A stretch of 64,000 nt of DNA, taken from contig OZ237743.1 in NCBI GenBank assembly GCA_965178125.1, positions 124,001-188,000 on the forward strand. The letters are read 5' to 3'. The position numbers and the translations under genes are program-made. This stretch comes from Bilabrum cf. latius (lineage: Eukaryota). The notes beneath the pieces are model-generated. The model was not told the origin of the DNA and did not search any database. It saw nothing but the letters and a program-made list of their open reading frames with translations. Each line of letters starts with the position of its first letter. Position 1 is the stretch's first letter. Positions 1 to 64,000 of this stretch are shown here, piece after piece.

Positions 1-1
1 G

Positions 2-2022
2 GAATAGGAGCGGATGCAGCGGCGGGAGCGGAGTAGGGCCAGCCCGGTGCCGATGCAGGCTCCAGCTCCGCCCGATGTGGTGCGTGACCCGGAGGGCCGG
101 GCCCGCATGGTGCGCGTGGCGCCTGCTGAGGACGGGGGGCTGGCTCTGGTACTGGAAGAAGAGACGTGCCTTGCCACCGCGCTGGTGCAGGTGCAGCTGC
201 GGGCCCTCAAGCAGGGCATGGCCGAGTACTCGAGGGGTCCCGGGCTCGTGTAGCCAGTGGTCATTCGAGACGCGGGGGAGCTGATCAGGCAGGCGGACCG
301 CAGGCGGCTCGTGAGGGGCCTGCAAGGCAGCAGGAGCAACGATAGAGGCGTCATCACGAAGGGCGGGAGGGGCAGTGGGGGCGCTGCAGAGGGTGCTTCG
401 GACCGGGTGCATGGTGGAGGTGGCGGCGGGGACGGCAAGTCGTCGCAGTGGGAGGAGGAGGGGACAGGGCTTGTCAGCAAGGGGGGCACTCGGACAGCAA
501 ACGCCGCTGCTGCCTCGTCGCACTCGTCACACCACTCGATGGAGCGGGCCGTCCGCATCGCCACGATGTTCAACGCGATGGCCACCGGCCGCGTGACGGG
601 CCCTCGGCCCCGCCACCGGCCTGTGATTTCGCCCGAGAGGAAGAGGCAGCTGGCCGCGATGCGAGCCGCGCGACGGGCCACCGGGGGCCATTCCGATTCC
701 GATTCCTCGGACGACGACGAGGAGGCACAGCGGCGAGCACGCGGGGGCAAGGGGCACCGCATCGATTCGTACCAGCAGCCCCTGCCGCCGGCCCCAGGGT
801 CAGGCCAAGCAGCCCGTGCCCCTGTCTCTGGCGCGGGAGGAGGCAGAGGAGGAAAGAGAGGGAAGGGAGCCGGCAGCGCCCGCCCGTCCTCCCTACCCAA
901 GCCGCCGCCCGCCGCCAAGACATCGGCGGGTGTGGGCTGCCGCACGAGCCGGTGGTTCAACTTCACGGGTCGCGGCGGAGACACGCTGGTGGTTGAGGAA
1001 GACATGCGGGAGAGCAACTACTGCTTCGACGTGCCGCACAAGATGCTGCTGCTGCTGCGGAGGCAGAGGCAGCAGCATCTTGACGCTGTGCGGGGGGAGC
1101 TCTACCGCTTCGAGGGCCAGCTGGACGCGCTGGGTCCGGTGATCCGGGGGACCATGCGGGCGCACGATCGGAGGGCAAGCAAGGGTTAGGGTGCGGGCGG
1201 GCGGGTGGGCGGGGCTGGCACCGCTTCCACTCCACTGCTCGGGGGGGTCTCGTCCCCAACCAGGGGCGGGGCCACCGCGGGTGGTCGCAACCTCGTGGAC
1301 TCCGAGGGCGAGGAGGACGAGAGCGACGGGTGGAGCGTCGCGGACATGGATTTGATCGACCAGTACAGCGCGCTGGAGGCCACTCTGTCGCTGAGGCGGG
1401 AACTCGACTACGTGCTGGGCTGGCTGCGCGCGCACGAGACCAAGGTGAGGCAGCAGATGGAGCTGCTGGACCAGGCCGTGCAGGTGGGCCACGGGGGCGT
1501 GGGCCCCGACGCGAGCACATTCAAGCAGAGCACCAAGCGCAAGGCGGCGGACTGGGCCTACATGCCCATTAACCTGCACGTGCAGGAGCTCAGGGTCAAG
1601 GAGCTCAACGACCTGCCCCCCGCCAAGCGCTACCACGGCACCGCCAGGGAACTGAGGATCCTCGAGGATTCCCAGGGAACAATGGGCGGCGGCAGCCAGC
1701 TGGACCGACGGGCCGCATACGTGGAGGCCCTCAAGATCGCCCAGTGGGCCGTGGCCAGCGACCAGCTGGGCGAAGGGGGGCACCAGGACGACGCCGGCAG
1801 TGGCAGTGGCAGTGGCGCCGGGGCTGGGAGAGACCCTGCATCCTCCCGTGCCTCGCGGCTGAAGCGGCTGCGGGCCCAAGCTGCGGCTGTGCTTGGGCCC
1901 CCCGTCGCCGTGGAGCACTCGATCCGGCCGTGGAGCCCCTTCGGCCGGTGGGCCCAAGCCCAGCGGAGACTGAGAAGGCTCGTTGACGAGATGCTGGCGG
2001 TGCGGGCGAGCCAGGCCTAGGA

Positions 2023-2061
<39 letters not shown>

Positions 2062-4960
2062 AGCTGCCCAACGCGGGGCAAACGGGGCAGCAAGGGAAGC
2101 CTCGGGGCCGCAGTCGGCTGCTGCTACGATTGCCGGCCCGGCGCAGGCCCAGCCCATGGGCGTGGCTCGTCTGAAGGGGCTCAAAGGCAGGGCGGAATCG
2201 CTGAGGCGGGCCAGCATGGACGTGCCCGCCCTGTAGCGAGTGTCCAGCGCGGCGCAGATGGCCAACGCAATGACGAACGCGGACAGCGTCGGGTTCGTGG
2301 GTGCCGCTGCGGGTGGGCCTAGCTCGCTGGACACAGGCAGCGATGGTGTGGGGGGCGGGACGGGCAGCCACGGGTCCTTCGGTGGCCGGCTGCAGCGGAG
2401 CGCAGCAGGAAGGGGGGCGGGGGGGCATGGGATGGGCGCTGCTTCGACCCGCGCGGGGTCGGGCCCCGCTGCCATGGCCGGCGGCAATGCCTCGTCCTCG
2501 TCCTTGTCGTCTACCAGGGGCTCTCTGGGAGACATGCCGCCCCGGCTTGCGCGCCGGTCTTCTCTGCTGCACGGGGGTAGCCGGCTAGCGAGGGAGGCCG
2601 GGACCGAGGCTCCCGCCGCCGGCGGTGTGACGAGTGCATCCAGCGGCATCACCGATGTGTCGCCGGGAAGCGGGCCACCGCCGAGCGAGGATGCCCCCGG
2701 CGGGCTGGATCTCGGGGAACACGCCAGCGCGGTGGAACACAGCCACGACGTAGACGGGGATGATGACGAGGACGAGGGCAAGGAGGATGATGTTGATGGA
2801 GAGCGCAAGGCAGAGCATGCAGCCACGGGAGGCGATGCAGGAGCAGGGGGTGGCTAGGCGGCCTCTGTCTCCGCCTCGCGAGGTGGGACCAGCACTGGGA
2901 CAACAGGCGCGGCCACCCGGGAGCAGCTCGCCCTCGACGGTCCTCGTTCCTCCACGAGCGCCTCCTCGGGGTACGACCACGAGGCTGACGAGCAGCTGTT
3001 TGCCTACCGGAACCTGATCTACGACACAGTCACCTGCGGTGCCTTCGTGGCGCACACGATGCGGTTCTCGGCCGGCAAGGACATCCTGAGCGCGGCCCAG
3101 CGGCTGCTCTCGGTGACGCAGAAGCGCATCCGGCGGGAGATAGAGGCCTAGCCTCGGCTGCTGGCCATCCGCCAGCTGCTCATGCAGGCCCAGAGCACAC
3201 CGGAGGAGAGGCTGGCTGCGCAGCACCTGCTGCTGCACTGCTCTGACCCGCGCCGGCTGCGGCTGCTCCCCGCCACTGGCGACCCCGCGCTGGAGGACCT
3301 GAACCGAGCCGTGATGGCCGAGGTAGACGCGCGCTTCTCGCTGGAGCTGCGCACTGAAATGATCATGTGCCAGGCCGCCACTGCGCTGGTCACTAGCTTT
3401 GCCAGGAAGATGCGGCTGGTGCAGCGGTACCTGCCCGAGGTGGAGGGCGGGCGGCTTTTGCAGCAGTACATGCAGGTGGGCTTCCTGGTCGAGTTCGAGT
3501 CTTTGCTGTCGGCGTGGGGGGATGAGTACCACATGATCCGAGATTTCTATGCGGCGGTCCGTTCCCTCGCCCGCTTCAGGATCAGGCTGCTGCCCCCCCT
3601 TCCTCCCGACGTGGAAGAGGTGCACCATCGCCGCGATCGCCCTAGACATGCAAGGGCGGGGGAGTGGGCCGGGGCAACTGCCGAGGCAGCCCCGATCACC
3701 GATGGGCGGCAGGTGCGCGGCACCGACGACTGGCGGGCGGGGAACGGCGGCGCGGTCCGCCTGCGCCGAGAGGGCCCCTTCATTGTGATCGAGATGCGGC
3801 TGTGGCCCATGCGGCCCCTGAAGGGGGAGCACAGGCAGAGGGTGCTGCGGGAGTCGTTCGGGCTGGGCATGGGACACGGGGAGGGGGGCGGGGTTGGTGC
3901 CGGGGATCGGGACCACCCCCCTGGTGTGGGCGGGGTAAGGGGTGGCCCCTAGGGCGCAGGCCCCGCGCCCCGCCCACTGGCCCCGGATGAACAAGAGACA
4001 GGGCTGAGGAGGCACCCGCTGTACGACCTCGACCCCGCGCTGCGTCGGCTGGTGCCTCTTGAGCTGGCCGCCGGTAAGACCATCGCCGTGGTGCCTGTCA
4101 TGTTCTCCATGGGCGTGAACGAGTTCCACTACCTGGGCTCCAAGGCGTCCATCTTCCTAGACATGGAGGTGCACAGGAGGATCAACCTCGTGGAGTTCCA
4201 TCGGCTGCTCGTGTACTTCACTTCGTACAAGCAGTACTACCACGAGGAGACGGAGAAGCTGCGGCAGCACGCCGTGGAGGAGGCCCGCCTCAGCTGGGGC
4301 AAGGTGGGGGCTGCTTTCCAGGGAGTGCAGCCCGCTGCGGTGGGGGACCTGGCGGGGCGCGGCGCAGACGAGGAGGAGGGGGAGGGGGGTGGGGATGGCG
4401 GCGCAGGAGGCGGTTCCGGTCTATCGTCTGCTGGTGCTGGCCCCGGTGCTGGCCCGGGGTTCGGTTTCGGTTTCATCCGTCGAACCGCTTCCAAGGGCGG
4501 GGCGGTGTCCCCGCTGGTCCCCGACTCGGCGCTGCCCCCGGCCGTGCGGCTTGAGCTGCGGCGCCGCGCGGAGAAGATCGAGCTGCTGAGCGAGAGGTTC
4601 CGCAAGCTGGCGGAGGCCGTGGCTCAGGACCCGACGATTCAGTCGATCGAGGCGCTGCGACAGGCGGAGGAGCTTGTGCGGCGGCTGCACGGGGGGCGGG
4701 TCACGAGCTGCAAGAGCGGCAAGGACAGGACAAGCATGATGGTGACCCTCGAGCAGGCGAGCATCTTGCAGCAGGAGCACGGGCTTAGCGGTCTGGAGCG
4801 CAAGGAGGTTGCTGAGATCATGAGGAGGCACGGGACAAGGCGAGCCAACGTGCTCAAGAACGTGGGCAAGGCCAAGTACGCCATCAACACGATCCAGCAG
4901 TACTTCTTTAACGATGAGCTGAGGCCTCCAACCGGAATGGGCGGCGCCAAGCAGACATGA
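2..4960 (+). CDS. INPP4: Inositol polyphosphate 4-phosphatase (INPP4-type), 5'-truncated by the window edge; single frame with 8 in-frame TAG codons
   Basis: ORFs 14-253, 257-1189, 1205-2020, 2240-2857, 3182-3952 and 4052-4960 share one frame and are separated only by TAG (5, 251, 1187, 2018, 2234, 2855, 3149, 3950). The gene ends at TGA 4958-4960. It has the catalytic CX5R motif TSCKSGKDRTSM plus INPP4-like segments YDTVTCGAFVAH, GFLVEFESLLSAWGDE and PVMFSMGVNE. Confidence 0.9.
2018..2061 (+). repeat. (CAGGAG)n coding microsatellite (QE repeat) whose first Gln position is TAG
   Basis: tag gaa cag gag cag gag cag gag ... is read directly from the sequence. Confidence 0.9.
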
Positions 4961-5529
4961 GGCAAATTTTGGAACTTTTCACTCGTTTGTCTGATTGTCC
5001 GTAAATAACGTATTAAGATAATCACACACTATAAATCTATGTCTTCACCCAACAATGTATTTCTGTATTTCTGTATTTCACCCAGAAAATTATTCTGGTA
5101 TTCTGGAAAGTTCTTCGGGTCCCCCCAAAGTTCTGCGGCTTGCGCTGATTTCACACATTATCAGATCCCTCCACAGTTCTTCCGAACTTCTTCGACTTTC
5201 GACAGGCGTATCTGGGTCAGTTTGAGCGAATTTCCCATGCGCTACTCCCAGATCCGCTGCATTCACTATATTACTGGTGCTCACCCGGTGGGATAGAAGT
5301 TTTGTGCAGATCATTGATTTACGGAACCAAGCAGCTTGAGGGTGCGCGGCGCCGAACAGACGACGATGATGCGCAATGCTGGAGCCACCTAGAGTACGTC
5401 CGAAAACAAAGGTTTGGATCAAATTTCAATGGTTCGTTACCTAACAGCATAATGTGAGACACGAATTGTTGCAGAAAGTTGCAGATAAATTCCTTAAAAC
5501 CTGCAATATTGATCATCGAGTCATCGTCT

Positions 5530-6231
5530 ATGTTTGCTGTCCCAAATCCTCTGTCACCACGCAGGCAGGACGACTCTCTGAAGAATTCCAATGAAGCGAA
5601 AATCCACTCTGAAAATTTTCGCTTCTGTGCAGTCCACGACAAATCAACGGCAGCAGAAACGAGCGACCGTGTCAGCGAAGGGTGCACACGCTGTAGAGTG
5701 CGACGCTTCGAGATCCTAGTATCAGCGTACTGGCAATTTGTGCATCACTACAAAAGTAGTGAATATTCGAAAACCAGTGGTTCCAGCAAACTGCTGGCCA
5801 GGTGGGCCAAGAAGGTGGGTGCTTCAAATCGAGATGCGATCACAATTGCTCCCCCTCCGCCGCTCACTCGAGTGTCAAGGACCGAGCTCGCGATGGAGTG
5901 GGCATTAGAGTAGGCAACATATGTAGCCATTGGAATGCGAGCGTGCGAGAAACCCACGGATCCGCTGATCTTGTAGCTGCAAGCGTGGCATCGTCGAGAG
6001 ATTGATCGGTTCCTGGCCCGTAGGCCGGCCCGGTTGCATCTACAGGCATGCAATTCGGAGGAAGAGGAAGGGACCGTGTAGATATGGAGCGCAGGCGAGT
6101 CCCCGGTCGCCAAGGAAGATGGATGGTCGAAGGACCGGCCGGAATCGCCGGCTCGGTCGCTGGTTTCGGTCGGTGTGGGAGGGTTGCTTGCACCCGTGGA
6201 GGCTCCAGAAAATGGTGGCGGAGCTTGCTGA
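5530..6231 (+). CDS. Hypothetical protein (~233 aa), open only if TAG is a sense codon
   Basis: ATG 5530 to TGA 6229-6231 in one frame with 3 internal TAGs and no TAA/TGA. No recognisable motif. Confidence 0.35.
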
Positions 6232-6533
6232 ACGTTTCTTTGAATAAATCTACATGAATTCATTGTACTAGAACTGGACCAAGCCTCTTTGCGCGGTGAA
6301 TGCAAGCTCCAGGCACCACAGATGCCAAGTTGAAGTTGGCGTTCTGCCAGTGGCAGTGCCGTGCAATTCAGTGCTCTCCCAGTTCTCTTGGTCGATCCAA
6401 AACAAGGTCGCTTCCTCCCCAAGACGACACAAATCTCACACTAGTAGGGCTAATGGGTGCCTTGAGTGGTTCGCGGCGACGATGCTGCGTGTGCTGCAGC
6501 CAGGTATCGGAGCTGTGCGGTGGCCCTGCATCG

Positions 6534-8150
6534 ATGGATTGTAGCAGCTTTTTCTCTCAGCTGTTCCAGCCGGGCACTGCTCCGTACCTGGCGATGATTG
6601 TGGTTGCTCTTGTGATTGCAAGGGCCACAGACCAAGTGTTCTACTATCGCATTGCTATCGCGATGTCTCCCTATAGCTGGTATTTTAGCTCGTGCATCCT
6701 ACCCATTGCGTTCCTGATCATTGTTTGGCCAATCGTTGGGGCCAAGCTCATCTGGTACCCGAAGCACATCACTAAGGAGATGCTGGCGATCCCGTAGCAC
6801 AAGTTTGCCGTGCTCGGCGCTCTGGACACGGCGTACAACCTGCTCAGCACCTGGCCCATCAAGGCCACGGGTTCCACAGTGGCCAACGTCCTCGCTCAGA
6901 GCGTGCTTCCGATCAACATGGTCATGTCGTTCGTTGTGCTGCGCACCCGGTACACGGGCCAGCACATGTCTGGGGCTCTGCTCGTCATATATGGCGTGCT
7001 GCTGCGGCTGCTCCCTGCCCTGCAAGACTCGAGCGACGAGGGCGACGGAGACGACGAGGTGCCGGCGGGGGCCTTCCTGGCGTGGAGCGTGGTGCTGGTG
7101 GGCTCCCAGATATTCGCGGCTCTCTCCAACGTGTACAAGGAAGTTGCCCTCAAGGGAACCGAGGACGTGGACGTGTATTACATGAATGCATGCATATCCT
7201 CCTGGCAGCTTCTCTTCGGGATTCTGACGGCACCGCTGGTCGGACTCAAGTTCACTCCCGATTACGTCCCGCTGAGCGAGCTGGGGACGTACATATCCAA
7301 CGCGAACAAGTGCTTCTTCGGGCACAACGCCGTGGCAGGGGACGTGTGCGACGCCGACTCGGCCTCTCCGATGGCTATCTTCTGCATCTTTATCGCTTTC
7401 AATCTCACGTACAACATACTCATGCTGGAGATATTCAAGCGGGGGTCCAGCGTGCTGTTTGTGGTTGCATCTGCAGTGCGACTGCCACTGGTGGACATCC
7501 TGCTGCTGTGGCCTCTTCTCGCGGGAGTAGCCACCGCCACATTCACCTCCTTTGACGCGTTTGCGCTGGTCGCTCTGCTGCTGGCCATGTACCTGTACAA
7601 CTCCCAGCCGGAGATCAAGTCGAAGAGACCTCCCCTTGGGCTGCAGGAGCTGTGGGGCGGGTTTGTGCGGCACTGCCTGTGCTGCGAGTGCGGGTGCCTG
7701 GAGCAAGTGCTCGAGGGCGGCGAGCACGGGGATGGCGAGACGCGGGGGCTGCTGGACAATGGAGCGGCAGGATCAGGATCAGGATCAGGATTGGGTAAGG
7801 GGACGGGCGGGAAGCTCAGGCTGCTGGCAGCAGCGCCCGGGGCCACAGGGATGGCGGTTGCGCGGGCCTCCTACCTGGACGAAGATGAAGATGAAAACGA
7901 AGATGGAGCATCCGCGTCTGCGGCCGCACTGCGAAGCAGTGTGGAAGGCGATGGTGTGGTGCTACTGGACGCTGAAAACAAGGCGGTGGGCGCTGGTGCT
8001 GCTGCTGCTGCCGGTGTGGGCAGGGGGCTCGGGGGGGCTACCCATCGGGGGGGGTATGGAAGCGCGGATGCGGCTGCGGCCGGCGTGGGCCCAAGCGATG
8101 GTTCGACTGGCTCCTCTGGGGAGGAGCCTGCGGCTGTTCCGGCATTGTGA
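6534..8150 (+). CDS. CRT-like (chloroquine resistance transporter / CLT family, DMT superfamily) transporter
   Basis: ORFs 6300-6797 and 6810-8150 are joined by one TAG (6795-6797), giving ITKEMLAIP[TAG]HKFAVLGALD. About 10 hydrophobic helices. Family-like segments include QSVLPINM, ALSNVYKE, MNACISSWQ, KCFFGHN and FNLTYNILML. Ends at TGA. The start could instead be ATG 6453. Confidence 0.85.
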
Positions 8151-8453
8151 CGAGGAAAGCTGTCGAGGTGTGACGAGTGCGCGCCCGGAGCCACGCGGTC
8201 GATCGATGGATTGTTGGTTAAAGCGGGCCGCCAGCGGTGCACGTGCAGGCGGATCGGTTGATGAAACCGCCCTGGGCATCAGTGCCACTGCTGGCTGCGT
8301 GCGATGTCATCCGGTTGCTCCCGGCCCCACGTCGCATCTACTTTTTTTATAAACATTTTTTCTATTTTTAATGGTCTCTATCGCATCTCATCGGAGTCGA
8401 GCACCATGCACCATGCACCTCCGAATCCACCGCCCCATTTCGTGTTTGGTCCA

Positions 8454-9179
8454 TCACTGCCTCCCCCGACTCTAGTCCTCGGCGGGAGCCTCCTCCACGG
8501 CCCTCCGCAGCGCCTCCGTGTCCACCTCCCTGGGCTGGCCGATCCCAAAGGCGGGGGCGCCGCTTTGGCCGACCCCTCCGCCGCTTTGGCCACTGCCACC
8601 GGCAGCGGCGGTGGTCCTCAGCCTCTTGACCCCCCCGTCTGACTCCGCCCCCAGGTACCCCGTGGGGACCCCCCCCTCCGAGCTGAACACCAGGGCGGGC
8701 TTGCCCTGTAGAGAGCGCAGCACTGACTGGCCCGCGATGGCCTCGCGAGATGGCGGGCGAAGGGGCTCTGCGGGCCAGAAGGACCCGTCCAGCTGCAGCC
8801 GCACGTGCTGCTTGCCGTCCATCAGAGCCACGCAACCGTTCGAGAGGCGCAGCTCGGGCCTGTCGTTTCGCACGCCCAGCTCCGCGCAAGGTACGACTCT
8901 GCCAGCCATCTGCCTACCCTTCGGGTGCGCAACAATCACGCGATCCACTACAACGTTATGAAATCTGGCGTAGCGAAACCTCGTGTACGCTGCGAATGCG
9001 ACCGAGGCAGCTGCAACTCCCCCTAGCACGGCGACGGCGCGCTCCAAGAAGACCAATCGTCGCTCCAGTTCATCTGGATGCAGAAATGCTGCCAATCCTT
9101 TCTACCTTCGAGCAGCTGCGGTGCGCTTGGGGTGTAGGCCTTGCGTCCAAAAAGTACAAGCATCGGTGATGAACACCAT
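8454..9179 (-). CDS. Hypothetical single-pass membrane protein
   Basis: ATG 9179 to TGA 8454-8456 with TAGs at 9102 and 8472. Hydrophobic stretch AVAVLGGVAAASVAFAAY. Divergent from the phosphatase gene. Confidence 0.5.
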
Positions 9180-9418
9180 CGCGATTCAAACACGGCTCCA
9201 CGTGGCCGGCTGCCTACAACAATCTCTCACACGCTGCTCGCTATAATGCAGACTATTTGGCTGCCTTGGACTCGCCCGATTCCCCGGACATTGCCGCTGC
9301 AGGTGTCTCAAGAAGGTGCTCCACGCAGACCACCAGCAAGTGGTCTTGCAGTGGGCTGCAACTGAGCTGCGGATGCAGGGTGCGCAATTTGGATCCACTA
9401 TTGAGGCCGTTCGGTACA

Positions 9419-11098
9419 ATGCGCAACCTCCTGATTGCTTTCATTGCGTGTATCACTGCTGCATTTGCCAGACCACGCCACCTGCGGATGAATTTGATCA
9501 GAAAGGAGGGTTCCATGCGGTTTGCCTGGAATCAGCTGCAAACGCCGCAGTATCCTACGCTTGCACTGGGTTCGTCCCCCACAAACATGTCCCAAACAAT
9601 AAAAGCGCAATGTCATACCTTCAGTTAGGGAGATCTCTGCGGTGCACCCGCCACGGACCCGGAAAACTGGGTCAACCCTGGGTTCGTCTGTGTGGCCACA
9701 GCGTCTGGACTGCCTCGCGACGGAAAGCCAATGTACTACTCCGTTGGCGATGGAATACAAGCCGCTAATAAGTCGGATGTGTTTGAGTTCCGTCCGAGTC
9801 CAGTGGATACCACCGGGACAACCGCACGGTTGCTGATAACCGCAGACACTGGGACCACTGGCCACGCCGTTGCGACGCTGTCCAACATGAGCAAAGCCAT
9901 CGAGCGCGCCGAGAACTTGAGTACCAGCCATGGGATCGTTGACACCAGCTCGTTCGACCGTCCCGTGGACCTGGTGCTGTTCAATGGAGACCTTAGCTAC
10001 GCCATGGGCAAAGCTAGCAAATGGGACGAGTTCTTCTCACAGATGCAGGGCATTGCAGCGCGGGTCCCAGTGAGTTTCTCGGTGGGGAACCACGAGTTCG
10101 ACTGGACTGGGCAGGCCTGGGATCCCTGGTGGTCGGACATCTGGTGGGACACTGGCTCCCAGGGCGAGTGCGGCCTGCAGTACGACGCTCGGCTGCAGCA
10201 GGAGGGGCCAGCGCCACCAGGGCCCCGAGGGAACAACTGGACGGCCCCGGGGTACTACTCGAACGTGAACAACTACTGGTACAGCGTCAACCGCGGCCCC
10301 GTGCACGTGATTGCGCTCTCCACGGAGCACAACTACACGACCGGGAGCCCCCAGCGGCAGTGGCTCGAGAAGGACCTTGCAGCAGTGGACAGGACCCCCG
10401 GGCGGGGAGGCACCCCGTTCGTCATCGTGATGTTGCACCGGGCGCTCTACGACACCACGCTCAGCGCGCTTCTTCCCGAAGAGTTTGCTCTCCGGTACGA
10501 GCTGGAGCCCGTCTTTGAGCGGTACAACGTATCGCTGGTGCTGCTCGCGCACATCCACAACTACCAGCGCACATGCGCGGTCTACGACGGCAACTGCACG
10601 GGGTCCGATGGGTGGGCCCCCGGCATGCAGTTCCGGTCCTCGCAGTCCCTCTCGACCCCCGGGGCTGTCCCCAGCATGGGGCTCGGGGAAATCGAGGCCC
10701 GGCGCCTGGCTTTGCAGGGGCTGGAGGAGCGGCGGGCGAGGGCCATCGAGACTGGGCACAGGGGGGTGAGGGCGGTCGACGGGGTGAGCCTTGACCCCAC
10801 CGGGGGGGCGCTGGAGCGGGAGCTCAGGAGAGCCCCGGGGACGAGAGGGGTCTACGGCGGGGATGCGGGGGGTTCCGGGTCCCCCCCACCAAGGGGTCGG
10901 CCCTACGTGGTGATCGGATCAGGGGGCAAGACATCGGGCACCCGGTTCTGGGTGACGGACCCGGAGTGGCTCGCCTTCCGGTCGGAGGAGTTCGGGTACC
11001 TTGACCTCGTGGTGCACAACCAGTCGGTTGCAACCGCTAGGTATGTCTCGGATCCTGACGGGGTGGTGCTGGACGAGTTTTCCTTCGGGCCCTACTGA
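9419..11098 (+). CDS. Secreted purple acid phosphatase / nucleotide pyrophosphatase-like metallophosphoesterase
   Basis: Signal peptide MRNLLIAFIACITAAFA. N-terminal domain TFS[TAG 9626]GDLCGAPA...WVNPG. Metallophosphoesterase motifs ADTG, GDLSYA, GNHE, VMLH and AHIHNYQR. Ends at TGA 11096-11098. Confidence 0.9.
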
Positions 11099-11693
11099 CC
11101 ACTGGCACCGACCGGGGATGTGGAAGGGAGCTTGGGGCGTGTGCATGCGCCGCCAGGGCAAGAATCGGATGGGCTCTGGGAGGACCGAATTATAAGGATG
11201 AGAGTGACTGGTTGAATGAATTTCGGTCGGCGCGGTGGTGCGCCACGGTCCACTGGGGCCGTTGCTTGCTTGCGCTGTCGGCATAAACGAACAAATTCGC
11301 TCTCTGGATTTGTTGAGCAATCAGTGAGATCAAGGAAACGGTACATTCATTCTGCCCACGGCCGGGCAGGCATGTTGTCGTACGGCCGTCACCTGGACGA
11401 AGTGCCGCTACTGCAAGCGTACCTCTCTGGGAAGCGCAGAATCGATGAGGGCAAGCAGCACGACAGATCTCATCACGTTTCTGAAATCCCGGAGCTCACA
11501 AGAGCGCGCGGCGGAGTACGCCTTCACGCAGATGGGGAAGAGCCAGCTTGGTGACCGCGAGCGAGGACACGCCGACGTGGCTGAGGCCCTGCTGCACCTC
11601 CGCGACGACAGCCACAACCGCGCAGCCCAGCACCTTACTACCGCAGGCAAGGTTGATCTAGACAAGGAGCTCGTTCTACTGCTGCTCGAAATG
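11039..11693 (+). repeat. Left copy of a ~660-bp diverged direct repeat (partner at 24985-25647)
   Basis: Colinear near-identity by eye from aggtatgtctcggatcctgacgg to gacaaggagctcgttc...ctcgaaatg. Confidence 0.9.
11372..11693 (+). pseudogene. Decayed 5' fragment of the F-BAR gene (copy of 25300-25647)
   Basis: Relative to the intact copy it has a 30-nt deletion (SIADEAKAVV) and a 1-nt frameshift near 11460, and it is truncated at about 11693. Confidence 0.8.
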
Positions 11694-11736
11694 GCATGCA
11701 TTGACCCACCAAGCCGCCATTCTGCGCGAAATCACA

Positions 11737-14700
11737 TCATGCCTCTTCTCCATTGTCCATGGCCCCCTTGCGATCTACGCTAGCAGTCGCACTGTTTGCC
11801 CCCACGACCACCGGGCCCTGCTTCTACTCCCAGTCAGTCAATGGGGGCAGCTGCACCCCGTGGCCAGTCATAGCTCGCAATCCCTTCGACCCTGCCATTG
11901 CCCTGTCCACAGGATGCTTTTTAGCAGTGCCTCTTCTTGGGATCTCCTGCTCACGCCGGTCCGTATCACCTCCGAATACAACTGAACCAGCCAGGGAGCA
12001 CGCCTCCCGCACCTTGCCGGTGATCTCCCATCGCAGCACCCACACGCACCAGAGAAGTACCCCCACGTTCGACAGGAACACCACCATTGTGGCTGTTGTC
12101 AGCACGGCATCGCTCGAGTTCTCGTCGTGCAGGAAGAGACCCGCCTCAAATGTCAAGAATGCTCCCACCAGCGCCACCAGCTCGAGCGTGTTGAGCGCCG
12201 TGGCTTCGTACGGCTGATTCAGCGAGTGCAGCACAGCAGCGGCGAAAATCACGGCGATGGCGGAGTACGTCTGCACGCGCACGCCCATGGGCTCCACCAG
12301 CACCGTGATGGCCACCACGGCCAGCTTCCTCAGCATAATCACCACTTCCCAGTAGTACGCGTGGTCCCTAAAGCCGGCCGTCAGGAAGCCCATAGTGGCG
12401 ATCACGCCAGGGGCATGCAGTCGGTCACTCACCCACCAGAGTCGCAGTCCAGCCAAGAGCGGGATCCCCACGGCAAACACCAGGATGGCTGGAACGCCCA
12501 CACCGTACATGATCTGCAGCGCTCTGGGGTTGTGGCAGCACACGTCAAGGTCCAGGACCAGCCGCCGGTCTTCGAACCCTTCGGGGCATTCGTCATGCCC
12601 CGCCGGACTCGTGGCTAGCGGACCCATCTGCTGGTCACCACCGTCTAAGTCTACATCTGGCTCTAGGCTGGTGCATGACAGCATCCCGAACGATGCCTCG
12701 GTCAGCGTCAGATGCACCAGGAATGCGATCACAGTCAGACCCGAGAGGATCCGCATCCCCAGCGGGAGCTTCACAGCGGCTAGCGGCACTCCCACGCAGC
12801 CCAGTACAGTTCCTTCGCGCCGACTAGAAGCGAGCCAGAAGTACTCAGCCACTGGAGGCAAGGCAGCAGCAGGCACGGGACCCATAGTCACTGAATCAGC
12901 ATGTGACTAGGGCACAGCGGCACCGCCCTTCAAGCTTGTCGATACTGCCGTGTCTTGACCGAAGGATCTGGTGGGGACTGGAGCACCGCTGGACCCAGAC
13001 AGCAAGGACCTGAATCGGCTAGTGCGCTGCCGCATGATGCCCGACCGGCGAGCAGCGCTCCCCTTGCCTTGGCTGCTACTGGTCGTGATTGGGCTGCGTG
13101 GGCCAGGGTCGGAGCCGTGCCCACCATGCCGAGGTGCAGACGCGCTTCTACTCGGGCTCGATTCACGGTGCTTCTCGTTTCCGCTTGGCACGCCGCGCTC
13201 CTCGAGCACCGTCTCATTGCCCTGCCGCACCCTAGCGAGCGGATTGAAAGTCATCCTTTTCCTGGCAATCTAATCGTTGACCGGCTTCCCTTGTCTGTGC
13301 CCACCCTGACTCGCAGATTGAATCCCAGTAGCACCTGGACTCTCAGCTCCCCCTTCCTCCTCTCCTTCTTCCTCGTCTTTATCACCGTCAGTGACAACCT
13401 CCTCGGGCTCGTGCAAGCACCCGTCGATCAGATCCACAACCACCCAGAACAGGGCCAGTCCAGCAGCAAGCAAGAACGGAGTCAGCAGCACCACAATGGT
13501 GCGAAGGAGATACGAAGATCCGTGCGGCATGTTGGCTGCAAGGCCGCCCTGCATCTGCTACAGATTCACCCCCAGCACGTTCTCTTCGTGCATGGCAAGC
13601 GCCTCGGCAAGCACCCGCTCGTCCTCCAGCTGGGTCCCAGGCCACGTATCGTGCGGTGCACCCGACGTGCCACTGACACCGGACGCTCTACTGCTATTGT
13701 GTTGTTGCAGAATGCCTGTCCAAGCCTCCAGCGCAGCTGCCTGTCTGTTCTCTTCTGCACTTTCTTGCAAATCTCCAGTGCCCTGCTGCAGCATGCAGTC
13801 CAGGCTCAGCACTTCTGAGCTGACTGATGACACGGAGCCCATGGTGTTGAACAGGCGGATAACACCATCTGGCCAGTTGAGTTTGAAGGACGCAGCGATT
13901 GCCACCACCTACACATGCGAGAAGAGGATCTTGATGGTGGCCATACCCACGTTCTGGCCCCCGGCCCGCTGCCCGTGCCCTCGCTGCCTTGGCTGTGCCA
14001 CGTCAGCAGCACCCGGCGCGCGTCCAGTTGCAGTGCCGGGGGCCATGTTGGCTGTTCTGGCGCTGGTACTAGTGCCAAAGTCTGCCCCGGCTCTTCCAGC
14101 AGCATGTGTGGCCGTAGTTGTCGATGCATGCTAGTCTCTGTCCTCGTTTTCGTCCGAGGAGCTGTCATCTCCTAGCAATTCCATCAGCCGTTGGTGTTCC
14201 GACTGCACCGGCTGCCTGTTTGCGGGGCCCATGGAAGATGCACCACCTTGCAGCACGAGTGCTAGCGGATTTGTGCTTCTCAATGTCTATTCCACTGCAG
14301 GCTGCTTGGGATACGCCTTCCCTACCGGTTTCAAACCCGACTAGGCCGCGCGCTAGTTTAGAGCAGGCGCGCTAGCAGCCTCACTTGTGGTCAGTTGCAC
14401 TGTAGTAGCCCCCTGCTTTCCTGCAGCAATCTTTTCCCTACCATCACGGGCGTAATCACCGCCTTGCTTAGCCTCCATCGCTGCCAGCGCGCCCTTCCGC
14501 AGCGCATTCAGTACAAGTCCGATGGCCAGCAGCAGCACGGCCATAGACACTAGAATCGCCACAAGCACAACCACGAAGCCGCTCTGGCACTTGCGGCACT
14601 CGGATGGACCCCATGTTGTGTACCCTGGCATGCATCTGGCACACAGCAGCCCCCCGTACCCCTCGGCGCAAGTTTCACCAATCCACAAGGGGGCACCGGC

Positions 14701-17700
14701 ATCAATCAGCGAGGAGACATCCGCAGTGACCTGCACCGTTGTCAGATTTTCCATTGAATCCGACACGTACCTCGCCCGCACCAGCGAGGCTGACTCCACG
14801 ACCTGCTCTCGCTGGTACAAAGTGGAGATGGTGGGAACTTGCTGCTGCTACTGCTGCAGCTGCCTCTCGAGGGACCTGCGCACGTGCGGTGGAGCACGCG
14901 CAACTAGCCTTCTGGTCTGCGTCTGATTGATGCTGAGGGACGTTAATTCTGGCGGGGCACCATCGACCAGCGAGAGACATGATTCTGGCCGTGGGCACCG
15001 AGTGAAGGCAACCCTTCCTGAGGCCCACGGAATCCGCTAGTATCCTGGGGCTGCAGCAAGCGTAAAGGAGGACCCGCCCCTGCATCGAGTGGCCAGCTGG
15101 TCGCATGATCTGCAGCCCCAGTCCTCAGGCTGCAGGTGCGTGGTCAGAAACTCGCTCTAGGCGCAAGTCGAGGGTGATCCGGGGGTCCACGAGGAGAAAG
15201 GGCCCGGGCCCGCCTCGCTGATGGACCGGATCCGGAGGGCCATGGGGCGGGGGTCGATGGCAGTGAAGGAAGTCCGCATGAGTGCCAATCCGCCCGCGGA
15301 GCTTGGCCTCACGTCTATATCAGAAAGGTCAATTCGGAAGGCAGCGGCTTCGTCTTCTTCTTGGTCTTGATCTGCCCCGACTGAGGCAGCACCGGAAGCT
15401 GGTTCTCGTTCTCTCGTCAAGTTTGCCCCGCTCACGCCAAGCAGCCTCGATTGGATCTCAAACCCGTCCAGTCCCGCCAGTCCCTCCGCCACGATCTGCA
15501 CCTGCCCCGGGTCACGGAAGGTCCAGCGCACCTCGAACCGTTCGTTCCTCTCCCTCCAACCCTGAATGGAACTTGCAACGTATGGCCATGGATCTCCGAT
15601 GACGCCGTACGTGAATAGCGGGGCCGTTGCCGGATCGCTGGATAGGCCCCCACTCTAGTGCACCACTACCTGCAACCCGTCGATCTGGTCCTCCTCCAGC
15701 TGAGGCACCACGCACTCGATCGAGGTCTCGCCCAGTACAACCACGTCCAGGCACTCGTGCGGTCCCAGCATCACGCGATCTGCATCATTATTTTGCCGGC
15801 CCAGGCTGCGCCCTGCAATCACGAGACGCTCCCCGGCTGTGGCGCCGCTTGGGGCCACCGACGTCACTATTGGCCGCCCCAGTGCGGTGAAGAAGCGGTT
15901 GCGAGGACTCGTCTGCTGGGCCACCTGCACCTCAACCTCAGATTCACCCGGCCAGCTAGTCCCATTCACGCCAGTGCACAAGATCTCCGTGCTGGATACA
16001 AGGCGCACCGCACTGCAGGGACTGCCCCCGACTGACACACGCTCCACGTCTGACTGCTCGAATCCGAAGTGCACTCCTCTTACCGTGAACTGAGCTAGCA
16101 CCTGTGGCCCCGTCAGGCTGTACGATGGCTGGATCTCCTCCACCAGCGGCCGCTCGTAGCTCACGGTCGCTTGCGTAGACAGCTATACGGAGCCACCGGC
16201 CACTTGCGACTCGTCGTTACCACCGCCTTGCTGCACTTCTTCCGCAGAGCTCCCGCCCAGCGTGTGCACCGATACCAGCACATCCACGCCCACGCCGGGC
16301 TCGCAGTACGCCAGCAGCTCAGTGTCCGACACCCACAGCACCACGCGAGAGGGCCCACCGCCCACTTCCACACGATCCACAGCCCAAGGAGCCACACCCA
16401 GGCCCTCACCTCTGATCTGCAGCAGCCCAGCGGAGGAGGGCGCTCCCACCAGCGTTGGCGCAATGCTTGATACGGCCACCGCATCCAGGACCACCGAGGT
16501 TCGACCGCTGGGCGCCACTTCTCCGCCCAGCCCTGCTGCCTCCAGCAGCAGCTGCAGCTCATGTTGCGCTGTAGTCACCGACCCAAGAGCCACCTGAGCC
16601 CGACGCGCCGCTCCTGCGAGCACAGCGTCAGCACTGCCGTTGGAGGGGAACAGCCGCGGGCTCAGCACCTGCACAGCCGGGCGCCCCACCAGCAGCACCG
16701 TCCCGCCCGGACTAGACTGGGCCTGCAATAGGATCGATTCTTGCACCCCATCCAACTGGCCCGATGCATCTTGTGTCCCCACACTGAAGTGAACGGACAC
16801 CAGCTGCAGTGCATCAGAGAGCTATTGGCCAGACGCGGCCGAAGCAGCTGCCTGCCAGTCTACCACTGTGCACTGCACCCTGGAGATCACACGGACCGCC
16901 TGTGCGGATGCCGAGCTGGCGCGTACTGCGTGCAGTGACACGTTGGTACACGACGTATTCCACCCCTGGCCATCCAGCCGCACCAAGCCTGCGCCTCCCG
17001 TTGTCACACGGTCCCACTGAGACAGGGCCGATCCTGCATGACTCACGTCCAGCAGGAGCCGCAGACCCGCTTCTAGCAGATAGGCAGTGGCGCGGGGATA
17101 CGTGCTGATGCTGCCACTGTCTACACTGCTTCCGTTGGCCCTAGTGACAGCCAACGAGCCCGTCCTTCCTGGGTTTGGGCCTCCTGAGAATGTGGCCCGC
17201 GTGATCACTGGAGCCGCATAGTCCACAGTGGGTGCAGTGTCGATTGCATTCTCCCCGTTGCGCACAGATAAAACCTGCACCCTATGCCCAATACCCACAC
17301 CTGGAGGCAGCAAACACCGGAGTCGAGTGGCCGGCTCCAGCATCACCAGCTCAGTGCAAGCGTAAGTCCCAACCTGCACCCGGGCGATGGTGTCCACGGT
17401 GTTGCCGAGCCCATTGCCCTCGATCACGATCCACCCGCCATCGCCGGACACGCGGCCAGCAGGCACGCCATCGACAGCATCAGGTGTGACTGACTGCACC
17501 TGTACAGGGGGCTGGAACTGGAAGCCCGTAGGAGCAACGGATTCACGACCCGTAAAAATCACTCGCACGCTGAAATCCCCGGGGGTCCATTCCGGCCGAA
17601 TCTAGGTGCATTCCATTGTGCTGTCGTTGTGCACAAGCACATCGGGGCATTCTTTCCCCGAGATCACCATCCGTGGCGAGGTGCCGTTGCCGCCCGTCCG

Positions 17701-20700
17701 AGCAGACCCAAAATGACGGCCTTGCACGGTCACGCGATACACAGATTCTTTGTCGTTGAAGATCGTGTCTGGGTCCACCAGTACCGCATCGATCTCAGGG
17801 GCTAAAAAACGCACCACACCTGCGCTGCTAGCGTAGCTTCGGCCCTGTCGAGAGCGCACAGTCACTATGCCATCCGAGCCTGGACTAGGCATTAGTGTGC
17901 AACTTATCACGAAGTCAGACTCGGCCGATACGTTAACACATGGTGCCCCATCCACGTCGATGCTTTCAATGAACCCGCCGTCCACGGCCCCCAGCTGGAT
18001 GCCGACCAGCTGCAGCTCCGTGCCCCCTGCAGGACTCACGATGGACGGATTGGAACCGAGCACGGTTGGATCCACCCTGGCGAAGAGCTGGCTTGAAGAC
18101 CACTCGGCCAGCTGTGGCGGCGGGTCCACGTTGCTGCTCCACACCCCTGTCTCAAAACTTTCCCTCGGGTCAGCTGATAGCTGTCGCCATTCCTGCGCAT
18201 GCAGTCTGGCCCGCTCCGACCTGTTCGACTCCAGCGCGGCATTGAGCGCGCCTATCGGTCGAGGTACCACCCGCAATTCGTTGGAAGCCACGAGATGCGC
18301 CCGCACCGAGCATCGGAGCTCCGTGGCGGACACAATGACCAGCGGGTCGCATCTTTCCCCGCCTAGAAAGATCGCCCCGACATTGATCTCCATGCGGGAT
18401 GTGACGAGTGCAGTCCCTCTGAGGATAACCGAGTGCCTGGTGGAGTTATTTACGTTGTTCTCCACCATCGAAGACACGTCAATGGTGGGAGGCTCCACGG
18501 CCTGCACTGCGGCGGGGGCCAAGTCGACCCACGCTGGTATCGCGTCAACCGAGGACACATTCCCTCTTGCCGGTGCATCGTCGTCTGACACGCTGCTCTC
18601 CTATTCCCTGTCCGCCACGACCACCACAGCGGCCGTGTCCAGCCATGATAGCCCGGGCAGCTACACAGACATCGATACCGGGCCACCGATCGCGCCTGCA
18701 GGCGCAGTGCACAACAGCTCCGCTGCCCCCGGTGCGCGTTCCAGAATGCCGTCGCAGGGGTACACTCCAAGAGTCCCGCGCAAGGACTGCCTCGAAAGAG
18801 TCAGGGCAGATGACTCGAGCGAGGACCATACTTGAGACAGACCCCCGGTGGAATCCCGACTACCCATCGAGAGCACTGCAGCTCCCTGCACCCAGCCCAG
18901 CCCCAGCGATCCCCACCCGTCACCTCGTGGTACAGCTCCGATCACGCCGCCCTCACCAACGCTGGCAGGCCAATTGCTGCCGCTGCTGATCAAGCCAATC
19001 GCACCCTGCATGCCCACCGCAATACAATGCACCTCATCTGGTCCGGGAGCTGCGTCGTCGATGGTTTGCCCGCTGGCTAGTTCACGCAGCAGTAGCTCGC
19101 ACGCCCTTGGGTCGTTGCTAGACACGACTACCTCGCCAACGCTGCCCCCGTCAGAACCGGGCAAATGCACCTGCACCTCGGCCACGCCCGGTAGCAAGGG
19201 CTGCTCGGGGGTGCACTGCAGGATGGTGCGCATGCCTTCGTCAATGGCAAATGCACTGGACACTGGACACCGGACTCCACCTGCCCACACATGCCCAAGC
19301 TCATGCACCCTGCCGAGCTCCGATGGACGGGGCAGGTGCATTGAACGATGGGCCATCACAGCAATACCATCCCGGATTCTGCCCGTGTACACAGCCTGAC
19401 AATCACCCACAGGTCCCACATATTCCACCACGCCAGTTGCAGTATTGCCCTCGCTACCGCGCAGCTCCCCTTCGGACAGCAGACAACCAGCCTATGCCAC
19501 ATGCCTCAGCAGTGCCTAGCCATTCCACCCAGCCGCTGCATCTTTGGCAGATGCCGCATCTACTGCTGCCCCCAGTGCCACTACGTTTGCTTCTGTGAGA
19601 GGTGCAGCCCCCATTCCATCACTCGCTAGGCTCTCGTTCAGTGCACTGCACATCGCCTGCTGTTCGCTGCAGTCCAGCGAGGCTTGCAGCGCCTGCGCCA
19701 CGGGCAGCATCCACGGAGGCCTCGAATGCAGTCTGGTGGTGTTGGCCTTGTATGCTACTAGCCCACGCCCACTGCATCCTGGCGATGCTGCCAGCAGGTG
19801 GACCTCTTGGTCGCTGATGGATGCATTGGGCTGAGCAAATGTAGCGAGTGCAGTGCCGAGCTAGCAGCCGGGTCCAACGCCGGCGGGAACAGGAGCCTCG
19901 ATTCGCTCCGAGCTCAACACAACCGCTGCATCGGATGATGAGTTCTGGGTTGGGCCCAACCGGCTCCTCTGATCCACCCGCAGCAGCACTACTGCACCAG
20001 CAGCGTCGTCAAAGCCAGGTGCGCCCACAAACACGTCCATCGTACGGTCCAGTCCAAAACCCAGGAGCTCAATCGAGGCCCCAAAGCGGGAGCGCTCGAA
20101 CTGCCCCGGCCAGTGCCCATCCAGTCGTAAGGGCATCCGGGCAGGGGATAGGAGCTGGTGGTCAGAGACAGACATGGTTAGAGATCCAGCCGGGTCCTGT
20201 TGCACGGCCAGGTGTAGCAGCACCACGGCTCCGAATCTCCTGTCCTATCCAGACAGCGACAGATCCACCCAGTCAGGCGCGCCTACCAGTATCGACACCT
20301 CGCCAGTGGCCTGGCCAGGCCCCCATGCTGTCTCTTGCCTCTCCTCCCGAATCGGGCCCAGGTACTCGAGCGAGGCCCCAAAGCTGTCGCGGGGTGCTCC
20401 TGTGACGGACTGTATCACAGCGATGCGGGTGCCGTTCCAGTCTCCCCTTGGACTCTTGCTTGTCGTAGATGGGCTGCCTGTTGGGTGCAGTGCATGCACA
20501 TGCAGCTCTCCCTGCTGCGGTGCCCCAGCCGCTACAACTGGTGCGTGCATTCTCCTATGGCCAAGCATCGACTGGCCCAAGAAACCCACCGATGCACCCA
20601 GCGAGGTAGGCCCGCTGGCTACCGTCACATTGGAGAGCAGAGCCGTTGGTAGTACAACTCCACTGGCACTGAGAGCTGTCCCTGTCGCCAATCGACTGGC

Positions 20701-23700
20701 ACTGAGAGCTGTCCCTGTCGCCAATCGACTCACCCACAGCTGTCCTCTGGATGCGTCCCCCACCAGCAGGGAAATCGACCCGTCCCCCGCGCCCAGAGGC
20801 CCCAGCGAACACGCCGCGCTGCCATCTAGGAGCACCCTCATGCCAGCAGGCGGATGGTCTACGGCAGGTGCACCATGATCGTTTACTGTCGCAATCCTGG
20901 CATGCAGCAGGCCCCTGCTGACCCAGTTGTGGTAGCCCATCTCAGGCCCCGTGCTTGCCTGTCTGTCAACCTCTAGGGGTTCACCCTCCAACGCAACGAA
21001 CCTTCGTTGGCTAGCCCCCAGGATGCCTATCGACACATCAAGTGAGACAGGGGATGGTGATAATGATCTTGTAGCAGAGCCGGGCAACGAAGTGAGGCGG
21101 TGTATGGCTGTGGATTCAGCAAGCTCTGCCTCAGGGCCTAGAGCCAGCACCCACACCGTGCCTCGACCGCTGCCACCGTCATCATCACCGCGCGCCCCAA
21201 CGACAATGTCAACCACACCGTCACCATCCAGATCCGATAGCGATGCCACCGATACGCCAAATTCGTCCACATCGTCCAGCTGTCCCGTGAAGCCCCCTTG
21301 CGTGTCGGAGATCTTCTGATGCCCCTTTACCGTGCCATCCGATCGCAGGAACAGCACCCACACCGCGCCTCGATTGCTGCCACCATCATCGTCAAAACGT
21401 GCCCCAACAACAAGTTCCACCACGCCATCACCATCCAGATCCGACAGAGATGCAAGCGATTGCCCAAACTAGTCCCCATTGTCCAGCTGTCCCGTGAAGC
21501 CCCCTTGCGTGTCGGAGATCTTCTGATGCCCCTTCACCGTGCCATCCGATCGCAGGAACAGCACCCACACCGCGCCTCGATTGCTGCCGCCACCACCGAC
21601 ACCGAACTCAACTTCTCCCACGGCCAGGTCCACCGTGCCATCACCATCCAGATCCGACAGAGACGCTAGTGACTTGCTGAACCAGTCCCGGTCGTCCAGC
21701 TGTCCCGTGAAGCCCCCTTGCGTGTCGGAGATCTTCTGATGCCCCTTCACCGTGCCATCCGATCGCAGGAACAGCACCCACACCGCGCCTCGATTGCTGC
21801 CGCCGCCGTCATCGTCGCCAAATACTCCCACGGCCAGGTCAATCACACCATCACCGTCCAGATCCGACAGAGATGCCACCGATGTGCCAAAATAGTCCTG
21901 GTCGTCCAGCTGTCCCGTGAAGCCCCCTTGCGTGTCGGAGATCTTCTGATGCCCCTTCACCGTGCCATCCGATCGCAGGAACAGCACCCATACCGCGCCT
22001 CGATTGCTGCCGCCGCCGTCATCGTCATAGAATGCTCCCACGGCCAGGTCCACCGTGCCATCACCATCCAGATCCGACAGAGATGCCACAGATACACCAA
22101 AATTGTCCCGGTCGTCCAGCTGTCCCGTGAAGCCCCCTTGCGTGTCGGAGATCTTCTGATGCCCCTTCACCGTGCCATCCGATCGCAGGAACAACACCCA
22201 CACCGCGCCTCGATCATGGCCGCCGTCATCGTCTGTTGCTGCTCCAACGGCCAGATCAACCACGCCATCACCGTCCAGATCTGACAGAGAAGCCACCGAT
22301 ACACCAAACAAGTCCCCACTGAACAATTGTCCCGTGAAGCCCCCTTGCGTGTCGGAGATCTTCTGATGCCCCTTCAGCGTGCCGTTGCTCTTCACATTAT
22401 TGTTTGCCTGAAGGAGCACGTGGGGTCCTGTGCCCCTTCGCACCTGCACGCTGCTTCCGCTGTCGGACCCCAGCTGCAGCTTCCCATCCCCGTCAATCTT
22501 GCATTCCACCTTGCCGCCAGGTAAACCCACCACTCGATCGCAAGCACCACCCAGGGCTGTAGCTCCAGCTGCGCAGCCATCGGGGACGAGACATGGCACC
22601 TGCCCGAACTCAAACTCCGTGCCATCGTCCCACGCCCTCGTCAGTGACACGTTCACGAACCCCTGGGGCGATACGGACCATCCCCGGATGGAGTCCTCCT
22701 GCAGGCGCACCTCGATTGAGTTGGTTCCACTCGCCACCATGGCGCACCTCGACTGCAGCATAGGGCCTCCACAAGACGTCGTGGGGAAGGGGGGATCAGC
22801 CAGCAGATGGGGGCCCCTGCCAGGGCACCCATGCACGTTCGCATTGCGGGGCCAGAACCGCAGCAACAGGTCCACATTTAGAGTCCCGCCGAGTCCCTCG
22901 GCATACATGTCCGCCCACGCGACTCGCTTCACGGGAAATACGGCCCGATAGGAGTCCAGCAGCTGGCCACCTGCTACCAGCATGAAATGGAACTCCTCCG
23001 CCTCAGTGCCTGTCATGGATGAGTTGTAAGCCAGCTGCACCCGCACGCTGCCTTGCAAATACCCGAGCTACAGACGAGCGCTGGAGGAGGCACACTGTGA
23101 CTGGGTGAGGACAACACGCCTTCCACTGGAATGTGCTTGCCCGGATGCATTAGAGTACAACTATCCGTTGACTTGGTGCGCCTCGATGCCAACGCTCCAT
23201 GGATTGACGAGGCGGGCGGGGTCGATAGTGTAGCTGCCCTCGGCTCCGAGTATCGGAACAATGCTACGCGGGGTGCTGCGCAGCTACAGCACCCACACCG
23301 CACCTCGGTCAGTGCCGCCGTCATCGTCACCAACTACTCCAACGGCCATGTCCACCATGCCATCACCATCCAGGTCCGACAGCGATGCCACCGATACACC
23401 AAAATAGTCCCGATCGTCCAGCTGTCCCGTGAAGCCCCCTTGCGTGTCGGAAATCTTCTGATGCCCCTTCACCGTGCCATCCGATCGCAGGAACAGCACC
23501 CACACCGCGCCTCGCCTGCTGCCGCCATCACCATCATAGAATGCTCCGACGGCCAGGTCCACCATGCCATCACCATCCAGATCCGACAGAGATGCCACCG
23601 ATACACCAAAATAGTTCGCATTGTCCAGCTGTCCCGTGAAGCCCCCTTGCGTGTCGGAGATCTTCTGATGCCCCTTCACCGTGCCATCCGATCGCAGGAA

Positions 23701-24711
23701 CAGCACCCACACCGCGCCTCGATACTCGCCACCGTCATCGTCATAGAATGCTCCGACGGCCAGATCAACCACGCCATCACCATCCAGATCCGACAGAGAT
23801 GCCACCGATACGCCAAAGCGGTCCCAATCGCCCAGCTGTCCCGTGAAGCCCCCTTGCGTGTCGGAGATCTTCTGATGCCCTTTCACCGTGCCATCCGATC
23901 GCAGGAACAGCACCCACACCGCGCCTCGATTGCTGCCACCATCATCGTCACTCAAAGCTCCAACGGCCAGGTCCACCGTGCCATCACCGTCCAGATCCGA
24001 CAGAGATGCCACTGATTGCCCAAACTAGTCCCCATTGTCCAGCTGTCCCGTGAAGCCCCCTTGCGTGTCGGAGATCTTCTGATGCCCCTTCACCGTGCCA
24101 TCCGATCGCAGGAACAGCACCCACACCGCGCCTCGATACTCCCCACCGTCATCGTCATTCAAAGCTCCAACGGCCATGTCCACCATGCCATCACCATCCA
24201 GATCCGACAGAGAAGCCACCGATACGCCAAAATTGTCCCGGTCGTCCAGCTGTCCCGTGAAGCCCCCTTGCGTGTCGGAGATCTTCTGATGCCCCTTCAC
24301 CGTGCCATCCGATCGCAGGAACAGCACCCACACCGCGCCTCGATTCTCCCCACCGTCATCGTCTGTTGCTGCTCCGACGGCAAGGTCGGTCATGCTGTCC
24401 CCGTCAACGTGTAGCAGTGTGGCAACAGACCCACCAAAGCTATTTCCATTCGCAAGCGTACCATCGAAGCTTCCGTGTATGCTGGATATCTTCGTCTGGT
24501 TCCAAACTTTGCCATCACCTGAAGCAGGGGAAGATTGCAACGCCCTTGAGGCAGAGCTTCCATGTAGGGTTTCAGGCTTCGTTCTGCGGTGCGATGCCAC
24601 AAATGAATTTGCTCTCATATCCGCGCATATGCAAGTGGGGACAAACGACGTGACACGTGCAGATACAGTCATGCTTTGCTTACTGACGGGGCCACTCTTG
24701 CATTTCAGCAT
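11737..24711 (-). CDS. Giant (~4,324 aa) cell-surface protein: two FG-GAP (integrin-alpha-like beta-propeller) arrays, several IPT/TIG Ig-like domains, a Cys-rich segment and a C-terminal multi-pass TM domain
   Basis: Seventeen minus-strand ORFs of the track (24025-24711 down to 11824-12891) share one frame. I traced the gaps and found about 27 TAGs and no TAA/TGA until TGA 11737-11739. Motifs: DLDGDG..DLAVGA repeats; IPT-like PVITSVAP / GRNFG / IECVVP patterns; CAEGYGGLLCARC; KILFSHV[TAG]VV..NWP; YYWEVVIMLRKL. The start codon is uncertain. Confidence 0.85.
20662..20727. repeat. Perfect 33-bp tandem duplication (in frame, SRLATGTALSA x2)
   Basis: actggcactgagagctgtccctgtcgccaatcg occurs twice head-to-tail. 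Confidence 0.9.
21130..22385 (-). repeat. FG-GAP tandem array 2: six units of ~207-210 bp
   Basis: Unit KISDTQGGFTGQL-x5-FGxSVASLSDLDGDGxVDxAVG-x3-DDDGG-x2/3-RGAVWVLFLRSDGTVKGHQ is repeated six times. Confidence 0.9.
23284..24490 (-). repeat. FG-GAP tandem array 1: six units of ~207 bp (first unit divergent)
   Basis: Same unit as array 2, with a nearly identical scaffold nucleotide sequence. Confidence 0.9.
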
Positions 24712-24984
24712 TCACCTCCGGAATGAATCTACTGATCTATAACAAACGGATACAACTGATTAGTCCGAACAATTTCATTAACATGCCTTTCATGAAAGCG
24801 AGCCAAAACGTTCTGCGCTAAATTTGGGCCTTCTCTTGCCCCACCAGATCCAGTCAACGTCGCCGTGCTAGACTACCAATTCCGGAATTTGCAAACTAAA
24901 CGCTACTTGTTATGCTAGAGGGTCTTGAAGTCCAGACCAAGTCTAAACCTTCACACAACTTTCAAGAAGAAATTGGAAAACTGC

Positions 24985-25647
24985 AGGTACGTCTCGGATC
25001 CTGACGGCCCGGGTGTGGTGCTACTGTCCACGGCACCGACCTGGGATGTGGAGGGGAGCTTGGGGCATGTGCATGCGCCGCCAGGGCAAGACTGGGGTGG
25101 GCTCTGGTGCGCAAATTACAAGGATGAGAGAGAGTGACCGGTTGAATGAATTTCGGTCGGCGCGGTGGTGCGCCACGGTCCACTGGGGCCGTTGCTTGCT
25201 TGCGCTGTCGGCATTTACGAACGTTCGCTAATTGGGTTCGTTGAGCAATCGGCGAAACCAAGGAAACTGTACATTCATTCTGCCCACGGCCGGGCAGGCA
25301 TGTTGTCGTACGGCAGCATTGCCGACGAAGCCAAGGCGGTTGTTCGTCCGTTGGATGAAGTGCCGCTGCTGCAAGCGTACCTCTCTGGGAAGCGCAGAGT
25401 CGATGAGGGCAAGCAGAGTGTGGAAGATCTCATCGCGTTTCTGAAATCCCGGAGCTCGCAAGAGCGCGCGGCGGAGTACGCCTTCACACAGATGGGGAAG
25501 AGCTAGCTCGGTGACCGCGAGCGAGGGCACGCCGACGTGGCTGAGGCCCTGCTGCACCTCCGCGACGACAGCCACAACCGCGCAGCGCAGCACCTCACCA
25601 TCGCGGATGAGATAGACAAGGAGCTCGTTCCTCCGCTGCTCGAAATG
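24985..25647 (+). repeat. Right copy of the ~660-bp direct repeat (decayed phosphatase 3' end, intergenic DNA, intact F-BAR gene start)
   Basis: Aligns to 11039-11693. Encodes a remnant RYVSDPDG matching the phosphatase C-terminus. Confidence 0.9.
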
Positions 25648-28600
25648 AAGGCCGACCTTGCTGCCATGCAGGGAGAGCTGTACAAATCCGACCGTTTGGA
25701 GCGCAGCCTCCGAAGCGCCGGCGACCGCTGCCGGCGCGCCTACACCTCGCTTCTCTCTGCCCACGGCACCCTCGTGCGATCCGCGAAAGCCGCTGGGAAA
25801 CCGGCACGGGCCTTGTGGAAGGCTCCTGTGGACCGCATATGGTCCATGCAAGAGTTGCGAGAGCGAAGGGAAGCGGCCCGCAAGGCCAGGCCCAAGCCGT
25901 CGGAGGCCCCTCGGCAAGCAGCAAGCTCCGGGAAGGTGACAGCGCCAGCTGGGAGAGGGACAGGAAAGCCGCCCCCTGGTCGCAGCGAGCCTCCTGCGGA
26001 CGCGACGATCGCCACGCCCAAGGCCGAGCAGCCTCCTGCAACCCCTGGCAGCGAAGGGGGCGACGGGGGCGCGACCCCTGGCCAGGGAGGGGGTGACAGC
26101 ACCCCCCCGGGCGGTGGCTCGGTGCAGCGGGCCAGGGTCAGCTCGACTGGGAGCGACGGTTCCGGTTTAGGATCGGCCCCCAGCGGGTCCAACCGTGCGG
26201 GTCGCGCGTCCAGCTCTGCCTCCTCCTCTCAGCCGCAGCCGCGGCAGGGGCAGGGGCAGGGGCAGGGGCAGGGGCAGGGGCAGGGGCAGGGGCAGGGGCA
26301 GGGGCAGGGGCAGGGGCAGGGGCAGGGGCAGGGGCAGAGGCGCGTGTCCAGGGCGGGGAGCGGGGCGGGAGCGCAGCAGCAGGGCGCCTCAAGGCAGCGG
26401 GGGGTTTCTGGCCAGAGGCAGCGAGGAGGTGTGCAACCGGGCGGCACTGGCGCTGGCACCGCCCGCTCTGGGATGATGGGCCGTCTGCAGAGCCTCTTCT
26501 CCGCCCCCGTTGACCCCGAGGAGGCCAAGCAGAAGGACTACGCCTATGCCGTGGAGCAGGACCTCAAAGCCAGGAGGGAGTGTTCCGGGGCGTGGAGGGG
26601 GTACAGGGACGCGAAGACCGAGTACCTGGAAGGCGTGGAGGCGGCCTGCGGCAGGATGGACGAGATCGAGTCCAGAAGGAGGGCGCTGCTGGCGGTGACC
26701 GTCAGGCACCTGCTGCTGCACCAGAGCAGCATGCTTGCCAACCTGCAGTTCGACACCCAGCAGGCCGCTAATGTGGCGGGGGACGCCGAAGAGGCCGCGA
26801 GGGAGCCCCTGCCCCCGCTTGTTCCCCGGCCCTCCCCTCAGGGGCAGACTGGGGGGGAGGTATCTGCGGCGGTGCTCAAGATGAGGAGCCGCAGCAGGAC
26901 GGGGTCCCAGGCGCTGGGTCTGGGCAAAGAGGGGGCGCGGGGGGGCAGCGGTGCGGCAGGGGGTGGTTCCGCAGGCGCCGCGCGCGTCAAGCCGGTGTCC
27001 CGTCAGCAGATGGGCGCCGGCCTGCGGCCCGGGGTCGTGCAGTACGCCGTGCATCTCGCCTTTGCTGCCCGCGGGCTTACTCTGGGCAAGACGCTCTCGG
27101 GGACAGTAGCAGGTGCAGGGGCAGGGGGGTCATCTTCGCCCCTGGCTGCCGCCTACATGGCTCTGCCTGCTTCGGTGAGGAAGGACGTGCAGCTGAGGGA
27201 GCTGGTGTGGACGGATGCGTCGAGTGACGACGAGGACGAGGAGGGGCAGGGATCGGGAGCAGAGCGCAAGGCCGGGGCAGGGGGCAACTCCTCGATGGAC
27301 CTGGAGCGGCTCATGTGGATGGACGGCGCCGTGCTGGCTGGCGCTGGCAGCAGCAGGCATGGGTCCGGCGGCAGGGGCTCGGAGGGGGGGGCAGGGGGGG
27401 GGGGATGCCTCGCCGGGCACGCCCAGCGGCTCACAGGCCGGGGTGAGGAGAATCGGGGGCGCGTTTGACGGCAGCTGCGTGTTGGTGAGCGAGAAAGCGG
27501 CCATGACTGCGCCCGGCAAAGCAGCATCGGCCGATGGCGGCCCGCAACCCGTGCTGGCCACCGTGCGTGAGATGCTCCGCGCCGCCGTTCCCGCCGCCAA
27601 GCAGGCCCTGGACAAGGCACAGGAAGGAGGAAGCGGGGCACCCGCTGCCGGTGCAGGCAAGGCATCGTCGCCAACGTCCAAGCCGCAGCAGCCCAAGGCG
27701 CCAGATGCAGTGCGCCAGCTGGTCGCGGCGCTTGACGCCCGCAGGTCTAGGGGGGTGCGCTGCGGGTCCGAGGATCTCGTCGTGGTGGCCGGGCTGGTGC
27801 GACTTGCATTGGATGCAGTGCTGGCGGGCGAGCTGCACCAGCTGGGACGGTCGTTGATGGTCCTCGGACAGACCGCACACTGCATCGAGCGGCAGTCGGG
27901 AAGCAATGGGGAGATGGAGGGGGATGGGCCTGCGGCGCGGGCGGCAGCAGAGGAGCAGGCCAAGCGGGCCGATGACGAAGCAGTAGCTGAGGATTCGCGA
28001 TAGGACGGCAAAGCCGCGTCTGGCGCCGGTGCATCGGGTCAATCCGGCGAGAAGGACTCGGACGGCGGCAGCGGCGCGGTGGTGCGGCGTGCGAGCAGCG
28101 GAGGGGGGGCCGGCAACCGGGTGTACCTGCGCGATCTGGTCCTCTCTCACCCGCTGTGGCAGTCTGCGACCTTCTGGGAGGCGTGCGTGTTCGAGACACT
28201 GGGCGCGGAGATGTCCAAAGTGGCGCCTGTGGGCGGGGCAGGGGGGTCGGGTGCCCCCGGTGGGGGGCTGGGGGGCACCCCCTCGGAGCCCGAGGCGCAG
28301 GGTAGGGAGGAGAGAAGGAGGTCCGAGGCGGCGGTGGGGTTTGGACAGCTGCACTTCTGGGCGTTCGCGATGAGTCAGTACGGGGTGCGCCGGTCGGACA
28401 TCGTGCGGATGCTGCACAAGTACCGCGTGTTTATGGGGATCGAGGACGCGCAGTGGGAGGCGCTGCTGGGGGCGGCGGGGGTGCAGGAGGGAGGAGGGAA
28501 ATCTGGCGAGATGGGAGATGCAAAAGGGGCTGAGAAAGGCTCTGAAGAGGCTCCCGGAGAGGAGGCCCCGGCGGCTGTTCACGCGACCGACGCCGAGCCA

Positions 28601-28894
28601 AGCGAGGGACAGCAGACGGAGGCAGCGACAGAGCCGGCAACATCGCCGCCCGAGGCTGACAAGTAGGACGCAGCAGAGGGCGGTGCGATGAATCTTCAAG
28701 TGGACGATGAGGTTGATGCTGACGTTGAAGGAGCCGAGGCGGTGGATGGTGAGGAGGCGGCCCACGACGGCGATGCCGCAGGATCCGCTGGCGATGCAGC
28801 AGCAGCGGGTAGCAAGACCGGGGCTGATGAAATTGCGATCGACGGCAGCAGCGACGATGAGGAGCCGGACGATGAGGATTTCATGGATGATTAA
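25300..28894 (+). CDS. F-BAR/FCH-like N-terminal domain protein with a C-terminal SBF2-like helical domain; one frameshift at a poly-G run near 27384-27404
   Basis: FCH-like RRVDEGKQSVEDLIAFLKSRSSQE and BAR-like helices. C-terminal VYLRDLVLSHPLWQSATFWE resembles the SBF2-type motif. TAGs at 25504, 28001 and 28664. The frame changes at the G8/G11 runs. Ends at TAA 28892-28894. Confidence 0.65.
26245..26337 (+). repeat. (CAGGGG)~15 coding microsatellite (QG repeat)
   Basis: Read directly from the sequence. Confidence 0.95.
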
Positions 28895-28960
28895 AGTTGA
28901 AGCGTTCAATGACTTGCGGCTAAGTTAAATGACCACAGGCCCCAAACGCATTGGCAATGG

Positions 28961-29529
28961 CAACGTCCCCCTCCCGTGCCCCAAGCTTGGGAGGGGGGGT
29001 CCCACGCTTGGGCACCTCCGAGGAGTCCCCCGGTGCCCAAGCGTGGGGTCACGCTTGGGCACATGGTCAATTGCCCAAGCGTGGAATGAATTACCCACGC
29101 CTGGGCACAGGGAGGGGGGTAAACTTGGCATTGATTCTTGCTGTTTCTTATACTAGTAGGTTGTATATTTCTATTACTTTATATATATTCACTTCGGTGT
29201 CACGCGATGGACCAATGATTGGTAGTACTGTAGTACTACGCAAGATGTGGCAGCAAAGCTTGCCATTCAAGTCATAAGCAGAGGTCAGTTCAACTCAATC
29301 CTTCTACAGACCTCGTCCCCGGAGTATCCAACGAGCCAGAGCCCGAGCCTACGGTGGACTGGCCAACCCTCTAAGCACCCGCCTCCATGCCACGGCCCAG
29401 GGGATGCGTAGCCTAGTGGAAGACCAATTGACCATGTGCCCAAGCGTGACCCCACGCTTGGGCACCGGGGGAGGTGCCCAAGCGTGAGACCCCCACTTCC
29501 CACGCTTGGGCACGGGAGGGGGACGGTTG
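28961..29529. mobile_element. MITE/foldback-like non-coding element with ~110-bp inverted arms built from the motif TGCCCAAGCGT
   Basis: 28961-29073 is the near-perfect reverse complement of 29425-29529. About 11 copies of GCCCAAGC/GCTTGGGC occur in alternating orientation, with an AT-rich core at about 29130-29290. It lies between convergent gene ends. No clear target-site duplication is visible. Confidence 0.6.
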
Positions 29530-29782
29530 AACTGGCCCTCTGCCTTGTGATTTGTCCCGCAGGGCCTAGTAGTGCAAGTTGCTCGCGTCGATTAACTTTC
29601 TGTGCAAACTGCTAGTAAACACGCGGAAGATGCAGTTGGATATCTCCGAGGACTGCGACGCAAAAGAGTCGCGACAAGCACGTGCAACGCGGACGATCAG
29701 AATGTATGCCGGGCCCAAAGATACCTGTGGGCCAGCAGCAAACTAGAAAGGCCCAAGCGGCTCTCATGGACCGCCGGGACCT

Positions 29783-31700
29783 TCACCCTGGTGTCCCTGG
29801 ACCAGGTCCGGGCCCCGATCCACCCGCGACGGGTGGGCCGGGGCCCGGTCCGGCCTACGCGCTCCTCCTCGCCGCCTGCTCCAGCATGGCAGTCGCCCTA
29901 GCGTACTTTTCATCATGCTGAAGCAGCAGCTGGTGCGCCTGCTGCCTTGCGTGCGCCTGCACTTTCGCCATGTCCTGCGCGGTGAGCGTCCTCCCCTGCT
30001 CCCTCGCCATCTCGATGTGCTTGCGCTGCACCTGCTGCGTGGCACGCTGCAGCTGCGCGGTCGCGAAGGCGCGGGCGCCTTCCAGATCGCTGCGAGAAGG
30101 ACCGCCCCCGCCTGCACCGGGCCCTGCCCCGGGCCCCGGGCCTACCCCACCGCGGCTGGGGCTTGCCGCCGCCGCCGCACCCGAATGCGCCGTCGGGCCG
30201 GCAGACGCGCCGCGCATCCCCCCAGGGTGGGGTGCCCCCGCCGGCCCACCCCCGGACCCCCCCACCCCCCCCTGTGGCCCACCCCCAGTCGGTGGCCCAC
30301 CCCCACCCCCGGGCCCTGCCTGCCTACCTACACCTACCGCCCCTGGGCCCCCTGTTCCCCCCGGCCCGCCTCCCACGCGGACACCGCCCGGCGGGCCTGG
30401 TCCGGCAGCCGTTCCCACACCCGCCCCAGACCCAGACCCAGACCCAGACCCCGCCGGCCTCCCGCTCGGCATCACTGCATAGTACACGCAGGTGGAGTGC
30501 TTCCTCCTGTACCTGGTGGTGACCCCCTGCACCATGAGCGAGTCCTTGATCGCAGTGCAATACAGGTGGTCCACGGTGACGTGCTGCGGCCGGGGGAGGG
30601 CCACGCTTGCGGCGGTGCTCGGGTTCGGGGGGGAGTTCAGCAGGATGTTCCGCAGCTGCGGAGGCAGCTGTGGGGGCTCGTTCGAGTATGCGGCGTCGTC
30701 GAGGGCGCTGTGGCCGTAGTCCTCTTCTTCCGAATCTGCGGCAGGCGGGCAGGCGAAGGGCATGGCATGGCATGGCGCGTGTGATGGCAACGGGGTGCGC
30801 AGGCGTTCACAGATGAGGACGCAGCGCGGAGCGAGCAGAAGAGTTGGTTCAGGTGCAGACAGAATAGCAAGCGGTCAGATGGCAAGGGACACTCGTCCCA
30901 TGGCGCACCAGCTGCCAGAGAGCCCGCTCCATCGAGCTGGATCGCCACCACTGGCAGTGCTCACCTTCGGCCTCGTCGTCCTGGTCCTCATCATCGCGCT
31001 TGAAATCGGTGAGGTCAATCACGTTGTTGATATTCTATCTAGAGTCTACGCTGGTCTTTTGATCCTGGGAGAATCTCCAGTGCCCGTCCACGATGAACTT
31101 GAAATGGTGCTTGCCTCGCGGCAGCATGTGCACGTAGGTGAAATCGTTTCCGCTGCGATGCATTGGGTGCCGTCGACTCCAGCCCGTAAAGCTGCCAGTT
31201 ATTTCTACCTAGTTCCCCCCTTGCTCCCATCGAAATACAACTGGGATCAAGTCTTCCTGGCGGAATCTGGACTGGTCGTCCAGCTCTCCGTCGTCGCCCA
31301 GCATAGCTCCAGCTCCATTGCTCTGCGGCAGGGCAGATTGTCCTGAACCCCCCATACCAGGTCCATCTCCAGCGATCACCTGGCCGACAGGCTAAACGGA
31401 GCCCGGCCCGCCGCTCGGGGGGGCGCCTGGACCTCCAACCGCTGGCCCAAAGTGGCTGCAGCACGTGAATCGATAAATGGACGCCATCAAGAATTGCAAC
31501 CGAGGAACAGATCCATGAAACCAAATTGATGCGTAGCAATCAACACATACGCCAGCGCCACATCAAAGATTACTGGGAAAGCGATGCCTGTGTCATTCCA
31601 CCAGACCTGTCTCGCAGCTCCCTGGGACTCACCTATGCGGAGCCATTCCTGCGCCTAGATCACCACCTTCCCCCGCATCTCGACTACTGGATGTACCCAT
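29783..31700 (-). CDS. AMPK/SNF1 kinase beta subunit; exons 31633-31700, 30965-31455 and 29783-30735
   Basis: Myristoylation-type start MGTSSS. CBM48 domain PVVFRWEQGGN[TAG]VEITGSFTGW...HHFKFIVDGHW...NINNVI. ASC domain PPQLPPQLRNILLN...LPRPQHVTVDHLY...TRYRRKHSTCVYY. Two phase-consistent GTGAG..CAG introns and 4 in-frame TAGs. Ends at TGA 29783-29785. Confidence 0.9.
30736..30964 (-). other. Spliceosomal intron 2 of the AMPK beta gene (229 nt, GTGAG...GCAG)
   Basis: Splicing joins GAA G|AT TCG in frame between the CBM48 and ASC domains. Confidence 0.8.
31456..31632 (-). other. Spliceosomal intron 1 of the AMPK beta gene (177 nt, GTGAGT...TGCAG)
   Basis: The phase-2 junction AG|C links the MGTSSS exon to the main frame. 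Confidence 0.7.
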
Positions 31701-31977
31701 ACAGTAGAGTGGGCAAAACGCCCGCTCACAAGACTGGAGGAATCCAGCAGAACAGCCAAATGCCGCTGCCACGCAGGCAAGCACTGCGGAACCAGCCTGG
31801 CAGTGCGCGGCGTCCGGTTGCAACCAAAGAGAACGAAAATGGACCCGAAATAGGTCGCGGGTGATCATGTCAACGGAGGAAGAAGAAGAAGAAGAAAAAA
31901 AGCTGCTTCAGTTGCAGCACTAGTAACCAAATGACCCCGGACGACCCTCCTCGCCCAGCCCCCACGTGAGGATCGGA

Positions 31978-34900
31978 TCAGCCCTCCTCCTCGTCCCCCG
32001 ACTCCTCCGCAGGCCCAGCCGCCGCCGCCGAGGCCATCGTCGAGGCCGCTGCTTCCCCCTCGAGGCCGAGGATCTCCCTCGCCACCGCTTCCGTCTCCCT
32101 CTCCCGCTCCACCACTGCACGCACCTTGTCGTACCTGGGCTGGCTCAGGCGCATGATCACTTGCGACCAAGCGGGCGCGCTCGCCGGCAGACCACCCGTC
32201 TGCAGGATGTTCCGCAGCGCGGCGCCGGAGAAGCCGCTCATGAAGCTCGCCCCCAGCTCCAGAGCGTCCGCCTGGAACGTCGGCTTCTCGGACGATCGGA
32301 GCTGCCAGAAGACCACGTGAGGCATCGTCGCGTACCCCGCCGCCCGGAACGCCTCCCTCGTCGATCGGAGCAGGAGCCCTTTGCCCCCAGAGGCCACGTC
32401 CGCCTCCTTTGCGGCCGCGATGCGCGGGGCCAGCCCTGCTCGGGCCTCCTCGACCTCCATGTCGGAGAGGATCAGCAGTACCCTGGGCAGCTGCTCGGCC
32501 GTAAGGTTAGCGGCCTTGGCGCGCTCCAGCACGGCCTCCAGCGCGGCGGCGGCGTTTGTTCCCCCGGAGCACTGCGCCTGCTCCAGGGCCGTCACTCGGT
32601 CGCACACGCTTGGCATGCGGGACGGCGTCCCGGGCTCGCTGCCCTCGGGCACCTTGGCCTCGAACTCGATCCACTTGGGCTTGCCGTCGAACGCAAGCAG
32701 CTTGCCGTGCCACGCAGAAGCGGGGTCGCTGAGCTCTGAGGTCAGCAGCCCCAGGGCCATGGCGGCTGCCAGCGGCCGCCCGCCGTCCCTCGCGCCCATG
32801 GACCCGCTGATGTCCACCACGGGCAGCGCGCCCACCAGCCCAGCCCCGCCCGCCAGGTCCACCCGCCCGCTGCCGGCCTCCTCCGCTGCCCGCCGCTCCA
32901 GCACCGCGCTCCCCGCCCCCGCCCCTCCCGCGGCAGGTCCGTCAGCTCCCCCCTCCGCCCCGCCCGCCGCCTCGACCCTCTTCCTCTCCCTCTTGGCCGC
33001 AGCCTCCTTGGCCCCCTCCACCATGTCGACCCACTGGGCCTCCTGCACGGGCACCTCGGCTCGCACGTCGACGGGGATACCCTCCGACCGGAGCATGGTC
33101 ACTGTCGCTTCATCCATAAAGGGGTTCCGCAGGTAGCGCTCCACGAGCTCGTGCGGCTGCACGGTGCTCCCCTTGAGCCTGTCCTTGGCCTTGCGGGCCC
33201 CGCCCTTCTCCCTGGTGTCCTTGATCGCCTCCGCCATCCGCTGCTTGAGGTCCTGCCGGGCGATGTCGAAGGATGGCTTGCGGGTGTGCCCGCCGCCCAC
33301 CTCCCTCTTGGCGTTCTGCAGAGCCCCCTGGTACACCTTGAGTGCCCTGCCGGGGATGCAGGACGGGTCGATCTCGTCCCAACGCTGCTGCGACATCAAC
33401 GACTCCACCACGCCAGAAGCGGCCCGCAGGCCGGTCAGCAGCCAGCGGTACCGCATCAAGGACTGGCGCAGGCTGCCCTCCAGTCGTGCCCCGAGGGCGT
33501 CTGCCCCTTCAGCTCCCGCCGCAGCGGCATCACCGCCAGCCGCAGCCCCCCTGCGCTCCGACTCCAGAGCCAGGGCCTCGAGGCGAGCCGCCCGGCCCGT
33601 CAGCACGCGCGCCACCCTCTCGTGCTCCTGCCGGATCCGCCCCCTGGCCTGTCCCTCCAGCGCGCGCGCCTCCTCCTCGTCCAGCTCCTGCCTCAAGGCA
33701 ACCCTGGTGGCGTCCTCCTCCGCCTCCTTGGTCGCGCGGGCCCGGGCCTTGTCAGCCTGCTGCTTGAGGGCCACGGCGCGCTTCCGGAGAGCGGCTGGAA
33801 GCACCACCCCGGGGGCCGCACCCGCCGCCCTCACCCCCGCCACCGCCAGCGCATCCTCCAGGCTGCTGCCCGCTGCCTGGCAGGCGGCCGCGCTGAGCCT
33901 GGCCACAGGTGGCAGGGCCCCAGCCGCACCCGCACCCGCACCGGCACCGGCACCGGCACCCGCGCCCGGCGTGCATCCCTCGCGCACCACCGCAGCCTTC
34001 TCCTCCTCGCTCCCCCGCGCCTCGATCGCCGCCCCCGCCTCCTGCAGGTCAGCGCCCGCGATGGGGAACAGACGCAGGGCCAGGGCCAGGGCCAGCTCCG
34101 ACTCCCGGTCCGTCGCTGACCCCTGCGTGGGGGCCCACTTCCCCGCGAGGCTCACCCCCAGCTTGCCGCCCTTGCCCTCTGCCCTCGAGGCCTTACCCCC
34201 GGCCCCGCCCTCGGCCCCGGATCCAGCCCCGGCCCCCGACTCGGGAGCTGGTCGCAAGTGCTCCACCCCCGTAGCAGCAGCAGCAGCTCCCGAAGGTGCT
34301 GCTGTGGAGGCACTGCCTCCCGCCGCCCCAGCACCAGCACCAGCACCAGCACCAGCACCAGCCCCAGCCAGAGCGGCAGCAGCGACGAGGAACCGACCCG
34401 CCTGCCGCAGGGTCATGCCCGCGTACTTGCTGCGCTGTTCCCTGGCCTCGTCCGCCGCCCGGGCCTCCTCCATGTCGTTCGACACGTCCACGTCGCCCAT
34501 GGCCTCCCGCTTGGCACCCGCCAGCTCCCTGCCCTTCAGCTTCCTCCTCTTGCTCGCCGCCCCGAGAGCAACCTCCTCCCGCTCCGAGTCCTCCTCCTTC
34601 ACGCCCTGGCGGCGTAGGAACGCGGCCAGCCGGATAGCGTCCCGCCGCAAAGCCCGCGCCATCTCCGCCTCGGCGCCCTCTGCAAGTCCCACCAGAGACA
34701 CGCGGTCGTACGAGCCCGCCGTCTCCGCGTCTACCCGCCCCGCCGACGCGAGGGCCGATGCGGAACCGGTGGCGCCGCGCAAAGACCCGGACCCCGAGCC
34801 CGCGTCGTCCCTCCCCCGCGCGGCCGTCCGCGCGGCGCGCACCGCAATGCCGTGCAGCTGGCGAAGGTTCCTCCAGGACGCGTACCGCGGTACGAGCCGA

Positions 34901-35463
34901 AGGAGCGCGCGGGCGGTTCTGGGGCACTTGCGGCCGATCTCGAGGAGCAGCTGCGACATGAGCAGCCGCTCGCCCCTGCCCTCCTGCACGTCTCCCACCT
35001 CAAAGGAAAGCACGAAAAGGTCTCGCAGGGCCAGCTGCAGCGCCGAAGCGCCGAGTGCGGCGCCGTCCCTGATCACTCGCTCCACCGCACTCCGCAGCTC
35101 GGGAGCAGGAAGCAGCTGCACGGAGCCCAGCTGGATCTCCTCCTACTCCTCCTCCTTTCCCTCCCTACCAGACGCTTGGGCTGCGCCACGAAGGGCGCCG
35201 CGCTGCCGAAGGACTGCCTCGGAAACGGGCCGGCCGCGAACCCTCTGGCCGACAAGCGAGCCCGAGAGAACGGCGAGTGCCCCGGCCCTCCGAGCAATAC
35301 TTGCTCGAATATCTCCCGTCATCTCACCTGGAGCTGCCTTTCCATCCGAAAGTCCTGATCCTGACGCCGAACCAGACGCAGAAAGTGCCACCGCACCGTG
35401 CTCGGTGGAGGAAAATGCGATCTTCTCTCCGTCATCTGTAGACGTCTTAGGGGCGGTCGACAT
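31978..35463 (-). CDS. DUF2828-family protein with a C-terminal vWA-like domain
   Basis: Motifs VSLAGKWAP, WDEIDPSCIPGRAL, QPHELV, EAQW, PVVDISGSM, GTN, ILSDM, PHVVFWQLR and MSGFS. ORFs 35143-35463 and 31978-35121 are joined by one TAG. Ends at TGA. Confidence 0.8.
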
Positions 35464-35804
35464 ATCAAATCAACAGACAGACGTAATATTCAGTATATAA
35501 TACAGGGGCTAACCTGGCTATTAGCTCTGCTTAGCGATCAAATACGCGGTAAATTGTGTGAGGAAAGTTGCACCGCAAGAACTGGCACTTTTCCTCTTCT
35601 TCCTCCTTTCTCGCGCTCGGGTTCCGGTTTTTGAATTGTACAGAACGTTCGATTATCACCACAGAACCCGGCTGCGCGGCAAGTGCAACCTTCAGGTTAT
35701 TGTCGCGCCATGGACCGCGTTCGCGATGCTACTTCCGGACTGAAGTCATCTTATCAATTAATATCACAGCTTGAGGCCTTGGATTAGTCTGTTAGAGGAA
35801 CCAT

Positions 35805-37686
35805 ATGCGATGCAATCGCGGATGCCGTACTCGAAGCAAAGCAGGATTCAAAAGTTGGCAGCGACTCTGCGGCACCGGTCAGCTTAGATCGAAGGCAGCC
35901 TTGTTTAGTAGGGTAGAAAGTATCGTGCACGACTCCAAGGTCCCAGTTTTCCCTCGAAGCGCACGAGCAGTCCCTCGTGCTGGTGCCAAGGGCTGCCTCG
36001 AAATCTCCCCTACAGGTGAGTGCAGTCTACTGAAACTGTTGGTATCGGCATTGTATAGATAAGCTTGCATCCGTGGTCTCTGGCTGTTCACGTCATGCTC
36101 GCGGCGGTGCAACAGCTCCCTCGCAGGTCAAACGATCGAACGTAGAAGCGCTGCTACGAGTAGACATTAAGGATCCGAACAAGTACCAGGCCGATAAGAA
36201 TCTGTTGGTATTCTGCTTGAAGAATCCCGTCAAGTTTGGGAAACAGGCCCTGCGGGTCGTCGTGGCCTCGTTCCAGCAGCAGCGCGGCAAGGCTTCTTCC
36301 AAATCCGCCTCGGCCTCGTCCTCGAAGGCTGCCTCGGGGGCCGCCGCCGGTGCTGGTGCCGGCAGCGATGCCGCCTTCTCTCTCTCCCGCCCGATCCAAG
36401 CGGGGGCCATGCTCGGGTCGTGGTCAGACCCGGCCACCGCTGCGGCCGAGGCCGGCCGGCTGGTGGAGGCAGCCGCGGCAGGGGGGGGGTCGGACGCTTC
36501 TGCCGGGGTGGCGCTCCTGGAGCGGTGGTGCGAGGGGGCCCTGGGTCCCATCGCGCGGACCAGCCCCGCTGATTTCAGCAGCGCGCTGACCACGCAGCAG
36601 CGCGTGCCCTGCATCAGCGGGGTGCAGGAAGGTTCCCTGTGGCTGTGCAAGGCGGGGGTGCTGTTCGGTCCCACTCGGCCCGTGTTCGTGCCCATGGGGA
36701 GGCTCGCGGGGATGGGCATAAGGACGAGGGGGGGCACCGCGAGGTTTCTTGACGTGATCGTGGGGGAGCATCCTGGGGACTGGGAACAGGGGGGGGCAGG
36801 GGGGGGAAACGCCGGGAGCAGCGGCAAGGGCAAAGGAGGCAGCGAGGGCGGGGGCGAGGGCAAAGGGGAGGCAGTCAAGGCGCGCAGGCACGAATTTTCC
36901 CAGGTCCCTGTGGACGAGAAGAGCAGGCTGGCAGAGTTCATCAACGGCGTTAAGAAATGGGTGAAGGCAGCCAGGGCGGCGCAAGGCGCAAGTGCAGGCG
37001 CAGGCGCTGCCAGCGGGGCCAAGCAGTCGTCCAGCGGTGGTGCACGGGGCGGGGATGGCAGTGTGGACGGAGAAGAGGGCGGGGCAAACCGTCAGGAAGA
37101 GCAGGAGGAGGAAGAAGAGGACGATGAGGACGAGGACGAGGATGAGGATGAGGATGACGACAGCGATTTCGATGAAGGGGCAGCGGCCCGGGAGGAGGCC
37201 AGGGAGAGGAGGAGGGACAGGCGGGTGATGCAGCAGCTGGGGGAGGGCAAGGTGCTCGAGGCGGGGGGGGGTGAAGAGGACGAGGGGGGGAGTGATAGCG
37301 ATAGCGGTAGTGATAGTGATAGTGATAGTGATAGCAGCAGCGATGGGGGTGTCGATGCAAGTGGTGGTGGAGGTGCGACAAGCAGCGCTGCGCTTGGTCG
37401 CAAGCGGCCCCGCTCGGTGGACCTGACCGGAGGAGATGCCGAGCAGGGAGTGGGGTCGGCCGGAGCATCGTCCCGGGCAGGTACGAGTGCAGATGGGTAG
37501 GAGATTGATATCGAAGACTCCGATGAGGAGGAGGAGGAGGAGGAGGAGGAGGAGGAGGAGGAGGATGATGAGGAAGAAGAGGACGGTGTGGTGGAGGACA
37601 AGGATGGCAGCGGGGGAGCTCCGGCACCCAAGAAGGCTCGGGTGCAGGAGTTGGAGGAGTCCAGCGATTCAGACGATGGCGTGTGA
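35805..37686 (+). CDS. Rtt106/SSRP1-like PH-domain histone chaperone with an acidic tail; 5' exon structure uncertain (possible intron 36016-36058)
   Basis: VPCISGVQEGSLWLCKAGVLFGPTRPVFVP...FLDVIV...HEFSQVPVDE matches the Rtt106/FACT PH-fold pattern. Long D/E tracts. TAG 37498 is read through to TGA 37684-37686. Confidence 0.65.
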
Positions 37687-37950
37687 TTGACAGTAACCAC
37701 CCAAGATAGGTAGGCGCACGAGTTCCCCTCCCGCACCCACGCTGTGTGTTCTCCGCGCACGCATGATGCAGCGTGACGACTGCAATCCGAGTCGTGATTT
37801 CTTCGATGACTGTATTGTAGCGCGTACGATACAGTTTCTCATTAATTCTAGCGAATATAGCTAGTTACTACCGTGAGCCTTACCTAGCCTGCTTAGCTCG
37901 AAGCAAGTGCAGTAGGTTGCGCCAAATTGTGCTCGCTCACGATTTGTTGC

Positions 37951-40466
37951 ATGCTCTCAATCCTTCAGCAGCTGGGCCTGCCCTTAGTAGTAGCAAGCAA
38001 GGCAATTGGGATGATTTCGATCATAATTGCAGCTGTTGCGTTCACCCCTGGCGCTTATGCACACACCCATGGCAGCTTCTGCGGGCATGAGGCCTTCATG
38101 CGAGAGGTCAGTCGGAACCGGTCCGCGATGGGGCTGAACCCAAACCCAGTTGAGAGGGGCCACTTAAACCCAATGAAACATCCGCCGCATACACGCGGGC
38201 TGTAGTCGCAGCAGTGGCGCCCCCTGCGCATCCATCTGCACTATTCTGACGGCGTGGACGACCTTGACGCCACAACGCGAGCATTCTTCAAGCAGCAGCT
38301 GGTGGAGCCGGCGGCAGCCAGACTCTAGGAACTTCTTCGAGTGCGACAGCGCGAAAACGACGACGTATTCTTCCTGGGGCGCTCGTGCTCTAGGTGGACG
38401 GGCGGTGCCAGGTAGGGAGAGTGCGCGCAGGTGTCTACGGATGCGCAGACTTGCAATGGAGCAACCATCCCCGAGCAGTACTTCGGCGAAACTAAGTACT
38501 ACCCGATCGAAGGGGGTGAATTTGTGGAGCGGACCATCCCGGCGGGGGGTGCGGGGGCTCCCAACGCGGACTACATTCTGATTGTCACGGCCCAGAACAC
38601 GCAGCAGTGCGGGGGCGCCACGCTGGGGTACGCAGGTGCGTGTATATCAGACGACATTTCTAGGCCAGTGGCGGGGCGCTACAACCATTGCCCCACTAAG
38701 ATCGACACGGACCCAGCCGAGGCAAGAGGGCAGATGATGGTGGCCGTCCACGAGATGTGAGCTTTCGTCCCATCCTCCAGGCCCTACAACGCCCCATATT
38801 GCCCCACATCGGCTCTGTCTTACACCCACAGCACGAGTCTCCGTGCTGTACCGCCCATTTCACTGCCCCACCCCCACACCCCCACCAGTCCCCCGCCCCA
38901 CCTGTCCCCCACCGCAGCATGCACGCGCTGGGCTTCAGCTCTCTCAACATGGAGCAGTTCATAAACCCCGACACCCTGGAGCCATTGTTCCCCGCCGACA
39001 GCAGAGAGACCATCCAGACGTCCCAGTGCGGGTCCCAGACCAAGTTCCCTGCCTCTTTCGTTGAGTGGAGCAGCGAGCGGGGACAGTCCGGCTGCAGCAG
39101 CATCGAGGACGCCGCCCCTGACAGGGAGGGATGCACCCAGCGGCTGGTTCTGCCCAAGGTCAAGCAAGCCGCTAGGGAGTGGTTCGCCTGCAACGAGATC
39201 AACGGGCCCGAGCTCGAGAACCAGGACACGTCCTGCGGGCTGGTGGCCTCCCACTGGGAGCAGAGGTCCATGTTCCCCGACGCGATGACCCCGACCAAGA
39301 CCGGGCACGACATCGTCACCCCCATCACGCTGGCTTTCTTCGAGGATTCCGGGTGGTACAAGGCAAACTACGACGCGGTGCAGGCCCAGCCAGGCAGGGA
39401 GTGGGGCTCGCAGGCGGGCTGCGACTTTGCCGTGAGGAAGAGGGGCATCTACGCCCCCGACCCGTCGCAGCCCAGCGCACTCGTCAGCGTGACCACCCAG
39501 TCGTCGCTGCGGCAGAACGAGCCCTTCTTCTGCACCGAACGTTCGTCAGAGAACCTCTGCACGATGGACCTCCGGGGGTTTGGCCAGTGCCAGATCGTGC
39601 AGCACGGCAGCATACCCTCGCAATACCAGTACTTTAGCGATGACCCCAACAAGGGGGGCAGGTTTGCGCAGATGGACTACCTGCCAGACATTGCCTCCTT
39701 CTACACGTGCACGGACGACACGGCTGACTTCAGGCAGGAAGGTGACAAGGGCATGTACTTCGGCTCGCAGCACAGCTCGGCATGCTTCCGAGCCACGCTC
39801 AAGCACTCCAGCCTCAGCTCCTTCGATGCTTCTGTTGGGTGCTACAGGTACGAATGCAACACCACGGTCTCTGACTCTCCCGTGCTGCGCGTGCAGGCTC
39901 TGACTCCGAATGGCTCGGCCGTCGCCGGGGAGGCCCACTGCAGGGTAGGGGAGGGGGGGCAGGACAAGAGCATCCCGGGGATGGAGGGAGTCGTGACTTG
40001 TCATGAGCCGGAGCTGCTGTGCGGGTCCAATGCGCTGCCCAGTCCGCTGCCCAGCGCGAGCCCCTCCCCTGCTCCCGGCAGCGGCGGTGATCGCGGGGGC
40101 GGAGGCGGCGGCGATGACGGTGAGAGTGGAGGGGGCGGGGGTGGCGCGACGGTGTTCCTGGCCGTGTTTGGCAGTCTCCTGCTGGTGGCCACAGTGGCAG
40201 GAGGTGCCTGGCTTCTCCTCACGGCGCAGCAAGGCACCATGGTGGGGCAGGCGGCGGAGATGCTTGGCTTGGAGGTGCAGTCGGCGAGCGAGGCGAAGCC
40301 CGGCGCTGCGGCTGCACCTGCAGCGGCGGTGGCTGGCGAGGGGAAGGCAGCTGGCGCTGGCTCCGGCCCCGCGGCTGCACCTGCCAGCGTAGGAGGGACC
40401 GGGGGAGCGGCGCCAGCGAGCGGATCGGACTCCGCGAGGGCAGTTGCACCTGCTGAACAAGCGTAA
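37951..40466 (+). CDS. Leishmanolysin/GP63-like zinc metalloprotease (peptidase M8), membrane anchored; intron 38757-38917
   Basis: Hydrophobic N-terminus, a CGH pro-peptide Cys, and RGL[TAG]SQQWRPLRIH. RPVAG; HEIMHALGF formed after splicing; ELEN; SHWEQR; Met-turn DAMTP; ITLAFFEDSGWY; C-terminal TM helix. Three TAGs (38203, 38326, 38413). Ends at TAA 40464-40466. The start may be ATG 38011. Confidence 0.9.
38757..38917 (+). other. Spliceosomal intron (161 nt, GTGAG...CGCAG) inside the HExxH motif
   Basis: CAC GAG AT|C ATG CAC restores HEIMH and joins the two frames. Confidence 0.9.
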
Positions 40467-40816
40467 TCTGCTAAATAGGCGTGCTGGCTGGGCTGTGTGC
40501 TATATAGACCTTGTTACTAGCAGGCCCTGGAGCCGGTGGTGAGTAGCGAACACTTTGGCTGAATGCCGAACCGGTAGCACTAGGACGAGATGCGCCCGGA
40601 GTGACGCACTCCTTAAATTGTATAGAAAGAGGTGTGGTAGCAAAGCGTGAGGGTTTGCGATTTGTTTTGTTTCAGAATGAAGCGCCCCGGATGAAAGATG
40701 CCGCGTTCCAGTTCCAAGGTTCCGGTCGGCGGCGTTGCGTGCATTTGGACATGCCTGCTTGGATCCACCCCGTTCTAGCTTTTACGTGTCTCGCAGAGAA
40801 CCTCTCGCGAGTAAAC

Positions 40817-43800
40817 ATGCCGTCCAAAGTACATTCCAAAGACCTAATGGGTCGTGCAGTGCACACAAAGCCCACCATGTCGGACAAGGCCCTTGGGGCC
40901 GCTCGACGTGCTTACACGAAACAAGTCCAGGCAGACTTGGCCGTTTCGCCAGAGAAATTGAAGAAAATTTGCAATGGAAACAAAGGACACTTCCCGAAAT
41001 CCGCTGTTGGAGATGCGACTACGAAGGCTGAGATTCAGAAGACTGTAAAGCAGGGGCGGCTGAGCTCAAGAACAACGCGGCACAGGCTGGACGGACGGGC
41101 AGTCAAGAACGGCGACACGTACCGAACTCGCACTGGGACATATGGAGGCAAGCAAGGAGAATTCTGGGTGAAGCAGGGCAGAGACGGAAGCGTGACCTCT
41201 GGCGGATTCAATCCCCACAGACAAAGAGACGGCCTGAGTAGGACAGGTAGGGCCCTGGTGCAGGCCCACAGGCTCGGGAGACGTATGATAGCGTCTCCAA
41301 ACATACGAAGTAAGATTATTGGAGGCGTGCTCATGGGCGGCGCTAAGGCTTTGGCGGCTCTGGGACGATATTTCCGTGGTCGCGGTGGACGAGGGCCACC
41401 ACGAGGCGGCGGCGGCGGAAGCGGGGGAAGCGGGGGAAGCGGGGGAAGCGGGGGAAGCGGGGGAAGCGGGGGAAGCGGGGGAAGCGGCGGCGGAAGCGGC
41501 GGCGGAAGCGGTCGCAATCGAGGCGGAGGGGGCTCTTTCATGATGGGGCTCTTCGGGCGTGCCGGGCGGCGCAGTGGCCTGAAGGGCATGTTCCAGGCCC
41601 TCCTGGCGAGCACCGGCCTGCTGCAGTCGTACGAATCCAGCTGCGGGGGCCGGGGCATGGGGGGGTTCAGGGCCTTTGGCCGCGGGCCGGGCGGGGTGCA
41701 GGTGCCCCGGGGCGATTTGAGGATGGTGCGCGAGGGCCCTTCTTTTGCCATCCAAGACAGGCACGGGAGAGTCGTTGTGGACGTGGTGCACAGGACCGGC
41801 CATCGGGCCTCCGTCGTTGGCGGGCCCATTGCTGCCGCTGCCGCGGGAGCTGCCGTGGAGCTGGACGCCCTTCCGTGGAGCGGCGTCGCGGGAGTGCTCG
41901 GTATGACGAGTGCAGACCTGCATGCGGCAGTGTGGCGGGAGCTGGCCACTGCCATCTGGAGCGAGGACGCGTATCCTTTCTTCTCCTTGCACTTCAACAA
42001 GGGTGCATTCATGTACCCCGTGCTGCATCCAGTCTACCGTGACACGGTGGTGGGGCACGTAATCCAGGTGCTCGACTACTTCCTCAAGGGCTTCCTGAAT
42101 GGAGGCGTGTACGACCCGGCCTTCCTGCTGGCGTGGCCCGGGGAACACAGCGGCAACACGGGCCGCGAGTTCCTACAGTAGCGCGTGAAAGACATCCGCT
42201 CGATGCTGCCAGAGGACCTACGAGCCGACTACTCCTCGCTCAGGGAAGATCTCGCGATCGCCGGTCTGCAGCAGATCGTGCGAGGGAGGGAAGGCAACGA
42301 GGCGGCAGGAGCAGCACCAGGGGATGCACCAGGGGATGCGCCCTCCGCAGCAAACGTCCGCACTGCCTTCCGAATACTGGGCACGCTTGACAACGTCTGT
42401 GTCTCGGGACAGTCCATCGTTGGCGGTCCAGGGTTCAAGGTAAAGTTCACGGTGGAGACCACGCCGGAGTACCAGCGCAAGCTGGACCAGCACATGGCCT
42501 TGCATGGCAAGGCGCAGGGCGACCATAGCAGACTACGGGCCGTGTATCAGAATGCTGCTCGCCGGGTGGAGCAGCTCATGCCCAAAGTATCCCTGTTCAA
42601 GCCGTACTATGCGGCGCTTGAGCTCATCACGATGGCGAGCGCTGTGCTTGGCACGATGAAGAAGGGGGGGCTGCGGCCCGACCTCGCACCCATGCCGCGC
42701 CGCAAAGCGGAAGCTCCCAACCGCACGCCGACCATGATGCCCCCTTTGCCGGTGCGTTACTACCACCCGCACCGCGCGTCTCTCACGGTGAAGGAGATCA
42801 TCGACCAGCTTCGAACAGAAGAGGGACTGCCACCCATGCCACCAGACGCAGCCAGGGAGCAGGAGGCACGCGCCGCCGTGCAGCCTTGCAGTCTCGACCG
42901 AGCCATGCAGCACGCGGCCGTGACTGGCGAGCCCGTGGACTCGGCCATCGTCAGCAAGGTGCAGGAGGCACTGCAGGGACGGGCCCTGGCACAGCTCCCA
43001 GAGGGGGTGCACGCGAGAGATGCCGACCTGAGGCAGGCGAAAGCCACGATCGAGAACTTTCTCACGCAGGCTGTCGTGCTGTGGGGCACCCAGGCGAAGG
43101 GCATGCCGCGGCAAGTCGCTCACGCGTTCATAAAGAGGTCAGGACTGCGCACGTCTGGGGCCTTGAGCCGGCTCCGGGATGCGGCGGGCGAGGGCAAGCA
43201 GGTCGACTCTCGCCAGCTGTCCTCTGCACTAGATGCCATAGAGGTCAGGGATAAGGACGTGGAGGAGGTGATCAACGGGCTGCAGGCCAAGGTGGGCGAA
43301 GACTGCAGCATGGACGCATACATTGCGGGGGCGCGGCGGCACCTGCCGGACCTGCTCTGCAAGGCCATCCTCTCGATAGAGGTAAGGCAGCAGAAGAAGG
43401 AGCTGAAGAAGCAAAAAGAGGCGGCGCTAAAGAGCCTGCGCAAATCTGGTCGCGAGGCACGGGAAAGGCAGGAAGCCTCGCTGCGGAAGCAGGGAGAGGA
43501 GCAAAGGCGAAAGCTGGAGCAGCAGGTGCGGGAGGCCCACGAACAGTCCCAGAAGACCGCGGATGACTCCATCGCCCATGTCAATGCGGAAGCGAAGAAG
43601 GCAAACGAATACATCGACTCGCAAATTGCGTCTGTGGGCGTTGGACGCACGGTTGACTACAGCGCGGTGTCTTCCGAACGGTCCAAGATTTCCAACTGGC
43701 AGCAAGAGCAGATCACCAAGGTCAACGAGCAGCGGGAGTAGAGTGCCAAAAGCATCGACAGGCACAGGGGGGAACAGCTCAGGCAGTTGGAAAAAAACGT

Positions 43801-46800
43801 GCAGGAAGCACTCAAGAGCATGCAGAAAGACGTGGATCGACAGGTGCGGGAGCTGGGGGAGAAAATGGACGCGGATGCAGCTGCGCGAGACAAGTCGGCC
43901 GAGGCGGATGTGCATCGCAAGCTGCTGGATTCTGCCACAGACATGGTGAAGCAGGGCTGCGACATTGTGCAGCAGGAACAGCGGCTCATGACATGCGTGC
44001 TGGTGCGGCACGAGGCAGACATCCTGCACGGAAACGTGAACGTGTCGAAGCTCGCGCTGGCCGATGCCACCTTCTTGCACGAGCAAGGCAACGACGTGTC
44101 GATCGTGGGAGGGTGCGGTGTCTCGCTCAAAGACATTGCAACCGACTCCATTGAGCTCCGGGAGCAACTGGGACCCGCCACTGCAGCCATCGCCACAGAC
44201 CTCGACGGTCTCCCGCTTAGCACTCCAGCCGCAAAGGATGGTATCGTGGGAAGCCGATTGGTCGCAAGCGCGGGTGCATTCCCCTTCCCGCTAGATGCCC
44301 TGGCATGGGCCGATGGTGGCATCACGATATCCGGAGACCGCACACGCGGGCCCAGTGGCGCTGGTAATGCTGATTTTGACCCTGCGGCGAGCGCCACTTC
44401 GGGCTCATGGGACGCAGCTACCGCCAAATCAGCGGACTCGTCGGTTGCAGCTGGCAGCGCAAGCACGGCGGCGTCCGATGCCGTGTCGGTGGGCGATCGG
44501 ACCACCGGTTCGCTTGAATCATTGCTGCATGATGACCATATCGATTGGGAGGAAGTTAGCCCTGTGGACGTATTCCGCTCGCTGGTATTTGCCATAGTAG
44601 GTGCGCCGGAGCTGGCTGCTGGCGAGTTTGCTGATGAGGTCGTGGCTGCAATACGAGAGGCTGCGAAGGAATGCTGCGTTGGCGACGAGATGGTCGCACC
44701 GCTGTCAGAGCCTGCGGACGTGTTTGGGCTGACTCCGATGCACCATGCAGCTGCGTGCGGGTCTATTTCGGGAGTTCGTGCCCTGCTGTCTATGGGCGTG
44801 GCTGTCGATCCGGTCGATGCAGACGGTGCAACCCCCTTACTGCTCGCTGTCGGGGCTCAGGATCAGCCAGAGGACCACGTGCTCGCCGTCATGGACGCGC
44901 TGCTCCGGGCTGGTGCCGACCCCAACACGCGTCTACCCAGTGGAATATCGCCCCTGTACATAGCTGCGCAGTCGGCCGAGACAGCGCGGTGCAACTTGCT
45001 GCTGGACCACAAGGCAGACCCCAACGTGCACCCGCCGGATTCAGACATGACTCCCTTGCACTGTGCTGCCGTTCATGGCATGAACGCACTCGTAGACCGC
45101 CTCTTGTCGCTCGGGGCGCGGCCCGACCAGCCTCGTCGAGACGACGGCATGACTCCGCTGCTGCTGGCGGCAGCCCACTGCCGTCCAGCCACCATCCGTG
45201 TCATTCTCGCTCGCAGCCCGGGCTCTCTCGCGGACATTGCTGCGGGGTAGAGGAGCAATGCGCTACACGCGCTCGCGGCCAAAGCTGGTGACACCAGCGC
45301 AGTAACGCAGGTACGGTGCATGGAGACTGCCCGCTCTGTTTTGGGCGCGGTAACAGAGCCTGGGCAGGTGGCGTAGCTGCTTGCTGCCAAGGATGCAGAC
45401 GGCTTGACTCCAGCCGTAATTGCGTGCCGCCGCGGGCTCGTCGAGCTGGCGAAAGACCTATCAGCACACGATCATTCCTAGGCTGCTGCCCAGGCAATCG
45501 CCGCGGAAGCTGCCAAGCTGGGCCTTCCACGGGCTTTCCAGAGCCACTCTGCACGGAGTTTGCTTCCGCCCGAGCAGATGCGCCGCGCTCTGCTTACAGG
45601 AGCATTCAGCGGAAAGGCCGAGGCAGCCGAGGCAATCTTCCGTGGAGTCAATCCTGCACAAGTCCCTCTGCTGCTGCGAGCCGCGGCAGTGCACCGCAAG
45701 GGCATGCTCCTGCACCGAATCATCGCCCGTGCCAGGAGCCTGAGGCACCGTCTCGAGCTGGGTGCTATTTGCAACGACATTGCCATCGTGCGAGAGGCGA
45801 CTGTCGATGCCAAGTGCAGCTCCAGAATGGTGGTGGATGCATTCGCAATTGCCCTGAAACACCGATCGCGCAGCGTTGCCAAATATCTGCAACACCATGC
45901 TGCTCTGGCCATTCAGTCGGATTTCAAGACCCAGTCGATGCCGATCGTCCGTGCCGCACTCCAGTCCAGGAGCACGGCGATGTGGGACATCATGACCCGC
46001 GTGGCCGACCCGTGCTGCCCACTGGACGAATAGGGCAGAACAGCGGCCCATCTGGCTATCAGTGCCGGCTGCATCCCGCTGTTCACGCGTGCGGTGAACG
46101 CTGGCTGTTCTTCGCTGGGGGCTGACGGCACTTCTACCACTCCGCTGCAGCTGGCAGTTGACAGCGATGAGCCCGAGCTCATCGCTGCCGTGTGGTGCGC
46201 ATTTCCCACGCAGGTCGAAATCACCGCGGGCAATGATGGGAGCAACGACTTGGGCGCGGCAGATCCGGAATCAGGTGGCAAACCAGCAGAGAAAATCGGA
46301 GCAGCATCTGGGGCCGGTGCAAGCTCGGCCGCACCGGCGAAGTCAGCTGCAGGCGTGGAAGTCGGCAATGACGGGAGCGACAGAAAAAATAGTGGTGCCC
46401 GTGCTGCACAGCGTCCTCGCTTATTCCACCTGCGCGGGTACCACCTCGCCGATGCCCTGATTCGCGCCCACGGCAAACAGGCAACAAGGGCACACAGGCT
46501 GCTGCAACGACTGCTGAAGACCACTTGGCTGGAGGCATCCGCCAAGGGTGTGGTGCATGACGTGCAAGATGGTGTGCAGCAAGCATTCGACCAGTCGGTC
46601 GATTCACTGTGGGGGGCCGGCGTCCGAGTCACGCAGAAGCTGCTAGAGGGAGTGCCCTCGCCGGCTTTGATGAGACGCCTGGCCGAGAATGGTCGTGGGA
46701 AGGTGGTGCTCGACACGTTCATGGCTCTTGTGCCTACTAGTGCCCCTCTGTCCCCGATCGCCAGTGCGTTGCTTAACGCAGCTATCGAAGGCGCGATTGA

Positions 46801-49800
46801 CAAGGTGCAGATTGGCGTAATCGCGCAGCTGCACCGTTGCCTGCACCCGGGGGTCGTGCGCGCACTCAGTGATGCTGCCAAGCGGCATGCTTGGGTCGGC
46901 AGGGCACTCGCGCTGAACTCCAGCGTGCTTGCTGCAGCGGCGGAGGGCAAGGCTGCTGGCTTCGTGGCTGCCATTCGGGCCCTTCCTGCCGGCGCTCAGC
47001 TGACGGGAGGGGGGATTCAAGACGAGAACGAGTCCGGCTTGCTGGATGCCATGATCAAGCACGACTCGATCGCGCTCCTGGATCGCCTCCCAAGAAAGTA
47101 CCCCCTCGGATCCGCTGATTACTCGGATGTCAGCGCATGGTTCCAGCTGCTGGGAAAGAAGGACTCGGAATCAAAAATGTGGGTGCAGGCGCTGTCCAAC
47201 GCGCGGTCCAAGGCGGCAGTGGCAGCGGCCCTGCTGCAGTCCACTGCTCAAGGTACCGTGCTGCACGTGGCATCGAAGCGGCCAGGAGGCGTTGACGCGA
47301 TTGAAACCATGCTGGACGTGCTTGCCAGCGCGCCGTCAGCCAAAGTGGCGGGGCACGGGCCGCACGTGGGTGGCAATGTGATGCATGTTGCCGCTGCCGT
47401 TCTTCCGGGGGCTGCCCCTTTGCAAGATTTTCTGCAGAAGCTGCGTCGCTCCCTTGGTCGACGGGAGGACGTGCTTGCTGGGCTGCTCCAGCAGCGAGAC
47501 TGCAGCGGAAAGACGCCGCTGCACTACACCTGTGAGCACTCGCACGACCCCCGCACTGTGCAGCTGATGGTCGAGGCCGGCGCAAGCCCCATGCGAGCCT
47601 GACGGCACCGGCAGCACGCCGCTCATGACTGCAATCCGCTCCGGATCGGACCGGGTCGCGGCAGAGGTCATTCGCCTGGCACGGTAGGAGAGCCCCGTGA
47701 GTCTATCGTACGAAGATGCGACGGGAGCGACTGCGTTTTCTCTAGCTGCGGAGCACGCCTCTGTCACCTTGCTGAGGCTACTAGCACCTTCTGTCCCAAT
47801 GGATGTGCGCAATGCCTTTGACAGCATCGGGCGGAGCGCTGTCATGCTGGCCGCAGAGTCCGGCCGAGAAGACGTGCTGCAGGTGCTGGTGGAGGACCTC
47901 AAGTGCGACCCAAGCCTTCAGACTCCCGGACGAGTGCAGCTTCCCGTTCGAAACGCCAATGAAGACGACACAGCTCGCCGCATGCTCCCGGATGAAGAGG
48001 CCGGGAGCACGGCGCTGCACGTTGCGGCGCGCGCCGGATCCACATCATGCGTGCGAATGTTGTGTCAAATGGGTCTATCTATGTCTGCAAAGAACAGCAT
48101 AGAGGAGACCCCTGCCTACCTGCTGGTCCGTTCTGGACGACACGACGCCGTCGACATCCTGGTGGAGCTGGTGGGCCTCCCAGCTCGGGCTAGCCAATCC
48201 AGGCCAGGCAGTGCAGGCATCGCATCGGCGGGCGCAGGACCAAATATTGGTAAAGAAGATGTTTCGAGCTCAGTCATGCCCCTCGAGTTGTTCTCCAGCT
48301 GCATGGAAGCTGCAGCACACGCGGACGAAGGCCCCCTCATACTGCAGCTAGTTGAAATCGGTGTTGACCCGAATTCAGTTGCAACATTCGCGTTCGGCGG
48401 AAGCCCGCTGCACACCGCGGCGTAGCGGGGCAGCTGCAACGCAATCACTGCGCTGCTGTGCGCAGGGGCAGATCCTAGCATCCGAGACAAGCACGGTCGC
48501 ACGCCCCTTCACGTTGCAGCCGCGGCTGGGAAGCTCGGGGCCGCTCGCCTGCTGCTTGCAGAGCCTGGTCAGTGGGAAGACATTGACACCGAGGCGGGCC
48601 ACGCCGTGGATCACGCAACCGCCTTGGGTCTCGCGGTCAAGAGCAGGTCCGTTGGGATCGTTGCCCTGCTTCTCTCCGCGGGGGCCTCCCCGGACGTGCA
48701 CGACTCGTCCGGCAAGACGCCTCTATAGCACCTCGCCTTGGCCGCTGCCAGTGGAGTCGCATCAAGCGACGAAATAGACATGATGGCACTGCTAGAGGAG
48801 GCATCGAAGGTATTGGCTCCTTATGGCGACTCTGTGTCTGCCAAAGGGGCAGATGCAAGGACGATGACAAGCGCTGGTGAAGGAGCACGACCAGGTTTAG
48901 GGGCTGATTCAGTAGAGCCTGCTTCAGCAATTGTATCAGCTGGCGCACCAGCTGCAGTTTCTGTTCTATCTAACGTACCACCAGTCGTGATGCAGCGGAT
49001 CAAGCACGCTGAGAAACAACCAATGGTGCTGCAATGCATGGAGGCACGAGCAAGTGCTGGCAGTCATCTCGCGCCTTCGGCTGCATCGACCAACGCGGCA
49101 ATCGCAGGGTCCGACTTCCGAAGGTTTCGTGGATCCGCGATTGCGACAAAAGGGGAATCGGTCAGCCCAGTAAAGTATATTGCATCTAGCGCATTGGTCC
49201 CCACGGAATCATCAGCATCCTCCTCATCCCCGAAACCATCGGCAAGTTCGCCCATGGCCCGGGACTCTCTGCTAGGCCGTGCCTTGGGCAGCCCGCGCTC
49301 ACCCCCGGGGCCAACAGGTGAAGCGATGGCAAGTCCTCGATCTCACTACGATACCGGGCCGTCCCGCATCCACCAAGAGATAGCGGAGGGACTGGCCGAA
49401 AGCGAGTGTCCTTTCAGTGATGTGCTGCCCGTGGCCGCCGCACGGTGGCCACCCCTGGCACTGGGGCACAGCCCGAGGGCCTGGGGCATGCTCGTAGGCC
49501 GACTGGCAGCCACCGCAGGATCAAGTGGGGTGGACATGCTGTGCAGTCGCACTGCCAAGGACGGGGCCGTAGAAGACTTGTTGAGTGTGGGGCAGCACCT
49601 GCTGGACCTTGCCTCGATTCTGTAGTACGGTCGATCTCTGGAATGCGAACGGTTGCTAAAGGAAGCGACTCAGGCACTAGCTGCTGTGAGATTACCGTAG
49701 CTCCCTGTCTAGGCCGCAGGGACGATGTCCCGCTCTCCACCTGTCCTTCCCCCCTTGAGCGGCAGCGGCGCCATGTCGCCCAGGACTCGAGTGGCTCCTC

Positions 49801-52313
49801 TCAAGCTGCATGGGTTGAAGGGGGCCAGGGGTGCAGCGGGGTCCTCAGGTGCAGTGCCACTAAGGAGCCTATTGGGCGTGCTGCGGGTAGAGTGGCAGCG
49901 CGCACTTGCCAGGAAATTCCCTGATCATGACCCGCGAGAAACAGCCAGTAGCTTCCGGTCGGCGACTTTGCCATACGGGCTGCCGGATGAAGCAGTGGGG
50001 CACATCTAGAGGCGCTTTCAGAGCCTGTCTAGAACAGAATCAGAGCTTGGTTCGTCTTCGAATCTCATCGATCACCTGAGGCGGCTGGGAGACGGCCTAA
50101 GGTCATGCCGAGGCATTCCAACGAATGAGGCAGAGTGGGCTGGGGCCGCAGCTCTGTTGGGCGCGCTGCGAGTGGCGGTCCGTGCTCACTTCAGGATCGT
50201 GCCATACACGACCTAGCTCTTCGCCATCCTTGGACTGCTGGATGTGCGGTCTATGGGAGGGGTATGCAAGCCAGATGGCAAGGGCTAGGATGCGGCGGGG
50301 GCAGCCTCTACATCTGCTGCGACTGGCAGCTCTGCAGGATGCAGCTCGCGGTCTGCATCCTCAAATCATGAAGACAAATAGCTGAACCCTTCGGAGGCCA
50401 GAGGTCGAATCGCAGAGATCAGGACGGGTGAAGGCAAGTCCATCACTATTGCGCTGCTCGTTGCATACTTGGGTCTCTGCGGCAGGAATGTTGACGTCAT
50501 CACGTCGTCTCAGTATCTCGCACAGCGTGACGTTGAGCAGTTCTCCGGGTTCTACCGCTCTGTCGGTTTAACTAGCGGGCACATATGCACTCATAGCCCG
50601 GCACCCCAGCAATTCGAGCCGCAGGTGTTGTACGGCACCAACACGGACTTCGAGTTTGCAGTTCTCCGTAAGATGCTGCGCTGGCCAGGGGCCGGTGTGA
50701 CGCGCACTGGTGAAGCGAGGCCAGCCGACGCAGTGGTGGTGGACGAGGTCGATAACTTGCTGCTGGACACGGCCGCTTCCCCTGCTCGGCTGGCCGCGCC
50801 CTCTGTGCACAACACCTCCTGGTGTTTCAAGCCGATATTGGAAGCAGTCCGCGCTGGAGTGCGCGAATCAGATGCGGTGCGGGCTGCGCTTACTTCCTTC
50901 ATGGGTGGCCGCATGGCCTCTGTTGCAAGGCGCTTCGAGGACTCCTAGCTGAACCAGTGGGTGCAGTCCGCTCGAGCCGCAGAACAAAAGACGCGGAACA
51001 AGGACTATGTGGTGCAGGACGGAAAGGTGGTCATTGTCGACTATTCCAATACGGGGCAGCTCAGATACGGCTCGCGCTGGTCCCAGGGGATCCACGAGTT
51101 TGTCGAAGCCAAGGAGGGCCTGGAGCCCGAATCGGCCAACCTGACTATCGCTTCGCTGGCGCACCCAAGCTTTTTCAGCAGGTATGATCTGCTGCTGGGA
51201 GTCACTGGAACCATGGGAGCGAAGGAGGAGAGGCAGGAAGTCGCGGGTGTCTATAAGTGCCTTTCGTTCGACGTTCCCACGCACAGGCCCCGCCGGCTGC
51301 GGCAGCTACCGATGGTCTTGCACGACGTCCCGACCCGCCGCGAGTTTGGACAGCGCGTGATTGAAGCTGCCAGCGCCGAAGCAGACAAGGGTCGGCCCGT
51401 GCTCGTTTTGTGCCTCTCTCTGCAAGATACGGTGCTGCTGCGCGAGCTGGCTGCAGCCGTCAGGCTGCCCAAGGTGCAGCTGCTGACCAAGGTCCAGGAC
51501 GAGGACGAGGAGCTGGTCGTGATGCGAGCCGGGGCCCCGGGGACCGTGACCATCGCTACGAATGCTGCTGGGCGAGGGACCGACATTCGACTCACACCAG
51601 AGTCTGTGGAGGCGGGGGGGCTCCACGTCATCGTCTCATTTCTTCCTGACAACCTGCGGGTGGAGGAGCAGGGTATCGGACGCGCTGGCAGGCAGGGGCA
51701 GCCGGGTACTGCCCAGCTGCTGCTTGACCTGCAGCGAGACCCCGGCGCAAGAGCTGTCACCAATGGAATGACGATGTTGCCGATGATCCGACATACTCTG
51801 GACGAACCGAAGCTGCGATCCATGCGCGATGACCACGTCAAGAGAGTGTCTGCGTATCGCAGTAAGCTGGCAGCCAAGGAAAAGGAGCGGTTTGCGGTCA
51901 TGGCTGCCTTCGAGCGAGATCTTGCGACTCTCGAGGGAGCCCAGTCATTGAGTAGCAGCGCGCAGGCTAGCAAGCAGCCAGCAGCGGCATCATCGTCTAC
52001 AGCATCCTCTGCGTCGGCCTCCACAGCTACAGCCCCGTCCACTGGGACAGCTCCAAGACTACGGCAAGTGCTTCTTTCCCAAGGGCGGGCGCTCCTTGCC
52101 GATCCCAAGCGGCTGCGCGGCGGCGCTGTGTAGGTGGTGCTGCAGCAGTGGGGCGTGCTGTTTGACGCAATTTGCGACAGCGACAGCGCTTCTGGTGGTG
52201 TGGGTGAGGATGGTGGCGCAATTAAGAAGTCGCCGGCAGCCCGCTATGAGGCTTGGCGGGCCGATTGGATCCCAGCTGCACCACAATAGTGGCTTGAAGG
52301 TTTAGCTACTTGA
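40817..52313 (+). CDS. Giant (~3,830 aa) protein: basic N-terminal domain, Gly linker, coiled coil, ankyrin repeats and a C-terminal SecA-like SF2 ATPase; one frameshift near 47587-47602
   Basis: Same-frame ORFs joined by about 18 TAGs. Ankyrin TPLH/TPLL repeats at about 44720-48730. SecA motifs PYTT[TAG]L, AEIRTGEGKS, YLAQRD, YGTN, VVDEVD, RWSQGIHEFVEAKE, GVTGT, ATNAAGRGTDI, GGLHVI and RVEEQGIGRAGRQG. Ends at TGA 52311-52313. The start may be upstream (40691 or 40751). Confidence 0.8.
41405..41511 (+). repeat. 9-bp tandem repeat (GGAAGCGGG)n encoding a GGS linker
   Basis: Read directly from the sequence. Confidence 0.9.
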
Positions 52314-52498
52314 CCGATCCACCATGAGCTGCGCAATCAATTCATGAAAAATCTTTGAATCTTTCCAAAACAAGTGTGCACCACAAGAGCAGCGTGCCCG
52401 TCACACTACACTCTGTCTCAGAGGCTCCACACGCTGCTAACCAAAATCGTGCGTGCCTCTTTCCCTCGCACCACAGCGGCAAGTACCTGCTTCCCAGC

Positions 52499-55400
52499 TT
52501 ACGCGCGCGCAGGGGGCGCCAGCGCGCGCTGTAGCTCCCGAATGGACACGAAGCTGTCTGCATCCGCGTCTGCAGCTCTCAGCACCTCCACAACTTCGGC
52601 GTCCGGCATGGGCAGATTCAGTCTGCCCACAAGATCTGGGAGGTCTGCCACGAGCAAGCGACCTGCCTTGCTGACGTCTAGTTGGCGGAACAGCTCGTCC
52701 GGGTCCCAGCCCTTTGCTCGTAGGGCATTTCTCACCTTCTGTACTCGCTGCTCACTGTCATGCAGCGCTCTTGAGTCCCGAACGGTAAGCAGCTTGGCCA
52801 TGGGTGAGCCAACCCACTCGACCGCCCCGGTCCGACGACGCAGGCACAGGCGCTCGAAGAACAGTTTCCGATCAGGGGTTGGAACCTTGCCGATCTGCTC
52901 TAGCGCGGCCGCAGCTGCTTCATCTGGCAAGTGCAAGTCGCAGTTGATGAATTTCCCGAGAGCGATGCGGACGTCGGAGCCGGGTGCTTTGGTGACCTTC
53001 GGCCTGCCGGCTGCATCTATGAGGGTGGAAATGGGGATGTTCCAGAGCTGTAGCTGCCCAAACCGCGAGTCCCCAGTTGCAGAAAGCTTGCAATCGAGGT
53101 GAATGGCTCGCCTTACGGCCTCTGCCTCGGCCAGCGAAAGGATGACCATGGGTGTCGGTGTCCCGAGACCCTGCCCGCCTGCAGCTGCCGTCTCGCGCGA
53201 GTCGTCGAAGGTCATGCCTACTCTGGCAATCTTGACGCTGTATTGCGGCAGGTTTGTGGCCTCCTGCAACGTGAATCGTTCAGTGAGCAGCATCCCTGGT
53301 GCGAGAGCGGAGAGCTTGGGCGCGTCGTCATCCACCTTCCAAGTCGATGCCTGAAAGGCAGAGCCGCCCAATGCCTCGCGGAGGGTCTTCTCCGCACCTT
53401 GAGCATCCCGTCTTGCTACGGCCGACTGGATGGCGGAGATTTTGGTCCTCAGCTCATCGATGCTCCAGGGCTTTGGCTCCGGTAGCTCCATGTCTGGCCG
53501 CTTGTACCAGTTCACCTGCGAATATGGCACAGCAAGCAAATAATGTAAAAGGGACAAAAATGCAGCTAGCGTTGCATTGGGGTCGAGACTAGCAAATAGG
53601 TGTGCAGTGTATATGCGTAAGATGAGCAGGAAGACCAATCCATCTCTGTCTCACATACTACAGCTCCTTCTCCTGGTCCTGCTCTCGCTCTGCCTCTTGC
53701 AGCACTTCCTGCTCCTGCTCCTACTCCTGGTCGAAGTTGTCCGCCCGCTTCGCGGCCGTGCCACCCCCACTGGTCCCATGCGCGTTGCGCTCTAGCACCG
53801 CGTCAATCCTTCGCTCCGCTATGCCTCCCCTCACGAAACCATAGAGCTCATCTCGAGCCCAGGACGCGAGAGAGACCAGAGATGCCGACTCCTGACCAGT
53901 ACCGCCTGCGCCGGCCTCCGTCGGAAGCCTCGGGGTAAAGTCCACACTCTCCCTGAAGACTGCCACCCTCTGCAGCACCTCCCGGTACTGCAGCACCAAC
54001 CCCTGCTTTGCGTACTGCCGCCCCTGGATCCCATACATCTCCAACAGGTCGTCAAAGGCCGCCCGCCTCCACACGTTCGACAAGTCCTGCTTGCACAGCT
54101 GCTGGAACTGCAAGCTCTCGTGCTCGATGCTATTGCGCACCAGCCAGCCCATCACGCTCCGGATCTTGGGATCACGAGCGAAAGCTTCCGCGCCAACTGC
54201 CTGCTTTACCAGCCCCTGCACCTCTGGCACCACACACAACCGGATGGTCTGTCCCTTTGCAATGCCTCTCATGCGCCAGGCCGCCTGAGCGGCGTCCCTG
54301 AATGTGCAGTCCTTGCCAAGGGTGAGCACGGCGCGAGCATTGGGAGCCTGCTTGATGTCTGTGCCTGTCGTGTGCGCGTGAGAGTATATGCAGAAGCGGC
54401 GATCCTTGGGCAGGCCTGCCTCGTCCAAAGGCACCGGCTCAGCTTTGCCCCGAACCAGTACCATCTTGTGGTTGTCCTCGTCCATGTAGACGCAGCCCTG
54501 CATCGTTTGCAGCCCCACCCGTAGCATGTAGGCCGCCGCCTGCCTGTTATTCATCCCGGTAATCAGCGCGCCGGCGTCGATGAGAGCGTGGAAAGGAGGG
54601 TGCGCATTCGCGATCGATTTCAGCAGGCCAGGCACGGTCCACTCGCGACCGGGAATCAGCTCGTCGCTGGAGTCCCACACCACTTGCGGGTCCGTCAGCA
54701 CGTCGAGGAACCTTCCCTCCGAACCCGGCTCGAAGTCGCACTCGCCCAGGTCCAGGGGAGCCAGGGCAGAGGGCGTTCCCGAGAAGCCGTACCTGGCGCC
54801 AAAGAGGCAGTCGGACCCTAGGTCCACGCCAGAAGAGGAAAACTTGGCCTCCTTGTGGGTAGTCACCTCGGGAAACACGTATTTTACCATCCACATGCGG
54901 ACCATGGGCCCGAACAACCGGAACAGCCGGCACGCATCGGCCATCTGTTCCGGATCTGACGGCTGCATGAACTCCAGGGGCGCGATATCTGGAGGACCCA
55001 GCTGCGCCTCCGAATAGGCAGCTTCTGAGATTCCGAGCGCTTCAGCACTCGGAAGTTGGATCGCAGTCTTGGCTTTGGCCTAGTCCAAGCTGGCCGTCCT
55101 CTGCCTGACTCGGGCAGCCTCAATCGCCCGCCAAGCCGCGCCGTACCTAGACAGCCACACCGTCCTTGCATCATCTGTCCAGTGGCCAAACTCGATCCGA
55201 GAGGGTCTCTGGCGGTGTGGCCCACTTTCGCACCCCATTTGAAACCTCTGGTGCTAGATGATCCGCGCCACGTGCCTGGGCATGAGCCCCTCATTGAGGT
55301 AGGCGGCTGTTGTGATCCCGATGAGGCAGTCGGGCTGAGCGAAGGAAGACATCTCGGAGGGGACGTCCTTCCCCACGAATGGCACGGCTGTCTTTAACCT

Positions 55401-58400
55401 CTCCTTTCCCAGCCCGTTCCCACCCAGTTCTTCCATCCGCTTGATGTCACCTGGCCGAAGCAGGCCGTACGTAACCCGGTCCACCTTGCCTAGCACGTGC
55501 GCCAGCAGGCTGTCGAGCCAGTCCAGAACGATCTTTAGCGACGCCTTGCCTGTTGGGCCAAGTTTTGGAGCAACTCGTTTGAGGGCCTACTGCGCCTGCT
55601 CATCAGTTGTGCTGGGGTCCGCCTGTAGCACCAGCGAAAGGTCAGCGCCAGAGACAGGAACAGCTTTGCTCTTGTCAGTCGTCAGGGCTCCGCAGCTCAT
55701 GAGCCACCAGACGGACCACTCCGCTGCTGCTGGCCTGAGCTCGGCGTGGTAGAAGTCCTTGCTCAGTAGCACCAGGTGAGGCGAGGACTGCAGGACGCGT
55801 TGCTCCAGTCCGGCTCGAATCACCCTGCGAAGCCGATCCATTGGTCCTCGCCCGCTCCTCATCTGGCGCAGCTTGGCTTCATCCGCAAGGTGCTCGTCCG
55901 CAGCACCTGGCGTGCCCGCGCCTGCTCCGGACTCCGCCCCCAAGGAATGCTCACCTCCTCTATTGCCACCTACAAGGGCGCAAGATTTCGGATCCCCGGC
56001 TCCTTCCAGCAAGGCTGCCATCGTGACGGTCTCCAGAAGATCAACGACATAGGTCCACCTGAATGGCCTAGGCTGCAGCGTCACGTTCTTGCCAGCGGGA
56101 TACAGCAGCTCCGACTTGAGCGGGCTTAGGATCATGTCCACCTCATCCATCAGCAAGCGACCACCCTGCGACTTGCCAAAGAGGTCAGTGATCTTTGCCA
56201 GCTCCTTCGCAGCTTCCAATGACTGCTGCTTGCTATCGTCTGACTAGCCTCCCGCCACACCCTTGCCGTCAGTACCAGCGCCGTACCCGGCTTGCTCGAT
56301 GAAGAGAAGCTGCATTGACTTGACGGCACCCGGACTGGTAAGCACCACGCCGCGCTGCTCTGCCGTATCCTCTAGTTTGCGACGCAAGGCGCCGAGGACT
56401 TCAACGCTGTCTGCAGAGTTTCTGTTGAAACCAAACGTGACGACCCGCTTTGGCATAATTCGAGCAAACGCGGCCCACATGAGGTCTTGCGTCTGGGCAA
56501 GCAGTGCAGGAGGGCACATCACTGCTGCGAGGCGCTTCCCATCCGCCATTGCGAGAACGAGGAACACAGTAAGGAAAGCCGTCTTGCCACTGCCCATCGC
56601 AAGGGAACGAACTTTGCTCTGCACGCCCGATCCGGACGGATCCAGCTGCCTAACGTAAGCTTCCAGGGCCGAAATGTCGGGCACGCCGTCCTCGTCCACA
56701 GGGACCGGGGCCTAGGAGGAACTGCCGCCTCTGAAGGACGCTTGTCTGGCGGCTGATTGCTTTGAACCAGCCGGTCCATCAGCTGCAAGCTCGCCGCGCT
56801 GGAATTGCATGGACCCAGGCAGACCGTAGAGGGGGACGCAAGCCTCTTCGCAGAAGCGACACGCCACCTCCACCTAAGCCCTGCGAAGCAGCCAGCCGTT
56901 GATGAGCTCCATCATGAGGAATCTCGAGTCCATGGATACTTCTTGCACTTCTGCGGCGCCTGCAGCCCCCTGTTCCAACTCTTTGAATTGCAGAGGCACG
57001 TCAGGAAACCTCGAGGCAAAGCTCCTAAAGCCCCTGATAGACGCAGCTAGGTCCTGCTGGGCGTATAAGAGAGCCTGTAAAGCCTCATCCGATACGGACT
57101 AGCGACCTGCAGCGGCTGCTGGGGACCCACCATGACCACTGCATGCCTTCTTGAGCATTGCTACCAGTCGCTGCGCCAGCCCAATGCACCGGTTGGCCTG
57201 CGACACGCGGTTGGCCTTGAGTGCCAATGCGTGCGTGCACTCGAGGGCAGCATGCACCTTTTCCCCGGGCATGCAGGGGTTCATGTTGAAGAGATCGAGC
57301 TCTGGGCGTGAGCTGAGTAGAGTGCCCAATAACAACTCGTCCCAGACGAGTGCGCGCTGTTTGGCCATTCGCTCAAGTCGAGTCCGTACTACCAACACAG
57401 TGGTACGCATGCTGTCGCTTCCAGCGCCCGATGCTGCAGCCCCTGCATCCCCCTGTTCATCCTGGTGGTCATCGAGGCGATTCAATGCAGCCAGCACTGA
57501 CGACAATCCCCTGCGCACATCGTCCAGGTCTGTTTGCCGCATCGCAACAAGCTCGACAAGGAGCTCCTGAAGCGTATTCAGTGCGCTGCCTGCTATGCTT
57601 GGCAGCTCGCCACAAGTTGGGAACCGCTATTTCAAGGTCCCAGCGTCAACGACCATGCACGCCATTGCCTCTTGCTACCTAGAAGCCACGATGCTCTTGT
57701 ATGTAGCGCACGAATCTTCCAGCCTATCAATCATAGAGTCGGCCACGAAAGACTTTTCGATAGGCTCCCCTGTGCCTTTGTCGAATGGCAGTTTTCCGGG
57801 CGGAACGCGGACGCTTGCCTGGGTTGCAGACAGCTGGGTTGTGTACCTCTCCGCAAGACGCCCCATGGGCATCGTTGCAAACTAGGCCAGATCGAGCTTG
57901 CTAAGCTCGACGTCCATACCGAGGCTCTGGTGCTTGTCACTTGAAGAGCCTGCGGCAGCGGATGATGTGCCTACTCGGCGGTCAAATGCCCGTAGAACCA
58001 ACGGTTTGTCCGGGCACGTGTCAAAGCAGCTGGGAGGCTCAGGCGGTAGCATATCAGACGTGACGAGCACAGCGGGGTTGTCTGCCTTCGTGGGCTTCGG
58101 CACAGGACCAGTAGGCCCAAATGAAAGGAACGTGTCGGTACGGCTGGAACCCCCCGATTTGCGCTCAATGCGCTTCTTTGGGCCGTCAACAAACGCCGAG
58201 AACCACGACTTTACCCATGACGATGTCTCCGGGCGATCCGTGTATTTCCCCAGAGGCTATGGAGGCAGTGGCCACCCGCTCGACGCGCCGTCTGTGGCCG
58301 TGGTGCCATCACAGTTGATGGATCCAGCCACAGCAGCAACGTACCAGGGGACGATCTTTCTTGAACTGACCGAAGTAGGCACGCTCCAGTCGGACTGCTT

Positions 58401-61400
58401 TGCAAACGTCCACCTCGCCAGCAGCCCCGCGAACCGCCGGCCGCACTATTTCCCGCCAGGCACCAGCTTCAGCTTAACATGCCCCAAGGCAAGCTCAATG
58501 AGGTAGCGGCCGATCCTATTATAATCCTGCTAGATGACGGAGTCGATGGTCTGCTCGATCTTACGTGAGTTGCTCGTGAGATTTCTGACCGGTTCGTAGC
58601 TACCGAATACTTGATCGTCCCAGTTGTACATGTTGGTCATGTAGAAGAAACTACCCCTTGAGCCATACTCATGTTTCTTCGGTGGCGCCGCCTCGGCATA
58701 GTTCTTCGCAGTACGCAAAACCATCTAGCCCAGCATGTCGTAGAACCCTGAACGCCTCGGTAGTCGAGCCGTCAGCTACGCTTCAAGCACGTCGCCGAAT
58801 CGAAGAGCCCGCCACTACGCAGACAACTCCAAGGCACGCTCCATCTCCGTAGACTTTGGCTCTGCGTCGGCCGTAAGCAGATCGTCGCAGGCGGACTGGT
58901 GATCGGCGCGAGAGAGTCTGCAGCAGGACTGCACGTGTCCATGAACACCAAGGTAATCCATGTAGATCGCGGTATTGGTACCCTCGAACGGCATCTTAGC
59001 GTTTCCAAACCGCAGTGCCAGAGCCAGCTTCAACCTTACTGCAAGCATGTCTGGGGTCACGTCGCTTGCAAGCCCTTCCAGCTGTGAGAGCCAGTAGGAT
59101 TCCTCCCAGGAGAGCGCCTTGTCCGTGTTTATGCTGGGCATCAGCCTCGCCGCGAGCTCGTACTCCCTTGCCCTGAGCAAACAATTGAGATAGTACAATG
59201 CTGCGCTCACCGAGGGTAACTTGAGAAACGACTCAGACACAGACACTTCCAGAAAGTAGGACCGCGATTGGGCAAACGCCAGCCACCCCGTATCTCCCCT
59301 GTGTTGCGACACGTACGTTGAGAAGGGCGCATGCTTGATGTCAGGCCTCTCCAGCGGGTGCGATGCAACGAACAAGCTGAGCCCGCCCGAATCGCTTTCA
59401 ACCAGCATGGCGTGTGGGAGACCTTTCATGAGGGAGCTGGGCCCAAGATTTGAGCCGACCGGGAGAGCCACAGGAGGGAGGTGGCCTGCTGGCTAACCAG
59501 GTGCAGCACGCGTTTCCGGACCATCGCGCTGCAAAACAGCAAGCGTATCCTCCGTGTACCGATCACATACGAACAGATCGTTACGATCTGCAAAATATAG
59601 GCGCGCGGGTCGACAATCTAGTGCGGCTGCGCCGCCCAACGCTGCACCGCCCGACGCTGCACCAGCGGGGTGCACACCGTTGGAGCTCAATGAAGTGCCC
59701 GCGCCTTTATCTTGTCTCACTAAGTCCTACAACTGTGTTTCGTTTAATTCTCTGCACAAGAGCTCGGTCTCAAGCCGCGGCATACTGACAGACTGGAGCT
59801 CACACAGCTGGCCTGGTTTGACTGCGCTGCACCACGAGATTGAGCTGACTTGCCTCGCCGAGCCCGACGCTTCCGCTGCATCGAATGTCCAAGGGAGCAC
59901 ATGGCCTAGTGACTCAGATCTCGCCAATGTGGCGGCAAGACGATCTAGTGGAGAGCCAGGGGGTGCCTGCTGCAGGTTGAGAAGCAAAGCATCCGGCTTG
60001 GTCCCGGGTGGCGCATCGACGAGACCGCTGCTGTCCGGGGTGAGCTGCAGTGCATCTGGAAATTGAGCCCTAGCAGCAGCAACCACGGCCGGGTCACCAA
60101 TCATGCCAGGAAACAAAGACTTTCTGTACAGTCGAGCGGCCCTGCGAGCCTCAGGCTCAAGGTGAGCTTGCACAACTGCAGTAGGCAAGGCATCCAGGAT
60201 ATACAGGGCATCTTCAGTCGGAGCGTGACCGGCTGCATCATCACCAGGCTCGTTTCCATCCGACTGGCTCTACTCCTAGCCCTGTTCCTCACCATCGCCA
60301 CTAGATTCATGCGCCTGCCTGCTCTCATTTCGGGTCATAGATGCAGGCGGGTACTCCCCGACGAGACGCCCGGTGGCTGCGCACAGCCACCACTGGAGCC
60401 CCTTTGAAAGCAACGCATGCGGTACAGCACCATTCAGCAGCATAGATGGAATCAGGCTGTATGCGGTCAGATCCGACATGTCCTCTCCTTCGGGTCGCAG
60501 GCGCCTAATTTCCACGCCGTCTAGTACCCTTGCCTCGGTGCCCAGATTCCCAGCAACGAAGTGGAGGAGTGTCGACACTCTGAATTTGACTTCAGCAGGC
60601 GGTAGCTGTGCGATGGAGAACCTGGCATCTGAGGTCCAGCAGGCCACGCAAAAAACTCGCCGTGCGTACTCTTGGAAGTAGTACGCATCGCATGTCCGTC
60701 TGTTTCTGCGCAGAACCAGCTTCTTGAGGATCGAACCGTCTGCCTCTGGGTGCTAGCTCACGCAGTACACTTCAACAAGGTCCGCACCACTGTTTATTTG
60801 CTCTCGGTTTGCGTACAGAGCCATGTAGCGCCCGAGTTCAGCGGCGCCATCCGAATCGGCTTCTCTCACAGCCTGCATCCACGTGTCCTGCAGAACGCTC
60901 GACACCCAGCGTTCCGGTGACGAATCGAGAGAGGGAACCACGGTCACAAACTAGTCCTCTTCGGGAAGAGCCTCGAGTGAGTCGACGTCACACGTCAATT
61001 TCATCGAATACGACCTTCTCTTGCCACTTCGCAAGTCCTCGCTCACGCCCCGACCGCGGATCCACTCCGGAAGGCCCATGCATTCGAGCGTGCCTTTGTA
61101 CTACGACGGCTTTAAGCCCTGCCAGTGGTGTATCTCCAAGTCTCCATACCCAGCAAATGCAGGCATGGAGCTAATGGCGTACTGCACCAAACTCTCATGA
61201 CGGGCCACTACGGTGCAGAAGGGGGCATCATTGCCTGCGAAGAACGTCTGGCAAGCGAGTGTGTTATTGACTGACGCAGGCAGAGGCACGACATCGCTAC
61301 CCTTGGCTGCAGTCATCCTGCAGCTCTGTGCGTCCATCACGTGCTTCCCGCTGGCATCCTCAAATGCCCCATTTGAATGCAAAGCGGGCTTGGGGGTACC

Positions 61401-64000
61401 CCACGAGGCATCGCGCTAGCTCGTGTATAACTGTCGACTCACAGAGAGCGCATGCTCAGGCACCCCGATGGTTGGCCATCCCAATGCTGACGGTCCGGCA
61501 GCTCCGGAGCCGCTTGAAGCGGCTTTTGCTGAACTGGGTTGGTCAGACGATTCGCCGGACCCGCAATCCATCGGGTGTGCGCCGCAGATCATTTTGCTCC
61601 ACGATTCGGCCCAAGCCGGGCCAGAACCCTTCTAGCACGCGACAAAGTAGCCAACCAAAGTAGCCCGAAGCGAGTCGATCGCATCGAACACCTGTGTCTC
61701 GCTCACCCTGACGAGCCTCTGCAGGTATGGAGCCTCCATCCCGTCCTGGAACTAGCTCTCTTTTGCATCGCTCGGGTGCTTCGGCGCTGAGAGTCGGTAC
61801 TTGGGTGGCTCCAATTCCATCACGTACTGCTTTCCAAGGCCGTGGAAAGTGTGGAAGAAGGCTAGGCTTCCCATGACCCGGCCGATCCCTTCGTCGCCCA
61901 TTTCCAGAGGGGCAAATCCTTGTCGGAGCAGTGCCCAGTGAGTCCGGGATAAGACCTGTAGCTAAAGATCCGCCCTCTTAGAACCCTACCGCTCGTAGAA
62001 ATCCAGGACTGGGTCAAGATGAGCAGTGATACACTCACGCATTTGGGAGCGGCATTGCCTTAACCGTTCCAGCAGTGCCTCCGTCGGCGCGGCGGGGTGG
62101 TTCGCCGGAAGCTGCAAGACTCGCGTGGCTGCAAGGAGCACTCCACCAGCAAGCCGACATGCGAAAGTAAGCGGCGTCACAAACACAGGGTTGATGTTAC
62201 CCTTGCACATCCTCGCAATTTCCTCGCAGACGGCCATCAGCGGACCCACCGTGCCCTCCGGGGCGTGGGCCAGCTCGTGCCAGAGCGACCCATACGTCGA
62301 ACCGAGAGAGACAAGGTCCGTCGGGGCATGATCAGGCATGCCTGGCAAGTGTGCACAAGCTAGTGGCACTGCGGGAGGGCCGGCGCTATCATCCCTGTCA
62401 GTCGAAATCACGCCCTGCTACAACCCAAACCTCTAGCGAGCGAAAGGGCTTCCATGAAACAGTGGCCCTGACGAAGATGCCGAACTAGCTCCTCCTCCTG
62501 TCGCGGATGCGGCAGCTGCTGCTAGTCCTGAGCCACCTGTTCCTCCCTTGGACGTGCTGCCGCTCGTCAAATCGGGGCACGCGGACTCTGCTACCGCACC
62601 GAGTCGAAACACGGAAGTCCACAGCACCTCACGGAGTTCCTCGTTGAAGAGGGCAGATCCGCGCGCCTCGGCAAAGAATCCGAGCACCAGGGGCACACGC
62701 ATGGATGACGTCACTGTCAGAGCGCTCAGCAGCTCCTGCGAATCGGTGTCCGTCAGGTAATTCCCAAAGGAATCAAGACCCTCCGCCAGCACCACATCAT
62801 CTTCATCGGCTGCACCGTCCTCGATGCGTGCAAGGACGCCGTGTGCCTCAGGAGTCATGAAACTGTGCGATGGGTAGGGTACTGTCAGACTGCATCCCTA
62901 CCGGTGCTTGTCCGCAGACCCATCAACCTTGATTCCAGCCTAACCCTTCGTGATCTTGTCGTCGAACTTGGGAGGGGTGAACGAGATCCTTGGCGACACG
63001 AGCTTGCCGGGGGTTCGCCCGATGCCACCGCCGCCGACGAGCTCTATGGCCATCAGGGCCTGTACGTCCCGAACCGCCGCGAACTCGGGGCACTTGTTGG
63101 GCACGTCGTCCGAAAGCTGCATGCAGACTCCCGCGACGAACTTGGGACAGTCTTTCTCGGGGTCTTCCATCTTCATTTTGCGGCATGCCGTTATCGCGAC
63201 GCCATTGACTGTCGGCAACCCCAGCTCAGCGGCAAAGTCGTACGTGATCTTGCTGTTGCTCCAGTTTTGGGATGCTTCTTGCATTGAAGAGCTACCGCCA
63301 CCTGTGTTCCATGCAAACGAGCCTATCAGGCGATCCAGCCTGCCTTTCGGTTTGCTGACTCGCCTAGCGCTAGCCACAGCACTTAATGCTTGGTCCTCTG
63401 CCTGACGACACCCCAGAATTCTCTGTGCAGCCACTCCAACCAGAGGGTCTTCGAGGCTCCACAGCTGCATCGGTACCTCGAGCGGCTCTCCGATGGCGGT
63501 GCTCTGCAGCAGGGTATGCGGCTCGATCTTGGAAGGGCTGAACCTTTCGGTCTTCGCACCAGGCACGGCTTCTGCGCGCAGGAGCTTCGTGACGAGAGAG
63601 CCCTCTCCTTGCGGGCATCCGTACCTCATGACCGACAGAACAAAGTACAAGACTGCAAGCGAGCACGCTTGGCGCTCGGAGACTCCAGCCGCATCTTTTC
63701 GGGGGTTGAAGTGCGTATAGCTGAGGTACTTGCGGAGGAGATCGACGGCAGAATTGCACAGGTCGAGCACTCGTTTCTGTGGCAGCGTGCCGCACGGGTG
63801 CCCGACCGTTACGGAGCTGCTCCCTGCCTTCCCCAGCATCCATCCGATCGAGTCGAAGGGCAGCCGCTGCAGTATGACGCGCTTGACAAATCGGGACCCC
63901 ATAAGCGCCCCATAGTACCCTTCCGACTGCTCCCATATCCGGTCGGCCAGCCTCGAAGCCCCTTCTATTAGGCGCAAGACGTTGTCAGAGGAATCCGTGG
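52499..64000 (-). CDS. Giant (>3,700 aa, 5' end beyond the window) DUF3638/DUF3645 P-loop protein with a C-terminal EF-hand pair; intron 53516-53654
   Basis: One frame from 64000 to 53655, with about 30 TAGs as the only stops in the segments I traced. Motifs ELINGWLLRRA[TAG]VE, MGSGKT, LMDEVD, AVPFVGKDVPS..SSFAQPD, GFSGT, LIDAGALITG, HTTGTDIK, QAAWRMR, EQE repeats, SLAEAE and EF-hand-like DADADSFVSIRE. Ends at TAA 52499-52501. Confidence 0.85.
53516..53654 (-). other. Spliceosomal intron (139 nt, GTGAG...CGCAG)
   Basis: The phase-0 junction TAT|GTG reconciles the two frames, and the interior is AT-richer than the exons. Confidence 0.8.

What the first reader, a model, noticed from the sequence alone, without database searches (positions are those of the whole stretch)
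1..64000. Non-standard nuclear genetic code: TAG is a sense codon (Gln) in every gene of the window
Seen in the sequence: all recognisable genes on both strands are broken by in-frame TAGs (about 100 by hand count). Same-frame ORFs resume right after each TAG with intact family motifs. The largest case is a 12,975-nt frame (11737-24711) with about 27 TAGs and no TAA/TGA. Housekeeping genes such as AMPK beta carry TAG in the middle of the CBM48 fold (31209, 31035). Established: nuclear UAG reassignment is usually coupled to UAA (UAR = Gln, as in many ciliates). UAG-only reassignment is known from very few eukaryotes, for example the fornicate Iotanema spirale (Gln) and an uncultured rhizarian (Leu). 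Inference: if this GC-rich protist is outside those lineages, it is an independent, possibly undescribed, codon reassignment that standard annotation would fragment.
Basis: partly seen in the sequence, partly recalled or inferred. Interest (0 to 1): 0.97.

Follow-up and report, generated by a model that had tools for sequence, protein, structure and literature searches.

The report
TAG read as glutamine in protist
This GC-rich protist genome piece uses the stop codon TAG as an ordinary glutamine codon while keeping TAA and TGA as stops, a rare genetic-code variant already known from a few other microbes but apparently new for this lineage.

Summary
Read with TAG as sense, the window's ORFs fuse into frames of 4324, 3514, 2375, 1652 and 1581 codons. 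Fifteen ORF segments (19,226 codons) hold 101 in-frame TAG and no internal TAA or TGA. Pfam domains run straight through TAGs.

TAG means glutamine:
- One TAG sits at a near-invariant Gln of a SecA-like motif, Q in 139 of 143 aligned homologue segments.
- A 99%-identical relative has Q at the CRT-like TAG.
- Against a 54%-identical metagenomic orthologue that also needs TAG as sense, TAG pairs with Q 10 times in 30, the same rate as CAG/CAA.

TAA and TGA end the genes (9 TGA, 3 TAA). One TAA lies 122 nt before a contig end.

Independent public runs reproduce 51 of 51 TAGs checked. One contig lacks a GT..AG intron yet keeps a TAG 3 nt from the junction.

The pattern equals NCBI table 15. The lineage is tentatively a stramenopile near Cafeteria, from a single-gene tree. 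No suppressor tRNA or eRF1 could be examined.

In passing: one giant gene needs a +1 shift at a TGA.

The parts
11737..24711 (-). Giant FG-GAP / IPT-TIG repeat protein with a C-terminal membrane region. It has 4324 codons and 27 in-frame TAG and ends in TGA (11737-11739). The TAG at 14848-14850 lies inside a CAG run (QQ-TAG-QQQ).
52502..63998 (-). DUF3638/DUF3645 P-loop protein gene; its 5' end runs off the window. Exon 1 is 53655-63998 (3448 codons, 34 TAG). The intron is 53516-53654 (139 nt, GTGAG..CAG). Exon 2 is 52502-53515 (338 codons, 0 TAG, EF-hand pair). The stop is TAA at 52499-52501.
56874..56876 (-). TAG (residue 2375 of the DUF3638 protein, 'LLRRA-TAG-VEV'). It aligns to Q in P0003, in P0007 and in the TAG-using orthologue L001 (CAG there).
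53658..53660 (-). TAG one codon (3 nt) upstream of the exon 1/exon 2 junction. It is present on the intron-less contigs of runs X5 and X6.
40475..47602 (+). Ankyrin-repeat ORF with 2375 codons and 8 TAG, ending at TGA 47600-47602. In homologues it is collinear with the next ORF, so it is the first part of one gene.
47568..52313 (+). Ankyrin + SecA-DEAD-like ATPase ORF with 1581 codons and 13 TAG, ending in TGA at 52311-52313. The X5 contig ends at 52335.
50214..50216 (+). TAG at the near-invariant Gln of the 'PY.TQ' motif upstream of the SecA-like P-loop. Q stands there in 139 of 143 aligned segments from the 150 best representatives.
50946..50948 (+). TAG inside the SecA_DEAD Pfam match. The homologue column reads Q 50, K 36, R 24 of 146.
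47597..47605 (+). GCC TGA CGG. This is the place where the Ank ORF must shift +1 (skipping the T of TGA) to continue into the AnkSecA ORF collinearly with homologue P0041.
6300..8150 (+). CRT-like transporter ORF with one TAG at 6795-6797. The 99%-identical protein P0013 has Q there. The ORF ends in TGA.
29783..31562 (-). AMPK beta subunit. The CBM exon lies in ORF 30849-31562, with TAGs at 31209-31211 and 31035-31037 and a third further upstream. The 5' splice site GAAG|GTGAGC is at 30964. The AMPKBI exon lies in ORF 29783-30874 (1 TAG).
37951..40466 (+). Leishmanolysin-like (M8) gene. Exon 1 is 37951-38756 (3 TAG at 38203, 38326, 38413). The predicted intron is 38757-38917 (161 nt, GTGAG..CAG). 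Exon 2 is 38918-40463 (0 TAG). The predicted splicing restores HEIMH (HExxH). The stop is TAA at 40464-40466.
2..4960 (+). Large ORF (1652 codons, 8 TAG, 5' open) with a C-terminal CX5R phosphatase-like motif. One TAG heads an (EQ)n repeat. The ORF ends in TGA. It has no Pfam match.
9173..11098 (+). Purple acid phosphatase ORF with 1 TAG, ending in TGA.
31978..35469 (-). DUF2828/DUF7788 (VWA-like) ORF with 1163 codons and 1 TAG inside a GAG run. It ends in TGA.
25150..28894 (+). Two ORFs without a firm family: 25150-27468 (1 TAG, ends TGA) and 27197-28894 (2 TAG, ends TAA at 28892-28894).
36034..37686 (+). ORF with an acidic tail and 1 TAG, ending in TGA. It has no Pfam match.

Best explanation
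The window is nuclear DNA of a GC-rich (62.5%), intron-poor eukaryotic microbe. Its translation system reads UAG as glutamine and still terminates at UGA (mostly) and UAA. This is the pattern of NCBI table 15.

Shown here:
- TAG is an ordinary in-frame codon, making up about 11% of all Gln codons: 101 TAG against 637 CAG and 157 CAA.
- It stands where homologues have Gln.
- It is kept in independent sequence data, including intron-less contigs.
- Relatives at three distances share it: about 99% identity, about 87-94% identity, and about 54-57% protein identity.

Inferred, not shown:
- A tRNA-Gln with anticodon CUA decodes UAG.
- The release factor eRF1 has lost UAG recognition while keeping UAA and UGA.
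- The organism is a stramenopile related to the bicosoecid Cafeteria.
For: (a) Frames.
- Only TAG-as-sense gives giant frames. log10 P of a 4324-codon frame without TAA or TGA is about -26.
- Pfam matches run through TAGs: AMPK1_CBM, SecA_DEAD, DUF3638, TIG and CRT-like.

(b) Glutamine.
- The TAG at 50214 aligns to Q in 139 of 143 segments. The others are V 2, E 1, L 1. In the stricter run it was 6 of 6.
- The TAG at 50946 has Q as the commonest residue, 50 of 146.
- At the CRT-like TAG, Q stands in the 99%-identical P0013 and in 10 of 22 rows.
- The DUF3638 TAG at residue 2375 aligns to Q in 2 of 2 distant homologues covering it, and to CAG in L001.
- Window against L001: the 30 aligned TAG partners are Q 10, E 6, A 4, S 3, K 2 and five singles. 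In conserved context (9 or more of 17 identical) the 14 partners are Q 9, E 2, S, A, K.
- In the same alignment Q pairs with Q at 0.35 and E pairs with Q at 0.053. The log-likelihood is Q -68.3, E -77.1, K -88.6. BLOSUM62 sums are Q 52, E 41.
- Low-complexity context fits Q: QQ-TAG-QQQ and two (EQ)n repeats.

(c) UAA and UGA as stops.
- There are 0 internal TAA or TGA in 19,226 codons. By my reading of the ORF ends, corrected for the introns and the shift site, 9 genes end in TGA and 3 in TAA (positions checked).
- The spliced DUF3638 frame ends at TAA 52499, and the X5 contig ends at 52377. The AnkSecA TGA is at 52311, and its X5 contig ends at 52335.
- Table 6 extends no real gene by more than 32 codons.

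(d) The TAGs are real.
- 51 of 51 TAGs in 44001-64000 lie in X5 pieces with 0 differences. 8 of 51 lie in the listed X6 pieces.
- The joint 53511 to 53651 (139 nt, GT..AG on the minus strand) is present in X5 and X6.

(e) Relatives.
- Fragments P0011, P0012 and P0040 (94, 87 and 93% identity) end exactly one residue before window TAGs.
- L001 is one 1985-codon frame with 10 TAG and no TAA or TGA.

(f) Eukaryote.
- One spliced GT..AG intron and two predicted ones, plus AMPK beta and ankyrin proteins.
Against: - 20 of the 30 TAG partners in L001 are not Q. That is expected from Q's own 35% conservation, but it leaves Glu as the runner-up.
- The two AMPK-beta TAGs align to E and G of human beta-2.
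- One TAG sits in a GAG (poly-E) run.
- No tRNA-Gln(CUA), eRF1 or peptide evidence exists, because no genome is held for the window and the window has no credible tRNA.
- The runs are not on record as RNA, and the tool calls X5 'probably DNA'. RNA origin is inferred from one intron-less joint and from contig ends.
- The window cannot show whether TAG also terminates some genes.
- The taxonomic placement rests on one gene tree plus best named hits.
Confidence: 0.88

Rival explanations
1. UAG has a double meaning. It is Gln inside genes but also acts as a terminator near some 3' ends, as in the context-dependent codes of Condylostoma and karyorelict ciliates.
For: Nothing in the window excludes it. 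By construction every frame read with TAG as sense ends at TGA or TAA, so a terminating TAG just upstream would be invisible. AnkSecA has a TAG 7 codons before its TGA. The abstracts listed describe such codes in other eukaryotes.
Against: None of the 12 genes needs TAG as a stop. Each has a TGA or TAA at a plausible end. TAGs are spread along the whole length of the long genes.
Confidence: 0.07
2. Both UAG and UAA encode Gln (NCBI table 6, as reported for Amoeboaphelidium protococcarum, ulvophytes, many ciliates and Hexamita). TAA would merely be too rare in this GC-rich genome to appear in 64 kb.
For: UAR coupling is the commonest pattern (passages of PMC5304391 and PMC11687900). TAA is the rarest stop triplet in the window, 288 of 128,000 triplets.
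Against: There are 0 in-frame TAA against 101 TAG, although CAA is a quarter as common as CAG (157 to 637). The same ratio would predict about 25 TAA. Three genes end at TAA; one lies 122 nt before a contig end, and another is followed by TGA two codons later. L001 has 10 TAG and 0 TAA.
Confidence: 0.03
3. UAG is a sense codon for another amino acid. Glu is the runner-up. Leu, Ser, Lys and Tyr are known or conceivable elsewhere.
For: E is the second commonest partner, 6 of 30. One TAG lies in a poly-E run. One AMPK-beta TAG aligns to E. UAG=Leu, Ser and Glu exist in other lineages.
Against: Q stands in 139 of 143 segments at the SecA-like motif, against E 1 and L 1. Q stands in the 99%-identical relative. 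The likelihood favours Q over E by 8.8 natural-log units in the L001 comparison, and L, Y and W are essentially absent as partners.
Confidence: 0.02
4. The TAGs are not translated. They would be assembly errors, pseudogenes, or sites removed by splicing or RNA editing.
For: None found.
Against: 51 of 51 TAGs recur in contigs of a run from another study and organism label. A contig lacking the intron still has a TAG 3 nt from the junction. TAA and TGA are absent from the same frames, which rules out decay. TAG positions are shared with relatives about 10% divergent.
Confidence: 0.005

Closest known systems
NCBI translation table 15 ('Blepharisma nuclei; some phages: TAG=Q', label as printed by the tool)
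   Same: Same codon table: TAG = Gln, with TAA and TGA as stops. It translates the window's genes without interruption.
   Different: Table 15 was defined for a ciliate and is used for phages. The window is from a GC-rich, intron-bearing eukaryote that is not ciliate-like in composition.
Iotanema spirale (fornicate): UAG = Gln, UAA kept as stop (PMC5304391, listing and passages; PMC11687900, passage)
   Same: Nuclear UAG-only reassignment to Gln in a non-ciliate protist.
   Different: Iotanema is a metamonad. The window's CRT-like protein groups next to a Cafeteria-containing clade, so the event is probably independent.
Protocruzia tuzeti and two phyllopharyngean ciliate lineages: UAG (not UAA) = Gln (PMC11687900, passage)
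   Same: Same reassignment. This shows that it arises repeatedly.
   Different: These are ciliates. No sequence of theirs was compared here.
Amoeboaphelidium protococcarum (aphelid): TAG and TAA appear to encode Gln (PMC6299283, passage; PMC5304391)
   Same: Non-ciliate with stop-to-Gln, found with algae. The window's relatives also occur in 'algae' and 'protist' metagenome runs.
   Different: That report covers both UAR codons, whereas here TAA is a terminator and never in frame. The best named homologues here are stramenopiles, not Holomycota. No aphelid sequence was available for comparison.
Uncultured rhizarian exLh (UAG = Leu) and Scotinosphaera (UAG = Ser), with UAA kept as stop
   Same: UAG is uncoupled from UAA in a nuclear code.
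   Different: The amino acid differs. Leu and Ser are not supported here: L 1 of 143, and S 3 and L 1 of 30.
Stop-codon-dependent +1 ribosomal frameshifting (antizyme UCC-UGA-U, bacterial prfB CUU-UGA-C, Euplotes AAA-UAA/UAG). Recalled, not taken from a call.
   Same: The Ank/AnkSecA gene needs a +1 shift exactly at NCC-UGA-C.
   Different: Only one case was seen. No stimulatory structure was found (z = 0.18). A fixed 1-nt insertion that splits the gene is not excluded.

Membership tests
UAG-only to Gln nuclear code (NCBI table 15 pattern) | UAG occurs in frame inside conserved protein-coding genes | tested here: met
   101 TAG lie in 19,226 codons. Pfam matches span TAGs.
UAG-only to Gln nuclear code (NCBI table 15 pattern) | UAG positions correspond to Gln in homologues | tested here: met
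   Q in 139 of 143 segments. Q in the 99%-identical relative. Q 10 of 30 against L001, equal to Q's own rate of 0.35.
UAG-only to Gln nuclear code (NCBI table 15 pattern) | UAA is not a sense codon and terminates genes | tested here: met
   0 internal TAA and 3 terminal TAA. One TAA lies 122 nt before a contig end. This covers 64 kb only.
UAG-only to Gln nuclear code (NCBI table 15 pattern) | UGA terminates genes | tested here: met
   9 genes end in TGA. The AnkSecA TGA lies 22 nt before a contig end. Reading TGA as sense gives no long real frames.
UAG-only to Gln nuclear code (NCBI table 15 pattern) | A tRNA-Gln with anticodon CUA | not testable with these tools
   No genome is held. The window has one ARAGORN call (Thr-GGU inside an ORF) and no Rfam tRNA.
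UAG-only to Gln nuclear code (NCBI table 15 pattern) | eRF1 changed so that UAG is no longer recognised | not testable with these tools
UAG-only to Gln nuclear code (NCBI table 15 pattern) | TAG retained in mature mRNA | tested here: inconclusive
   Intron-less contigs of X5 and X6 carry the TAG at 53658-53660. However, the runs are not on record as RNA.
UAR to Gln code (NCBI table 6) | UAA in frame at Gln positions | tested here: not met
   0 of 19,226 codons. 0 of 1985 in L001. Table 6 changes no long gene.
Ambiguous stop/sense codes (Condylostoma type) | The reassigned codon also terminates near mRNA 3' ends | tested here: inconclusive
   No gene needs TAG as a stop, but such use could not be seen with these data.
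Stramenopiles (Bigyra/Bicosoecida neighbourhood) as host lineage | Proteins group with stramenopile sequences in trees | tested here: inconclusive
   In the CRT-like tree, window+P0013+P0014 (99/98) is sister (85/91) to a clade holding Cafeteria roenbergensis. It is one gene, midpoint-rooted, with few named rows. The best named DUF3638 hit is Pelagophyceae sp. at 28% identity. No rRNA or multi-gene set was available.

The most novel reading that the evidence does not exclude
This is the first nuclear stop-codon reassignment in stramenopiles. A whole clade of GC-rich heterotrophic flagellates related to Cafeteria, with members differing by about 1%, about 10% and about 45% in protein sequence, reads UAG as Gln while UAA and UGA still terminate. 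That is unusual, because reassignments are mostly seen in AT-rich genomes and usually couple UAG with UAA. In addition, altered termination may permit stop-dependent +1 frameshifting. A gene of about 3,950 codons (Ank + SecA-like) is only readable by skipping the U of an in-frame UGA.
Probability: 0.3. Interest if true: 0.82.

Novelty: new member of a known kind. Interest (0 to 1): 0.62.

Why it matters
- Standard annotation would cut every large gene of this organism into pieces of about 100-200 codons. The public protein fragments P0011, P0012 and P0040 end exactly at TAGs, which shows this has already happened.
- UAG-only reassignments are few. Each independent case tests how UAG can be uncoupled from UAA, through eRF1 specificity and tRNA-Gln(CUA).
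- A GC-rich lineage, apparently with cultures (several organism labels among the runs), would be a convenient system for such tests.
- Relatives occur in algal and protist metagenomes. Their genes will be mis-called in metagenome pipelines unless table 15 is used.

Tried and rejected

- No whole genome is held for the window. A genome-wide codon analysis and searches for tRNA-Gln(CUA) and eRF1 were therefore impossible.
Paper supplements were not asked for.
- The only ARAGORN hit, tRNA-Thr(GGU) at 21543-21629, lies inside the FG-GAP ORF and has no Rfam support. I treat it as false.
- A MAFFT run on nine proteins of 3-4.8 kaa timed out. It was replaced by pairwise BLASTP.

**Sequencing runs**
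- The look-up of sequencing runs listed no RNA holder.
- In read laying the table of differences was cut: 40 shown, 2402 not shown. The codon changes at TAG sites in the roughly 8-12% divergent contigs of X8 and X10 could not be read.

**Searches for relatives and names**
- The 'shorter' protein search returned only 2 fragments.
- The one metagenome scan gave 1 locus.
That sequence was not sent again.
- Two other atlas queries gave no taxonomic help. DUF2828 gave Nucleocytoviricota-rich clusters. M8 scored 0.83 or less.
- Cluster look-ups gave no names for the closest homologues.
- A 52-aa PDB query around the 50214 TAG found nothing.

**Side checks**
- The PDB alignment of AMPK beta puts the two TAGs opposite E and G, which is uninformative for Gln.
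- The fold downstream of the +1 site has z = 0.18, so no stimulatory structure is indicated.

**Literature**
- Searches found no paper reporting a nuclear UAG reassignment in a stramenopile or bicosoecid.
- The library holds open-access papers and bioRxiv only, so this is not proof that none exists.

**Readings considered and rejected**
- An aphelid origin, because TAA is not sense and the best named hits are stramenopiles.
- A giant-virus or organelle origin, because of spliceosomal introns and the gene content.
- A frameshift at the M8 and AMPK-beta frame changes. Both are GTGAG..CAG-type introns.

Full report
**Observation**

Under the standard stops the window (64,000 nt, 62.5% G+C) has 44 stop-to-stop frames of 300 aa or more, the longest 1054 aa. 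Reading TAG as sense gives 56, with frames of 4324, 3514, 2375, 1652 and 1581 aa. Making TAA or TGA sense instead does not produce such frames; the longest are 1054 and 1152 aa.

The frame 11737-24711 (-) has exactly 27 TAG and ends in TGA. Over 15 ORF segments that I accept as coding (19,226 codons) there are 101 in-frame TAG and no internal TAA or TGA. Three further TAG lie in exon 1 of the leishmanolysin-like gene.

TAA+TGA make up 1.37% of all triplets. A 4324-codon frame without them therefore has log10 P of about -26. TAG is as frequent in frame (0.53%) as out of frame (0.63%).

Pfam matches run through TAGs:
- SecA_DEAD
- DUF3638
- TIG
- CRT-like

**What the genes are**

- A giant FG-GAP/TIG surface protein.
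- A DUF3638/DUF3645 P-loop protein.
- An ankyrin plus SecA-DEAD-like ATPase.
- A CRT-like transporter.
- A purple acid phosphatase.
- AMPK beta.
- A DUF2828/DUF7788 protein.
- A leishmanolysin-like peptidase.
- Several ORFs without a family.

The window has GT..AG introns with a GTGAG 5' end:
- 53516-53654 in the DUF3638 gene.
- 38757-38917 in the M8 gene, whose predicted removal restores HEIMH.
- A 5' site at 30964 in AMPK beta.

It is therefore nuclear eukaryotic DNA, compact and intron-poor.

**Are the TAGs real and present in RNA?**

- Run X5 has another organism label and study than the best holder. Its contigs have 0 differences over pieces that contain all 51 TAGs of the genes in that stretch. 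The listed X6 pieces hold 8 of the 51.
- X5 and X6 each have a contig that joins 53511 to 53651. It skips 139 nt bounded by GT..AG on the minus strand, with a 4-nt ambiguity that resolves to GTGAG..CAG.
- That intron-less contig carries the TAG at 53658-53660, 3 nt before the junction.
- After splicing, the frame continues into ORF 52502-53515 and ends at TAA 52499-52501. The X5 contig stops at 52377.
- The convergent AnkSecA gene ends at TGA 52311-52313, and its X5 contig stops at 52335. That leaves 52336-52376 uncovered.

This behaviour fits transcripts. However, the runs are not on record as RNA, and the tool itself rates X5 'probably DNA'. I therefore count 'TAG retained in mRNA' as likely, not proven.

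**Which amino acid?**

(i) The SecA-like part (50085-52310, TAG as X) was searched against 1.84 billion representatives, and the 150 best were aligned locally.
- The TAG at 50214 ('PYTT-TAG-LFAILGLL') falls on a near-invariant Q: 139 of 143 segments with a residue there, the rest V 2, E 1, L 1. In the stricter run it was 6 of 6.
- The TAG at 50946 falls on a column with Q 50, K 36 and R 24 of 146.

(ii) At the CRT-like TAG (6795), the 99%-identical protein P0013 has Q, the 57%-identical P0014 has Q, and 10 of 22 rows have Q.

(iii) A metagenome contig, L001 (5956 nt), is a single 1985-codon frame only if TAG is sense. It has 10 TAG and no TAA or TGA. It is 54% identical to the DUF3638 protein.
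- The 30 aligned TAGs (20 of the window, 10 of L001) pair with Q 10, E 6, A 4, S 3, K 2, and T, I, G, D, L once each.
- In conserved context there are 14 pairs: Q 9, E 2, S, A, K.
- In the same alignment ordinary Q pairs with Q at 0.35, and E pairs with Q at 0.053.
- The log-likelihood of the partner set is -68.3 for Q, -77.1 for E and -88.6 for K. BLOSUM62 sums are Q 52 and E 41.

(iv) Against eight distant DUF3638 homologues most TAGs fall in variable regions. Residue 2375 aligns to Q in 2 of 2.

(v) TAG occurs inside a CAG run (QQ-TAG-QQQ) and heads or interrupts two (EQ)n repeats. One TAG sits in a GAG run.

(vi) Against Gln, or neutral: the AMPK-beta TAGs face E and G of human beta-2.

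Taken together, Gln is well supported. Glu is a distant second.

**UAG only**

- No TAA stands in frame in 19,226 codons. CAA is a quarter as common as CAG (157 to 637), so the same ratio would predict about 25 TAA.
- Three genes end in TAA and nine in TGA. This is my reading of the ORF ends, corrected for the introns and the shift site; positions were checked.
- Table 6 leaves all long genes unchanged and extends TAA-ended ORFs by 2 and 32 codons only.
- Whether TAG also terminates some genes cannot be seen in this window.

**Relatives and lineage**

- Fragments P0011 (94% identity), P0012 (87%) and P0040 (93%) come from public assemblies and were called with the standard code. Each ends exactly one residue before a window TAG, at 58815, 59727 and 52131. 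Relatives about 10% divergent therefore share these TAGs.
- Contigs of X8 ('protist metagenome') and X10 lie on the stretch with about 8-12% differences.
- L001 and P0014 show the same usage at 54-57% protein identity. None of L001's 10 TAGs coincides with a window TAG, as expected for a codon interchangeable with CAG and CAA.
- The best named homologues are Cafeteria roenbergensis (CRT-like, 52%) and Pelagophyceae sp. (DUF3638, 28%).
- In a CRT-like ML tree, the window with P0013 and P0014 (99/98) is sister (85/91) to a clade holding Cafeteria. I left out P0024 and two cluster duplicates, P0034 and P0035.

This is one gene with few named rows, so 'stramenopile near bicosoecids' is tentative.

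**Comparison with what is known**

- The pattern equals NCBI table 15 (tool label).
- UAG-only Gln is reported for Iotanema spirale, Protocruzia tuzeti and two phyllopharyngean lineages. UAG = Leu is reported for a rhizarian, and UAG = Ser for Scotinosphaera. These come from passages of PMC11687900 and PMC5304391. I saw search listings and passages, not whole texts.
- Amoeboaphelidium is reported with both TAG and TAA as Gln (passage of PMC6299283). That does not fit the TAA stops here.
- Seven searches found no report of a nuclear UAG reassignment in a stramenopile. The library is open-access only, and the supplements were not seen.
- I file the finding as a new member of a known kind.

**Mechanism**

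- Shown: UAG is a frequent sense codon at Gln positions, and UAA and UGA end the genes.
- Inferred from established knowledge of such codes: a tRNA-Gln(CUA) and an eRF1 that no longer recognises UAG. Neither could be looked for.

**Noticed in passing**

The Ank ORF (ending at TGA 47600) and the AnkSecA ORF (from 47568) are collinear parts of single proteins in P0041, P0042 (Monosiga brevicollis) and P0046.

Skipping the T of GCC-TGA-C gives '...GASPMRA DGTGSTPL...'. This matches P0041 '...GADVMVS DGSGCSAL...' without a gap.

The X5 contig is identical across the site. No downstream structure stands out.

This is either a programmed +1 frameshift at a stop codon or a fixed 1-nt insertion.

Noticed in passing
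window 47560-47630 (+), site GCC TGA C at 47597-47603: The 2375-codon ankyrin ORF and the 1581-codon ankyrin/SecA-like ORF are one collinear protein in homologues P0041, P0042 and P0046. Here they join only by a +1 shift that skips the T of an in-frame TGA. The independent X5 contig is identical across the site. This is either a programmed +1 frameshift at a stop codon or a fixed 1-nt insertion.
   Followed up: partly
window 31978-35469 (-): For the DUF2828/DUF7788 (VWA-like) protein, the nearest ESM-Atlas clusters are dominated by Nucleocytoviricota (score 0.96). The gene sits in the most GC-rich part of the window (0.69) and has only 1 TAG in 1163 codons. A link to giant viruses was not examined.
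   Followed up: no
window 11737-24711 (-), residues about 100-480 and 830-1250: Two blocks of near-identical FG-GAP repeats of about 68 aa. Two repeats carry a TAG in the same context (DNGD-TAG-FGQS at residues 229 and 1081), so a TAG-bearing unit was duplicated.
   Followed up: no
window 29783-30874 (-): The AMPKBI domain (residues 65-133 of this ORF) is normally C-terminal. Here about 230 further codons of Gly/Pro-rich and coiled-coil-like sequence follow before the TGA. This is either a real extension or an unrecognised intron.
   Followed up: no
window 54000-57300, run X5: Besides identical contigs, X5 and X6 hold second contigs that are 10-20% different over parts of the DUF3638 gene, for example 14 differences in 104 nt and 49 in 228 nt. 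These contigs have higher depth. A paralogue or a second haplotype or subgenome may exist.
   Followed up: no
window 21543-21629 (-): ARAGORN calls a tRNA-Thr(GGU) inside the FG-GAP coding frame, but Rfam finds no tRNA there. It is probably a false positive.
   Followed up: partly
window 25150-28894 (+): ORF 25150-27468 ends in TGA. The first Met of the next ORF's plausible start lies only about 40 nt downstream, in another frame. These are either two very closely packed genes or one gene with an unrecognised intron or shift.
   Followed up: no

What the first reader, a model, noticed from the sequence alone, without database searches (positions are those of the whole stretch)
11039..25647. 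13-kb gene inserted between ~660-bp direct repeats that show reciprocal decay
Seen: 11039-11693 and 24985-25647 are copies of the same junction (phosphatase 3' end, spacer, F-BAR 5' end). The left copy keeps the working phosphatase end and has a broken F-BAR start. The right copy has a broken phosphatase end and the working F-BAR start. The giant FG-GAP gene fills almost all of the space between them. Inference: the phosphatase and F-BAR genes were once adjacent, and the receptor gene arrived as a cassette with an unusually long target duplication (Campbell-like integration of a circle, or break repair). No transposase or integrase is encoded inside.
Basis: partly seen in the sequence, partly recalled or inferred. 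Interest (0 to 1): 0.7.

Follow-up and report, generated by a model that had tools for sequence, protein, structure and literature searches.

The report
Giant gene inserted between duplicated gene junction
A 13-kb stretch carrying one huge surface-receptor-like gene sits between two decayed copies of the ~655-bp boundary of its two neighbour genes, so it was very probably dropped between two once-adjacent genes by DNA break repair, an instructive but fairly ordinary kind of genome rearrangement.

Summary
11039-11693 and 24985-25647 are direct copies: 92% identical at aligned bases, 84% counting gaps. They are the only such pair in the window. Each copy holds the last ~20 codons of a purple acid phosphatase, a ~270-bp spacer and the first 116 codons of a weakly BAR/F-BAR-like gene. 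The left copy keeps the phosphatase end and has a frameshifted F fragment. The right copy keeps the F start and has a gutted phosphatase tail.

The 13,291 bp between them are 97.6% one minus-strand gene of 4,324 codons (FG-GAP x12, TIG). It is intact only because this genome reads TAG as a sense codon: 27 in-frame TAG, no TAA or TGA. The gene shares the host's code and the composition of other giant genes here, so it came from within the genome.

No transposase, integrase, terminal repeat or poly(A) tail was found. Best reading (about 0.5): one-step insertion at a staggered break or by template switching, which duplicated the junction. Rivals are an older duplication of the gene pair followed by replacement, Campbell-type integration, and mis-assembly. 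No empty site or donor copy could be retrieved, so the mechanism stays inferred.

The parts
9419..11098 (+). Purple acid phosphatase gene (559 codons, signal-peptide-like start, one in-frame TAG at codon 70, stop TGA)
   Evidence: translation. Metallophos 1.2e-11, Metallophos_C 7.7e-12 (both above their cut-offs), Pur_ac_phosph_N 5.8e-6 (below its cut-off).
11039..11693 (+). Left junction copy (J_L): working phosphatase tail 11039-11098, spacer 11099-11371, broken F 5' fragment 11372-11693
   Evidence: alignment. (30-nt deletion, net -2 frameshift, open to a stop after 60 codons from the ATG at 11372).
11694..11736 (.). 43-bp left flank of the inserted segment, just downstream of the giant gene's stop; no poly(A) run, no terminal repeat
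   Evidence: sequence read directly. (no inverted repeats).
11737..24711 (-). Giant gene: 4,324 codons plus TGA; 27 in-frame TAG; FG-GAP repeats in two arrays, TIG domains, C-terminal multi-pass membrane module
   Evidence: FG-GAP 4.2e-60 (12 stretches), TIG 5.6e-28 (3 stretches), weak TRP 0.0022; 6 homologues of the C-terminal module at 53-77% identity.
21145..24438 (-). Two arrays of about 6 FG-GAP units of 207-213 nt (21145-22383 and 23279-24438), 79-93% alike
24712..24984 (.). 273-bp right flank of the inserted segment (upstream of the giant gene); GC 0.43 against 0.58-0.62 in the other non-coding pieces measured
24985..25647 (+). Right junction copy (J_R): gutted phosphatase tail 24985-25027, spacer 25028-25299, working F 5' part 25300-25647
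25300..27468 (+). F gene, 722 codons, TAG at codon 69, stop TGA; long helices, weak BAR/FCH signal, (QG)n low-complexity insert
   Evidence: BAR_4 8.6e-4, FCH 0.051, both below cut-off; look-alike clusters with FCH at scores 0.78-0.82, leads only; helices 30-67, 73-164, 169-196, 406-501 at low confidence.

Best explanation
The phosphatase gene and the F gene were once neighbours, separated by a spacer of about 270 bp. A 13.3-kb piece of the same genome was then inserted into that junction. The piece carries a complete giant FG-GAP/TIG membrane-protein gene with 273 bp of its AT-richer upstream DNA and 43 bp downstream.

I infer that the chromosome was opened by two nicks about 655 bp apart on opposite strands, or that a replication fork left the template at the end of this stretch and re-entered at its start. 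Filling in the two overhangs, or copying the stretch twice, and joining the ends to the incoming DNA left one copy of the 655-bp stretch on each side.

Because the stretch spans the phosphatase's last 20 codons, the spacer and F's first 116 codons, both neighbours stayed whole:
- The left copy serves the phosphatase (coding end and 3' flank).
- The right copy serves F (promoter side and start).
- The two superfluous halves decayed.

What is shown: the anatomy, the reciprocal damage, the lack of mobile-element features, and the native code and composition of the insert. What is inferred: the single step, the staggered break or template switch, and a donor paralogue elsewhere in the genome.
For: - Both copies hold the same contiguous tail-spacer-start unit with sharp inner ends.
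- Only two copies lie in 64 kb. Summed contig depth over the repeat bins in run X1 (12.3, 16.7, 7.6, 11.5) is like the neighbouring bins (6.3-19.1), against 50-72 over FG-GAP repeat bins. This is a rough guide only.
- The insert is 97.6% one intact gene and brings its own upstream DNA of different composition (GC 0.43).
- It uses the host's TAG-sense code at 6.2 TAG per 1000 codons. Its GC3 of 0.66 is like the other giant genes in the window (0.64-0.69), against 0.78 and 0.80 for its two neighbours. So it is native DNA that moved, not foreign DNA.
- Contigs 90-95% alike overlap parts of the gene's 3' region in runs X1 and X5 (table 3). This points to paralogues in those samples.
- No transposase or integrase family, no inverted termini, no poly(A).
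- Changes cluster at the two insert-proximal ends. In the left F fragment there are 8 substitutions in 48 nt plus a 6-nt indel next to the insert, against 15 in 265 nt elsewhere (Fisher p = 0.014). The right phosphatase tail has 25 gap columns in 60 nt. This is what error-prone repair synthesis at a junction would leave.
- Precedent: staggered breaks are held to give duplications of 46 bp to about 1.9 kb at Drosophila rearrangement breakpoints, which later decay by substitutions and small deletions (PMC1885836, passages read).
- Runs X1 and X5 (two studies) cover 30 of 30 bins. No indel and no joint across the insert is listed. No loose end at either junction appears among the 24 loose ends shown, with 52 not shown.
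Against: - No empty site, donor copy or outgroup was seen, so neither direction nor step number is observed.
- No listed contig was shown to bridge 11693/11694 or 24984/24985, because table 8 is cut.
- Differences in the F part are 14 synonymous and 9 not, at codon positions 5/5/13.
  - If only the right copy were under selection, about 46% should be synonymous.
  - The excess is not significant over all 116 codons (p = 0.11).
  - It is marked in codons 1-100: 12 of 15, p = 0.008, on a split chosen after seeing the data.
  - This hints that the left fragment was under coding constraint for part of its history, which a one-step event does not predict.
- A 655-bp overhang needs unwinding. The cited paper itself raises the length of DNA to be unwound as a difficulty for its isochromatid model.
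Confidence: 0.5

Rival explanations
1. Multi-step origin. The phosphatase-F pair, or a larger block, was first duplicated in tandem, and both F copies stayed functional for a long time. Later one event replaced the 3' part of the left F and the 5' part of the right phosphatase with the giant-gene segment. Alternatively, deletions trimmed them down to the giant gene's flanks.
For: - Synonymous excess between the copies: 12 of 15 differences in F codons 1-100 and 14 of 23 overall. The chance of this is P = 0.0015 if both copies drifted freely, and p = 0.008 and 0.11 against 'left free, right selected'.
- After its frameshift the left fragment stays open and protein-like for 75 more codons.
- The frameshift and indels could be recent.
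Against: - It needs at least two events whose ends happen to leave both copies covering exactly the same 655 bp.
- No further trace of F or the phosphatase lies next to the insert.
- The synonymous excess rests on 23 sites and a split chosen after seeing the data. It could also come from faster change at GC-rich third positions in the working copy: the left copy has A/T where the right has G/C at 6 sites, against 2 the other way (read).
Confidence: 0.27
2. Campbell-type integration. A circular DNA carrying the giant gene plus a copy of the junction recombined with the chromosomal junction by homologous recombination, leaving direct repeats. The repeats could still let the gene loop out as a circle.
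For: - Direct repeats of several hundred bp flanking a single gene are the expected footprint.
- No site-specific recombinase is needed if host recombination does the job.
Against: - The circle must already have joined the giant gene to this very junction, which only moves the question to an earlier event.
- No integrase family was found.
- No joint skipping the insert appears in contigs of 4 runs. Contigs drop rare forms, so this is weak.
Confidence: 0.07
3. Assembly artefact. Two diverged haplotype copies of the phosphatase-F junction were placed on either side of a wrongly joined contig that carries the giant gene.
For: - No read or contig was shown to bridge either junction (table cut).
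- The best holder (X1) may be the sample that the window was assembled from.
- A mostly synonymous difference pattern is what two working alleles would show.
Against: - Alleles of a working junction should both keep a working phosphatase end and F start. Here one copy has a frameshifted F start and the other a phosphatase tail with a 20-nt deletion and a lost stop.
- 8% divergence with 81 gap columns is far above usual haplotype differences.
- Runs X1 and X5 cover all 30 bins with no indels, and no loose end is listed at the junctions.
- X1's contig ends at 11239, 30 bases past the last left-specific base (11209). That is where the 75 nt shared by both copies begin to be ambiguous, so both versions are present in the reads. 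This is my inference and assumes 31-mers, which is recalled.
Confidence: 0.08

Closest known systems
Breakpoint duplications from staggered breaks (Drosophila inversions; PMC1885836, abstract and passages read)
   Same: - Non-repetitive sequence at the break, often parts of genes, ends up on both sides of the rearranged segment.
- Sizes run from 46 bp to about 1.9 kb (median 321 bp), and 655 bp fits.
- The copies then diverge by substitutions and small deletions.
- No mobile element is involved.
   Different: - There the duplicates are inverted and flank an inversion. Here they are direct and flank an inserted segment.
- There the ancestral single-copy state is seen in a sister species. Here it is only inferred.
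Target-site duplications of transposons and LINEs, including the longest reported (126 bp for rotifer R9, and longer putative ones for Dualen in Chlamydomonas; PMC9977147, one passage read)
   Same: Direct duplication of the target flanks newly inserted DNA and is caused by staggered cleavage and fill-in.
   Different: - No element-encoded enzyme, no termini, no poly(A).
- The cargo is a single host gene.
- 655 bp is longer than the 126 bp quoted for R9.
- No second copy of the 'element' was seen.
Campbell-type integration or re-integration of circular DNA (textbook knowledge, recalled)
   Same: One gene-sized segment lies between direct repeats and could in principle loop out again.
   Different: - It requires the circle to share the 655-bp junction beforehand.
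- No recombinase gene and no attachment-site-like core were seen.
Replication template switching (fork stalling and template switching, or microhomology-mediated break-induced replication; recalled, no paper read here)
   Same: It can insert a copy of a distant segment and duplicate the sequence at the insertion point in one event, with clustered errors near the joints.
   Different: It is described mainly from human copy-number variants. The microhomology at the joints cannot be judged here without the donor sequence.

Membership tests
Mobile element insertion with target-site duplication | Element-encoded transposase, integrase or reverse transcriptase | tested here: not met
   Pfam on the giant protein and on 5 antisense ORFs of the insert gave no such family. 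There was only a sub-threshold Flexi_CP hit in one antisense ORF.
Mobile element insertion with target-site duplication | Recognisable termini (inverted or long terminal repeats, poly(A) tail) | tested here: not met
   0 inverted repeat pairs in 9000-28000. The ends were read directly and show no poly(A) and no shared termini.
Mobile element insertion with target-site duplication | Multiple copies of the element in the genome | not testable with these tools
   No genome is held. Paralogous contigs 90-95% alike exist in runs X1 and X5, but their flanks are not visible.
Staggered-break breakpoint duplication | Unique (non-repetitive) sequence duplicated exactly at both edges of the rearranged segment | tested here: met
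Staggered-break breakpoint duplication | Single-copy ancestral state in an outgroup or other strain | not testable with these tools
   Metagenome scans were blank. No joint across the insert appears in 4 runs.
Campbell-type integration | Donor circle sharing the repeat, or a recombinase with a core site | tested here: inconclusive
   No recombinase family was found. A donor could not be searched for.
Purple acid phosphatase (left neighbour) | Metallophos core plus Metallophos_C above Pfam cut-offs | tested here: met
   45.9 bits against a cut-off of 21.5, and 46.1 against 23.
F-BAR protein (right neighbour) | FCH / F-BAR domain above the Pfam cut-off, or a confident BAR fold | tested here: not met
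   - FCH 14.3 bits against 27.8; BAR_4 19.6 against 27.
- Atlas look-alikes score 0.84 or less.
- The structure model has mean pLDDT 42.8.
- It may work like a BAR protein (long paired helices), but membership is not established.
FG-GAP / TIG surface protein (the insert's gene) | FG-GAP repeats and TIG domains above cut-offs | tested here: met
   FG-GAP 199.3 bits with 12 stretches; TIG 97.2 bits with 3 stretches.
Nuclear code with TAG alone reassigned | In-frame TAG in many genes, while TAA and TGA occur only at ORF ends | tested here: met
   87 TAG, 0 TAA and 0 TGA inside 15,835 codons of 10 genes. 8 genes end in TGA and 2 in TAA.
Nuclear code with TAG alone reassigned | Which amino acid TAG stands for | tested here: inconclusive
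   - TAG (codon 69 of F) aligns with CAG in the left copy.
- One TAG sits in the run QLQQ-TAG-QQQ.
- The TAG columns in DUF3638 homologues are not conserved: 134-141 aligned rows at each of 3 of the 4 TAG columns, only 1 row at the fourth.
- Glutamine is the likeliest reading but is not shown.

The most novel reading that the evidence does not exclude
The giant receptor-like genes of this organism spread through the genome by a transposase-free route that regularly duplicates several hundred bases of the target. Each new copy would then arrive without breaking its neighbours and sit between direct repeats that can later loop it out or amplify it. On this reading the left F fragment, still open and protein-like after its frameshift (ORF from the ATG at 11445 to 11783), is a kept by-product and not debris.
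Probability: 0.08. Interest if true: 0.7.

Novelty: new member of a known kind. Interest (0 to 1): 0.4.

Why it matters
- **A clean natural example.** It shows how a whole gene can be put between two tightly packed genes without harming either. The duplicated junction gives one neighbour its 3' end and the other its promoter side and start.
- **Possible excision.** The flanking repeats could permit later loss or circular excision of a large surface-protein gene.
- **An internal clock and control.** The 8% divergence can be compared with the gene's nearest paralogue. One TAG in the working copy stands opposite CAG in the dead copy, which bears on what TAG means in this genome.
- **A practical warning.** Under the standard code the giant gene looks like a wreck with 27 stops, and the F gene appears to start 115 codons too late.

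Tried and rejected
- **Whole-genome search.** No genome is held for this window.
- **Earlier findings.** None by place or by sequence.
- **Empty site or relatives in JGI metagenomes.**
  - A phosphatase protein scan gave 22 pattern matches, none confirmed.
  - An exact 38-nt core of the repeat gave 0 matches.
- **Sequencing runs.**
  - 16 runs were listed and 4 laid.
  - No joint across the insert is listed.
  - No RNA holder is listed.
  - Runs X6 and X7 (RNA is only a guess) have no cover over 11296-11869 or over most of the giant gene. That says nothing either way.
  - Table 8 was cut, so bridging of the junctions could not be read.
- **Homologues of the F N-terminus (residues 1-220).** None among 7,014 candidates of 397-1264 residues. 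Shorter and longer proteins were not searched.
- **Protein atlas.** The standard-code ORF gave only leads below 0.9.
- **Structure of F.** A single-sequence model had mean pLDDT 42.8, too poor for a fold search, so none was run.
- **What TAG stands for.**
  - The SecA alignment to solved structures did not cover the TAG position.
  - The G C-terminal homologues align an S in an unconserved stretch.
  - The DUF3638 columns are variable.
- **Retroposition of the giant gene.** Rejected: no poly(A), and 273 bp of upstream DNA came along.
- **Foreign origin of the insert.** Rejected: it uses the TAG-sense code.
- **Rfam.** No match in the window.
- **An upstream exon with a signal peptide for the giant gene.** Considered but not resolved.
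Full report

Yes. The repeat finder on 9000-28000 returns six collinear blocks of one direct pair, 43-180 nt long and 86-97% identical. They run from 11104/25032 to 11693/25647, 13,928-13,960 bases apart.

- blastn joins 11092-11693 to 25021-25647: 84.3% over 638 columns, 53 mismatches, 7 gap openings, E = 0. It adds a 23-nt match at 11039-11061 / 24985-25007.
- A global alignment gives 571 matches, 49 mismatches (92.1%) and 81 gap columns. Identity is almost the same in the three parts: phosphatase tail 36/3, spacer 244/23, F part 291/23.
- Of the 20 self-matches of at least 150 nt in the window, 19 are tandem FG-GAP units inside the giant gene and one is this pair. A whole-window repeat scan finds two copies only.
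- Beyond the inner ends (11693 and 24985) the alignment falls to noise.

**2. What the pieces are.**

The window is GC-rich (0.57-0.73) and comes from a eukaryote-like genome in which TAG is a codon.

- Between 24711 and 11740 the minus-strand frame has 27 in-frame stop triplets. All are TAG. The other two frames have 143 and 151 stops, mostly TGA.
- Across ten genes of the window (15,835 codons) there are 87 in-frame TAG, no TAA and no TGA. Eight genes end in TGA and two in TAA.
- With CAA at 141 against CAG at 504, some 24 in-frame TAA would be expected if TAA shared TAG's meaning. So TAG alone is reassigned (my arithmetic).

Read this way, the four features are as follows.

- **9419-11098 (+)** is a purple acid phosphatase. 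Metallophos and Metallophos_C score above their cut-offs.
- **11737-24711 (-)** is one gene of 4,324 codons. It has 12 FG-GAP stretches (4.2e-60), TIG domains (5.6e-28) and a C-terminal membrane module. That module has six unnamed homologues at 53-77% identity in public data.
- **25300-27468 (+)** is a 722-codon helical protein with only sub-threshold BAR_4 and FCH matches. Language-model look-alikes that include FCH clusters score 0.84 or less. The single-sequence model is poor, with mean pLDDT 42.8. 'F-BAR' is therefore a lead, not a finding.
- **The insert (11694-24984)** is 13,291 bp, of which 12,975 are the giant gene. There are 43 bp beyond its stop and 273 bp upstream of its start. The upstream piece has GC 0.43, against 0.58-0.62 for the repeat spacers and another intergenic stretch.

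**3. Reciprocal damage.**

- The left copy keeps the phosphatase's last 20 codons and its TGA. Its F part lacks 30 nt (codons 7-16), has a net -2 shift at 11459-11464 and 6 extra nt at 11645. From its ATG at 11372 it runs into a stop after 60 codons.
- The right copy keeps F's ATG and first 116 codons. Its phosphatase tail has a 4-nt insertion, a 20-nt deletion and TGA changed to TGT.

Both superfluous pieces were truncated from the start, so their damage is expected. Its value is that it argues against two alleles of one working junction.

**4. How it probably arose.**

Both copies carry the tail, spacer and start contiguously, so the two genes were once adjacent and the giant gene is the newcomer.

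It is native DNA:
- It carries the TAG code at 6.2 TAG per 1000 codons.
- Its GC3 is 0.66, like the other giant genes here (0.64-0.69). Its two neighbours have 0.78 and 0.80.
- Contigs 90-95% alike overlap parts of its 3' region in two runs, which suggests paralogues.

Nothing marks a mobile element:
- No transposase or integrase family in the protein or in five antisense ORFs.
- No inverted termini.
- No poly(A).

The simplest mechanism is a single repair event. Either a break with ends staggered by about 655 bp was filled in and joined to the incoming segment, or a replication template switch left and re-entered the template 655 bp apart.

- Staggered breaks have been proposed for Drosophila inversions. 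There, 17 of 29 inversions carry duplications of 46 bp to about 1.9 kb of non-repetitive sequence at the breakpoints, which later decay by substitutions and small deletions (PMC1885836, abstract and passages).
- Element-made target duplications are much shorter. 126 bp was called exceptionally long, and longer putative ones are reported for one LINE clade (PMC9977147, one passage).
- In keeping with error-prone synthesis at the joints, changes are concentrated at the two insert-proximal ends. The left F fragment has 8 substitutions in 48 nt plus an indel next to the insert, against 15 in 265 nt elsewhere (Fisher p = 0.014). The right phosphatase tail is riddled with indels.

**5. What does not fit neatly.**

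Of the 23 substitutions in the F part, 14 are synonymous, counting TAG/CAG as synonymous. They fall at codon positions 5/5/13.

- If both copies drifted freely, 14 or more synonymous changes have P = 0.0015.
- The fairer null is that the left copy is free and the right is selected. That predicts about 46% synonymous and gives p = 0.11 for all 116 codons.
- For codons 1-100 (12 of 15 synonymous) the same null gives p = 0.008. This split was chosen after seeing the data.
- Six of the nine non-synonymous changes lie in codons 101-112, next to the insert.

Possible readings:
- The left fragment was part of a working F paralogue for some time (the multi-step rival).
- It is still used. An ORF from the ATG at 11445 stays in the F frame after the shift and runs to 11783.
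- Third positions of the working copy change faster than neutral. The left copy has A/T where the right has G/C at 6 sites, against 2 the other way.

I cannot decide between these without an outgroup.

**6. Artefact?**

- Runs X1 and X5 (two studies; X1 may be the source sample) cover 30 of 30 bins of 9000-26200. No indel is listed. No joint skips the insert. No loose end at either junction appears among the 24 shown, with 52 not shown.
- The summed depth over the repeat bins is like that of the neighbours, so the unit is not high-copy there (a rough guide only).
- X1's contig ends at 11239, 30 nt after the last left-specific base. That is where 75 nt shared by both copies begin, as expected if both versions are in the reads. 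This is my inference, and the word length of 31 is recalled.
- The table of pieces was cut, so I did not see a contig bridge either junction.
- Together with the reciprocal damage, I put mis-assembly at about 0.08.

**7. Tests that failed to deliver.**

- No genome is held.
- Two metagenome scans were blank.
- No homologue of the F N-terminus was found at similar length.
- No earlier notes exist.

So the empty site, the donor locus and the question of whether paralogues have similar flanks remain open.

**8. Verdict.**

This is a real, well-preserved footprint of a gene-sized insertion with a 655-bp junction duplication. It is best filed with breakpoint duplications made by staggered breaks or template switching, not with mobile elements or Campbell integration. 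It is a new example of a known kind of event and of moderate interest. The TAG-only code of the genome, seen in passing, may be the more notable feature. Codes in which UAG and UAA differ in meaning are in print for a few lineages (PMC5304391, listing and start of abstract only). I did not try to name the organism.

Noticed in passing
whole window; e.g. 11737-24711 (-), 53454-63998 (-), 47568-52313 (+): TAG is a sense codon and TAA/TGA are not. There are 87 in-frame TAG, 0 TAA and 0 TGA in 15,835 codons of 10 genes; 8 genes end in TGA and 2 in TAA. TAG makes up 0-22% of CAG+CAA+TAG per gene and is commonest in the giant genes.
   Followed up: partly
25504-25506 versus 11544-11546: The single TAG of the working F start stands opposite CAG (Gln) in the decayed left copy. 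In the giant gene, one TAG sits in the run QLQQ-TAG-QQQ. Both hint at TAG = Gln. TAG columns in conserved-domain homologues were variable and did not settle it.
   Followed up: partly
11372-11783 (+): The left F fragment differs from the working copy mostly at synonymous sites (12 of 15 in codons 1-100). After its frameshift it remains open from an ATG at 11445 to 11783, running antisense into the giant gene's 3' end. It may be a retained small ORF or simply young debris.
   Followed up: partly
40475-47602 (+) and 47568-52313 (+): Two long frames overlap by 35 nt. The first is an ankyrin-repeat protein of 2,375 codons. The second joins ankyrin repeats to a SecA-like motor (SecA_DEAD 6e-43; 8e-58 to bacterial SecA structures). 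This may be one gene with a frame change or intron. An ankyrin-SecA fusion in a eukaryote-like genome is unusual.
   Followed up: no
24712-24984 and 24520-24711 (-): The giant protein's predicted N-terminus has no evident signal peptide. The 273-bp upstream flank holds a short frame with a hydrophobic stretch (MLMKLFGLISCIRLL). There may be an unrecognised first exon.
   Followed up: no
38700-40466 (+): The leishmanolysin-like (Peptidase_M8) frame matches only profile positions 255-476 of 529. The N-terminal half of the domain may lie in an upstream exon, so the genome is probably not wholly intron-free. This gene ends in TAA.
   Followed up: no
26226-26371 (+): A (GCAGGG)n microsatellite inside the F gene encodes a (QG)n run within a low-complexity insert of about 200 residues that splits the helical parts.
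   Followed up: no
21543-21629 (-): ARAGORN calls an 87-nt tRNA-Thr(GGT) inside an FG-GAP repeat unit of the giant gene. It is almost certainly a false call, and Rfam found nothing in the window.
   Followed up: partly
53454-63998 (-): A giant gene of more than 3,514 codons, running off the window, with DUF3638/DUF3645 and 35 in-frame TAG. It belongs to a large family: 1,957 representatives at E <= 0.001.
   Followed up: partly

Follow-up and report, generated by a model that had tools for sequence, protein, structure and literature searches.

To our knowledge, UAA and UAG are almost always reassigned together, and the few cases in which UAG alone has changed come from transcriptomes or fragmentary assemblies. 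The code in which both codons mean glutamine (table 6) is that of ciliates, hexamitids and ulvophytes; a code in which only UAG has passed from stop to glutamine is of the code-15 type, and context-dependent stop codes are of the type found in Condylostoma and Blastocrithidia. UAG-only glutamine codes have been described in Iotanema (PMC5304391, PMC9161772) and in Hartmannula, Trochilia and Protocruzia (PMC11687900); the accessible parts of these papers give no decoding tRNA for any of these cases, and the cases listed in those of PMC11687900 include no stramenopile.

The genome described here very probably belongs with them; the reading that best accounts for its sequence is that UAG is decoded as glutamine by a single tRNA(CUA), with TAA and TGA as stops and a divergent eRF1 that is predicted to be largely blind to UAG. 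TAG would then stand at glutamine positions throughout the genome, and TAA and TGA would end genes. This is the code of Iotanema spirale, a fornicate of an unrelated lineage with UAG as glutamine and UAA and UGA as stops (PMC5304391, PMC9161772), and of the ciliates Hartmannula sinica, Trochilia petrani and Protocruzia tuzeti, where again only UAG is changed to glutamine (PMC11687900). According to the consulted parts of these sources, Iotanema eRF1 carries T32G in the GTS motif, which is intact here, and the Iotanema tRNA was a prediction, derived by mutation from tRNA-Gln(CUG), whereas the present gene has been located and resembles tRNA-Tyr more closely (PMC5304391). In H. sinica and T. petrani the suppressor tRNA was not detected, whereas a tRNA(CUA) gene was found here; unlike those ciliates, the present organism is a GC-rich stramenopile with TGA as its main stop and an assembly of 111 contigs (PMC11687900, as far as consulted). 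The code itself is already known; the major lineage is new to it, the gene for the decoding tRNA has been located, and the virus population follows the code. It appears to be the first nuclear change of this kind in any stramenopile. Nuclear reassignment in a bicosoecid or any stramenopile was not found in a literature search that covered mostly papers outside subscription, in part only, and an earlier report may exist; the available portions of PMC4409740 and PMC9952930 yielded no passages on genetic codes, and those of PMC13768787 nothing relevant.

The window (the whole 64,000-nucleotide stretch analysed, G000:C9:124001-188000) comes from a eukaryotic assembly of 48.6 Mb. With TAG as sense its five longest reading frames have 4324, 3514, 2375, 1652 and 1581 codons; under the standard code, or with TAA as sense, the longest frame is at most 1054 codons, with TGA as sense at most 1152, and in 30 pentamer shuffles of the window at most 732. 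Thirteen coding frames hold 96 TAGs in 18,242 codons, and Pfam domains extend across TAGs, as in a CRT-like transporter gene (6300..8147, plus strand) whose one TAG, at codon 166, lies within the domain (residues 99-433). The 4324-codon frame (11740..24711, minus strand) encodes a predicted membrane protein of FG-GAP and IPT-TIG repeats, has 27 in-frame TAGs and a TGA end, and has at least eight paralogues elsewhere in the genome, including on contigs C42, C33, C18, C5 and C16. A DUF3638/DUF3645 gene runs on the minus strand from 53457 to past the window end with 35 TAGs inside the window. Two plus-strand frames of 2375 and 1581 codons (40475..52310), ankyrin and SecA-like, carry 8 and 13 TAGs and overlap at 47568-47599; together they look like one very large eukaryotic ankyrin and SecA-DEAD-like protein, spread over two frames and some 3900 residues long. 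Overlapping frame changes within apparent single genes were seen at 47568-47599, 53457-53650, 27197-27465 and 38700-38757; that at 53457-53650 has GT and AG borders, and they are probably introns. ARAGORN called a tRNA-Thr at 21543-21629, within the FG-GAP repeat region of the 4324-codon frame; the call is likely false.

The preliminary description had proposed TAG as a synonymous glutamine codon from four sites in this window, and all four TAGs are present as it stated, each in frame within a long coding frame. In the first, a short glutamine run (14836..14862, minus strand), positions 14859-14839 read CTG CAG CAG TAG CAG CAG CAA; the TAG (14850-14848) is codon 3288 of the frame at 11740-24711 and its surroundings are rich in indels, with GAG in two paralogues and TAG in one. 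At the second (2018-2020, plus strand) the TAG is in frame in an ORF at 2-4957 with eight TAGs and no Pfam match, but the claim that it replaces CAG is less clean, since it stands at the edge of a (CAG GAG)7 array with GAA next to it (2018..2061). The third, at 53723-53721 in a QE array (53706..53729, minus strand), is in frame within the ORF at 53457-63998 of the DUF3638/DUF3645 gene. The fourth rests on a duplication: AGC TAG CTC at 25504 (TAG at 25504-25506) in a plus-strand frame (25150..27465) lies opposite AGC CAG CTT at 11544 in a decayed partial copy (11092..11693, plus strand) of 25021-25647. The segments are 84% identical, 13 of the 21 substitutions fall in third positions, and the decayed copy has a 22-base deletion and frameshifts. 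Two points were not confirmed here: the 'F-BAR' label, for which Pfam gives only a weak, below-cut-off BAR_4 match (E 0.00095), and that the gene is one intact frame, as a second frame (27197-28891) overlaps its end.

Taken singly these four examples are weak, and they are insufficient to show that TAG means glutamine, because the glutamine run is indel-rich, with GAG and TAG in its paralogues, and the difference from the decayed copy is a single event. Two or more glutamine codons lie within two positions of 9 of 222 TAGs (4.1%), compared to 1.4% for all codons, and only CAG (5.7%) exceeds this enrichment. A stronger repeat example than those of the preliminary description lies outside the window, near G000:C9 201428-205036, in a TBC-like frame that reads EQD TAG D TAG D TAG D TAG E TAG EQVQ, in which, following a CAG, TAGs and acidic codons take turns.

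The exchange of TAG among paralogues was counted in six pairs from the family of the 4324-codon gene (16,688 well-aligned codon pairs; the pairs share sequences and are not independent). TAG was paired with TAG 27 times, CAG 31, CAA 2, GAG 5, TAC 1, TTG 1 and other codons 25 times; CAG thus takes 31 of the 65 changes, which also include CCG (5) and TCG (3). Per occurrence of the rarer codon, CAG-TAG exchange was 0.26, compared to 0.28 for the synonymous pair CTG-TTG and 0.23 for CAG-CAA, and only 0.003-0.045 for non-synonymous first-position C/T pairs. The preliminary description had proposed to test whether TAG and CAG replace each other as often as synonymous codons do, as opposed to pairing of TAG with GAG, TAC or TTG as often as with CAG or CAA; the rate is indeed the synonymous one, and those three codons occur 5, 1 and 1 times, against 31 and 2 for CAG and CAA. 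The non-synonymous share of TAG changes (32/65) is like that of CAA (49/103).

The amino acid at TAG was examined further in 19 dynein heavy-chain frames totalling 61,982 codons (counts that include one frame, L074, ending in intron read-through), with 271 TAG, 2261 CAG, 391 CAA and no TAA or TGA. At columns with at least 70% agreement among the paralogues of this genome, glutamine stood opposite 15 of 21 TAGs, 131 of 187 CAGs and 16 of 19 CAAs. When decoded by likelihood against 120 outside dyneins (191 sites), TAG gave log-likelihoods of +7.4 for Gln, -155 for Lys, -163 for Glu, -243 for Leu, -313 for Tyr and -365 for Trp; the same decoder recovered all 61 sense codons and placed TAG as glutamine by 162 log units. 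The Gln score of the TAG sites lies at the low edge of gene-matched CAG and CAA samples (13 of 300 were as low); therefore TAG favours less conserved sites. Its fraction of glutamine codons climbs from 0.6% to 25% with falling GC3, as for CAA. In these results TAG behaves as a minor glutamine codon similar to CAA, and the proposal of a synonymous codon is supported by both the decoding and the rate of exchange.

Two other accounts of the TAGs bear on these counts. If UAG were sense for another residue (Leu, Tyr or Glu) or for a mixture, one could point to Glu as the second commonest partner of TAG, to an eRF1 TAG whose column is mostly Leu, and to the Tyr-like acceptor stem of the tRNA described below. 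Among 85 conserved dynein columns, however, TAG stands at Gln in 34, Glu in 11, Leu in 4 and Tyr or Trp in none, and its Glu share is equal to that of CAA (15/115); together with a G73 discriminator, where eukaryotic TyrRS needs A73 (PMC9976931, as far as consulted), and a short variable loop that speaks against Leu or Ser, this makes any residue other than glutamine scarcely credible. A TAG in GluRS proved uninformative as an aromatic-column site, the column being variable among the 78 of 150 homologues that have the motif (Trp 17, Tyr 17, Glu 11, Gln 9). Alternatively, the standard code could hold and U-to-C RNA editing convert UAG to CAG before translation, which would yield the same glutamine alignments and the same exchange with CAG. 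This is extremely unlikely: TAG also exchanges with CAA and tracks its usage, no corresponding surplus of TAA in place of CAA is seen (the 19 dyneins have no in-frame TAA), an intact tRNA(CUA) gene exists, and as many as 67 of the 227 glutamine codons in twelve virophage genes are TAG.

Reading UAG as glutamine in living genes is also consistent with where the codon is found. In-frame TAGs occur in conserved and essential genes (eRF1, PRP8, GluRS, small GTPases, proteasome), with up to 48 in a single gene. Frame breaks in one dynein and one paralogue could suggest nonsense mutations in pseudogenes, or misassembly, but in the dynein frames TAG alone occurs, never TAA or TGA, essential single-copy genes carry it, and it recurs in the contigs of other studies and in a second species; the chance that the TAGs are artefacts or decay is negligible. 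Contig stretches matching the window from three other studies, one spanning 13928-15229, carry the same TAGs with no differences among the matches listed; these are probably DNA and so uninformative on expression or editing. A search for RNA data covering window positions 5500-15400 listed none.

Stop codon use was assessed at 42 defined gene ends, namely 20 small GTPases with a prenylation motif (from 30 loci, the other ten being internal exons or motif-less tails) and, with ends set by homology, 14 proteasome-family genes, seven dyneins and eRF1. In this sample, which is not the whole genome, TGA ends 36 genes, TAA six and TAG none. A code in which UAA also means glutamine was rejected, as TAA terminates genes and no long frames appear when it is read as sense, and so was a context-dependent stop code, with TAG at none of the 42 ends. 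A codon-pair model run on 264 kb flagged two coding segments as ending at TAG, and both frames continue; one is a virophage polymerase, misjudged by a model trained on the host. Glutamine codons number only 24, one of them TAG, within 30 codons of the stop in the 42 genes, so that a depletion of TAG close to stops could have escaped notice.

It is conceivable that UAG has a dual meaning, glutamine inside genes and stop near some mRNA ends, or that its decoding competes leakily with eRF1. Consistent with this, the main eRF1 motifs are kept, TAG slightly avoids the most conserved glutamine sites, two virophage genes end in TAG TGA, and TAG occurs in the motif-less tails of two small-GTPase-like genes (L143, L147). 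Yet one such capsid end, TAG TGA, stands opposite CAG TGA in its paralogue, in another small GTPase gene (L152) TAG is read through a few codons before the CAAX box, the two apparent TAG stops continue in frame, and neither the empty count at defined ends nor genes with up to 48 TAGs fits a stop function; we consider a dual meaning very unlikely.

If UAG is simply a glutamine codon, a cognate tRNA is expected, and one candidate exists: a single-copy anticodon-CUA gene at G000:C23:907607-907679 with a full cloverleaf (69.8 bits) and a short variable loop of five bases. ARAGORN labels it 'Pyl', which we take to be only the tool's default for this anticodon. It was compared with 31 other nuclear tRNAs, a set without Trp, His, Asp and Leu (63 of 780 candidates having been scored). 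The closest of these is tRNA-Tyr(GUA), which shares 41 of 60 fixed positions, six of seven acceptor pairs, among them C1-G72, and four of five anticodon-stem pairs; tRNA-Gln(CUG) shares 36 positions and three acceptor pairs, and tRNA-Gln(UUG) 33 positions. The D stem is identical to that of tRNA-Gln(UUG), the anticodon loop is nearest that of tRNA-Glu(CUC), and the discriminator is G73, where tRNA-Tyr has A73. With only 36 of 60 positions in common, in an incomplete tRNA set, a one-step mutant of tRNA-Gln(CUG) was rejected; therefore the body itself does not indicate glutamine. The consulted part of a review gives eukaryotic Tyr identity as A73 with C1-G72 and bacterial Gln identity as G73 with U35, and settles nothing on eukaryotic Gln identity (PMC9976931). 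These features suggest, at about an even chance, that tRNA(CUA) derives from tRNA-Tyr(GUA) by G34C and A73G with the acquisition of a Gln-type D arm. It would be expressed and charged with glutamine by the GlnRS, which is single-copy in this genome and alignable to human GlnRS. A pattern search showed no UUA-anticodon tRNA (16 hits compared to 14 in the control; it misses intron-bearing genes).

The release factor is encoded by a single eRF1 gene on contig C35 with a TAA end, two in-frame TAGs, at codons 48 and 73, and three introns placed by GT-AG borders and homology. The column of the first TAG is Gln in 229 of 234 homologues, and that of the second Leu in 222 and Gln in a few. Compared with 235 homologues, which include no named Cafeteria eRF1, and with TAG read as Gln, the N domain is altered at 14 of 85 conserved sites (median homologue 1, Bicosoecida sp. 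CB-2014 2), and the M and C domains are also divergent (6 of 79 and 5 of 45). In human numbering the changes include S60V in TASNIKS, seen in none of 234 homologues, L69Q, and RGNGTS to KADGTS; the substitutions near the motifs are unique, and the main motifs are kept, with GTS, NIKS, YxCxxxF, E55 and S70 all retained. L69A in eRF1 increases UAG read-through (PMC5304391, consulted in part), and S60V, L69Q and the KADGTS change may together have caused the loss of UAG recognition.

The organism itself would appear to be a bicosoecid near Cafeteria. Its best named dynein match is Cafeteria roenbergensis, and in a tree of one dynein gene (48 of 121 sequences, 3107 columns) it is sister to Cafeteria plus one unnamed sequence, with FastTree support of 1.0 and 68% identity. 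Like Cafeteria burkhardae/roenbergensis, it has an intron-poor genome, mitochondrial UGA as Trp, and endogenous virophages interrupted by Ngaro-like retrotransposons; unlike it, the GC content is about 60% compared to 70%, and the virophage capsids match Sputnik V20, not mavirus. The consulted parts of the Cafeteria papers name a non-standard code for mitochondria only, and a 4208-residue Cafeteria dynein is uninterrupted (PMC6972860, PMC8547959). Two metagenome contigs (L115, L116) represent a related but different species (78-80% nucleotide, 94% protein and 49% codon identity), whose 2135-codon dynein frame has 14 TAGs; in its conserved part all nine TAG sites pair with CAG or CAA, and from these sequences it uses the same code. 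Near 710560-710612 on contig C16 the host dynein changes frame where L115 has one open frame, from either an intron or an assembly indel. Among eight metagenome dynein loci two, identical in their overlap, have this code, five have no aligned in-frame stops, and one has both TAA and TAG; this last, AT-rich locus (L120), with 76 TAA and 8 TAG in its aligned parts, often at Gln, is from an organism reading TAR as Gln, probably a ciliate.

The code extends to integrated viruses. An AT-rich element at G000:C9:349,684-391,642 (L097-L100, L173, L176) has 447-base inverted repeats, and nested in it are a second element of 17.7 kb, whose repeats are 454 bases long, and a Ngaro-like retrotransposon, whose repeats measure 174 bases. 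The terminal inverted repeats, low GC, domains of a protein-primed polymerase B, an integrase and a helicase, and a capsid and penton matching Sputnik V20 and its minor protein identify both as endogenous virophages. In genes selected manually among the listed ORFs, the inner element (12 genes) has 67 TAG, 90 CAA and 70 CAG, and the outer (16 genes) 0 TAG, 164 CAA and 35 CAG, with none ended by TAG. Of 52 capsid matches across the genome, 47 include TAG and five have no stop; 20 capsids examined fall into five TAG-using lineages, mutually 20-27% identical, and two TAG-free ones, one of the TAG-using lineages being split into two subtypes at 60% identity. Among six close copies of the B capsid, seven of eight variable TAG columns exchange with CAG or CAA. 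Most integrated virophages thus likely read TAG as glutamine, like the host. No relative of the capsid was found in viral_contigs, nor a described recoded virophage in the literature consulted, mostly papers outside subscription and in part, so that an earlier report may exist. Confirmed giant-virus isolates are stated to have standard-code hosts (PMC13524828, as far as consulted). In the consulted text on Streblomastix strix (PMC10120064), endogenous viruses likewise use the altered code of the host; there TAA and TAG both mean Gln and the elements are Maverick-Polinton-like, whereas here they are virophages, UAG alone is changed, and recoded elements occur alongside TAG-free ones, even one inside the other. 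Phages with code 15 (PMC9523058, consulted in part) also read TAG as Gln, but with a code that differs from that of their bacterial host, whereas host and virus are here alike.

That a first stramenopile nuclear recoding, a tRNA-Tyr switched to amber and glutamine, and a partitioning of the host's viruses by the code all hold jointly is possible, at somewhat less than an even chance. If they do, the five TAG-using capsid lineages would be tied to hosts in which UAG is glutamine, the two TAG-avoiding lineages would stay readable in standard-code hosts such as Cafeteria, and the giant helper virus would also be recoded or TAG-free. Recoded and TAG-free virophages in one genome offer a natural test of whether host code limits virus host range, and a Tyr-like body on a glutamine-inserting tRNA would, if confirmed, be a natural identity switch. 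The contiguous genome gives the tRNA, eRF1 and GlnRS genes together, beside a cultured standard-code relative; therefore the uncoupling of UAG from UAA becomes directly testable. The standard code would mis-annotate both this genome and the related metagenome contigs.

The mitochondrial contig (C111; 38.4 kb, 24% GC) has a tRNA for UGA as Trp, a reassignment common to other bicosoecids (PMC6723347); its forward-strand frames of at least 150 codons all end in TAA, none in TAG. Only 10 tRNA genes were found on it, which suggests heavy tRNA import. Several near-identical Met(CAT)-type tRNA genes (L042, L029, L053, L045, L054, L055), whose ends pair as U1-A72 or not at all, lie in AT-rich surroundings, as does a related Pro(TGG) gene, and may sit on mobile or viral elements. 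Two types of 18S rRNA gene are present: C12 carries a tandem array of a 1700-base form, and C95 a single gene of 1802 bases (6099-7900); the latter, which we take to be dinoflagellate-like, is probably from a co-assembled second eukaryote.

Follow-up and report, generated by a model that had tools for sequence, protein, structure and literature searches.

The 64,000-nucleotide stretch of DNA analysed here (the window), from a GC-rich protist, carries two arrays of FG-GAP repeats in which one segment of the blade, a 96-nt core, is kept almost letter-identical between blades and between the arrays, while the sequence lying between these cores is old and diverse. The unusual feature of the locus is the scaffold and not the loops, since none of 120 homologues approaches its internal identity. 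We consider it fairly probable that this pattern reflects gene conversion acting below the level of the blade, in the ligand-binding ectodomain of a giant FG-GAP beta-propeller protein.

Tandem Repeats Finder delimited the arrays at positions 21208-22383 (period 210, 5.6 copies) and 23279-24363 (period 207, 5.2 copies). Translation of the minus strand resolves them into 12 FG-GAP units between 24438 and 21145, each opening with FG; units u01-u06 form array A (24438-23287) and u07-u12 form array B (22308-21145), and u06 and u12 stop after the third strand. The motif DLDGDG is present in 11 of the 12 units, u01 having HVDGDS instead. The core corresponds to columns 36-67 of the codon alignment (RGAVWVLFLRSDGTVKGHQKISDTQGGFTGQL, 96 nt) and runs from strand 3 through the 3-4 turn and strand 4 into the beginning of the 4-1 loop. 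Its copies lie, all on the minus strand, at 24247..24342, 24040-24135, 23833-23928, 23626-23721 and 23419-23514 in array A, and at 22117-22212, 21907-22002, 21697-21792, 21484-21579 and 21277-21372 in array B. Between two cores stands a variable module (for example 24136..24246, minus strand), made up of the end of the 4-1 loop, strand 1, the DLDGDG loop, strand 2 and the 2-3 loop. Every loop variant listed in the original prediction was found on translating the units: DDRDN (twice), DNGD followed by TAG (twice), GDWDR, DNANY, DDRDY, FSGDL, DDQDY, DDRDW and DDVDE in loop 1; AAT (twice), ALN, ALS, AFY (three times), VVG, VFG, EVE, ARF and ARG in loop 2; and the residue pairs EN, EY, SN, SR, TD, HD and SG. 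The loop it gave as DNGDQ is indeed present in two units, but its Q is a TAG codon in both.

The same prediction described a scaffold of about 95 bp, nearly identical across both arrays; this stands as the 96-nt core, with a pS of 0.046 against 0.41 in the flanking next part of the unit, but in 10 of the 12 units. Among the degenerate core columns whose amino acid is invariant, codons vary in 6 of 30, each time through one deviant copy, whereas in the FG...LAVGA part (strand 1 to strand 2) they vary in 9 of 9 (Fisher p = 2e-5). Codon bias does not explain this identity: compared in pairs, the core copies have a codon identity of 0.963, where the codon usage of the gene itself predicts 0.400, and rare codons are fixed, 6 of the 30 core columns carrying throughout a codon whose share is under 0.25. 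Core columns 43, 48-50, 57, 61 and 63 are variable in the family (2.4-3.4 bits) and invariant here. Within the 120 homologues, core identity has a median of 0.70 and a maximum of 0.88, and none (0/120) reaches 0.95. Ten occurrences of a 50-nt piece of the core were counted in the window (eight exact and two with one mismatch), against 0 expected from 100 shuffles; its exact form had no match in metagenome contigs.

The twelve modules share 51-87% nucleotide identity in a mosaic pattern. Judged by their dS of about 0.6 and by loop codons that differ by several letters, the blades are old. Recombination among modules was detected (PHI p = 0.0085; 464 of 820 informative site pairs incompatible), and a DNGD-TAG-FGQ stretch is common to modules A3 and B5 only. 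These results, together with the difference in pS between the core and its flank, support the earlier proposal that units exchange sequence, and loop variants do recur in new combinations.

Five sequencing runs from two studies carry the locus, none of the runs listed being an RNA run, and short-read contigs of four of them were compared. These contigs end at the borders of the core; over the modules, at single-copy depth, they agree with the window with 0 differences, and so the homogeneity of the core is a property of the reads and did not arise in polishing. No contig or read spanning an array was found in the runs examined; the order and number of units rest on the assembly. In X1 the summed depth over the core reached as much as 552, compared with some 10-18 in unique parts, values that are not convertible to copy number. 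Contigs leaving the core into sequence unlike the window made up a share of 0.09-0.24, and there were many loose ends, which suggests that other loci share the core.

Both arrays belong to a single open frame of 4,324 codons (11737..24711, minus strand), bounded by TGA at 24714 and TGA at 11739, whose start codon position is uncertain. It contains 27 in-frame TAG codons, no TAA and no TGA. The same TAG-only pattern of interruption is seen in four other giant frames, and the window holds 95 TAG codons within 9 frames. When TAG is taken as sense, the summed length of frames of at least 500 aa rises from 6,787 to 25,537 aa, and a CRT-like domain match extends from profile positions 74-335 to 3-335. 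The stops of the 12 putative genes are TGA in ten cases, TAA in two and TAG in none. On this sequence evidence, TAG is read as a sense codon across the window, and TAA and TGA act as terminators. In the propellers (minus strand), one TAG (24025..24027) is the final codon of the variable 4-1 loop in u02 (DNGD-TAG), another (21469..21471) the corresponding codon in u10, in a stretch common with the array A copy, and a third (23284..23286) falls in the last strand 3 of propeller A (model residue 415, strand E409-416).

The codon probably stands for glutamine, an assignment resting on few sites. A DUF3638 protein has 35 TAG sites, one of them in a well-aligned block where Q is found in 7 of 7 homologues, while the remaining 34 are uninformative; a further TAG stands inside CAG CAG _ CAG CAG CAA, and two (EQ)n tracts also contain TAG. 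In alignments to solved structures of SecA, CRT and purple acid phosphatase, one TAG in each case falls at a non-conserved column. Correct annotation of the locus requires TAG as sense, as the standard code fragments the propeller gene and several other genes of the window. The nearest named relative of one window protein belongs to the stramenopile Cafeteria roenbergensis (40% identity), and among the best-ranked literature matches there was no report of a stramenopile nuclear code with TAG as sense and TAA and TGA as stops. NCBI table 15 represents the same form of code (UAG sense, UAA stop). Panek et al. (2017, PMC5304391) described nuclear codes of this kind, with UAG read as Gln in a fornicate and as Leu in a rhizarian; as far as that account goes, the window resembles them in having TAG as sense, probably Gln, with TAA and TGA terminating, and differs in that its nearest named relative is a stramenopile.

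The product of the frame is probably a giant membrane protein of several domains and about 4,300 residues, with the propellers at its N-terminal end. They are followed by a degenerate stretch resembling FG-GAP, then by IPT/TIG domains, a Cys-rich stretch and some seven hydrophobic segments; because the domain order ends in these segments, we read the protein as probably an ectodomain on a multi-pass membrane anchor. At E <= 0.001 the only Pfam families matching the whole protein were FG-GAP families, TIG and DUF7630: PF01839 (FG-GAP) matched with E = 4.2e-60 and 199 bits (cut-off 22.1), PF14312 and PF13517 matched also, and TIG had E = 6e-28. Three stretches of the protein match TIG, the best-scoring domain by profile match being at 15625..15873 (minus strand, residues 2947-3029), and the ORF at 17605-18591 matches this family on its own too. 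The first strongly hydrophobic segment follows the Cys-rich stretch (14521..14577, minus strand, residues 3379-3397), and six more lie within residues 3739-4226 (window 13497-12034). No clear signal peptide was seen ahead of the first propeller, the position of the start codon being uncertain. The linker that separates the two propellers (22387..23259, minus strand, about 290 residues, with two further in-frame TAG codons) had no family match. An orthologue search with residues 2250-4300 gave one weak match (E = 2e-12, 13% coverage), which was rejected as an orthologue, being a TIG-array protein.

Propeller A (23260..24528, minus strand) consists of an N-terminal closing strand and u01-u06, and propeller B (21127..22386, minus strand) of an N-terminal closing strand and u07-u12; each is predicted to be a six-bladed FG-GAP beta-propeller. 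The AlphaFold2 models of A (pLDDT 96.4, pTM 0.94) and B (pLDDT 96.1, pTM 0.94) both contain 24 strands, that is 6 blades, and in each the N-terminal strand completes the last blade, giving a closed propeller of four-stranded blades. As propeller closure requires them, the number of units is fixed at six per array. In both models the variable residues occupy the connections 2-3 and 4-1, and the calcium-type DLDGDG occupies the one between strands 1 and 2, on the face opposite the variable loops. By strand order and propeller topology, not by measured distances, the 2-3 and 4-1 loops share one face, and these confident models agree with the original prediction that the variable sites would be found on a single face. 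Integrins bind ligands at the propeller face formed by the 2-3 and 4-1 loops. Integrin alpha propellers were matched by Foldseek at E = 1e-18 and in a VIA search with Z 29.3 (rmsd 3.5, 345 residues), the latter tied with six-bladed NHL propellers at Z 28. The profile match, the cation loop (DxDxDG-type, located between blade strands 1 and 2, with metal binding predicted by motif) and the closed fold of the models together identify the arrays as FG-GAP / integrin-alpha-type beta-propellers (PF01839; VCBS supercluster).

The locus had originally been put forward as a candidate diversifying receptor for prey or pathogens. Developed on the model of the het-d/het-e WD40 repeats of Podospora, this reading makes it an adaptive, fast-diversifying recognition receptor, in which positive selection on the loops would be combined with shuffling of blades or modules among arrays, alleles and paralogues to yield a recognition repertoire. 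The mosaic modules, the recurring loop variants and the PHI result fit this reading, as do the variable loops on one predicted face, the contigs that run from the core into unlike sequence, suggesting further core loci, and the Podospora precedent as described in PMC1805685. Diversifying selection is not supported in the form proposed. A dN/dS of 1.71 was obtained at the eight most variable columns, but these were picked post hoc because they vary, and taken over whole loops the ratio stays below 1, at 0.82 in loop 1 and 0.35 in loop 2. The same positions show the highest variability throughout the family (928 units of 120 mostly bacterial homologues), and loop diversity here, 0.76 against a family median of 0.84, stands at the 23rd percentile of the 120 homologues; by this comparison the loops described as hypervariable are ordinary for the family. 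Moreover, the modules are old, propeller closure leaves the unit number no freedom, and contigs of runs from two studies, possibly of the same strain, have modules with 0 differences, which speaks against arrays that are diversifying. We consider such a receptor possible but unlikely.

The remaining explanations concern the core itself. Recent amplification from a single blade, followed by fast divergence of the loops, would make ongoing conversion unneeded, and highly repetitive propellers derived from single blades, FG-GAP members included, have been described (PMC9218822). Amplification of this kind would however leave all synonymous sites alike, whereas the part flanking the core has a pS of 0.41, with all nine columns varying, and loop codons are several letters apart. 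Identity confined to a sub-blade segment between old modules points to conversion rather than to fresh amplification, which we regard as highly improbable. It is also improbable that the core is kept identical by selection on the nucleic acid, as an RNA structure, an antisense product or the target of a small-RNA or recombination system. The sharp borders of the identical block and the rare codons fixed within it would suit this idea, but a 96-nt segment that was offset by 9 nt and contained 87 nt of one core folds no better than shuffled sequence (z = +0.61; 144 of the 200 shuffles folded equally well or better). No Rfam family exceeded its gathering threshold in the window, and at E <= 1 the sole match within 21000-24800 was a weak one to a snoRNA model (E = 0.39), located outside the core. 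ARAGORN made a single call in the window, a tRNA-Thr at 21543-21629, which was discarded as false, as it falls within the repeats and has no Rfam tRNA match. Finally, TAG codons might be real stops in a dead gene and the uniform cores collapsed or over-polished repeats, given that the standard code cuts the frame 27 times and that no contig spans an array. This we find scarcely credible: the interruptions are TAG in 27 of 27 cases, with no TAA or TGA in 4,324 codons; four other giant frames have the same pattern; Pfam domains continue through TAG; and none of the 12 putative genes terminates with it, for which reasons the pseudogene reading was rejected. As for an artefact, contigs built from the reads contain an exact copy of each module listed for the runs in question, and they end at the cores.

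Under gene conversion below the level of the blade, the explanation we prefer, one 96-nt segment per blade (from strand 3 as far as the beginning of the 4-1 loop) would be kept identical, in ten complete copies over both propellers, by repeated short-tract conversion between blades, and the perfect 96-nt match would itself act as a self-sustaining recombination substrate. Conversion tracts would end at the adjoining divergent loops, or selection would remove them there, and occasional exchange would also shift pieces of modules, so bringing loop variants into new combinations. We infer conversion from the pattern of identity and not from a dated or directly seen event, and the sharp borders of the core could alternatively reflect selection on the nucleotide sequence. 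The propellers probably bind an extracellular ligand, a glycan or a protein, in a calcium-dependent manner, with different contact residues presented by each blade. Ligand binding is suggested by relatives of the protein, a receptor role by its architecture alone, and its location would presumably be extracellular. A bolder version, which we think quite unlikely, is that the cores serve as recombination joints, by which modules would be swapped between both propellers and among paralogous genes elsewhere, supplying a bacterivorous flagellate with a repertoire for prey or pathogen recognition, that is, an extracellular counterpart of HNWD in a UAG = Gln code. If true, calcium-dependent surface binding propellers would constitute a combinatorial repertoire.

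Sub-blade conversion would amount to concerted evolution below the level of the repeat unit, with one half of the blade letter-identical and the ligand-facing half old and diverse. The locus offers a natural case for how the limits of conversion tracts, or selection, protect the diversity of binding sites in a closed repeat fold. To our knowledge, the prey and pathogen receptors of heterotrophic protists are largely unknown; if paralogues exchange modules, the gene would be a candidate for a recognition repertoire in such an organism.

Among the known systems closest to this locus are the FG-GAP proteins of bacteria and archaea, some of them MAG proteins that bear the names 'integrin alpha' or 'FG-GAP repeat protein'. 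The 120 matches listed have the same repeat consensus as the arrays, being 46-73% identical across the repeat part; proteins of this kind likewise have a calcium-type site in each repeat, occur as tandem propellers and vary at the same columns. They differ in that the gene described here is eukaryote-like and encodes a 4,324-residue membrane protein, and in that its core is identical between blades, against the family median of 0.70 and maximum of 0.88. Bacterial and archaeal integrin-type FG-GAP propellers are described as seven-bladed by Chouhan et al. (2011, PMC3192720), as compared with six blades predicted here. Highly repetitive propellers (Pereira and Lupas 2022, PMC9218822) likewise have blade segments that are near-identical at the nucleotide level. 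The FG-GAP members reported in that survey are from archaea and bacteria, and a eukaryote-like instance would extend their range; according to the same description, the present locus also differs in that identity is limited to a sub-blade segment between old modules.

Metazoan integrin alpha chains provide the best structural matches and share the FG-GAP motifs and calcium-type loops. Nevertheless, the protein is not an integrin: metazoan integrin alpha has seven blades against six in both models, sequence identity is 17-24%, the leg domains (thigh/calf) are absent here by Pfam at E <= 0.001, and about seven hydrophobic segments stand in place of a single transmembrane helix with a short tail.

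The HNWD family of Podospora anserina, with the WD40 repeats of het-d and het-e (Paoletti et al. 2007, PMC1805685), differs in fold (WD40 there, FG-GAP here) and in setting, cytoplasmic NLRs as opposed to a putative ectodomain. In that description homogenisation extends over the entire repeat and the number of repeats varies, whereas here homogenisation covers 96 of 207 nt, concerted evolution within the gene and between its two arrays having been found for this core only, and the six blades are fixed. Positive selection at a few codons per repeat is part of that system; here dN/dS is 0.35 and 0.82 over whole loops and 1.71 at the eight columns picked post hoc. Both nonetheless combine propeller repeats and concerted evolution with few variable surface residues per repeat, and the exchange within, and possibly between, HNWD loci is, from that account, the closest analogue of the mode of evolution that may operate in the FG-GAP propellers of this giant protein.

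Tandem Repeats Finder placed two arrays on the minus strand, at 23279-24363 (period 207) and 21208-22383 (period 210). In translation, each resolved into six units beginning with FG, array A at 24438-23287 and array B at 22308-21145, the final unit of either array stopping after GAVWVL or GTVWVL; the units matched FG-GAP (PF01839), FG-GAP_2 and FG-GAP_3 in Pfam. The original prediction described a near-identical repeat scaffold interrupted by two variable loops, loop 1 (e.g. DDRDN) and loop 2 (e.g. AAT). This observation is accurate, since a 50-nt stretch of the scaffold was present in 10 copies in the window, 8 of them exact (expectation 0 in 100 shuffles), and all the listed loop variants were found in the translated units. 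ARAGORN additionally called an 87-nt tRNA-Thr (GGT) within the repeat array (21543-21629, minus strand); as Rfam yielded no tRNA at this position at E values up to 1, this call is probably false.

A codon alignment covering all twelve units delimited the homogenised segment, hereafter the core, to columns 36-67 (96 nt), where pS was 0.046 and pN 0.003. Columns 1-23, comprising strand 1, the DLDGDG loop and strand 2, were equally conserved at the protein level, yet their pS reached 0.41. Among degenerate columns with an invariant residue, columns 1-23 showed codon variation in 9 of 9 and the core in 6 of 30 (Fisher p = 2e-5). Codon bias was ruled out as the cause of core identity because pairwise codon identity in the core was 0.963 vs 0.400 predicted from codon usage in the remaining gene, and a codon with a share <0.25 was fixed in 6 of the 30 core columns. 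A simple recent amplification from a single blade was also excluded, given that pS differs tenfold inside the same unit.

The twelve modules, i.e. the variable stretches between cores, shared only 51-87% nucleotide identity, and were mosaic: a DNGD-TAG-FGQ stretch was confined to modules A3 and B5, A2 and B2 had common 5' ends, an AFY segment was common to A4, A5 and B2, and B2, B3 and B4 had common 3' ends. These patterns point to patchy exchange. A custom-written PHI-type test gave p = 0.0085, the same with 11 or 12 modules, with 464 of 820 informative site pairs incompatible; part of this signal could come from recurrent mutations at the variable positions. Together with the contrast in pS, these data bear out the proposed sequence exchange between units. 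The inferred process is short-tract gene conversion, which would keep the 96-nt block identical and rarely cross the divergent loops on both sides; the tracts might be stopped mechanically or be removed by selection, and a single sequence fits both.

The stretch was present in five sequencing runs from two studies, with RNA recorded for 0 of the 5. Short contigs showed 0 differences from the modules listed for their runs (three runs from one study; in the other study one run, covering two modules only), had single-copy depth and broke at the cores; thus core identity is present in the reads themselves. None of these short contigs spanned an array. Within 21000-24800, contigs from runs X1, X2, X3 and X5 also left the core into sequence foreign to the window (share running on unlike, 0.09-0.24), which hints at other FG-GAP loci sharing part of the core, either in this organism or in co-sampled ones.

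AlphaFold2, supplied with an alignment of 57 homologues, predicted a propeller for each array (pLDDT 96.4 for propeller A and 96.1 for propeller B; pTM 0.94 for both), with 24 strands forming six four-stranded blades, the last one completed by the N-terminal strand. As closure of the propeller requires six blades, the number of units would be fixed. Each unit reads as strand 1 (FGVSVAS), the 1-2 loop with the DLDGDG motif, strand 2 (DLAVGA), the 2-3 loop corresponding to loop 2, strand 3 (GAVWVLFL), the 3-4 turn (RSDGT), strand 4 (VKGHQKI) and the 4-1 loop, whose final part is loop 1. Up-and-down blades place their 2-3 and 4-1 loops on one face and their 1-2 and 3-4 loops on the opposite one; integrins bind ligands through the 2-3/4-1 face. 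The anticipated clustering of variable sites on one face therefore holds in the predicted fold, the face being read from strand order and blade topology. Foldseek ranked integrin alpha propellers at the top (E = 1e-18, TM about 0.6), and a wide VIA search tied integrin alpha-4 (Z 29.3, 345 residues aligned) with six-bladed NHL propellers (Z 28).

Using array B as query, 3,905 proteins were retrieved at E <= 0.001 from 8,000 candidates scored; among the 120 matches listed, identity over the repeat part was 46-73% and the named ones were all bacterial MAG proteins ("integrin alpha", "FG-GAP repeat protein"). From these 120 proteins 928 units were cut with a profile made from the window's units. 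The most variable columns of the family were 3, 24, 25, 31, 32 and 67, plus 17, and 7 of its top twelve were among the window's top twelve; therefore, the variable loop positions are a family-wide trait. For the six family-wide loop columns, a median fraction of 0.84 of the residues differed among units within a protein (5-95%: 0.59-0.91, n = 120), and the window's value was 0.76, with 23% of family proteins at or below it, so that the loops termed hypervariable are not unusual. Columns 43, 48-50, 57, 61 and 63, with 2.4-3.4 bits of entropy in the family, were invariant in the window's units. Within-protein core identity in the family had a median of 0.70 and a maximum of 0.88, and 0 of 120 proteins reached 0.95. 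A hyper-homogenised scaffold is a better description of the finding than hypervariable loops.

Between units of this one gene, loop 2 had a dN/dS of 0.35 and loop 1 a value of 0.82. The ratio rose above 1 (1.71) only at eight columns chosen post hoc, a circular value because they were picked for their variability. The original interpretation is therefore partly supported: conversion and one-face clustering stand, diversifying selection is not supported by these values, and a receptor repertoire is a candidate reading.

Both propellers belong to a giant frame at 11737-24711 (minus strand), running 4,324 codons from TGA 24714 to TGA 11739. A clear signal peptide is absent ahead of propeller A, which leaves the gene start uncertain. 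The propellers are followed by a linker of about 290 residues without family match, then by sequence resembling FG-GAP in degenerate form, by IPT/TIG domains (E = 6e-28) and by a Cys-rich region similar to DUF7630. Next come a strongly hydrophobic segment (residues 3379-3397) and six more hydrophobic segments up to residue 4226. Downstream of propeller B the gene contains a tandemly duplicated 33-nt unit (20662-20745, minus). The gene lies between the two copies of a ~600-bp direct repeat (11092-11693 and 25021-25647), which share 88-90% identity over two blocks, one copy overlapping the start of the adjacent frame 25150-27468(+); segmental duplication and an insertion trace are candidate origins. 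In a neighbouring frame, a (GGCAGG)16 microsatellite (26243-26341, plus) encodes a (GQ)n tract.

The 4,324 codons are interrupted 27 times, always by TAG, with 0 TAA or TGA. Reading TAG as sense opened four further giant frames (3,514, 2,375, 1,652 and 1,581 codons; examples are 53454-63998(-), 40475-47602(+), 47568-52313(+) and 2-4960(+)) and raised the summed length of frames of at least 500 aa in the whole window from 6,787 to 25,537 aa. Reading TAA as sense gave almost no gain, the two largest frames having no TAA despite common CAA. Pfam domains continued across TAG: a CRT-like match that had covered profile positions 74-335 now covered 3-335, and a purple-acid-phosphatase N-domain was gained. 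Nine frames across the window contain 95 in-frame TAG codons, and 12 putative genes stop at TGA (10) or TAA (2), never at TAG. From sequence, TAG behaves as a sense codon in the window, with TAA and TGA as stops; the standard code breaks most of its genes into fragments.

The residue is likely glutamine. The DUF3638 protein has 35 TAG sites, of which one was well aligned, with Q in 7 of 7 homologues, and TAG was found inside CAG CAG _ CAG CAG CAA and inside two (EQ)n tracts; alignments to three solved structures were uninformative on this residue. The Q of the predicted loop variant DNGDQ is a TAG codon, in agreement with this assignment; two TAG codons fall at the 4-1 loop's last variable position, and propeller A has another in its final strand 3. 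UAG-only reassignment with UAA still a stop is described from Iotanema spirale, where UAG means Gln, and from a rhizarian, where it means Leu (PMC5304391). Among named relatives of the window's proteins, the best was from Cafeteria roenbergensis (40% identity, E = 5e-194), and no paper on a UAG-only nuclear code in a stramenopile was among those listed by our literature search.

Among the other frames, 53454-63998(-), of at least 3,514 codons and running off the window edge, carries DUF3638 and DUF3645 and 35 TAG; one source labels its best named relative, the C. roenbergensis protein at 40% identity, ubiquitinyl hydrolase 1. The frames 40475-47602(+) and 47568-52313(+) are rich in ankyrin repeats, and the motor domain at the end of the latter resembles SecA (SecA entries of the PDB, E = 8e-62). 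Because the two overlap by 35 nt in different reading frames, a single gene may underlie both, split by a frameshift, a small intron or a sequence error.

The repeats of the giant protein belong to the bacterial and archaeal integrin-type FG-GAP propeller family (PMC3192720). The protein is not an integrin, since its propellers are six-bladed, it lacks leg domains and its hydrophobic segments are numerous. A survey of highly repetitive propellers covers FG-GAP examples from archaea and from bacteria (PMC9218822). In behaviour, the Podospora HNWD WD40 system comes closest, with concerted repeat evolution described within and between loci and positive selection on four surface residues per repeat (PMC1805685). 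What is new here is homogenisation at sub-blade scale, in a eukaryote-like giant membrane protein.

Follow-up and report, generated by a model that had tools for sequence, protein, structure and literature searches.

The window, a single stretch of 64 kb, carries a series of genes whose reading frames run through TAG triplets (Table 1). If TAG is taken as a stop, the longest open reading frame (ORF) measures 1047 aa, whereas reading TAG as sense yields ORFs of 4324, 3514, 2373, 1652 and 1562 aa, with 27, 35, 8, 8 and 13 TAG, respectively. The TAG-bearing ORFs carry eukaryotic domains in Pfam, namely CRT-like, AMPK-beta, leishmanolysin, DUF3638/3645 and Ank plus SecA-like. The stop-to-stop frame of the giant gene M (53454-63998) holds 35 TAG and no TAA, with 34 of the TAG in the exon and one (53589-53591) in the intron. 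The leishmanolysin-like gene J is recognized by Pfam Peptidase_M8 (E 5.5e-28); its first exon, compared with PDB, gave chance laccase matches only. In gene G, the two AMPK-beta ORFs seemed to be offset by +1, but what separates them is an intron, and a frameshift was rejected.

Table 1. Genes, termini, introns, diagnostic TAG codons and frame-change positions in the 64-kb window.
Feature	Position	Strand	Details
TGA stop, gene A (2-4960; 8 in-frame TAG)	4958-4960	+	GC falls from 0.57 to 0.33 past the stop
TGA stop, CRT-like transporter gene B	8148-8150	+	codon verified
Predicted TGA stop, ORF C (8454-9179)	8454-8456	-	TAG 6 codons earlier
TGA stop, purple acid phosphatase gene D	11096-11098	+	C-terminus matches homolog ends
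Gene E, 4324-aa repeat protein, 27 in-frame TAG, 0 TAA	11737-24711	-	TGA at 11737-11739
G8 and G11 runs at gene F frame change	27384-27404	+	
TAA stop, gene F (25165-28894; BAR-like / conserved C-terminal domain protein)	28892-28894	+	codon verified
TGA stop, AMPK-beta-like gene G (exons ~30852-31499, 29783-30790)	29783-29785	-	AMPK1_CBM E 1.2e-30, upstream exon
TGA stop, gene H (DUF2828/DUF7788)	31978-31980	-	codon verified
TGA stop, gene I (acidic-tailed protein)	37684-37686	+	codon verified
Intron in gene J, GT..AG, 161 nt, splits HExxH motif	38757-38917	+	X5 joint 38756>38918
TAA stop, leishmanolysin-like gene J (exons 37972?-38756, 38918-40466)	40464-40466	+	codon verified
Intron in 5' part of ORF K, GT..AG, 150 nt	40647-40796	+	X5 joint, side only 22 letters
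GCC-TGA-C, end of ORF K and putative switch to +1 frame (ORF L)	47597-47603	+	
TGA closing ORF K (40481-47602)	47600-47602	+	absent from the preliminary description
TAG in SecA-like motif PYTT-TAG-LFAILGLL	50214-50216	+	Q in 63/64 scorable homologs
TAG seven residues ahead of RGRIAEIRTGEGKS motif	50379-50381	+	Q in 11/12 aligned homologs
TGA stop, Ank-SecA-like ORF L (47625-52313; 13 in-frame TAG)	52311-52313	+	codon verified
TAA stop, gene M (DUF3638/DUF3645 giant protein, EF-hand tail)	52499-52501	- (TTA on +)	codon verified
Intron joining DUF3638 exon to EF-hand exon, GT..AG, 139 nt	53516-53654	-	joint in X5, X6, X7
Gene M main exon, open at window edge	53655-63998	-	34 TAG
TAG at invariant Gln column of DUF3638 domain (WLLRRA-TAG-VEV)	56874-56876	-	Q in 6/6 homologs

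Counts of the three stop triplets were made in 14 coding segments comprising 55,362 nt and 18,454 codons. TAG occurs 95, 114 and 92 times in frames 0, +1 and +2, respectively. The corresponding numbers are 3, 48 and 46 for TAA and 9, 317 and 345 for TGA, and every in-frame TAA and TGA is the last codon of its segment. A preliminary description of this DNA had proposed that UAG is a sense codon while UAA and UGA remain terminators, and had reported that in-frame TAA is absent; both statements hold for the window, the extent covered by these counts, with 95 TAG in frame, TAA and TGA in terminal positions only and no internal TAA in the 18,454 codons. TAG makes up about 11% of the glutamine codons when set against CAA and CAG (95 versus 761).

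The rarity of TAA could also arise if UAA and UAG both encoded glutamine, as in the ciliate-type code (NCBI table 6). GC bias would then keep TAA too scarce to show up in 64 kb, and its three occurrences at gene ends would be fortuitous. TAA is indeed the rarest of the three triplets in this GC-rich DNA, with 155 copies on the plus and 133 on the minus strand compared with 390 and 416 for TAG. However, A-ending twofold codons are less strongly avoided: CAA/(CAA+CAG) is 0.193 in the 14 coding segments, and the A-ending share is 0.245 for GAA and 0.205 for AAA. Were TAA a further glutamine codon, the CAA share predicts approximately 23 internal copies, but none is observed (Poisson P ~1e-10 by our own arithmetic). 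TAA is, moreover, frequent out of frame. The counted ORFs were delimited with TAA as a stop, which makes the TAA count partly circular, and a separate codon-usage test of the flanking DNA was therefore run on triplets in any frame of both strands. Coding-like usage on both flanks was found for 0 of 288 TAA, 24 of 806 TAG and 1 of 1468 TGA; the test is insensitive, recovering roughly one in four of the TAG that lie in frame. Together with the ends of the genes themselves, described below, these observations make a shared glutamine meaning of UAA and UAG very unlikely.

All 12 stop coordinates listed in the preliminary description were correct on checking. All 13 ORFs in the window reach a TGA (10 of 13) or a TAA (3 of 13), and none needs TAG as its stop. 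The three TAA ends look real: in two of the genes homology leaves just 2 and 6 residues uncovered ahead of the stop, and reading through would add just 2, 27 or 32 codons. In gene F, the homolog P0144 matches as far as query residue 468 of 474, an in-frame TGA follows two codons past the TAA, and the coding score falls from 0.60 before the stop to -0.27 after it, the downstream codon usage being non-coding. In gene M, P0002 and P0003 match the last exon with their C-terminal portions, which reach position 3937 of 4015 and position 4097 of 4139, respectively, and the match covers the exon as far as residue 336 of 338; read-through would amount to 27 codons. A spliced X5 contig, from one run, extends 122 nt beyond this TAA and ends at 52377, a weak hint. 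In gene J, the next non-TAG stop lies 32 codons past the TAA, and the X5 transcript contig 39215-40696 spans the TAA unspliced. The further proposal that each TAA is followed by AT-richer DNA stood for two of the three ends when 150 nt before and 150 nt after the stop were compared: GC drops from 0.75 to 0.56 in gene J and from 0.66 to 0.53 in gene M, but is level (0.63 and 0.62) around the TAA of gene F.

Context-dependent codes, in which one codon serves as both stop and sense, are known from Condylostoma and karyorelict ciliates. UAG might similarly be ambiguous here, encoding glutamine within genes and terminating near some 3' ends, and a TAG does occur within the last 10 codons of 2 of the 13 ORFs, namely 6 codons before the TGA in ORF C, which may terminate at this TAG, and 8 codons before the TGA in ORF L. 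At an estimated 0.5-1% TAG per codon, however, two such late TAGs in 13 ORFs are not unusual, and termination at TAG is required in none of the 13. Furthermore, the late TAG of ORF L (52287-52289) lies inside the alignment with P0009, and the two proteins have equal C-terminal lengths, each continuing for 5 residues beyond the alignment end (2221 of 2226 in P0009; 1576 of 1581 in ORF L). An X5 contig ends 22 nt past the TGA of ORF L. We regard an ambiguous UAG as improbable.

Judged from aligned homologs, the amino acid at TAG is glutamine, which the preliminary description had mentioned just in passing and which gains substance from near-invariant columns. The sole near-invariant columns occupied by TAG are Q columns (63/64, 6/6 and 11/12; Table 1); for the SecA-like motif, 120 homologs were compared, of which 64 were scorable, 55 too weakly aligned and 1 without the motif. 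In a BLOSUM62 tally limited to the 25 TAG columns having at least three homolog residues, the summed score was highest for Q (13.0), followed by K (5.9) and E (2.7), with S at -2.4 and L at -38.1. Lysine, glutamate, leucine (as in the rhizarian exLh) or serine (as in Scotinosphaera) would be the other candidates, and some columns lean that way: K and R are each the commonest residue in 7 of the 25 columns and Q in only 5, because the majority of the columns are variable. One repeat column favours a hydrophobic residue: gene E contains VWVL-x-L as an internal repeat, and x is F in 10 of 12 copies, A in one and TAG in one. A misfit column in DUF3638 shows A in 5 of 6 homologs. The TAG in the CRT-like gene falls on a variable N in the PfCRT alignment, and that in the purple acid phosphatase gene on a column with N, K, E, A, G, R, S and V. 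With K and E ranking behind Q, the scores for L and S negative and Q alone in the near-invariant positions, an amino acid other than glutamine is extremely unlikely.

Transcript data agree with a sense reading of TAG. Within 36001-56000, 27 of the 28 in-frame TAG lie in pieces of X5 transcript contigs without a single difference, and 5 are on contigs that bear splice joints; TAG is thus unchanged in spliced transcripts and is not edited away. These contigs derive from runs of other studies, and they speak against the notion that the genes follow the standard code and owe their TAGs to pseudogenes, RNA editing or mis-assembly. The sequence is not flawless, as at least one frame break occurs in the G-runs of gene F, yet 95 TAG accompany no internal TAA or TGA across 18,454 codons, and the homologs align colinearly along thousands of residues. 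Such an artefact has next to no probability. On the evidence of one 64-kb window with only 13 ORF ends, we therefore consider it very likely that the nuclear code of this GC-rich (~62%), intron-poor eukaryote assigns UAG to glutamine and retains UAA and UGA as terminators, a codon pattern that we take to match NCBI table 15.

Relatives of the organism may use the same code. The predicted proteins P0140, P0141, P0171 and P0172 all stop exactly ahead of one glutamine column, which is encoded by CAG in the window and is Q in P0144, P0145, P0149 and P0151. This break-off fits a TAG at that position in the relatives' genes; metagenome scans for the relatives' DNA found nothing. Among the best DUF3638 matches, the only named one is Cafeteria roenbergensis (38% identity), and the matches of the purple acid phosphatase are weak and mixed, including green algae, a diatom and other stramenopiles. 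These homologs show no ciliate affinity.

Two genes show changes of frame. In the Ank-SecA-like gene, the frame has to shift by +1 at GCC-TGA-C or close to it, where the TGA at 47600 may be the site of this change and not a true end. A fold of 47594-47700 gave z = +1.21 and thus no sign of a stimulatory structure. The frame change in gene F maps to its G8 and G11 runs and is probably a run-length error or polymorphism; a second +1 site proposed at the TGA at 27466 in this gene was rejected, since no break occurs at that point in the close relative P0140. The octamer TGACGGCA, common to both putative +1 sites, carries no weight, because both strands together hold 6 copies where ~2.6 would be expected, and the pair GAC-GGC is frequent in coding sequence.

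A more far-reaching view, which we consider doubtful, is that termination has been wholly remodelled in an undescribed protist clade, through an independent origin of UAG as glutamine combined with an obligatory +1 frameshift at GCC-UGA-C. Besides this organism, the clade would include two or more uncultured relatives, namely those with predicted proteins broken off at a conserved glutamine, and its full reassignment of UAG would be separate from those of ciliates, fornicates and rhizarians. The UGA in GCC-UGA-C would then act as an antizyme-like +1 site instead of a stop, and the ORFs at 40481-47602 and 47625-52313 would be fused into one Ank-SecA-like protein of ~3,900 aa.

For the reading of UAG as glutamine with UAA and UGA as stops, the most likely mechanism would be a tRNA-Gln(CUA), no UUA tRNA and an eRF1 inactive on UAG; this is the argument made by Panek et al, 2017 (PMC5304391). 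UAG would be decoded by a tRNA-Gln whose CUA anticodon, one base change from that of tRNA-Gln(CUG), would be unable to pair with UAA. A tRNA with the anticodon UUA would be absent, and the action of eRF1 on UAG would be lost or weakened while that on UAA and UGA would be kept. The window holds no credible tRNA gene, with no Rfam match at the gathering threshold; a tRNA-Thr(GGT) proposed by ARAGORN at 21543-21629 is doubtful, as it lies inside gene E and has no Rfam backing. Pfam likewise identified no eRF1 gene in the 64 kb. The preliminary description had held that the organism needs an eRF1 with a specificity like that of bacterial RF2, which goes beyond the precedents. According to PMC5304391, eukaryotes have a single eRF1, which for such a code must change its specificity or be out-competed; in that of the rhizarian exLh, the GTS, NIKS and YxCxxxF motifs are not obviously altered and an L69A-type substitution is the only change, while Iotanema carries T32G within GTS.

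The code variant is rare, known from few other eukaryotes and, for the lineage of this organism, seemingly unreported: a literature search, in which subscription journals were mostly out of reach, found no report of a nuclear UAG code in a stramenopile, a bicosoecid or Bigyra. The novelty implied by the preliminary description was overstated, however. Reassignment of UAG alone, with UAA still a stop, has already been described in several lineages (PMC11687900), comprising a rhizarian (Leu), Iotanema (Gln), Scotinosphaera (Ser), and Protocruzia and phyllopharyngean ciliates (Gln), and the glutamine type is reported there to have several independent origins.

A close parallel in codon meaning is the fornicate Iotanema spirale, in which UAG encodes glutamine and UAA and UGA are stops, and for which Panek et al, 2017 (PMC5304391) follow the same logic, that only a CUA anticodon reads UAG without UAA. 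It belongs to an unrelated lineage; among named organisms, Cafeteria roenbergensis provides the best homolog for the window. The phyllopharyngean ciliates and Protocruzia tuzeti similarly reassign UAG alone to glutamine and retain UAA (PMC11687900); they are ciliates, in contrast to the GC-rich contig with giant, intron-poor genes described here. The rhizarian sp. exLh and Scotinosphaera share the decoupling of UAG from a UAA that still stops, but differ in the amino acid, with L and S scoring far below Q in our tally. The ciliate/diplomonad code (NCBI table 6) shares UAG as glutamine; UAA is sense there, whereas three ORFs end at TAA in the window. Bacterial RF2-only systems and phages with code 15 (TAG as Gln) have the codon table proposed for the window, and the analogy drawn in the preliminary description is that of a release activity confined to UAA and UGA. 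The bacterial state is reached via loss of RF1, unlike that of a eukaryote with its single eRF1 (PMC5304391).

Gene calling with the standard code breaks up the genes of this organism, reducing the longest ORF from 4324 to 1047 aa, and public proteins of relatives (P0140, P0141) appear truncated at TAG; annotation therefore needs the correct code table. With its GC-rich DNA, few introns and giant ORFs, such a lineage would offer many TAG sites for proteomics and ribosome profiling. Each independent origin of this code is a natural experiment in which a single eRF1 comes to ignore one stop and a new tRNA(CUA) takes it over.

Reading TAG as sense reveals giant ORFs in the window, where no ORF exceeds 1047 aa when the standard stops (bacterial or nuclear) are applied. 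The preliminary description had proposed that UAA and UAG are decoupled, with TAA kept as a stop, and all 12 stop coordinates that it listed proved correct. In total, 13 ORF ends are present: ten TGA, three TAA, and no TAG. One of the TGA ends, the tenth (47600), was missing from that list and may not be a genuine gene end. Across 14 coding segments (55,362 nt; 18,454 codons), TAA occurs 3, 48, and 46 times in frames 0, +1, and +2, respectively, and TGA 9, 317, and 345 times; TAG (95, 114, and 92) shows no in-frame depletion at all. In-frame TAA and TGA are last codons only, in agreement with the earlier failure to find internal TAA. AT-richer DNA, described as following each TAA, is found at two of the three TAA ends and is lacking at the other. 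The A-ending shares in these segments are 0.193 (CAA/CAG), 0.245 (GAA/GAG), and 0.205 (AAA/AAG), and about 23 internal TAA codons would be expected if TAA encoded Gln as TAG does, compared to none observed. Because TAA had delimited the counted ORFs, we added a flank codon-usage test that is independent of ORF boundaries; although insensitive, it found coding-like usage on both flanks of 0/288 TAA, 24/806 TAG, and 1/1468 TGA triplets (any frame, both strands).

Coordinates of features in the window (ORFs with TAG read as sense)
Feature	Position	Strand	Remarks
ORF	2-4960	+	1652 aa, 8 TAG
ORF (gene E)	11737-24711	-	4324 aa, 27 TAG
tRNA-Thr(GGT) call	21543-21629		inside gene E
G8 and G11 runs, gene F	27384-27404	+	frame change
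Gln column	27869-27871		CAG
Intron	38757-38917	+	GT..AG joint in run contigs
Interrupted HExxH motif	38755-38919	+	leishmanolysin-like gene
ORF K	40481-47602	+	2373 aa, 8 TAG
Intron	40647-40796	+	GT..AG joint in run contigs
GCC TGA C	47597-47603	+	end of ORF K
ORF L	47625-52313	+	1562 aa, 13 TAG
TAG column	50214-50216		PYTT-TAG-LFAILGLL
TAG column	50379-50381		
Intron	53516-53654	-	GT..AG joint in run contigs
ORF	53454-63998	-	3514 aa, 35 TAG; open at window edge
TAG column	56874-56876		WLLRRA-TAG-VEV

Homology also bears on the TAA ends. The last exon of the DUF3638/DUF3645 giant protein gene M (52502-53515, after an intron) aligns up to residue 336 of 338 with the C-terminal regions of two homologues, reaching 3937/4015 in P0002 and 4097/4139 in P0003 from Cafeteria. 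A spliced contig of run X5 ends 122 nt beyond this TAA, and a contig of the convergent neighbour ends 22 nt 3' of its TGA, each a weak hint from one run. In the BAR-like gene F, the match to homologue P0144 extends to query residue 468 of 474, and a TGA lies two codons 3' of the TAA. The TAA of the leishmanolysin-like gene J is crossed unspliced by an X5 contig, and its low-complexity tail is unsuited to a homology test. Read-through would add 2, 32, and 27 codons to genes F, J, and M, respectively. In ORF L, a TAG eight codons 5' of the TGA lies within the alignment to homologue P0009, and both proteins have five residues beyond the alignment end. The codon meanings are shown for the window, whose codon table matches NCBI table 15.

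In the alignments, the near-invariant TAG columns all point to Gln. Glutamine is found in 63 of 64 scorable homologues in the SecA-like motif (120 examined; 55 ungapped matches were too weak and one lacked the anchor motif), in 6/6 homologues at 56874-56876 in the DUF3638 domain, and in 11 of 12 aligned homologues at 50379-50381; at a fourth column the residues are mostly polar (R 31, Q 20, K 17, E 13; n=108). BLOSUM62 sums over the 25 of 39 TAG columns with at least three homologue residues favour Q (13.0) over K (5.9), E (2.7), S (-2.4), and L (-38.1). Against Gln, Q is the commonest residue in just 5 of these 25 columns, since most are variable; one DUF3638 column has A in 5/6 homologues, and the gene E repeat VWVL-x-L has F in ten copies, A in one, and TAG in one. 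We attribute these columns to ordinary substitution where a position is variable or degenerate.

Editing of TAG was ruled out as an explanation, because TAG is kept in transcript contigs: 27 of the 28 in-frame TAG codons at 36001-56000 lie inside X5 contig pieces identical to the window, five of these codons on contigs bearing a splice joint, and the 11 base differences listed all fall outside TAG codons. The window represents an expressed, intron-poor nuclear genome, since GT..AG joints are present in contigs of runs X5, X6, and X7 and absent from the DNA-like run X1. Its GC content is 57-73% per 2 kb, and its ORFs encode eukaryotic domains, including a CRT-like transporter, purple acid phosphatase, AMPK-beta (AMPKBI, with AMPK1_CBM carried by an upstream exon), leishmanolysin, DUF2828/DUF7788, DUF3638/DUF3645 with EF-hand, and ankyrin repeats fused to a SecA-like ATPase. 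In the leishmanolysin-like gene, an intron interrupts HExxH, the catalytic motif: ...VAVHE closes exon 1, a codon is split by the intron, and exon 2 goes on with MHALGF.

ORFs K and L look like one Ank-SecA-like gene that changes to the +1 frame in or close to GCC-TGA-C (47568-47625). From 47568 onwards the +1 frame is open, and it carries on the interrupted ankyrin repeat, and the single-ORF homologue P0009 (2226 aa) is colinear over the break (...GADVMVS-DGSG... versus ...GASPMRA-[TGA]-DGTG...) with no residues lost or gained. The site is spanned without gap or joint by contigs of X1 and of the transcript runs X5 and X6; the break could be a fresh frameshift mutation, or the ORFs could encode two products. 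The site has the same form as GCG-UGA-C, the yeast OAZ1 +1 shift site (PMC12719033), and an antizyme-like programmed frameshift is a tentative, rather doubtful candidate by this analogy. Against it, this is a single case, an indel of 1 nt at any position of 47568-47602 would account for the break just as well, and a fold test detected no notable structure downstream of GCC-TGA-C (z +1.21). Stop-codon frameshifting is widespread in Euplotes. The best named relatives of ORF L are 'SecA'-annotated proteins (36-44% identity) of Legionella, Chlamydiae, and other intracellular bacteria; it also matches unnamed eukaryote-like Ank-SecA proteins, and may have arisen by an ancient gene transfer or belong to an effector-like family.

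Also against a programmed shift, an apparent second +1 case in gene F was rejected as a G-run length problem. Its frame change probably reflects a homopolymer-length error or polymorphism, so that TGA 27466 is not a gene end; P0140, from a close relative, has a shorter version of this region that is read straight through. In gene E, an FG-GAP-like repeat of about 62 aa (GAVWVLFLRSDGTVKGHQKISDTQGGFTGQL...) recurs about a dozen times in near-identical form, before a long region that looks extracellular and a multi-pass membrane C-terminus; the ARAGORN tRNA call within it is without Rfam confirmation. Runs X1-X7, which come from three studies and bear three organism labels between them, contain near-identical sequence, a small share being in an 'algae metagenome' run; the organism may be carried along in other cultures as a companion.

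Several lineages are known to have reassigned UAG alone while retaining UAA as a stop (PMC11687900; PMC5304391): UAG encodes Leu in the rhizarian exLh, Ser in Scotinosphaera, and Gln in Iotanema spirale, Protocruzia tuzeti, and, twice, phyllopharyngean ciliates. The window's code adds to these known reassignments. Homologue matches of its genes show no ciliate or metamonad affinity; the single named protein among the best DUF3638 matches is from Cafeteria roenbergensis (38% identity), and other genes have weak, mixed matches. Full-text searches of an incomplete body of literature, supplements excluded, turned up no nuclear code of this type for stramenopiles, bicosoecids, or Bigyra. Reading UAG without UAA would require a CUA anticodon, the sole one capable of it (PMC5304391). 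One eRF1 normally serves all three stops, so the reassignment would imply an eRF1 of altered specificity or one effectively out-competed, as the same paper states. The RF2-like eRF1 put forward in the preliminary description is a prediction rather than a necessity, since eRF1 changes can be subtle: that paper gives only an L69A-type change for exLh and T32G for Iotanema.

The close relative's P0140, a predicted protein 83% identical to the query stretch, ends immediately before a Gln that is encoded by CAG in the window and is Q in P0144, P0145, P0149, and P0151; the more distant P0141, P0171, and P0172 (55-59% identity) end there too. The simplest reading of these sequences would be a TAG at this position in the relatives, taken for a stop by standard-code gene finders. 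This suggests that, in public gene calls for the organism's clade, the standard code truncates proteins.

What the first reader, a model, noticed from the sequence alone, without database searches (positions are those of the whole stretch)
50214..50216. TAG occupies conserved Gln positions of unrelated protein families
Seen: SecA-like FRIVPYTT[TAG]LFAIL at 50214; DUF3638 N-terminal ELINGWLLRRA[TAG]VE at 56874; TM-domain KILFSHV[TAG]VV at 13909; CRT-like AIP[TAG]HKF at 6795. Established: the SecA Q-motif (R-H/P-F/Y-D-V-Q-L) has an essentially invariant adenine-binding Gln. From my recollection of the families, the other three motifs also usually carry Gln there. These sites identify the amino acid as Gln rather than Leu, Glu or Tyr.
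Basis: partly seen in the sequence, partly recalled or inferred. Interest (0 to 1): 0.85.

Follow-up and report, generated by a model that had tools for sequence, protein, structure and literature searches.

The report
TAG read as glutamine in a protist
In this GC-rich eukaryotic DNA the usual stop signal TAG sits inside long genes at places where related proteins carry glutamine, so the organism most likely reads TAG as glutamine while still stopping at TGA and TAA, a rare kind of genetic-code change.

Summary
TAG stands in frame at all four stated places. Gln is the commonest residue in relatives at each: SecA-like Q motif 135 of 135, DUF3638 protein 3 of 3, TM domain 4 of 4 metagenome loci, CRT-like 7 of 13. 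A likelihood over 15 testable TAG columns puts Gln 11.5 natural-log units ahead of Lys and Leu. The same method decoded 59 of 61 sense codons correctly. This lead rests mainly on three invariant columns.

Twelve gene models (18,259 codons) hold 98 in-frame TAG. They hold no TAA or TGA other than the 12 that close the frames, against about 380 expected. So only TAG is reassigned, as in NCBI table 15.

Contigs of one run carry spliced introns, so they look RNA-derived. They match the DNA letter for letter across 13 TAGs, which argues against editing.

The tRNA and release-factor side could not be tested because no genome is held. The organism is not placed; the best named match is Cafeteria. UAG-only Gln codes are known from a few lineages. 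I found no report of one in a stramenopile.

Verdict: real, interpretation supported, a new member of a known kind.

The parts
50214..50216 (+). In-frame TAG at the Q-motif glutamine of the SecA-like ATPase (residue 864)
   Evidence: Q in 135 of 135 homologues that had a recognisable Walker A, out of the 150 best representatives. Q in 79 of 79 BLAST alignments covering the site. The family column aligns with Q of a solved SecA2 chain.
56874..56876 (-). In-frame TAG upstream of the DUF3638 P-loop domain (residue 2375, WLLRRA[TAG]VEV)
   Evidence: Q in 3 of 3 homologues aligned at the site; 7 were retrieved.
13909..13911 (-). In-frame TAG in the membrane region of the FG-GAP/TIG giant protein (residue 3601, KILFSHV[TAG]VV)
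   Evidence: Q in 4 of 4 metagenome loci whose second tblastn segment covers the site; 7 loci were fetched. L002 and L003 are nearly identical there.
6795..6797 (+). In-frame TAG in the CRT-like transporter (residue 166)
   Evidence: 13 homologues: Q 7, K 4, R 2. The closest relative (66% identical in the alignment) has PQHKFAVLG.
50946..50948 (+). In-frame TAG in the SecA-like preprotein-binding region (residue 1108)
   Evidence: Among 145 aligned residues, Q 48, K 36, R 20 and others fewer.
14848..14850 (-). TAG inside a CAG/CAA run (CAG CAG TAG CAG CAG CAA)
   Evidence: It reads QQQQQQ if TAG is Gln.
53721..53723 (-). TAG inside a (CAG GAG)n repeat
   Evidence: It reads as a perfect Q-E alternation if TAG is Gln.
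2018..2020 (+). TAG at the head of a (GAR CAG)n repeat
   Evidence: TAG GAA CAG GAG CAG GAG gives a Q-E alternation if TAG is Gln.
47625..52313 (+). Ankyrin plus SecA-like ATPase gene: 1562 codons, 13 TAG, ends in TGA
   Evidence: Pfam SecA_DEAD, P-loop_SecA, SecA_PP_bind and Ank. PDB SecA hits at E = 3e-62. A contig of run X5 is identical over 41491-52335.
52499..63998 (-). DUF3638/DUF3645 giant gene, open at the window end. 34 coding TAG; intron at 53516-53654; ends in TAA at 52499-52501
   Evidence: Exon 2 is homologous to the C-termini of P0016 and P0017.
11737..24711 (-). FG-GAP/TIG giant membrane protein gene: 4324 codons, 27 TAG, ends in TGA
6300..8150 (+). CRT-like transporter gene: 1 TAG, ends in TGA
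38757..38917 (+). Spliceosomal intron (GT..AG, 161 nt) of the leishmanolysin-like gene, removed in a contig of run X5
   Evidence: Splicing restores HEIMH. It shows the run holds RNA-derived sequence.

Best explanation
The window is nuclear DNA of a GC-rich, intron-poor protist. Its genetic code reads UAG as glutamine and keeps UGA (the main terminator here) and UAA as stops. This is the pattern of NCBI table 15.

Shown here:
- TAG is a frequent in-frame codon in expressed, conserved genes.
- Its columns behave like glutamine columns.
- TAA and TGA stand in these frames only where the frames end.
- TAG is still TAG in RNA-like contigs.

Inferred, not shown:
- A tRNA-Gln with anticodon CUA, one base away from the CUG isoacceptor, decodes UAG. 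CUA pairs with UAG but not UAA.
- The release factor eRF1 has lost most of its affinity for UAG while still recognising UAA and UGA.
For: Code:
- 98 in-frame TAG stand in 18,259 codons of 12 gene models.
- The only TAA and TGA are the 12 that close the frames, against about 380 expected.
- TAGs are spread evenly along the genes, 18/16/27/21/16 per fifth.
- After one gene end was corrected, the frames close with 9 TGA and 3 TAA.

Amino acid:
- SecA Q motif, Q 135/135.
- DUF3638 protein, Q 3/3.
- TM domain, Q 4/4.
- CRT-like, Q 7/13.
- SecA residue 1108, Q 48/145.
- Log-likelihood over 15 columns: Q -35.5, K -47.0, L -47.0, E -52.1, Y -59.8. As a control, 59 of 61 sense codons were decoded correctly.
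- Three TAGs sit inside (CAG)n or (CAG GAG)n repeats, where Gln completes the repeat.

TAA is not Gln. About 25 would be expected from the CAA:CAG ratio and none stands inside a frame (p = 2e-11).

RNA: one X5 contig is spliced at 38756/38918 (GT..AG). Another is identical to the DNA over 41491-52335, which includes 50214.

Translation runs on past late TAGs:
- After residue 1555 of the SecA-like protein, homologue P0025 still aligns.
- After residue 3447 of the DUF3638 protein, a second exon homologous to relatives follows.

The tRNA argument comes from passages of PMC5304391 and PMC11687900.
Against: - Without the three invariant columns, Gln (-33.7) is not separable from Lys or Leu (-34.1).
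- PAP residue 124 aligns with Arg in the one solved homologue that covers it.
- FG-GAP residue 476 is TAG where 10 of 11 paralogous repeats have TTC (Phe) and one has GCT.
- At residues 229 and 1081 the paralogues have TAT three times, among other codons.
- Six to eight of the counted TAGs may be non-coding. They lie in 5' stretches or, in one case, an intron.
- The window holds no tRNA with anticodon CUA and no eRF1 gene, and no genome is held.
- The tool labels run X5 'RNA? (probably DNA)'. I infer its RNA nature from the spliced contigs only.
- There is no protein-level evidence.
Confidence: 0.88

Rival explanations
1. TAG is a sense codon but stands for another amino acid, such as Lys, Leu, Glu, Tyr or a non-standard residue.
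For: - Variable columns do not discriminate: without the three invariant columns Q, K and L tie.
- PAP residue 124 aligns with Arg.
- FG-GAP repeat positions show Phe or Tyr in the paralogues.
- UAG read as Leu, Glu and Ser is known in other lineages (passages of PMC11687900).
Against: - Invariant Gln columns in three unrelated proteins: 135/135, 3/3 and 4/4.
- Gln leads by 11.5 units or more overall.
- TAG sits inside CAG repeats.
- Gln is the commonest residue in 5 of 15 TAG columns (33%). True Gln codons give 24 of 83 (CAG, 29%) and 4 of 19 (CAA, 21%); four other codons pooled give 13 of 373 (3.5%).
Confidence: 0.04
2. The code is ambiguous. TAG means Gln inside genes but still ends some genes, depending on context, as in Condylostoma or karyorelict ciliates.
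For: The ORFs were defined with TAG as sense, so a TAG terminator could be overlooked. Only 12 gene ends were examined. Such codes exist (abstracts seen).
Against: - The one suspicious case was the low-GC3 tail after TAG 3447 of the DUF3638 gene. It turned out to be an intron followed by a homologous exon.
- The SecA-like protein still aligns with a relative past a TAG 8 codons before its TGA.
- TAGs are not depleted toward gene ends.
- Every model has a TGA or TAA that fits.
Confidence: 0.05
3. There is no dedicated suppressor tRNA. The ordinary tRNA-Gln(CUG) reads UAG by near-cognate pairing because eRF1 no longer competes at UAG. The outcome is the same but the mechanism differs.
For: tRNA-Gln mediates near-cognate readthrough in standard-code organisms (abstract of PMC13192750, seen in the listing). 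No CUA tRNA was found in the window. That is uninformative, since it covers only 64 kb.
Against: With 98 TAGs in 18,259 codons and up to 35 per gene, decoding must be efficient. Known UAG-only lineages carry or are predicted to carry CUA tRNAs (passages).
Confidence: 0.1
4. The TAGs are not translated as such. They would be removed by RNA editing, lie in introns, or reflect pseudogenes or assembly errors.
For: A few TAGs are indeed intronic: 53589-53591 in the DUF3638 intron, and two in the 99-nt leishmanolysin 5' intron. Two TAGs lie in a 52-residue low-complexity insert of the SecA-like protein that homologues lack.
Against: - Frames stay open for up to 4324 codons with no TAA or TGA.
- Contigs of four runs from three studies match the DNA at the TAGs. 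Only one difference was listed over the 14.6 kb laid, at 39245.
- The X5 contig does not splice out the SecA-like insert.
- Conserved motifs run straight across TAGs.
Confidence: 0.01

Closest known systems
UAG-only reassignment to glutamine in the fornicate Iotanema spirale (Panek et al. 2017, PMC5304391; passages read)
   Same: UAG is sense for Gln while UAA stays a stop. It is a nuclear code of a non-ciliate protist. The predicted decoder is tRNA-Gln(CUA).
   Different: In Iotanema UAA is described as the dominant stop. Here TGA closes 9 of 12 gene models and the DNA is about 62% GC. The organism is different: the best named match here is the stramenopile Cafeteria. The eRF1 GTS-motif change reported there could not be looked for here.
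UAG = Gln in Protocruzia tuzeti and in two phyllopharyngean ciliate lineages (McGowan et al. 2024, PMC11687900; passages read)
   Same: The same codon takes the same new meaning, and UAA and UGA are kept as stops.
   Different: [quoted passage not shown] This window is a 64-kb multi-gene stretch with GT..AG introns and no ciliate-like features that I saw. Membership of that clade was not tested.
UAR = Gln codes (NCBI table 6: many ciliates, Dasycladales, hexamitid diplomonads, Streblomastix, Amoeboaphelidium; recalled, and listed in PMC11687900)
   Same: A stop codon is reassigned to Gln by a one-base change from a Gln codon.
   Different: TAA is not sense here: none stands inside a frame in 18,259 codons, where about 25 would be expected.
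Genetic code 15 in crAss-like and other phages (PMC9523058; abstract seen in the listing)
   Same: TAG = Gln with the other two stops kept.
   Different: Those are phage genomes using suppressor tRNAs in bacterial hosts. This window is eukaryotic nuclear DNA with spliceosomal introns.
SecA motor ATPase, as the family context of the flagged site
   Same: Matches to SecA_DEAD, P-loop_SecA and SecA_PP_bind lie above the cut-offs. Similarity to solved SecA chains reaches E = 3e-62. The Q motif lies 10 residues before the Walker A lead-in once the insert is set aside.
   Different: The domain is fused to N-terminal ankyrin repeats. It has a 52-residue low-complexity insert between the Q motif and Walker A. 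It belongs to a large eukaryote-rich group of SecA-like proteins rather than to canonical translocase SecA. Its function was not studied.

Membership tests
NCBI table 15-type nuclear code (UAG = Gln; UAA and UGA stop) | UAG occurs in frame inside conserved, expressed protein genes | tested here: met
   98 in-frame TAG in 12 gene models. Eight of the models have Pfam support. TAGs are present in RNA-like contigs.
NCBI table 15-type nuclear code (UAG = Gln; UAA and UGA stop) | UAG columns correspond to glutamine in homologues | tested here: met
   135/135, 3/3, 4/4 and 7/13 at the four sites. Gln is best by 11.5 units over 15 columns. The margin depends on three invariant columns.
NCBI table 15-type nuclear code (UAG = Gln; UAA and UGA stop) | UAA and UGA are not sense codons | tested here: met
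   No TAA or TGA stands inside a frame in 18,259 codons, against about 380 expected. P(0 TAA | TAA = Gln) = 2e-11.
NCBI table 15-type nuclear code (UAG = Gln; UAA and UGA stop) | UAG is not used as a terminator | tested here: inconclusive
   All 12 gene ends fit TGA or TAA, and the one doubtful case was resolved as an intron. But 12 genes are few, and no 3' ends were mapped.
NCBI table 15-type nuclear code (UAG = Gln; UAA and UGA stop) | A tRNA-Gln with anticodon CUA | not testable with these tools
   No genome is held. The window has one ARAGORN call only, a Thr(GGT) call inside a coding repeat, and no Rfam match.
NCBI table 15-type nuclear code (UAG = Gln; UAA and UGA stop) | eRF1 altered in the stop-codon-reading motifs (GTS, NIKS, YxCxxxF) | not testable with these tools
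   eRF1 is not in the window and no genome is held.
UAR = Gln code (NCBI table 6) | UAA is also read as Gln | tested here: not met
   No TAA stands inside a frame. Three gene models end in TAA.
Ambiguous stop/sense codes (Condylostoma type) | The reassigned codons also end genes, and UGA is also sense | tested here: not met
   No TGA stands inside a frame. No gene end needs TAG. The sample is small.
SecA-type ATPase Q motif | Invariant Gln shortly upstream of Walker A (GxxxxGKT/S) in a SecA_DEAD domain | tested here: met
   SecA_DEAD at 146 bits against a cut-off of 24.6. The column is Q in 135/135. The profile of 20 homologues aligns that Q with Q of YRVQL in solved SecA2 chain 6sxh_A. The contact with adenine is recalled, not tested.

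The most novel reading that the evidence does not exclude
This would be an independent, so far unreported origin of the rare UAG-only-to-Gln nuclear code. It would lie in a GC-rich (about 62%) non-ciliate, non-metamonad protist, possibly a bigyran stramenopile. In it UGA, not UAA, is the main terminator and TAG makes up about 11.5% of glutamine codons.

A reassignment of UAG in a GC-rich genome is hard to explain by AT-pressure codon capture. It would favour routes through an ambiguous intermediate or a change in the release factor. Public protein sets already hold fragments of these genes that begin just after a TAG. That suggests standard-code gene calling.
Probability: 0.5. Interest if true: 0.75.

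Novelty: new member of a known kind. Interest (0 to 1): 0.65.

Why it matters
**Annotation.** Under the standard code every long gene here breaks into pieces. Public protein sets already hold what look like such pieces. One is a 444-aa fragment, 98% identical to the CRT-like protein, whose length fits a start after the TAG. Another is a 368-aa SecA-like fragment, 97% identical, that starts 28 residues after TAG 1108. The genome needs table 15 for gene calling.

**Evolution.** Nuclear codes that split the meanings of UAG and UAA are rare. The papers I read name Iotanema, Protocruzia, two phyllopharyngean lineages, a rhizarian (Leu) and Scotinosphaera (Ser). They bear on how eRF1 tells UAG from UAA. 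A GC-rich case with UGA as the main stop would widen the conditions under which UAG can be captured. If the organism can be grown, it would offer a natural eRF1 variant that spares UAG.

Tried and rejected
- **TM-domain homologue search.** The search for homologous proteins with the C-terminal 945 residues of the FG-GAP protein gave no hit at E <= 1e-5. The site was tested later through metagenome loci.
- **Short PDB queries.** The 44-residue Q-motif stretch found nothing, and neither did leishmanolysin exon 1. The link to solved SecA was made with a profile of 20 homologues instead.
- **The 52-residue SecA-like insert (about 50244-50402) as an intron.** It is absent from homologues and has possible GT..AG ends. 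But the X5 contig runs through it unspliced. I rejected the intron reading for now. Its two TAGs are uninformative either way.
- **TAG 3447 of the DUF3638 gene as a terminator.** I considered this because GC3 drops after it. I rejected it because a GTGAGA..CAG intron and a homologous second exon follow.
- **Paralogous FG-GAP repeats as an internal test of the amino acid.** The columns are variable or Phe, so the test does not decide and leans slightly against Gln.
- **Whole-genome search.** No genome is held.
- **Earlier findings of this scan.** Nothing was found by genome, by words or by relatives.
- **Sequencing runs.** No RNA holder is listed on record. I infer the RNA nature of X5 from its spliced contigs only.
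- **Naming the organism.** Cluster look-ups gave almost no names.
- **Supplementary files.** The eRF1 alignment of PMC5304391 and the tRNA figure of PMC11687900 were not seen.
Full report
**What the window is.** The window is 58-70% GC. With TAG read as sense it holds very long open frames: 4324, 3514 (open-ended), 2373, 1652 and 1562 codons. Pfam places the products in eukaryote-type families:
- ankyrin plus SecA_DEAD, P-loop_SecA and SecA_PP_bind;
- DUF3638 plus DUF3645;
- FG-GAP plus TIG;
- CRT-like;
- purple acid phosphatase;
- leishmanolysin;
- DUF2828 plus DUF7788.

No genome is held for the window. The best named relative of the CRT-like protein is a Cafeteria roenbergensis protein (51% identity). 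Other named hits are scattered: Pelagophyceae for the DUF3638 protein and Monosiga for the SecA-like protein. I therefore leave the organism unplaced and treat 'stramenopile' as a lead only.

**The observation.** TAG stands in frame at all four stated coordinates, with the quoted peptide contexts. In twelve gene models (18,259 codons) I counted 98 in-frame TAG. The only TAA and TGA were the 2 TAA and 10 TGA that close the frames. The two other frames of the same DNA hold 97 TAA and 662 TGA in 36,494 codons, which predicts about 380 inside the frames. One of the ten TGA, at 53454, turned out not to be a real gene end (see 'Could TAG still terminate some genes?'). TAGs are spread evenly along the genes. 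TAG makes up about 11.5% of Gln-type codons (98, against 601 CAG and 151 CAA). If TAA were also Gln, about 25 would be expected from the CAA:CAG ratio, and none stands inside a frame (p = 2e-11). So TAG alone is sense.

**Which amino acid.**

Site 1, 50214. The exhaustive HMMER search with the SecA-like part gave 12,654 hits at E <= 0.001, and I used the 150 best. Fifteen did not match my Walker-A pattern and were left out. In the other 135 the column under TAG is Q in 135. In pairwise BLAST, 79 of the 150 covered the site and all 79 have Q. The closest full relative reads PYTTQLFAILGLLD, almost the window's own context. A profile of 20 of these homologues aligns this Q with the Q of YRVQL in solved SecA2 chain 6sxh_A. 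That this Gln contacts adenine is knowledge I recall; I did not test it.

Site 2, 56874. Seven homologues were retrieved. Three align at the site and all three have Q.

Site 3, 13909. A first protein search found nothing. A metagenome scan gave seven loci. In four of them a second, collinear tblastn segment covers the site (E = 2e-5, 0.003, 0.48, 0.009), and all four have Q. L002 and L003 are nearly the same there.

Site 4, 6795. Thirteen homologues give Q 7, K 4, R 2, and the nearest has Q. A 98%-identical fragment, P0002, was left out of this alignment.

Other TAG columns are mostly variable. SecA-like residue 1108 gives Q 48, K 36, R 20 among 145 aligned residues. Residue 795 gives K 14 of 46. 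DUF3638 residue 2915 gives R 3 of 5.

A simple likelihood used 15 columns with three or more homologue residues and a pseudocount of 0.25. It gives Q -35.5, K -47.0, L -47.0, R -49.7, E -52.1 and Y -59.8. The same procedure decoded 59 of 61 sense codons correctly; ATG and TGT were missed. Leaving out the SecA column, Q still leads by 5.8. Leaving out all three invariant columns, Q (-33.7) ties with K and L (-34.1).

Q is the commonest residue in 5 of 15 TAG columns. That is like CAG (24 of 83) and CAA (4 of 19). It is unlike AAG (5 of 83), CTG (1 of 147), GAG (5 of 106) and TAC (2 of 37). Fisher p = 0.0003 against those four pooled.

Independent of homologues, three TAGs lie inside simple repeats where Gln completes the pattern:
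- CAG CAG TAG CAG CAG CAA at 14848;
- (CAG GAG)n at 53721;
- TAG followed by (GAR CAG)n at 2018.

**Results against Gln.**
- PAP residue 124 aligns with Arg in the one solved homologue that covers it.
- FG-GAP residue 476 is TAG where 10 of 11 paralogous repeats have TTC (Phe) and one has GCT.
- Residues 229 and 1081 are TAG where the paralogues have TAT three times, AAT twice, and CGC, TTG, TGG and GAA once each.

The repeat positions are terminal or variable. I weigh these results as weak.

**Are the TAGs translated as such?** Seven runs from three coded studies hold the stretch. I laid four of them, which between them cover all three studies. One contig of run X5 skips exactly 38757-38917 (GT..AG). 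That restores the HEIMH zinc motif of the leishmanolysin-like gene, which I had predicted from the DNA. X5 also shows a GT..AG joint at 40646/40797, and X7 shows one at 37872/37972. So these runs hold RNA-derived sequence, although the tool labels X5 'RNA? (probably DNA)'.

A 10,845-nt X5 contig matches the DNA without a single difference over 41491-52335. That stretch covers all 13 TAGs of the SecA-like gene. This argues against editing and against sequencing error. The contig does not splice out the 52-residue low-complexity insert between the Q motif and Walker A. Homologues lack that insert, so its two TAGs are probably translated, but they tell nothing about the amino acid.

**Could TAG still terminate some genes?** The one suspicious case was the tail of the DUF3638 frame after TAG 3447, where GC3 falls from about 0.8 to 0.3-0.5. 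The DNA shows GTGAGA two codons after that TAG and a pyrimidine-rich ...CGCAG 139 nt further on. The frame after that reads 338 codons at GC3 0.70 and ends in TAA. It aligns with the C-termini of P0016 (E = 2e-17) and P0017 (E = 1e-13), collinear with the upstream match. So the tail is an intron (53516-53654, holding one non-coding TAG), and the gene ends at TAA 52499-52501. With this correction the twelve models end in TGA nine times and in TAA three times. No model needs TAG as a stop. Twelve gene ends are a small sample, and I leave an ambiguous code at about 5%.

**Mechanism.** It is shown that UAG is decoded as a sense codon whose columns behave like Gln, and that UAA and UGA do not appear inside the frames. 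It is inferred that the decoder is a tRNA-Gln with anticodon CUA, which pairs with UAG but not UAA and lies one base from the CUG isoacceptor. It is also inferred that eRF1 has lost UAG recognition. Panek et al. 2017 give this argument and report a GTS-motif change in Iotanema eRF1 (PMC5304391, passages). McGowan et al. 2024 give the same tRNA argument and found CUA suppressor tRNAs in ciliate MAGs (PMC11687900, passages). Neither component can be looked for here. The window has one ARAGORN call, a Thr(GGT) call inside the FG-GAP repeats that I take for a false positive, and no Rfam match.

**Comparison and novelty.** The code pattern is that of NCBI table 15. According to the passages read in PMC11687900, UAG-only Gln is known from Iotanema spirale, Protocruzia tuzeti and two phyllopharyngean lineages. 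UAG-only Leu is known from a rhizarian, and UAG-only Ser from Scotinosphaera.

This window differs in base composition. It is about 62% GC, against 27-54% in Phyllopharyngea. It also differs in using TGA as the main stop, where UAA dominates in the cases those papers describe.

Six full-text searches found no report of such a code in a stramenopile or bicosoecid. I also checked one hit by passages. This covers only the held library and depends on a taxonomic placement I could not establish. I did not see supplementary files.

I rate it a new member of a known kind.

Noticed in passing
window 37873-40466 (+): The leishmanolysin-like (Peptidase_M8) gene is split by a 161-nt GT..AG intron at 38757-38917. 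Splicing restores the HEIMH zinc motif. A further 99-nt GT..AG joint (37872/37972) appears in run X7. Three more in-frame TAGs in the first coding exon (about 38203, 38323, 38386) could not be tested against homologues.
   Followed up: partly
window 50244-50402 (+): A 52-residue Ala/Ser/Gly-rich insert with two TAGs lies between the Q motif and Walker A of the SecA-like ATPase. It is absent from nearly all of the 150 homologues. It looks like an intron, but the X5 contig does not splice it out.
   Followed up: partly
window 47625-52313 (+) and homologues P0024-P0172: Ankyrin repeats are fused to a SecA-like motor domain in a eukaryote. The family is large: 12,654 representatives at E <= 0.001. 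Many are multi-thousand-residue proteins, and one is a Monosiga brevicollis protein named PARP by UniRef. Their function is unknown to me.
   Followed up: no
window 52499-53654 (-): The DUF3638/DUF3645 gene has a 139-nt intron (53516-53654) and a 338-codon last exon ending in TAA. It ends 186 bases from the convergent SecA-like gene's stop.
   Followed up: yes
window 21000-24400 (-), FG-GAP/TIG gene: There are at least eleven near-identical tandem repeat units of about 69-70 residues, identical even in codon choice (TTC at the same position in 10 units). This suggests recent expansion or homogenisation. ARAGORN's only tRNA call (Thr GGT, 21543-21629) lies inside these repeats and is probably false.
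   Followed up: partly
window 41400-41490 (+): In a (GGC AGC)n stretch coding GSGGSGGSGG, contigs of all four laid runs break or show odd joints. It is a likely assembly-collapse point.
   Followed up: no
window 47600-47627: Only 22 bases separate the TGA of the 2373-codon ankyrin gene from the ATG of the SecA-like gene, and one X5 contig spans both. Either the genes are very tightly packed with overlapping transcripts, or they form one transcription unit.
   Followed up: no
L005:380-529: A metagenome relative of the TM domain has three in-frame stop codons in the aligned stretch. It may itself come from an organism with reassigned stops, such as a ciliate.
   Followed up: no
window 31978-35500: Long antisense open frames (1039 codons on + opposite the 1161-codon DUF2828/DUF7788 gene on -) arise from the high GC content. 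They have no Pfam match and should not be taken for genes.
   Followed up: partly
proteins P0002, P0023, P0178: Public protein sets hold fragments 97-98% identical to the window's CRT-like and SecA-like proteins. These begin shortly after an in-frame TAG, as expected from standard-code gene calling.
   Followed up: partly
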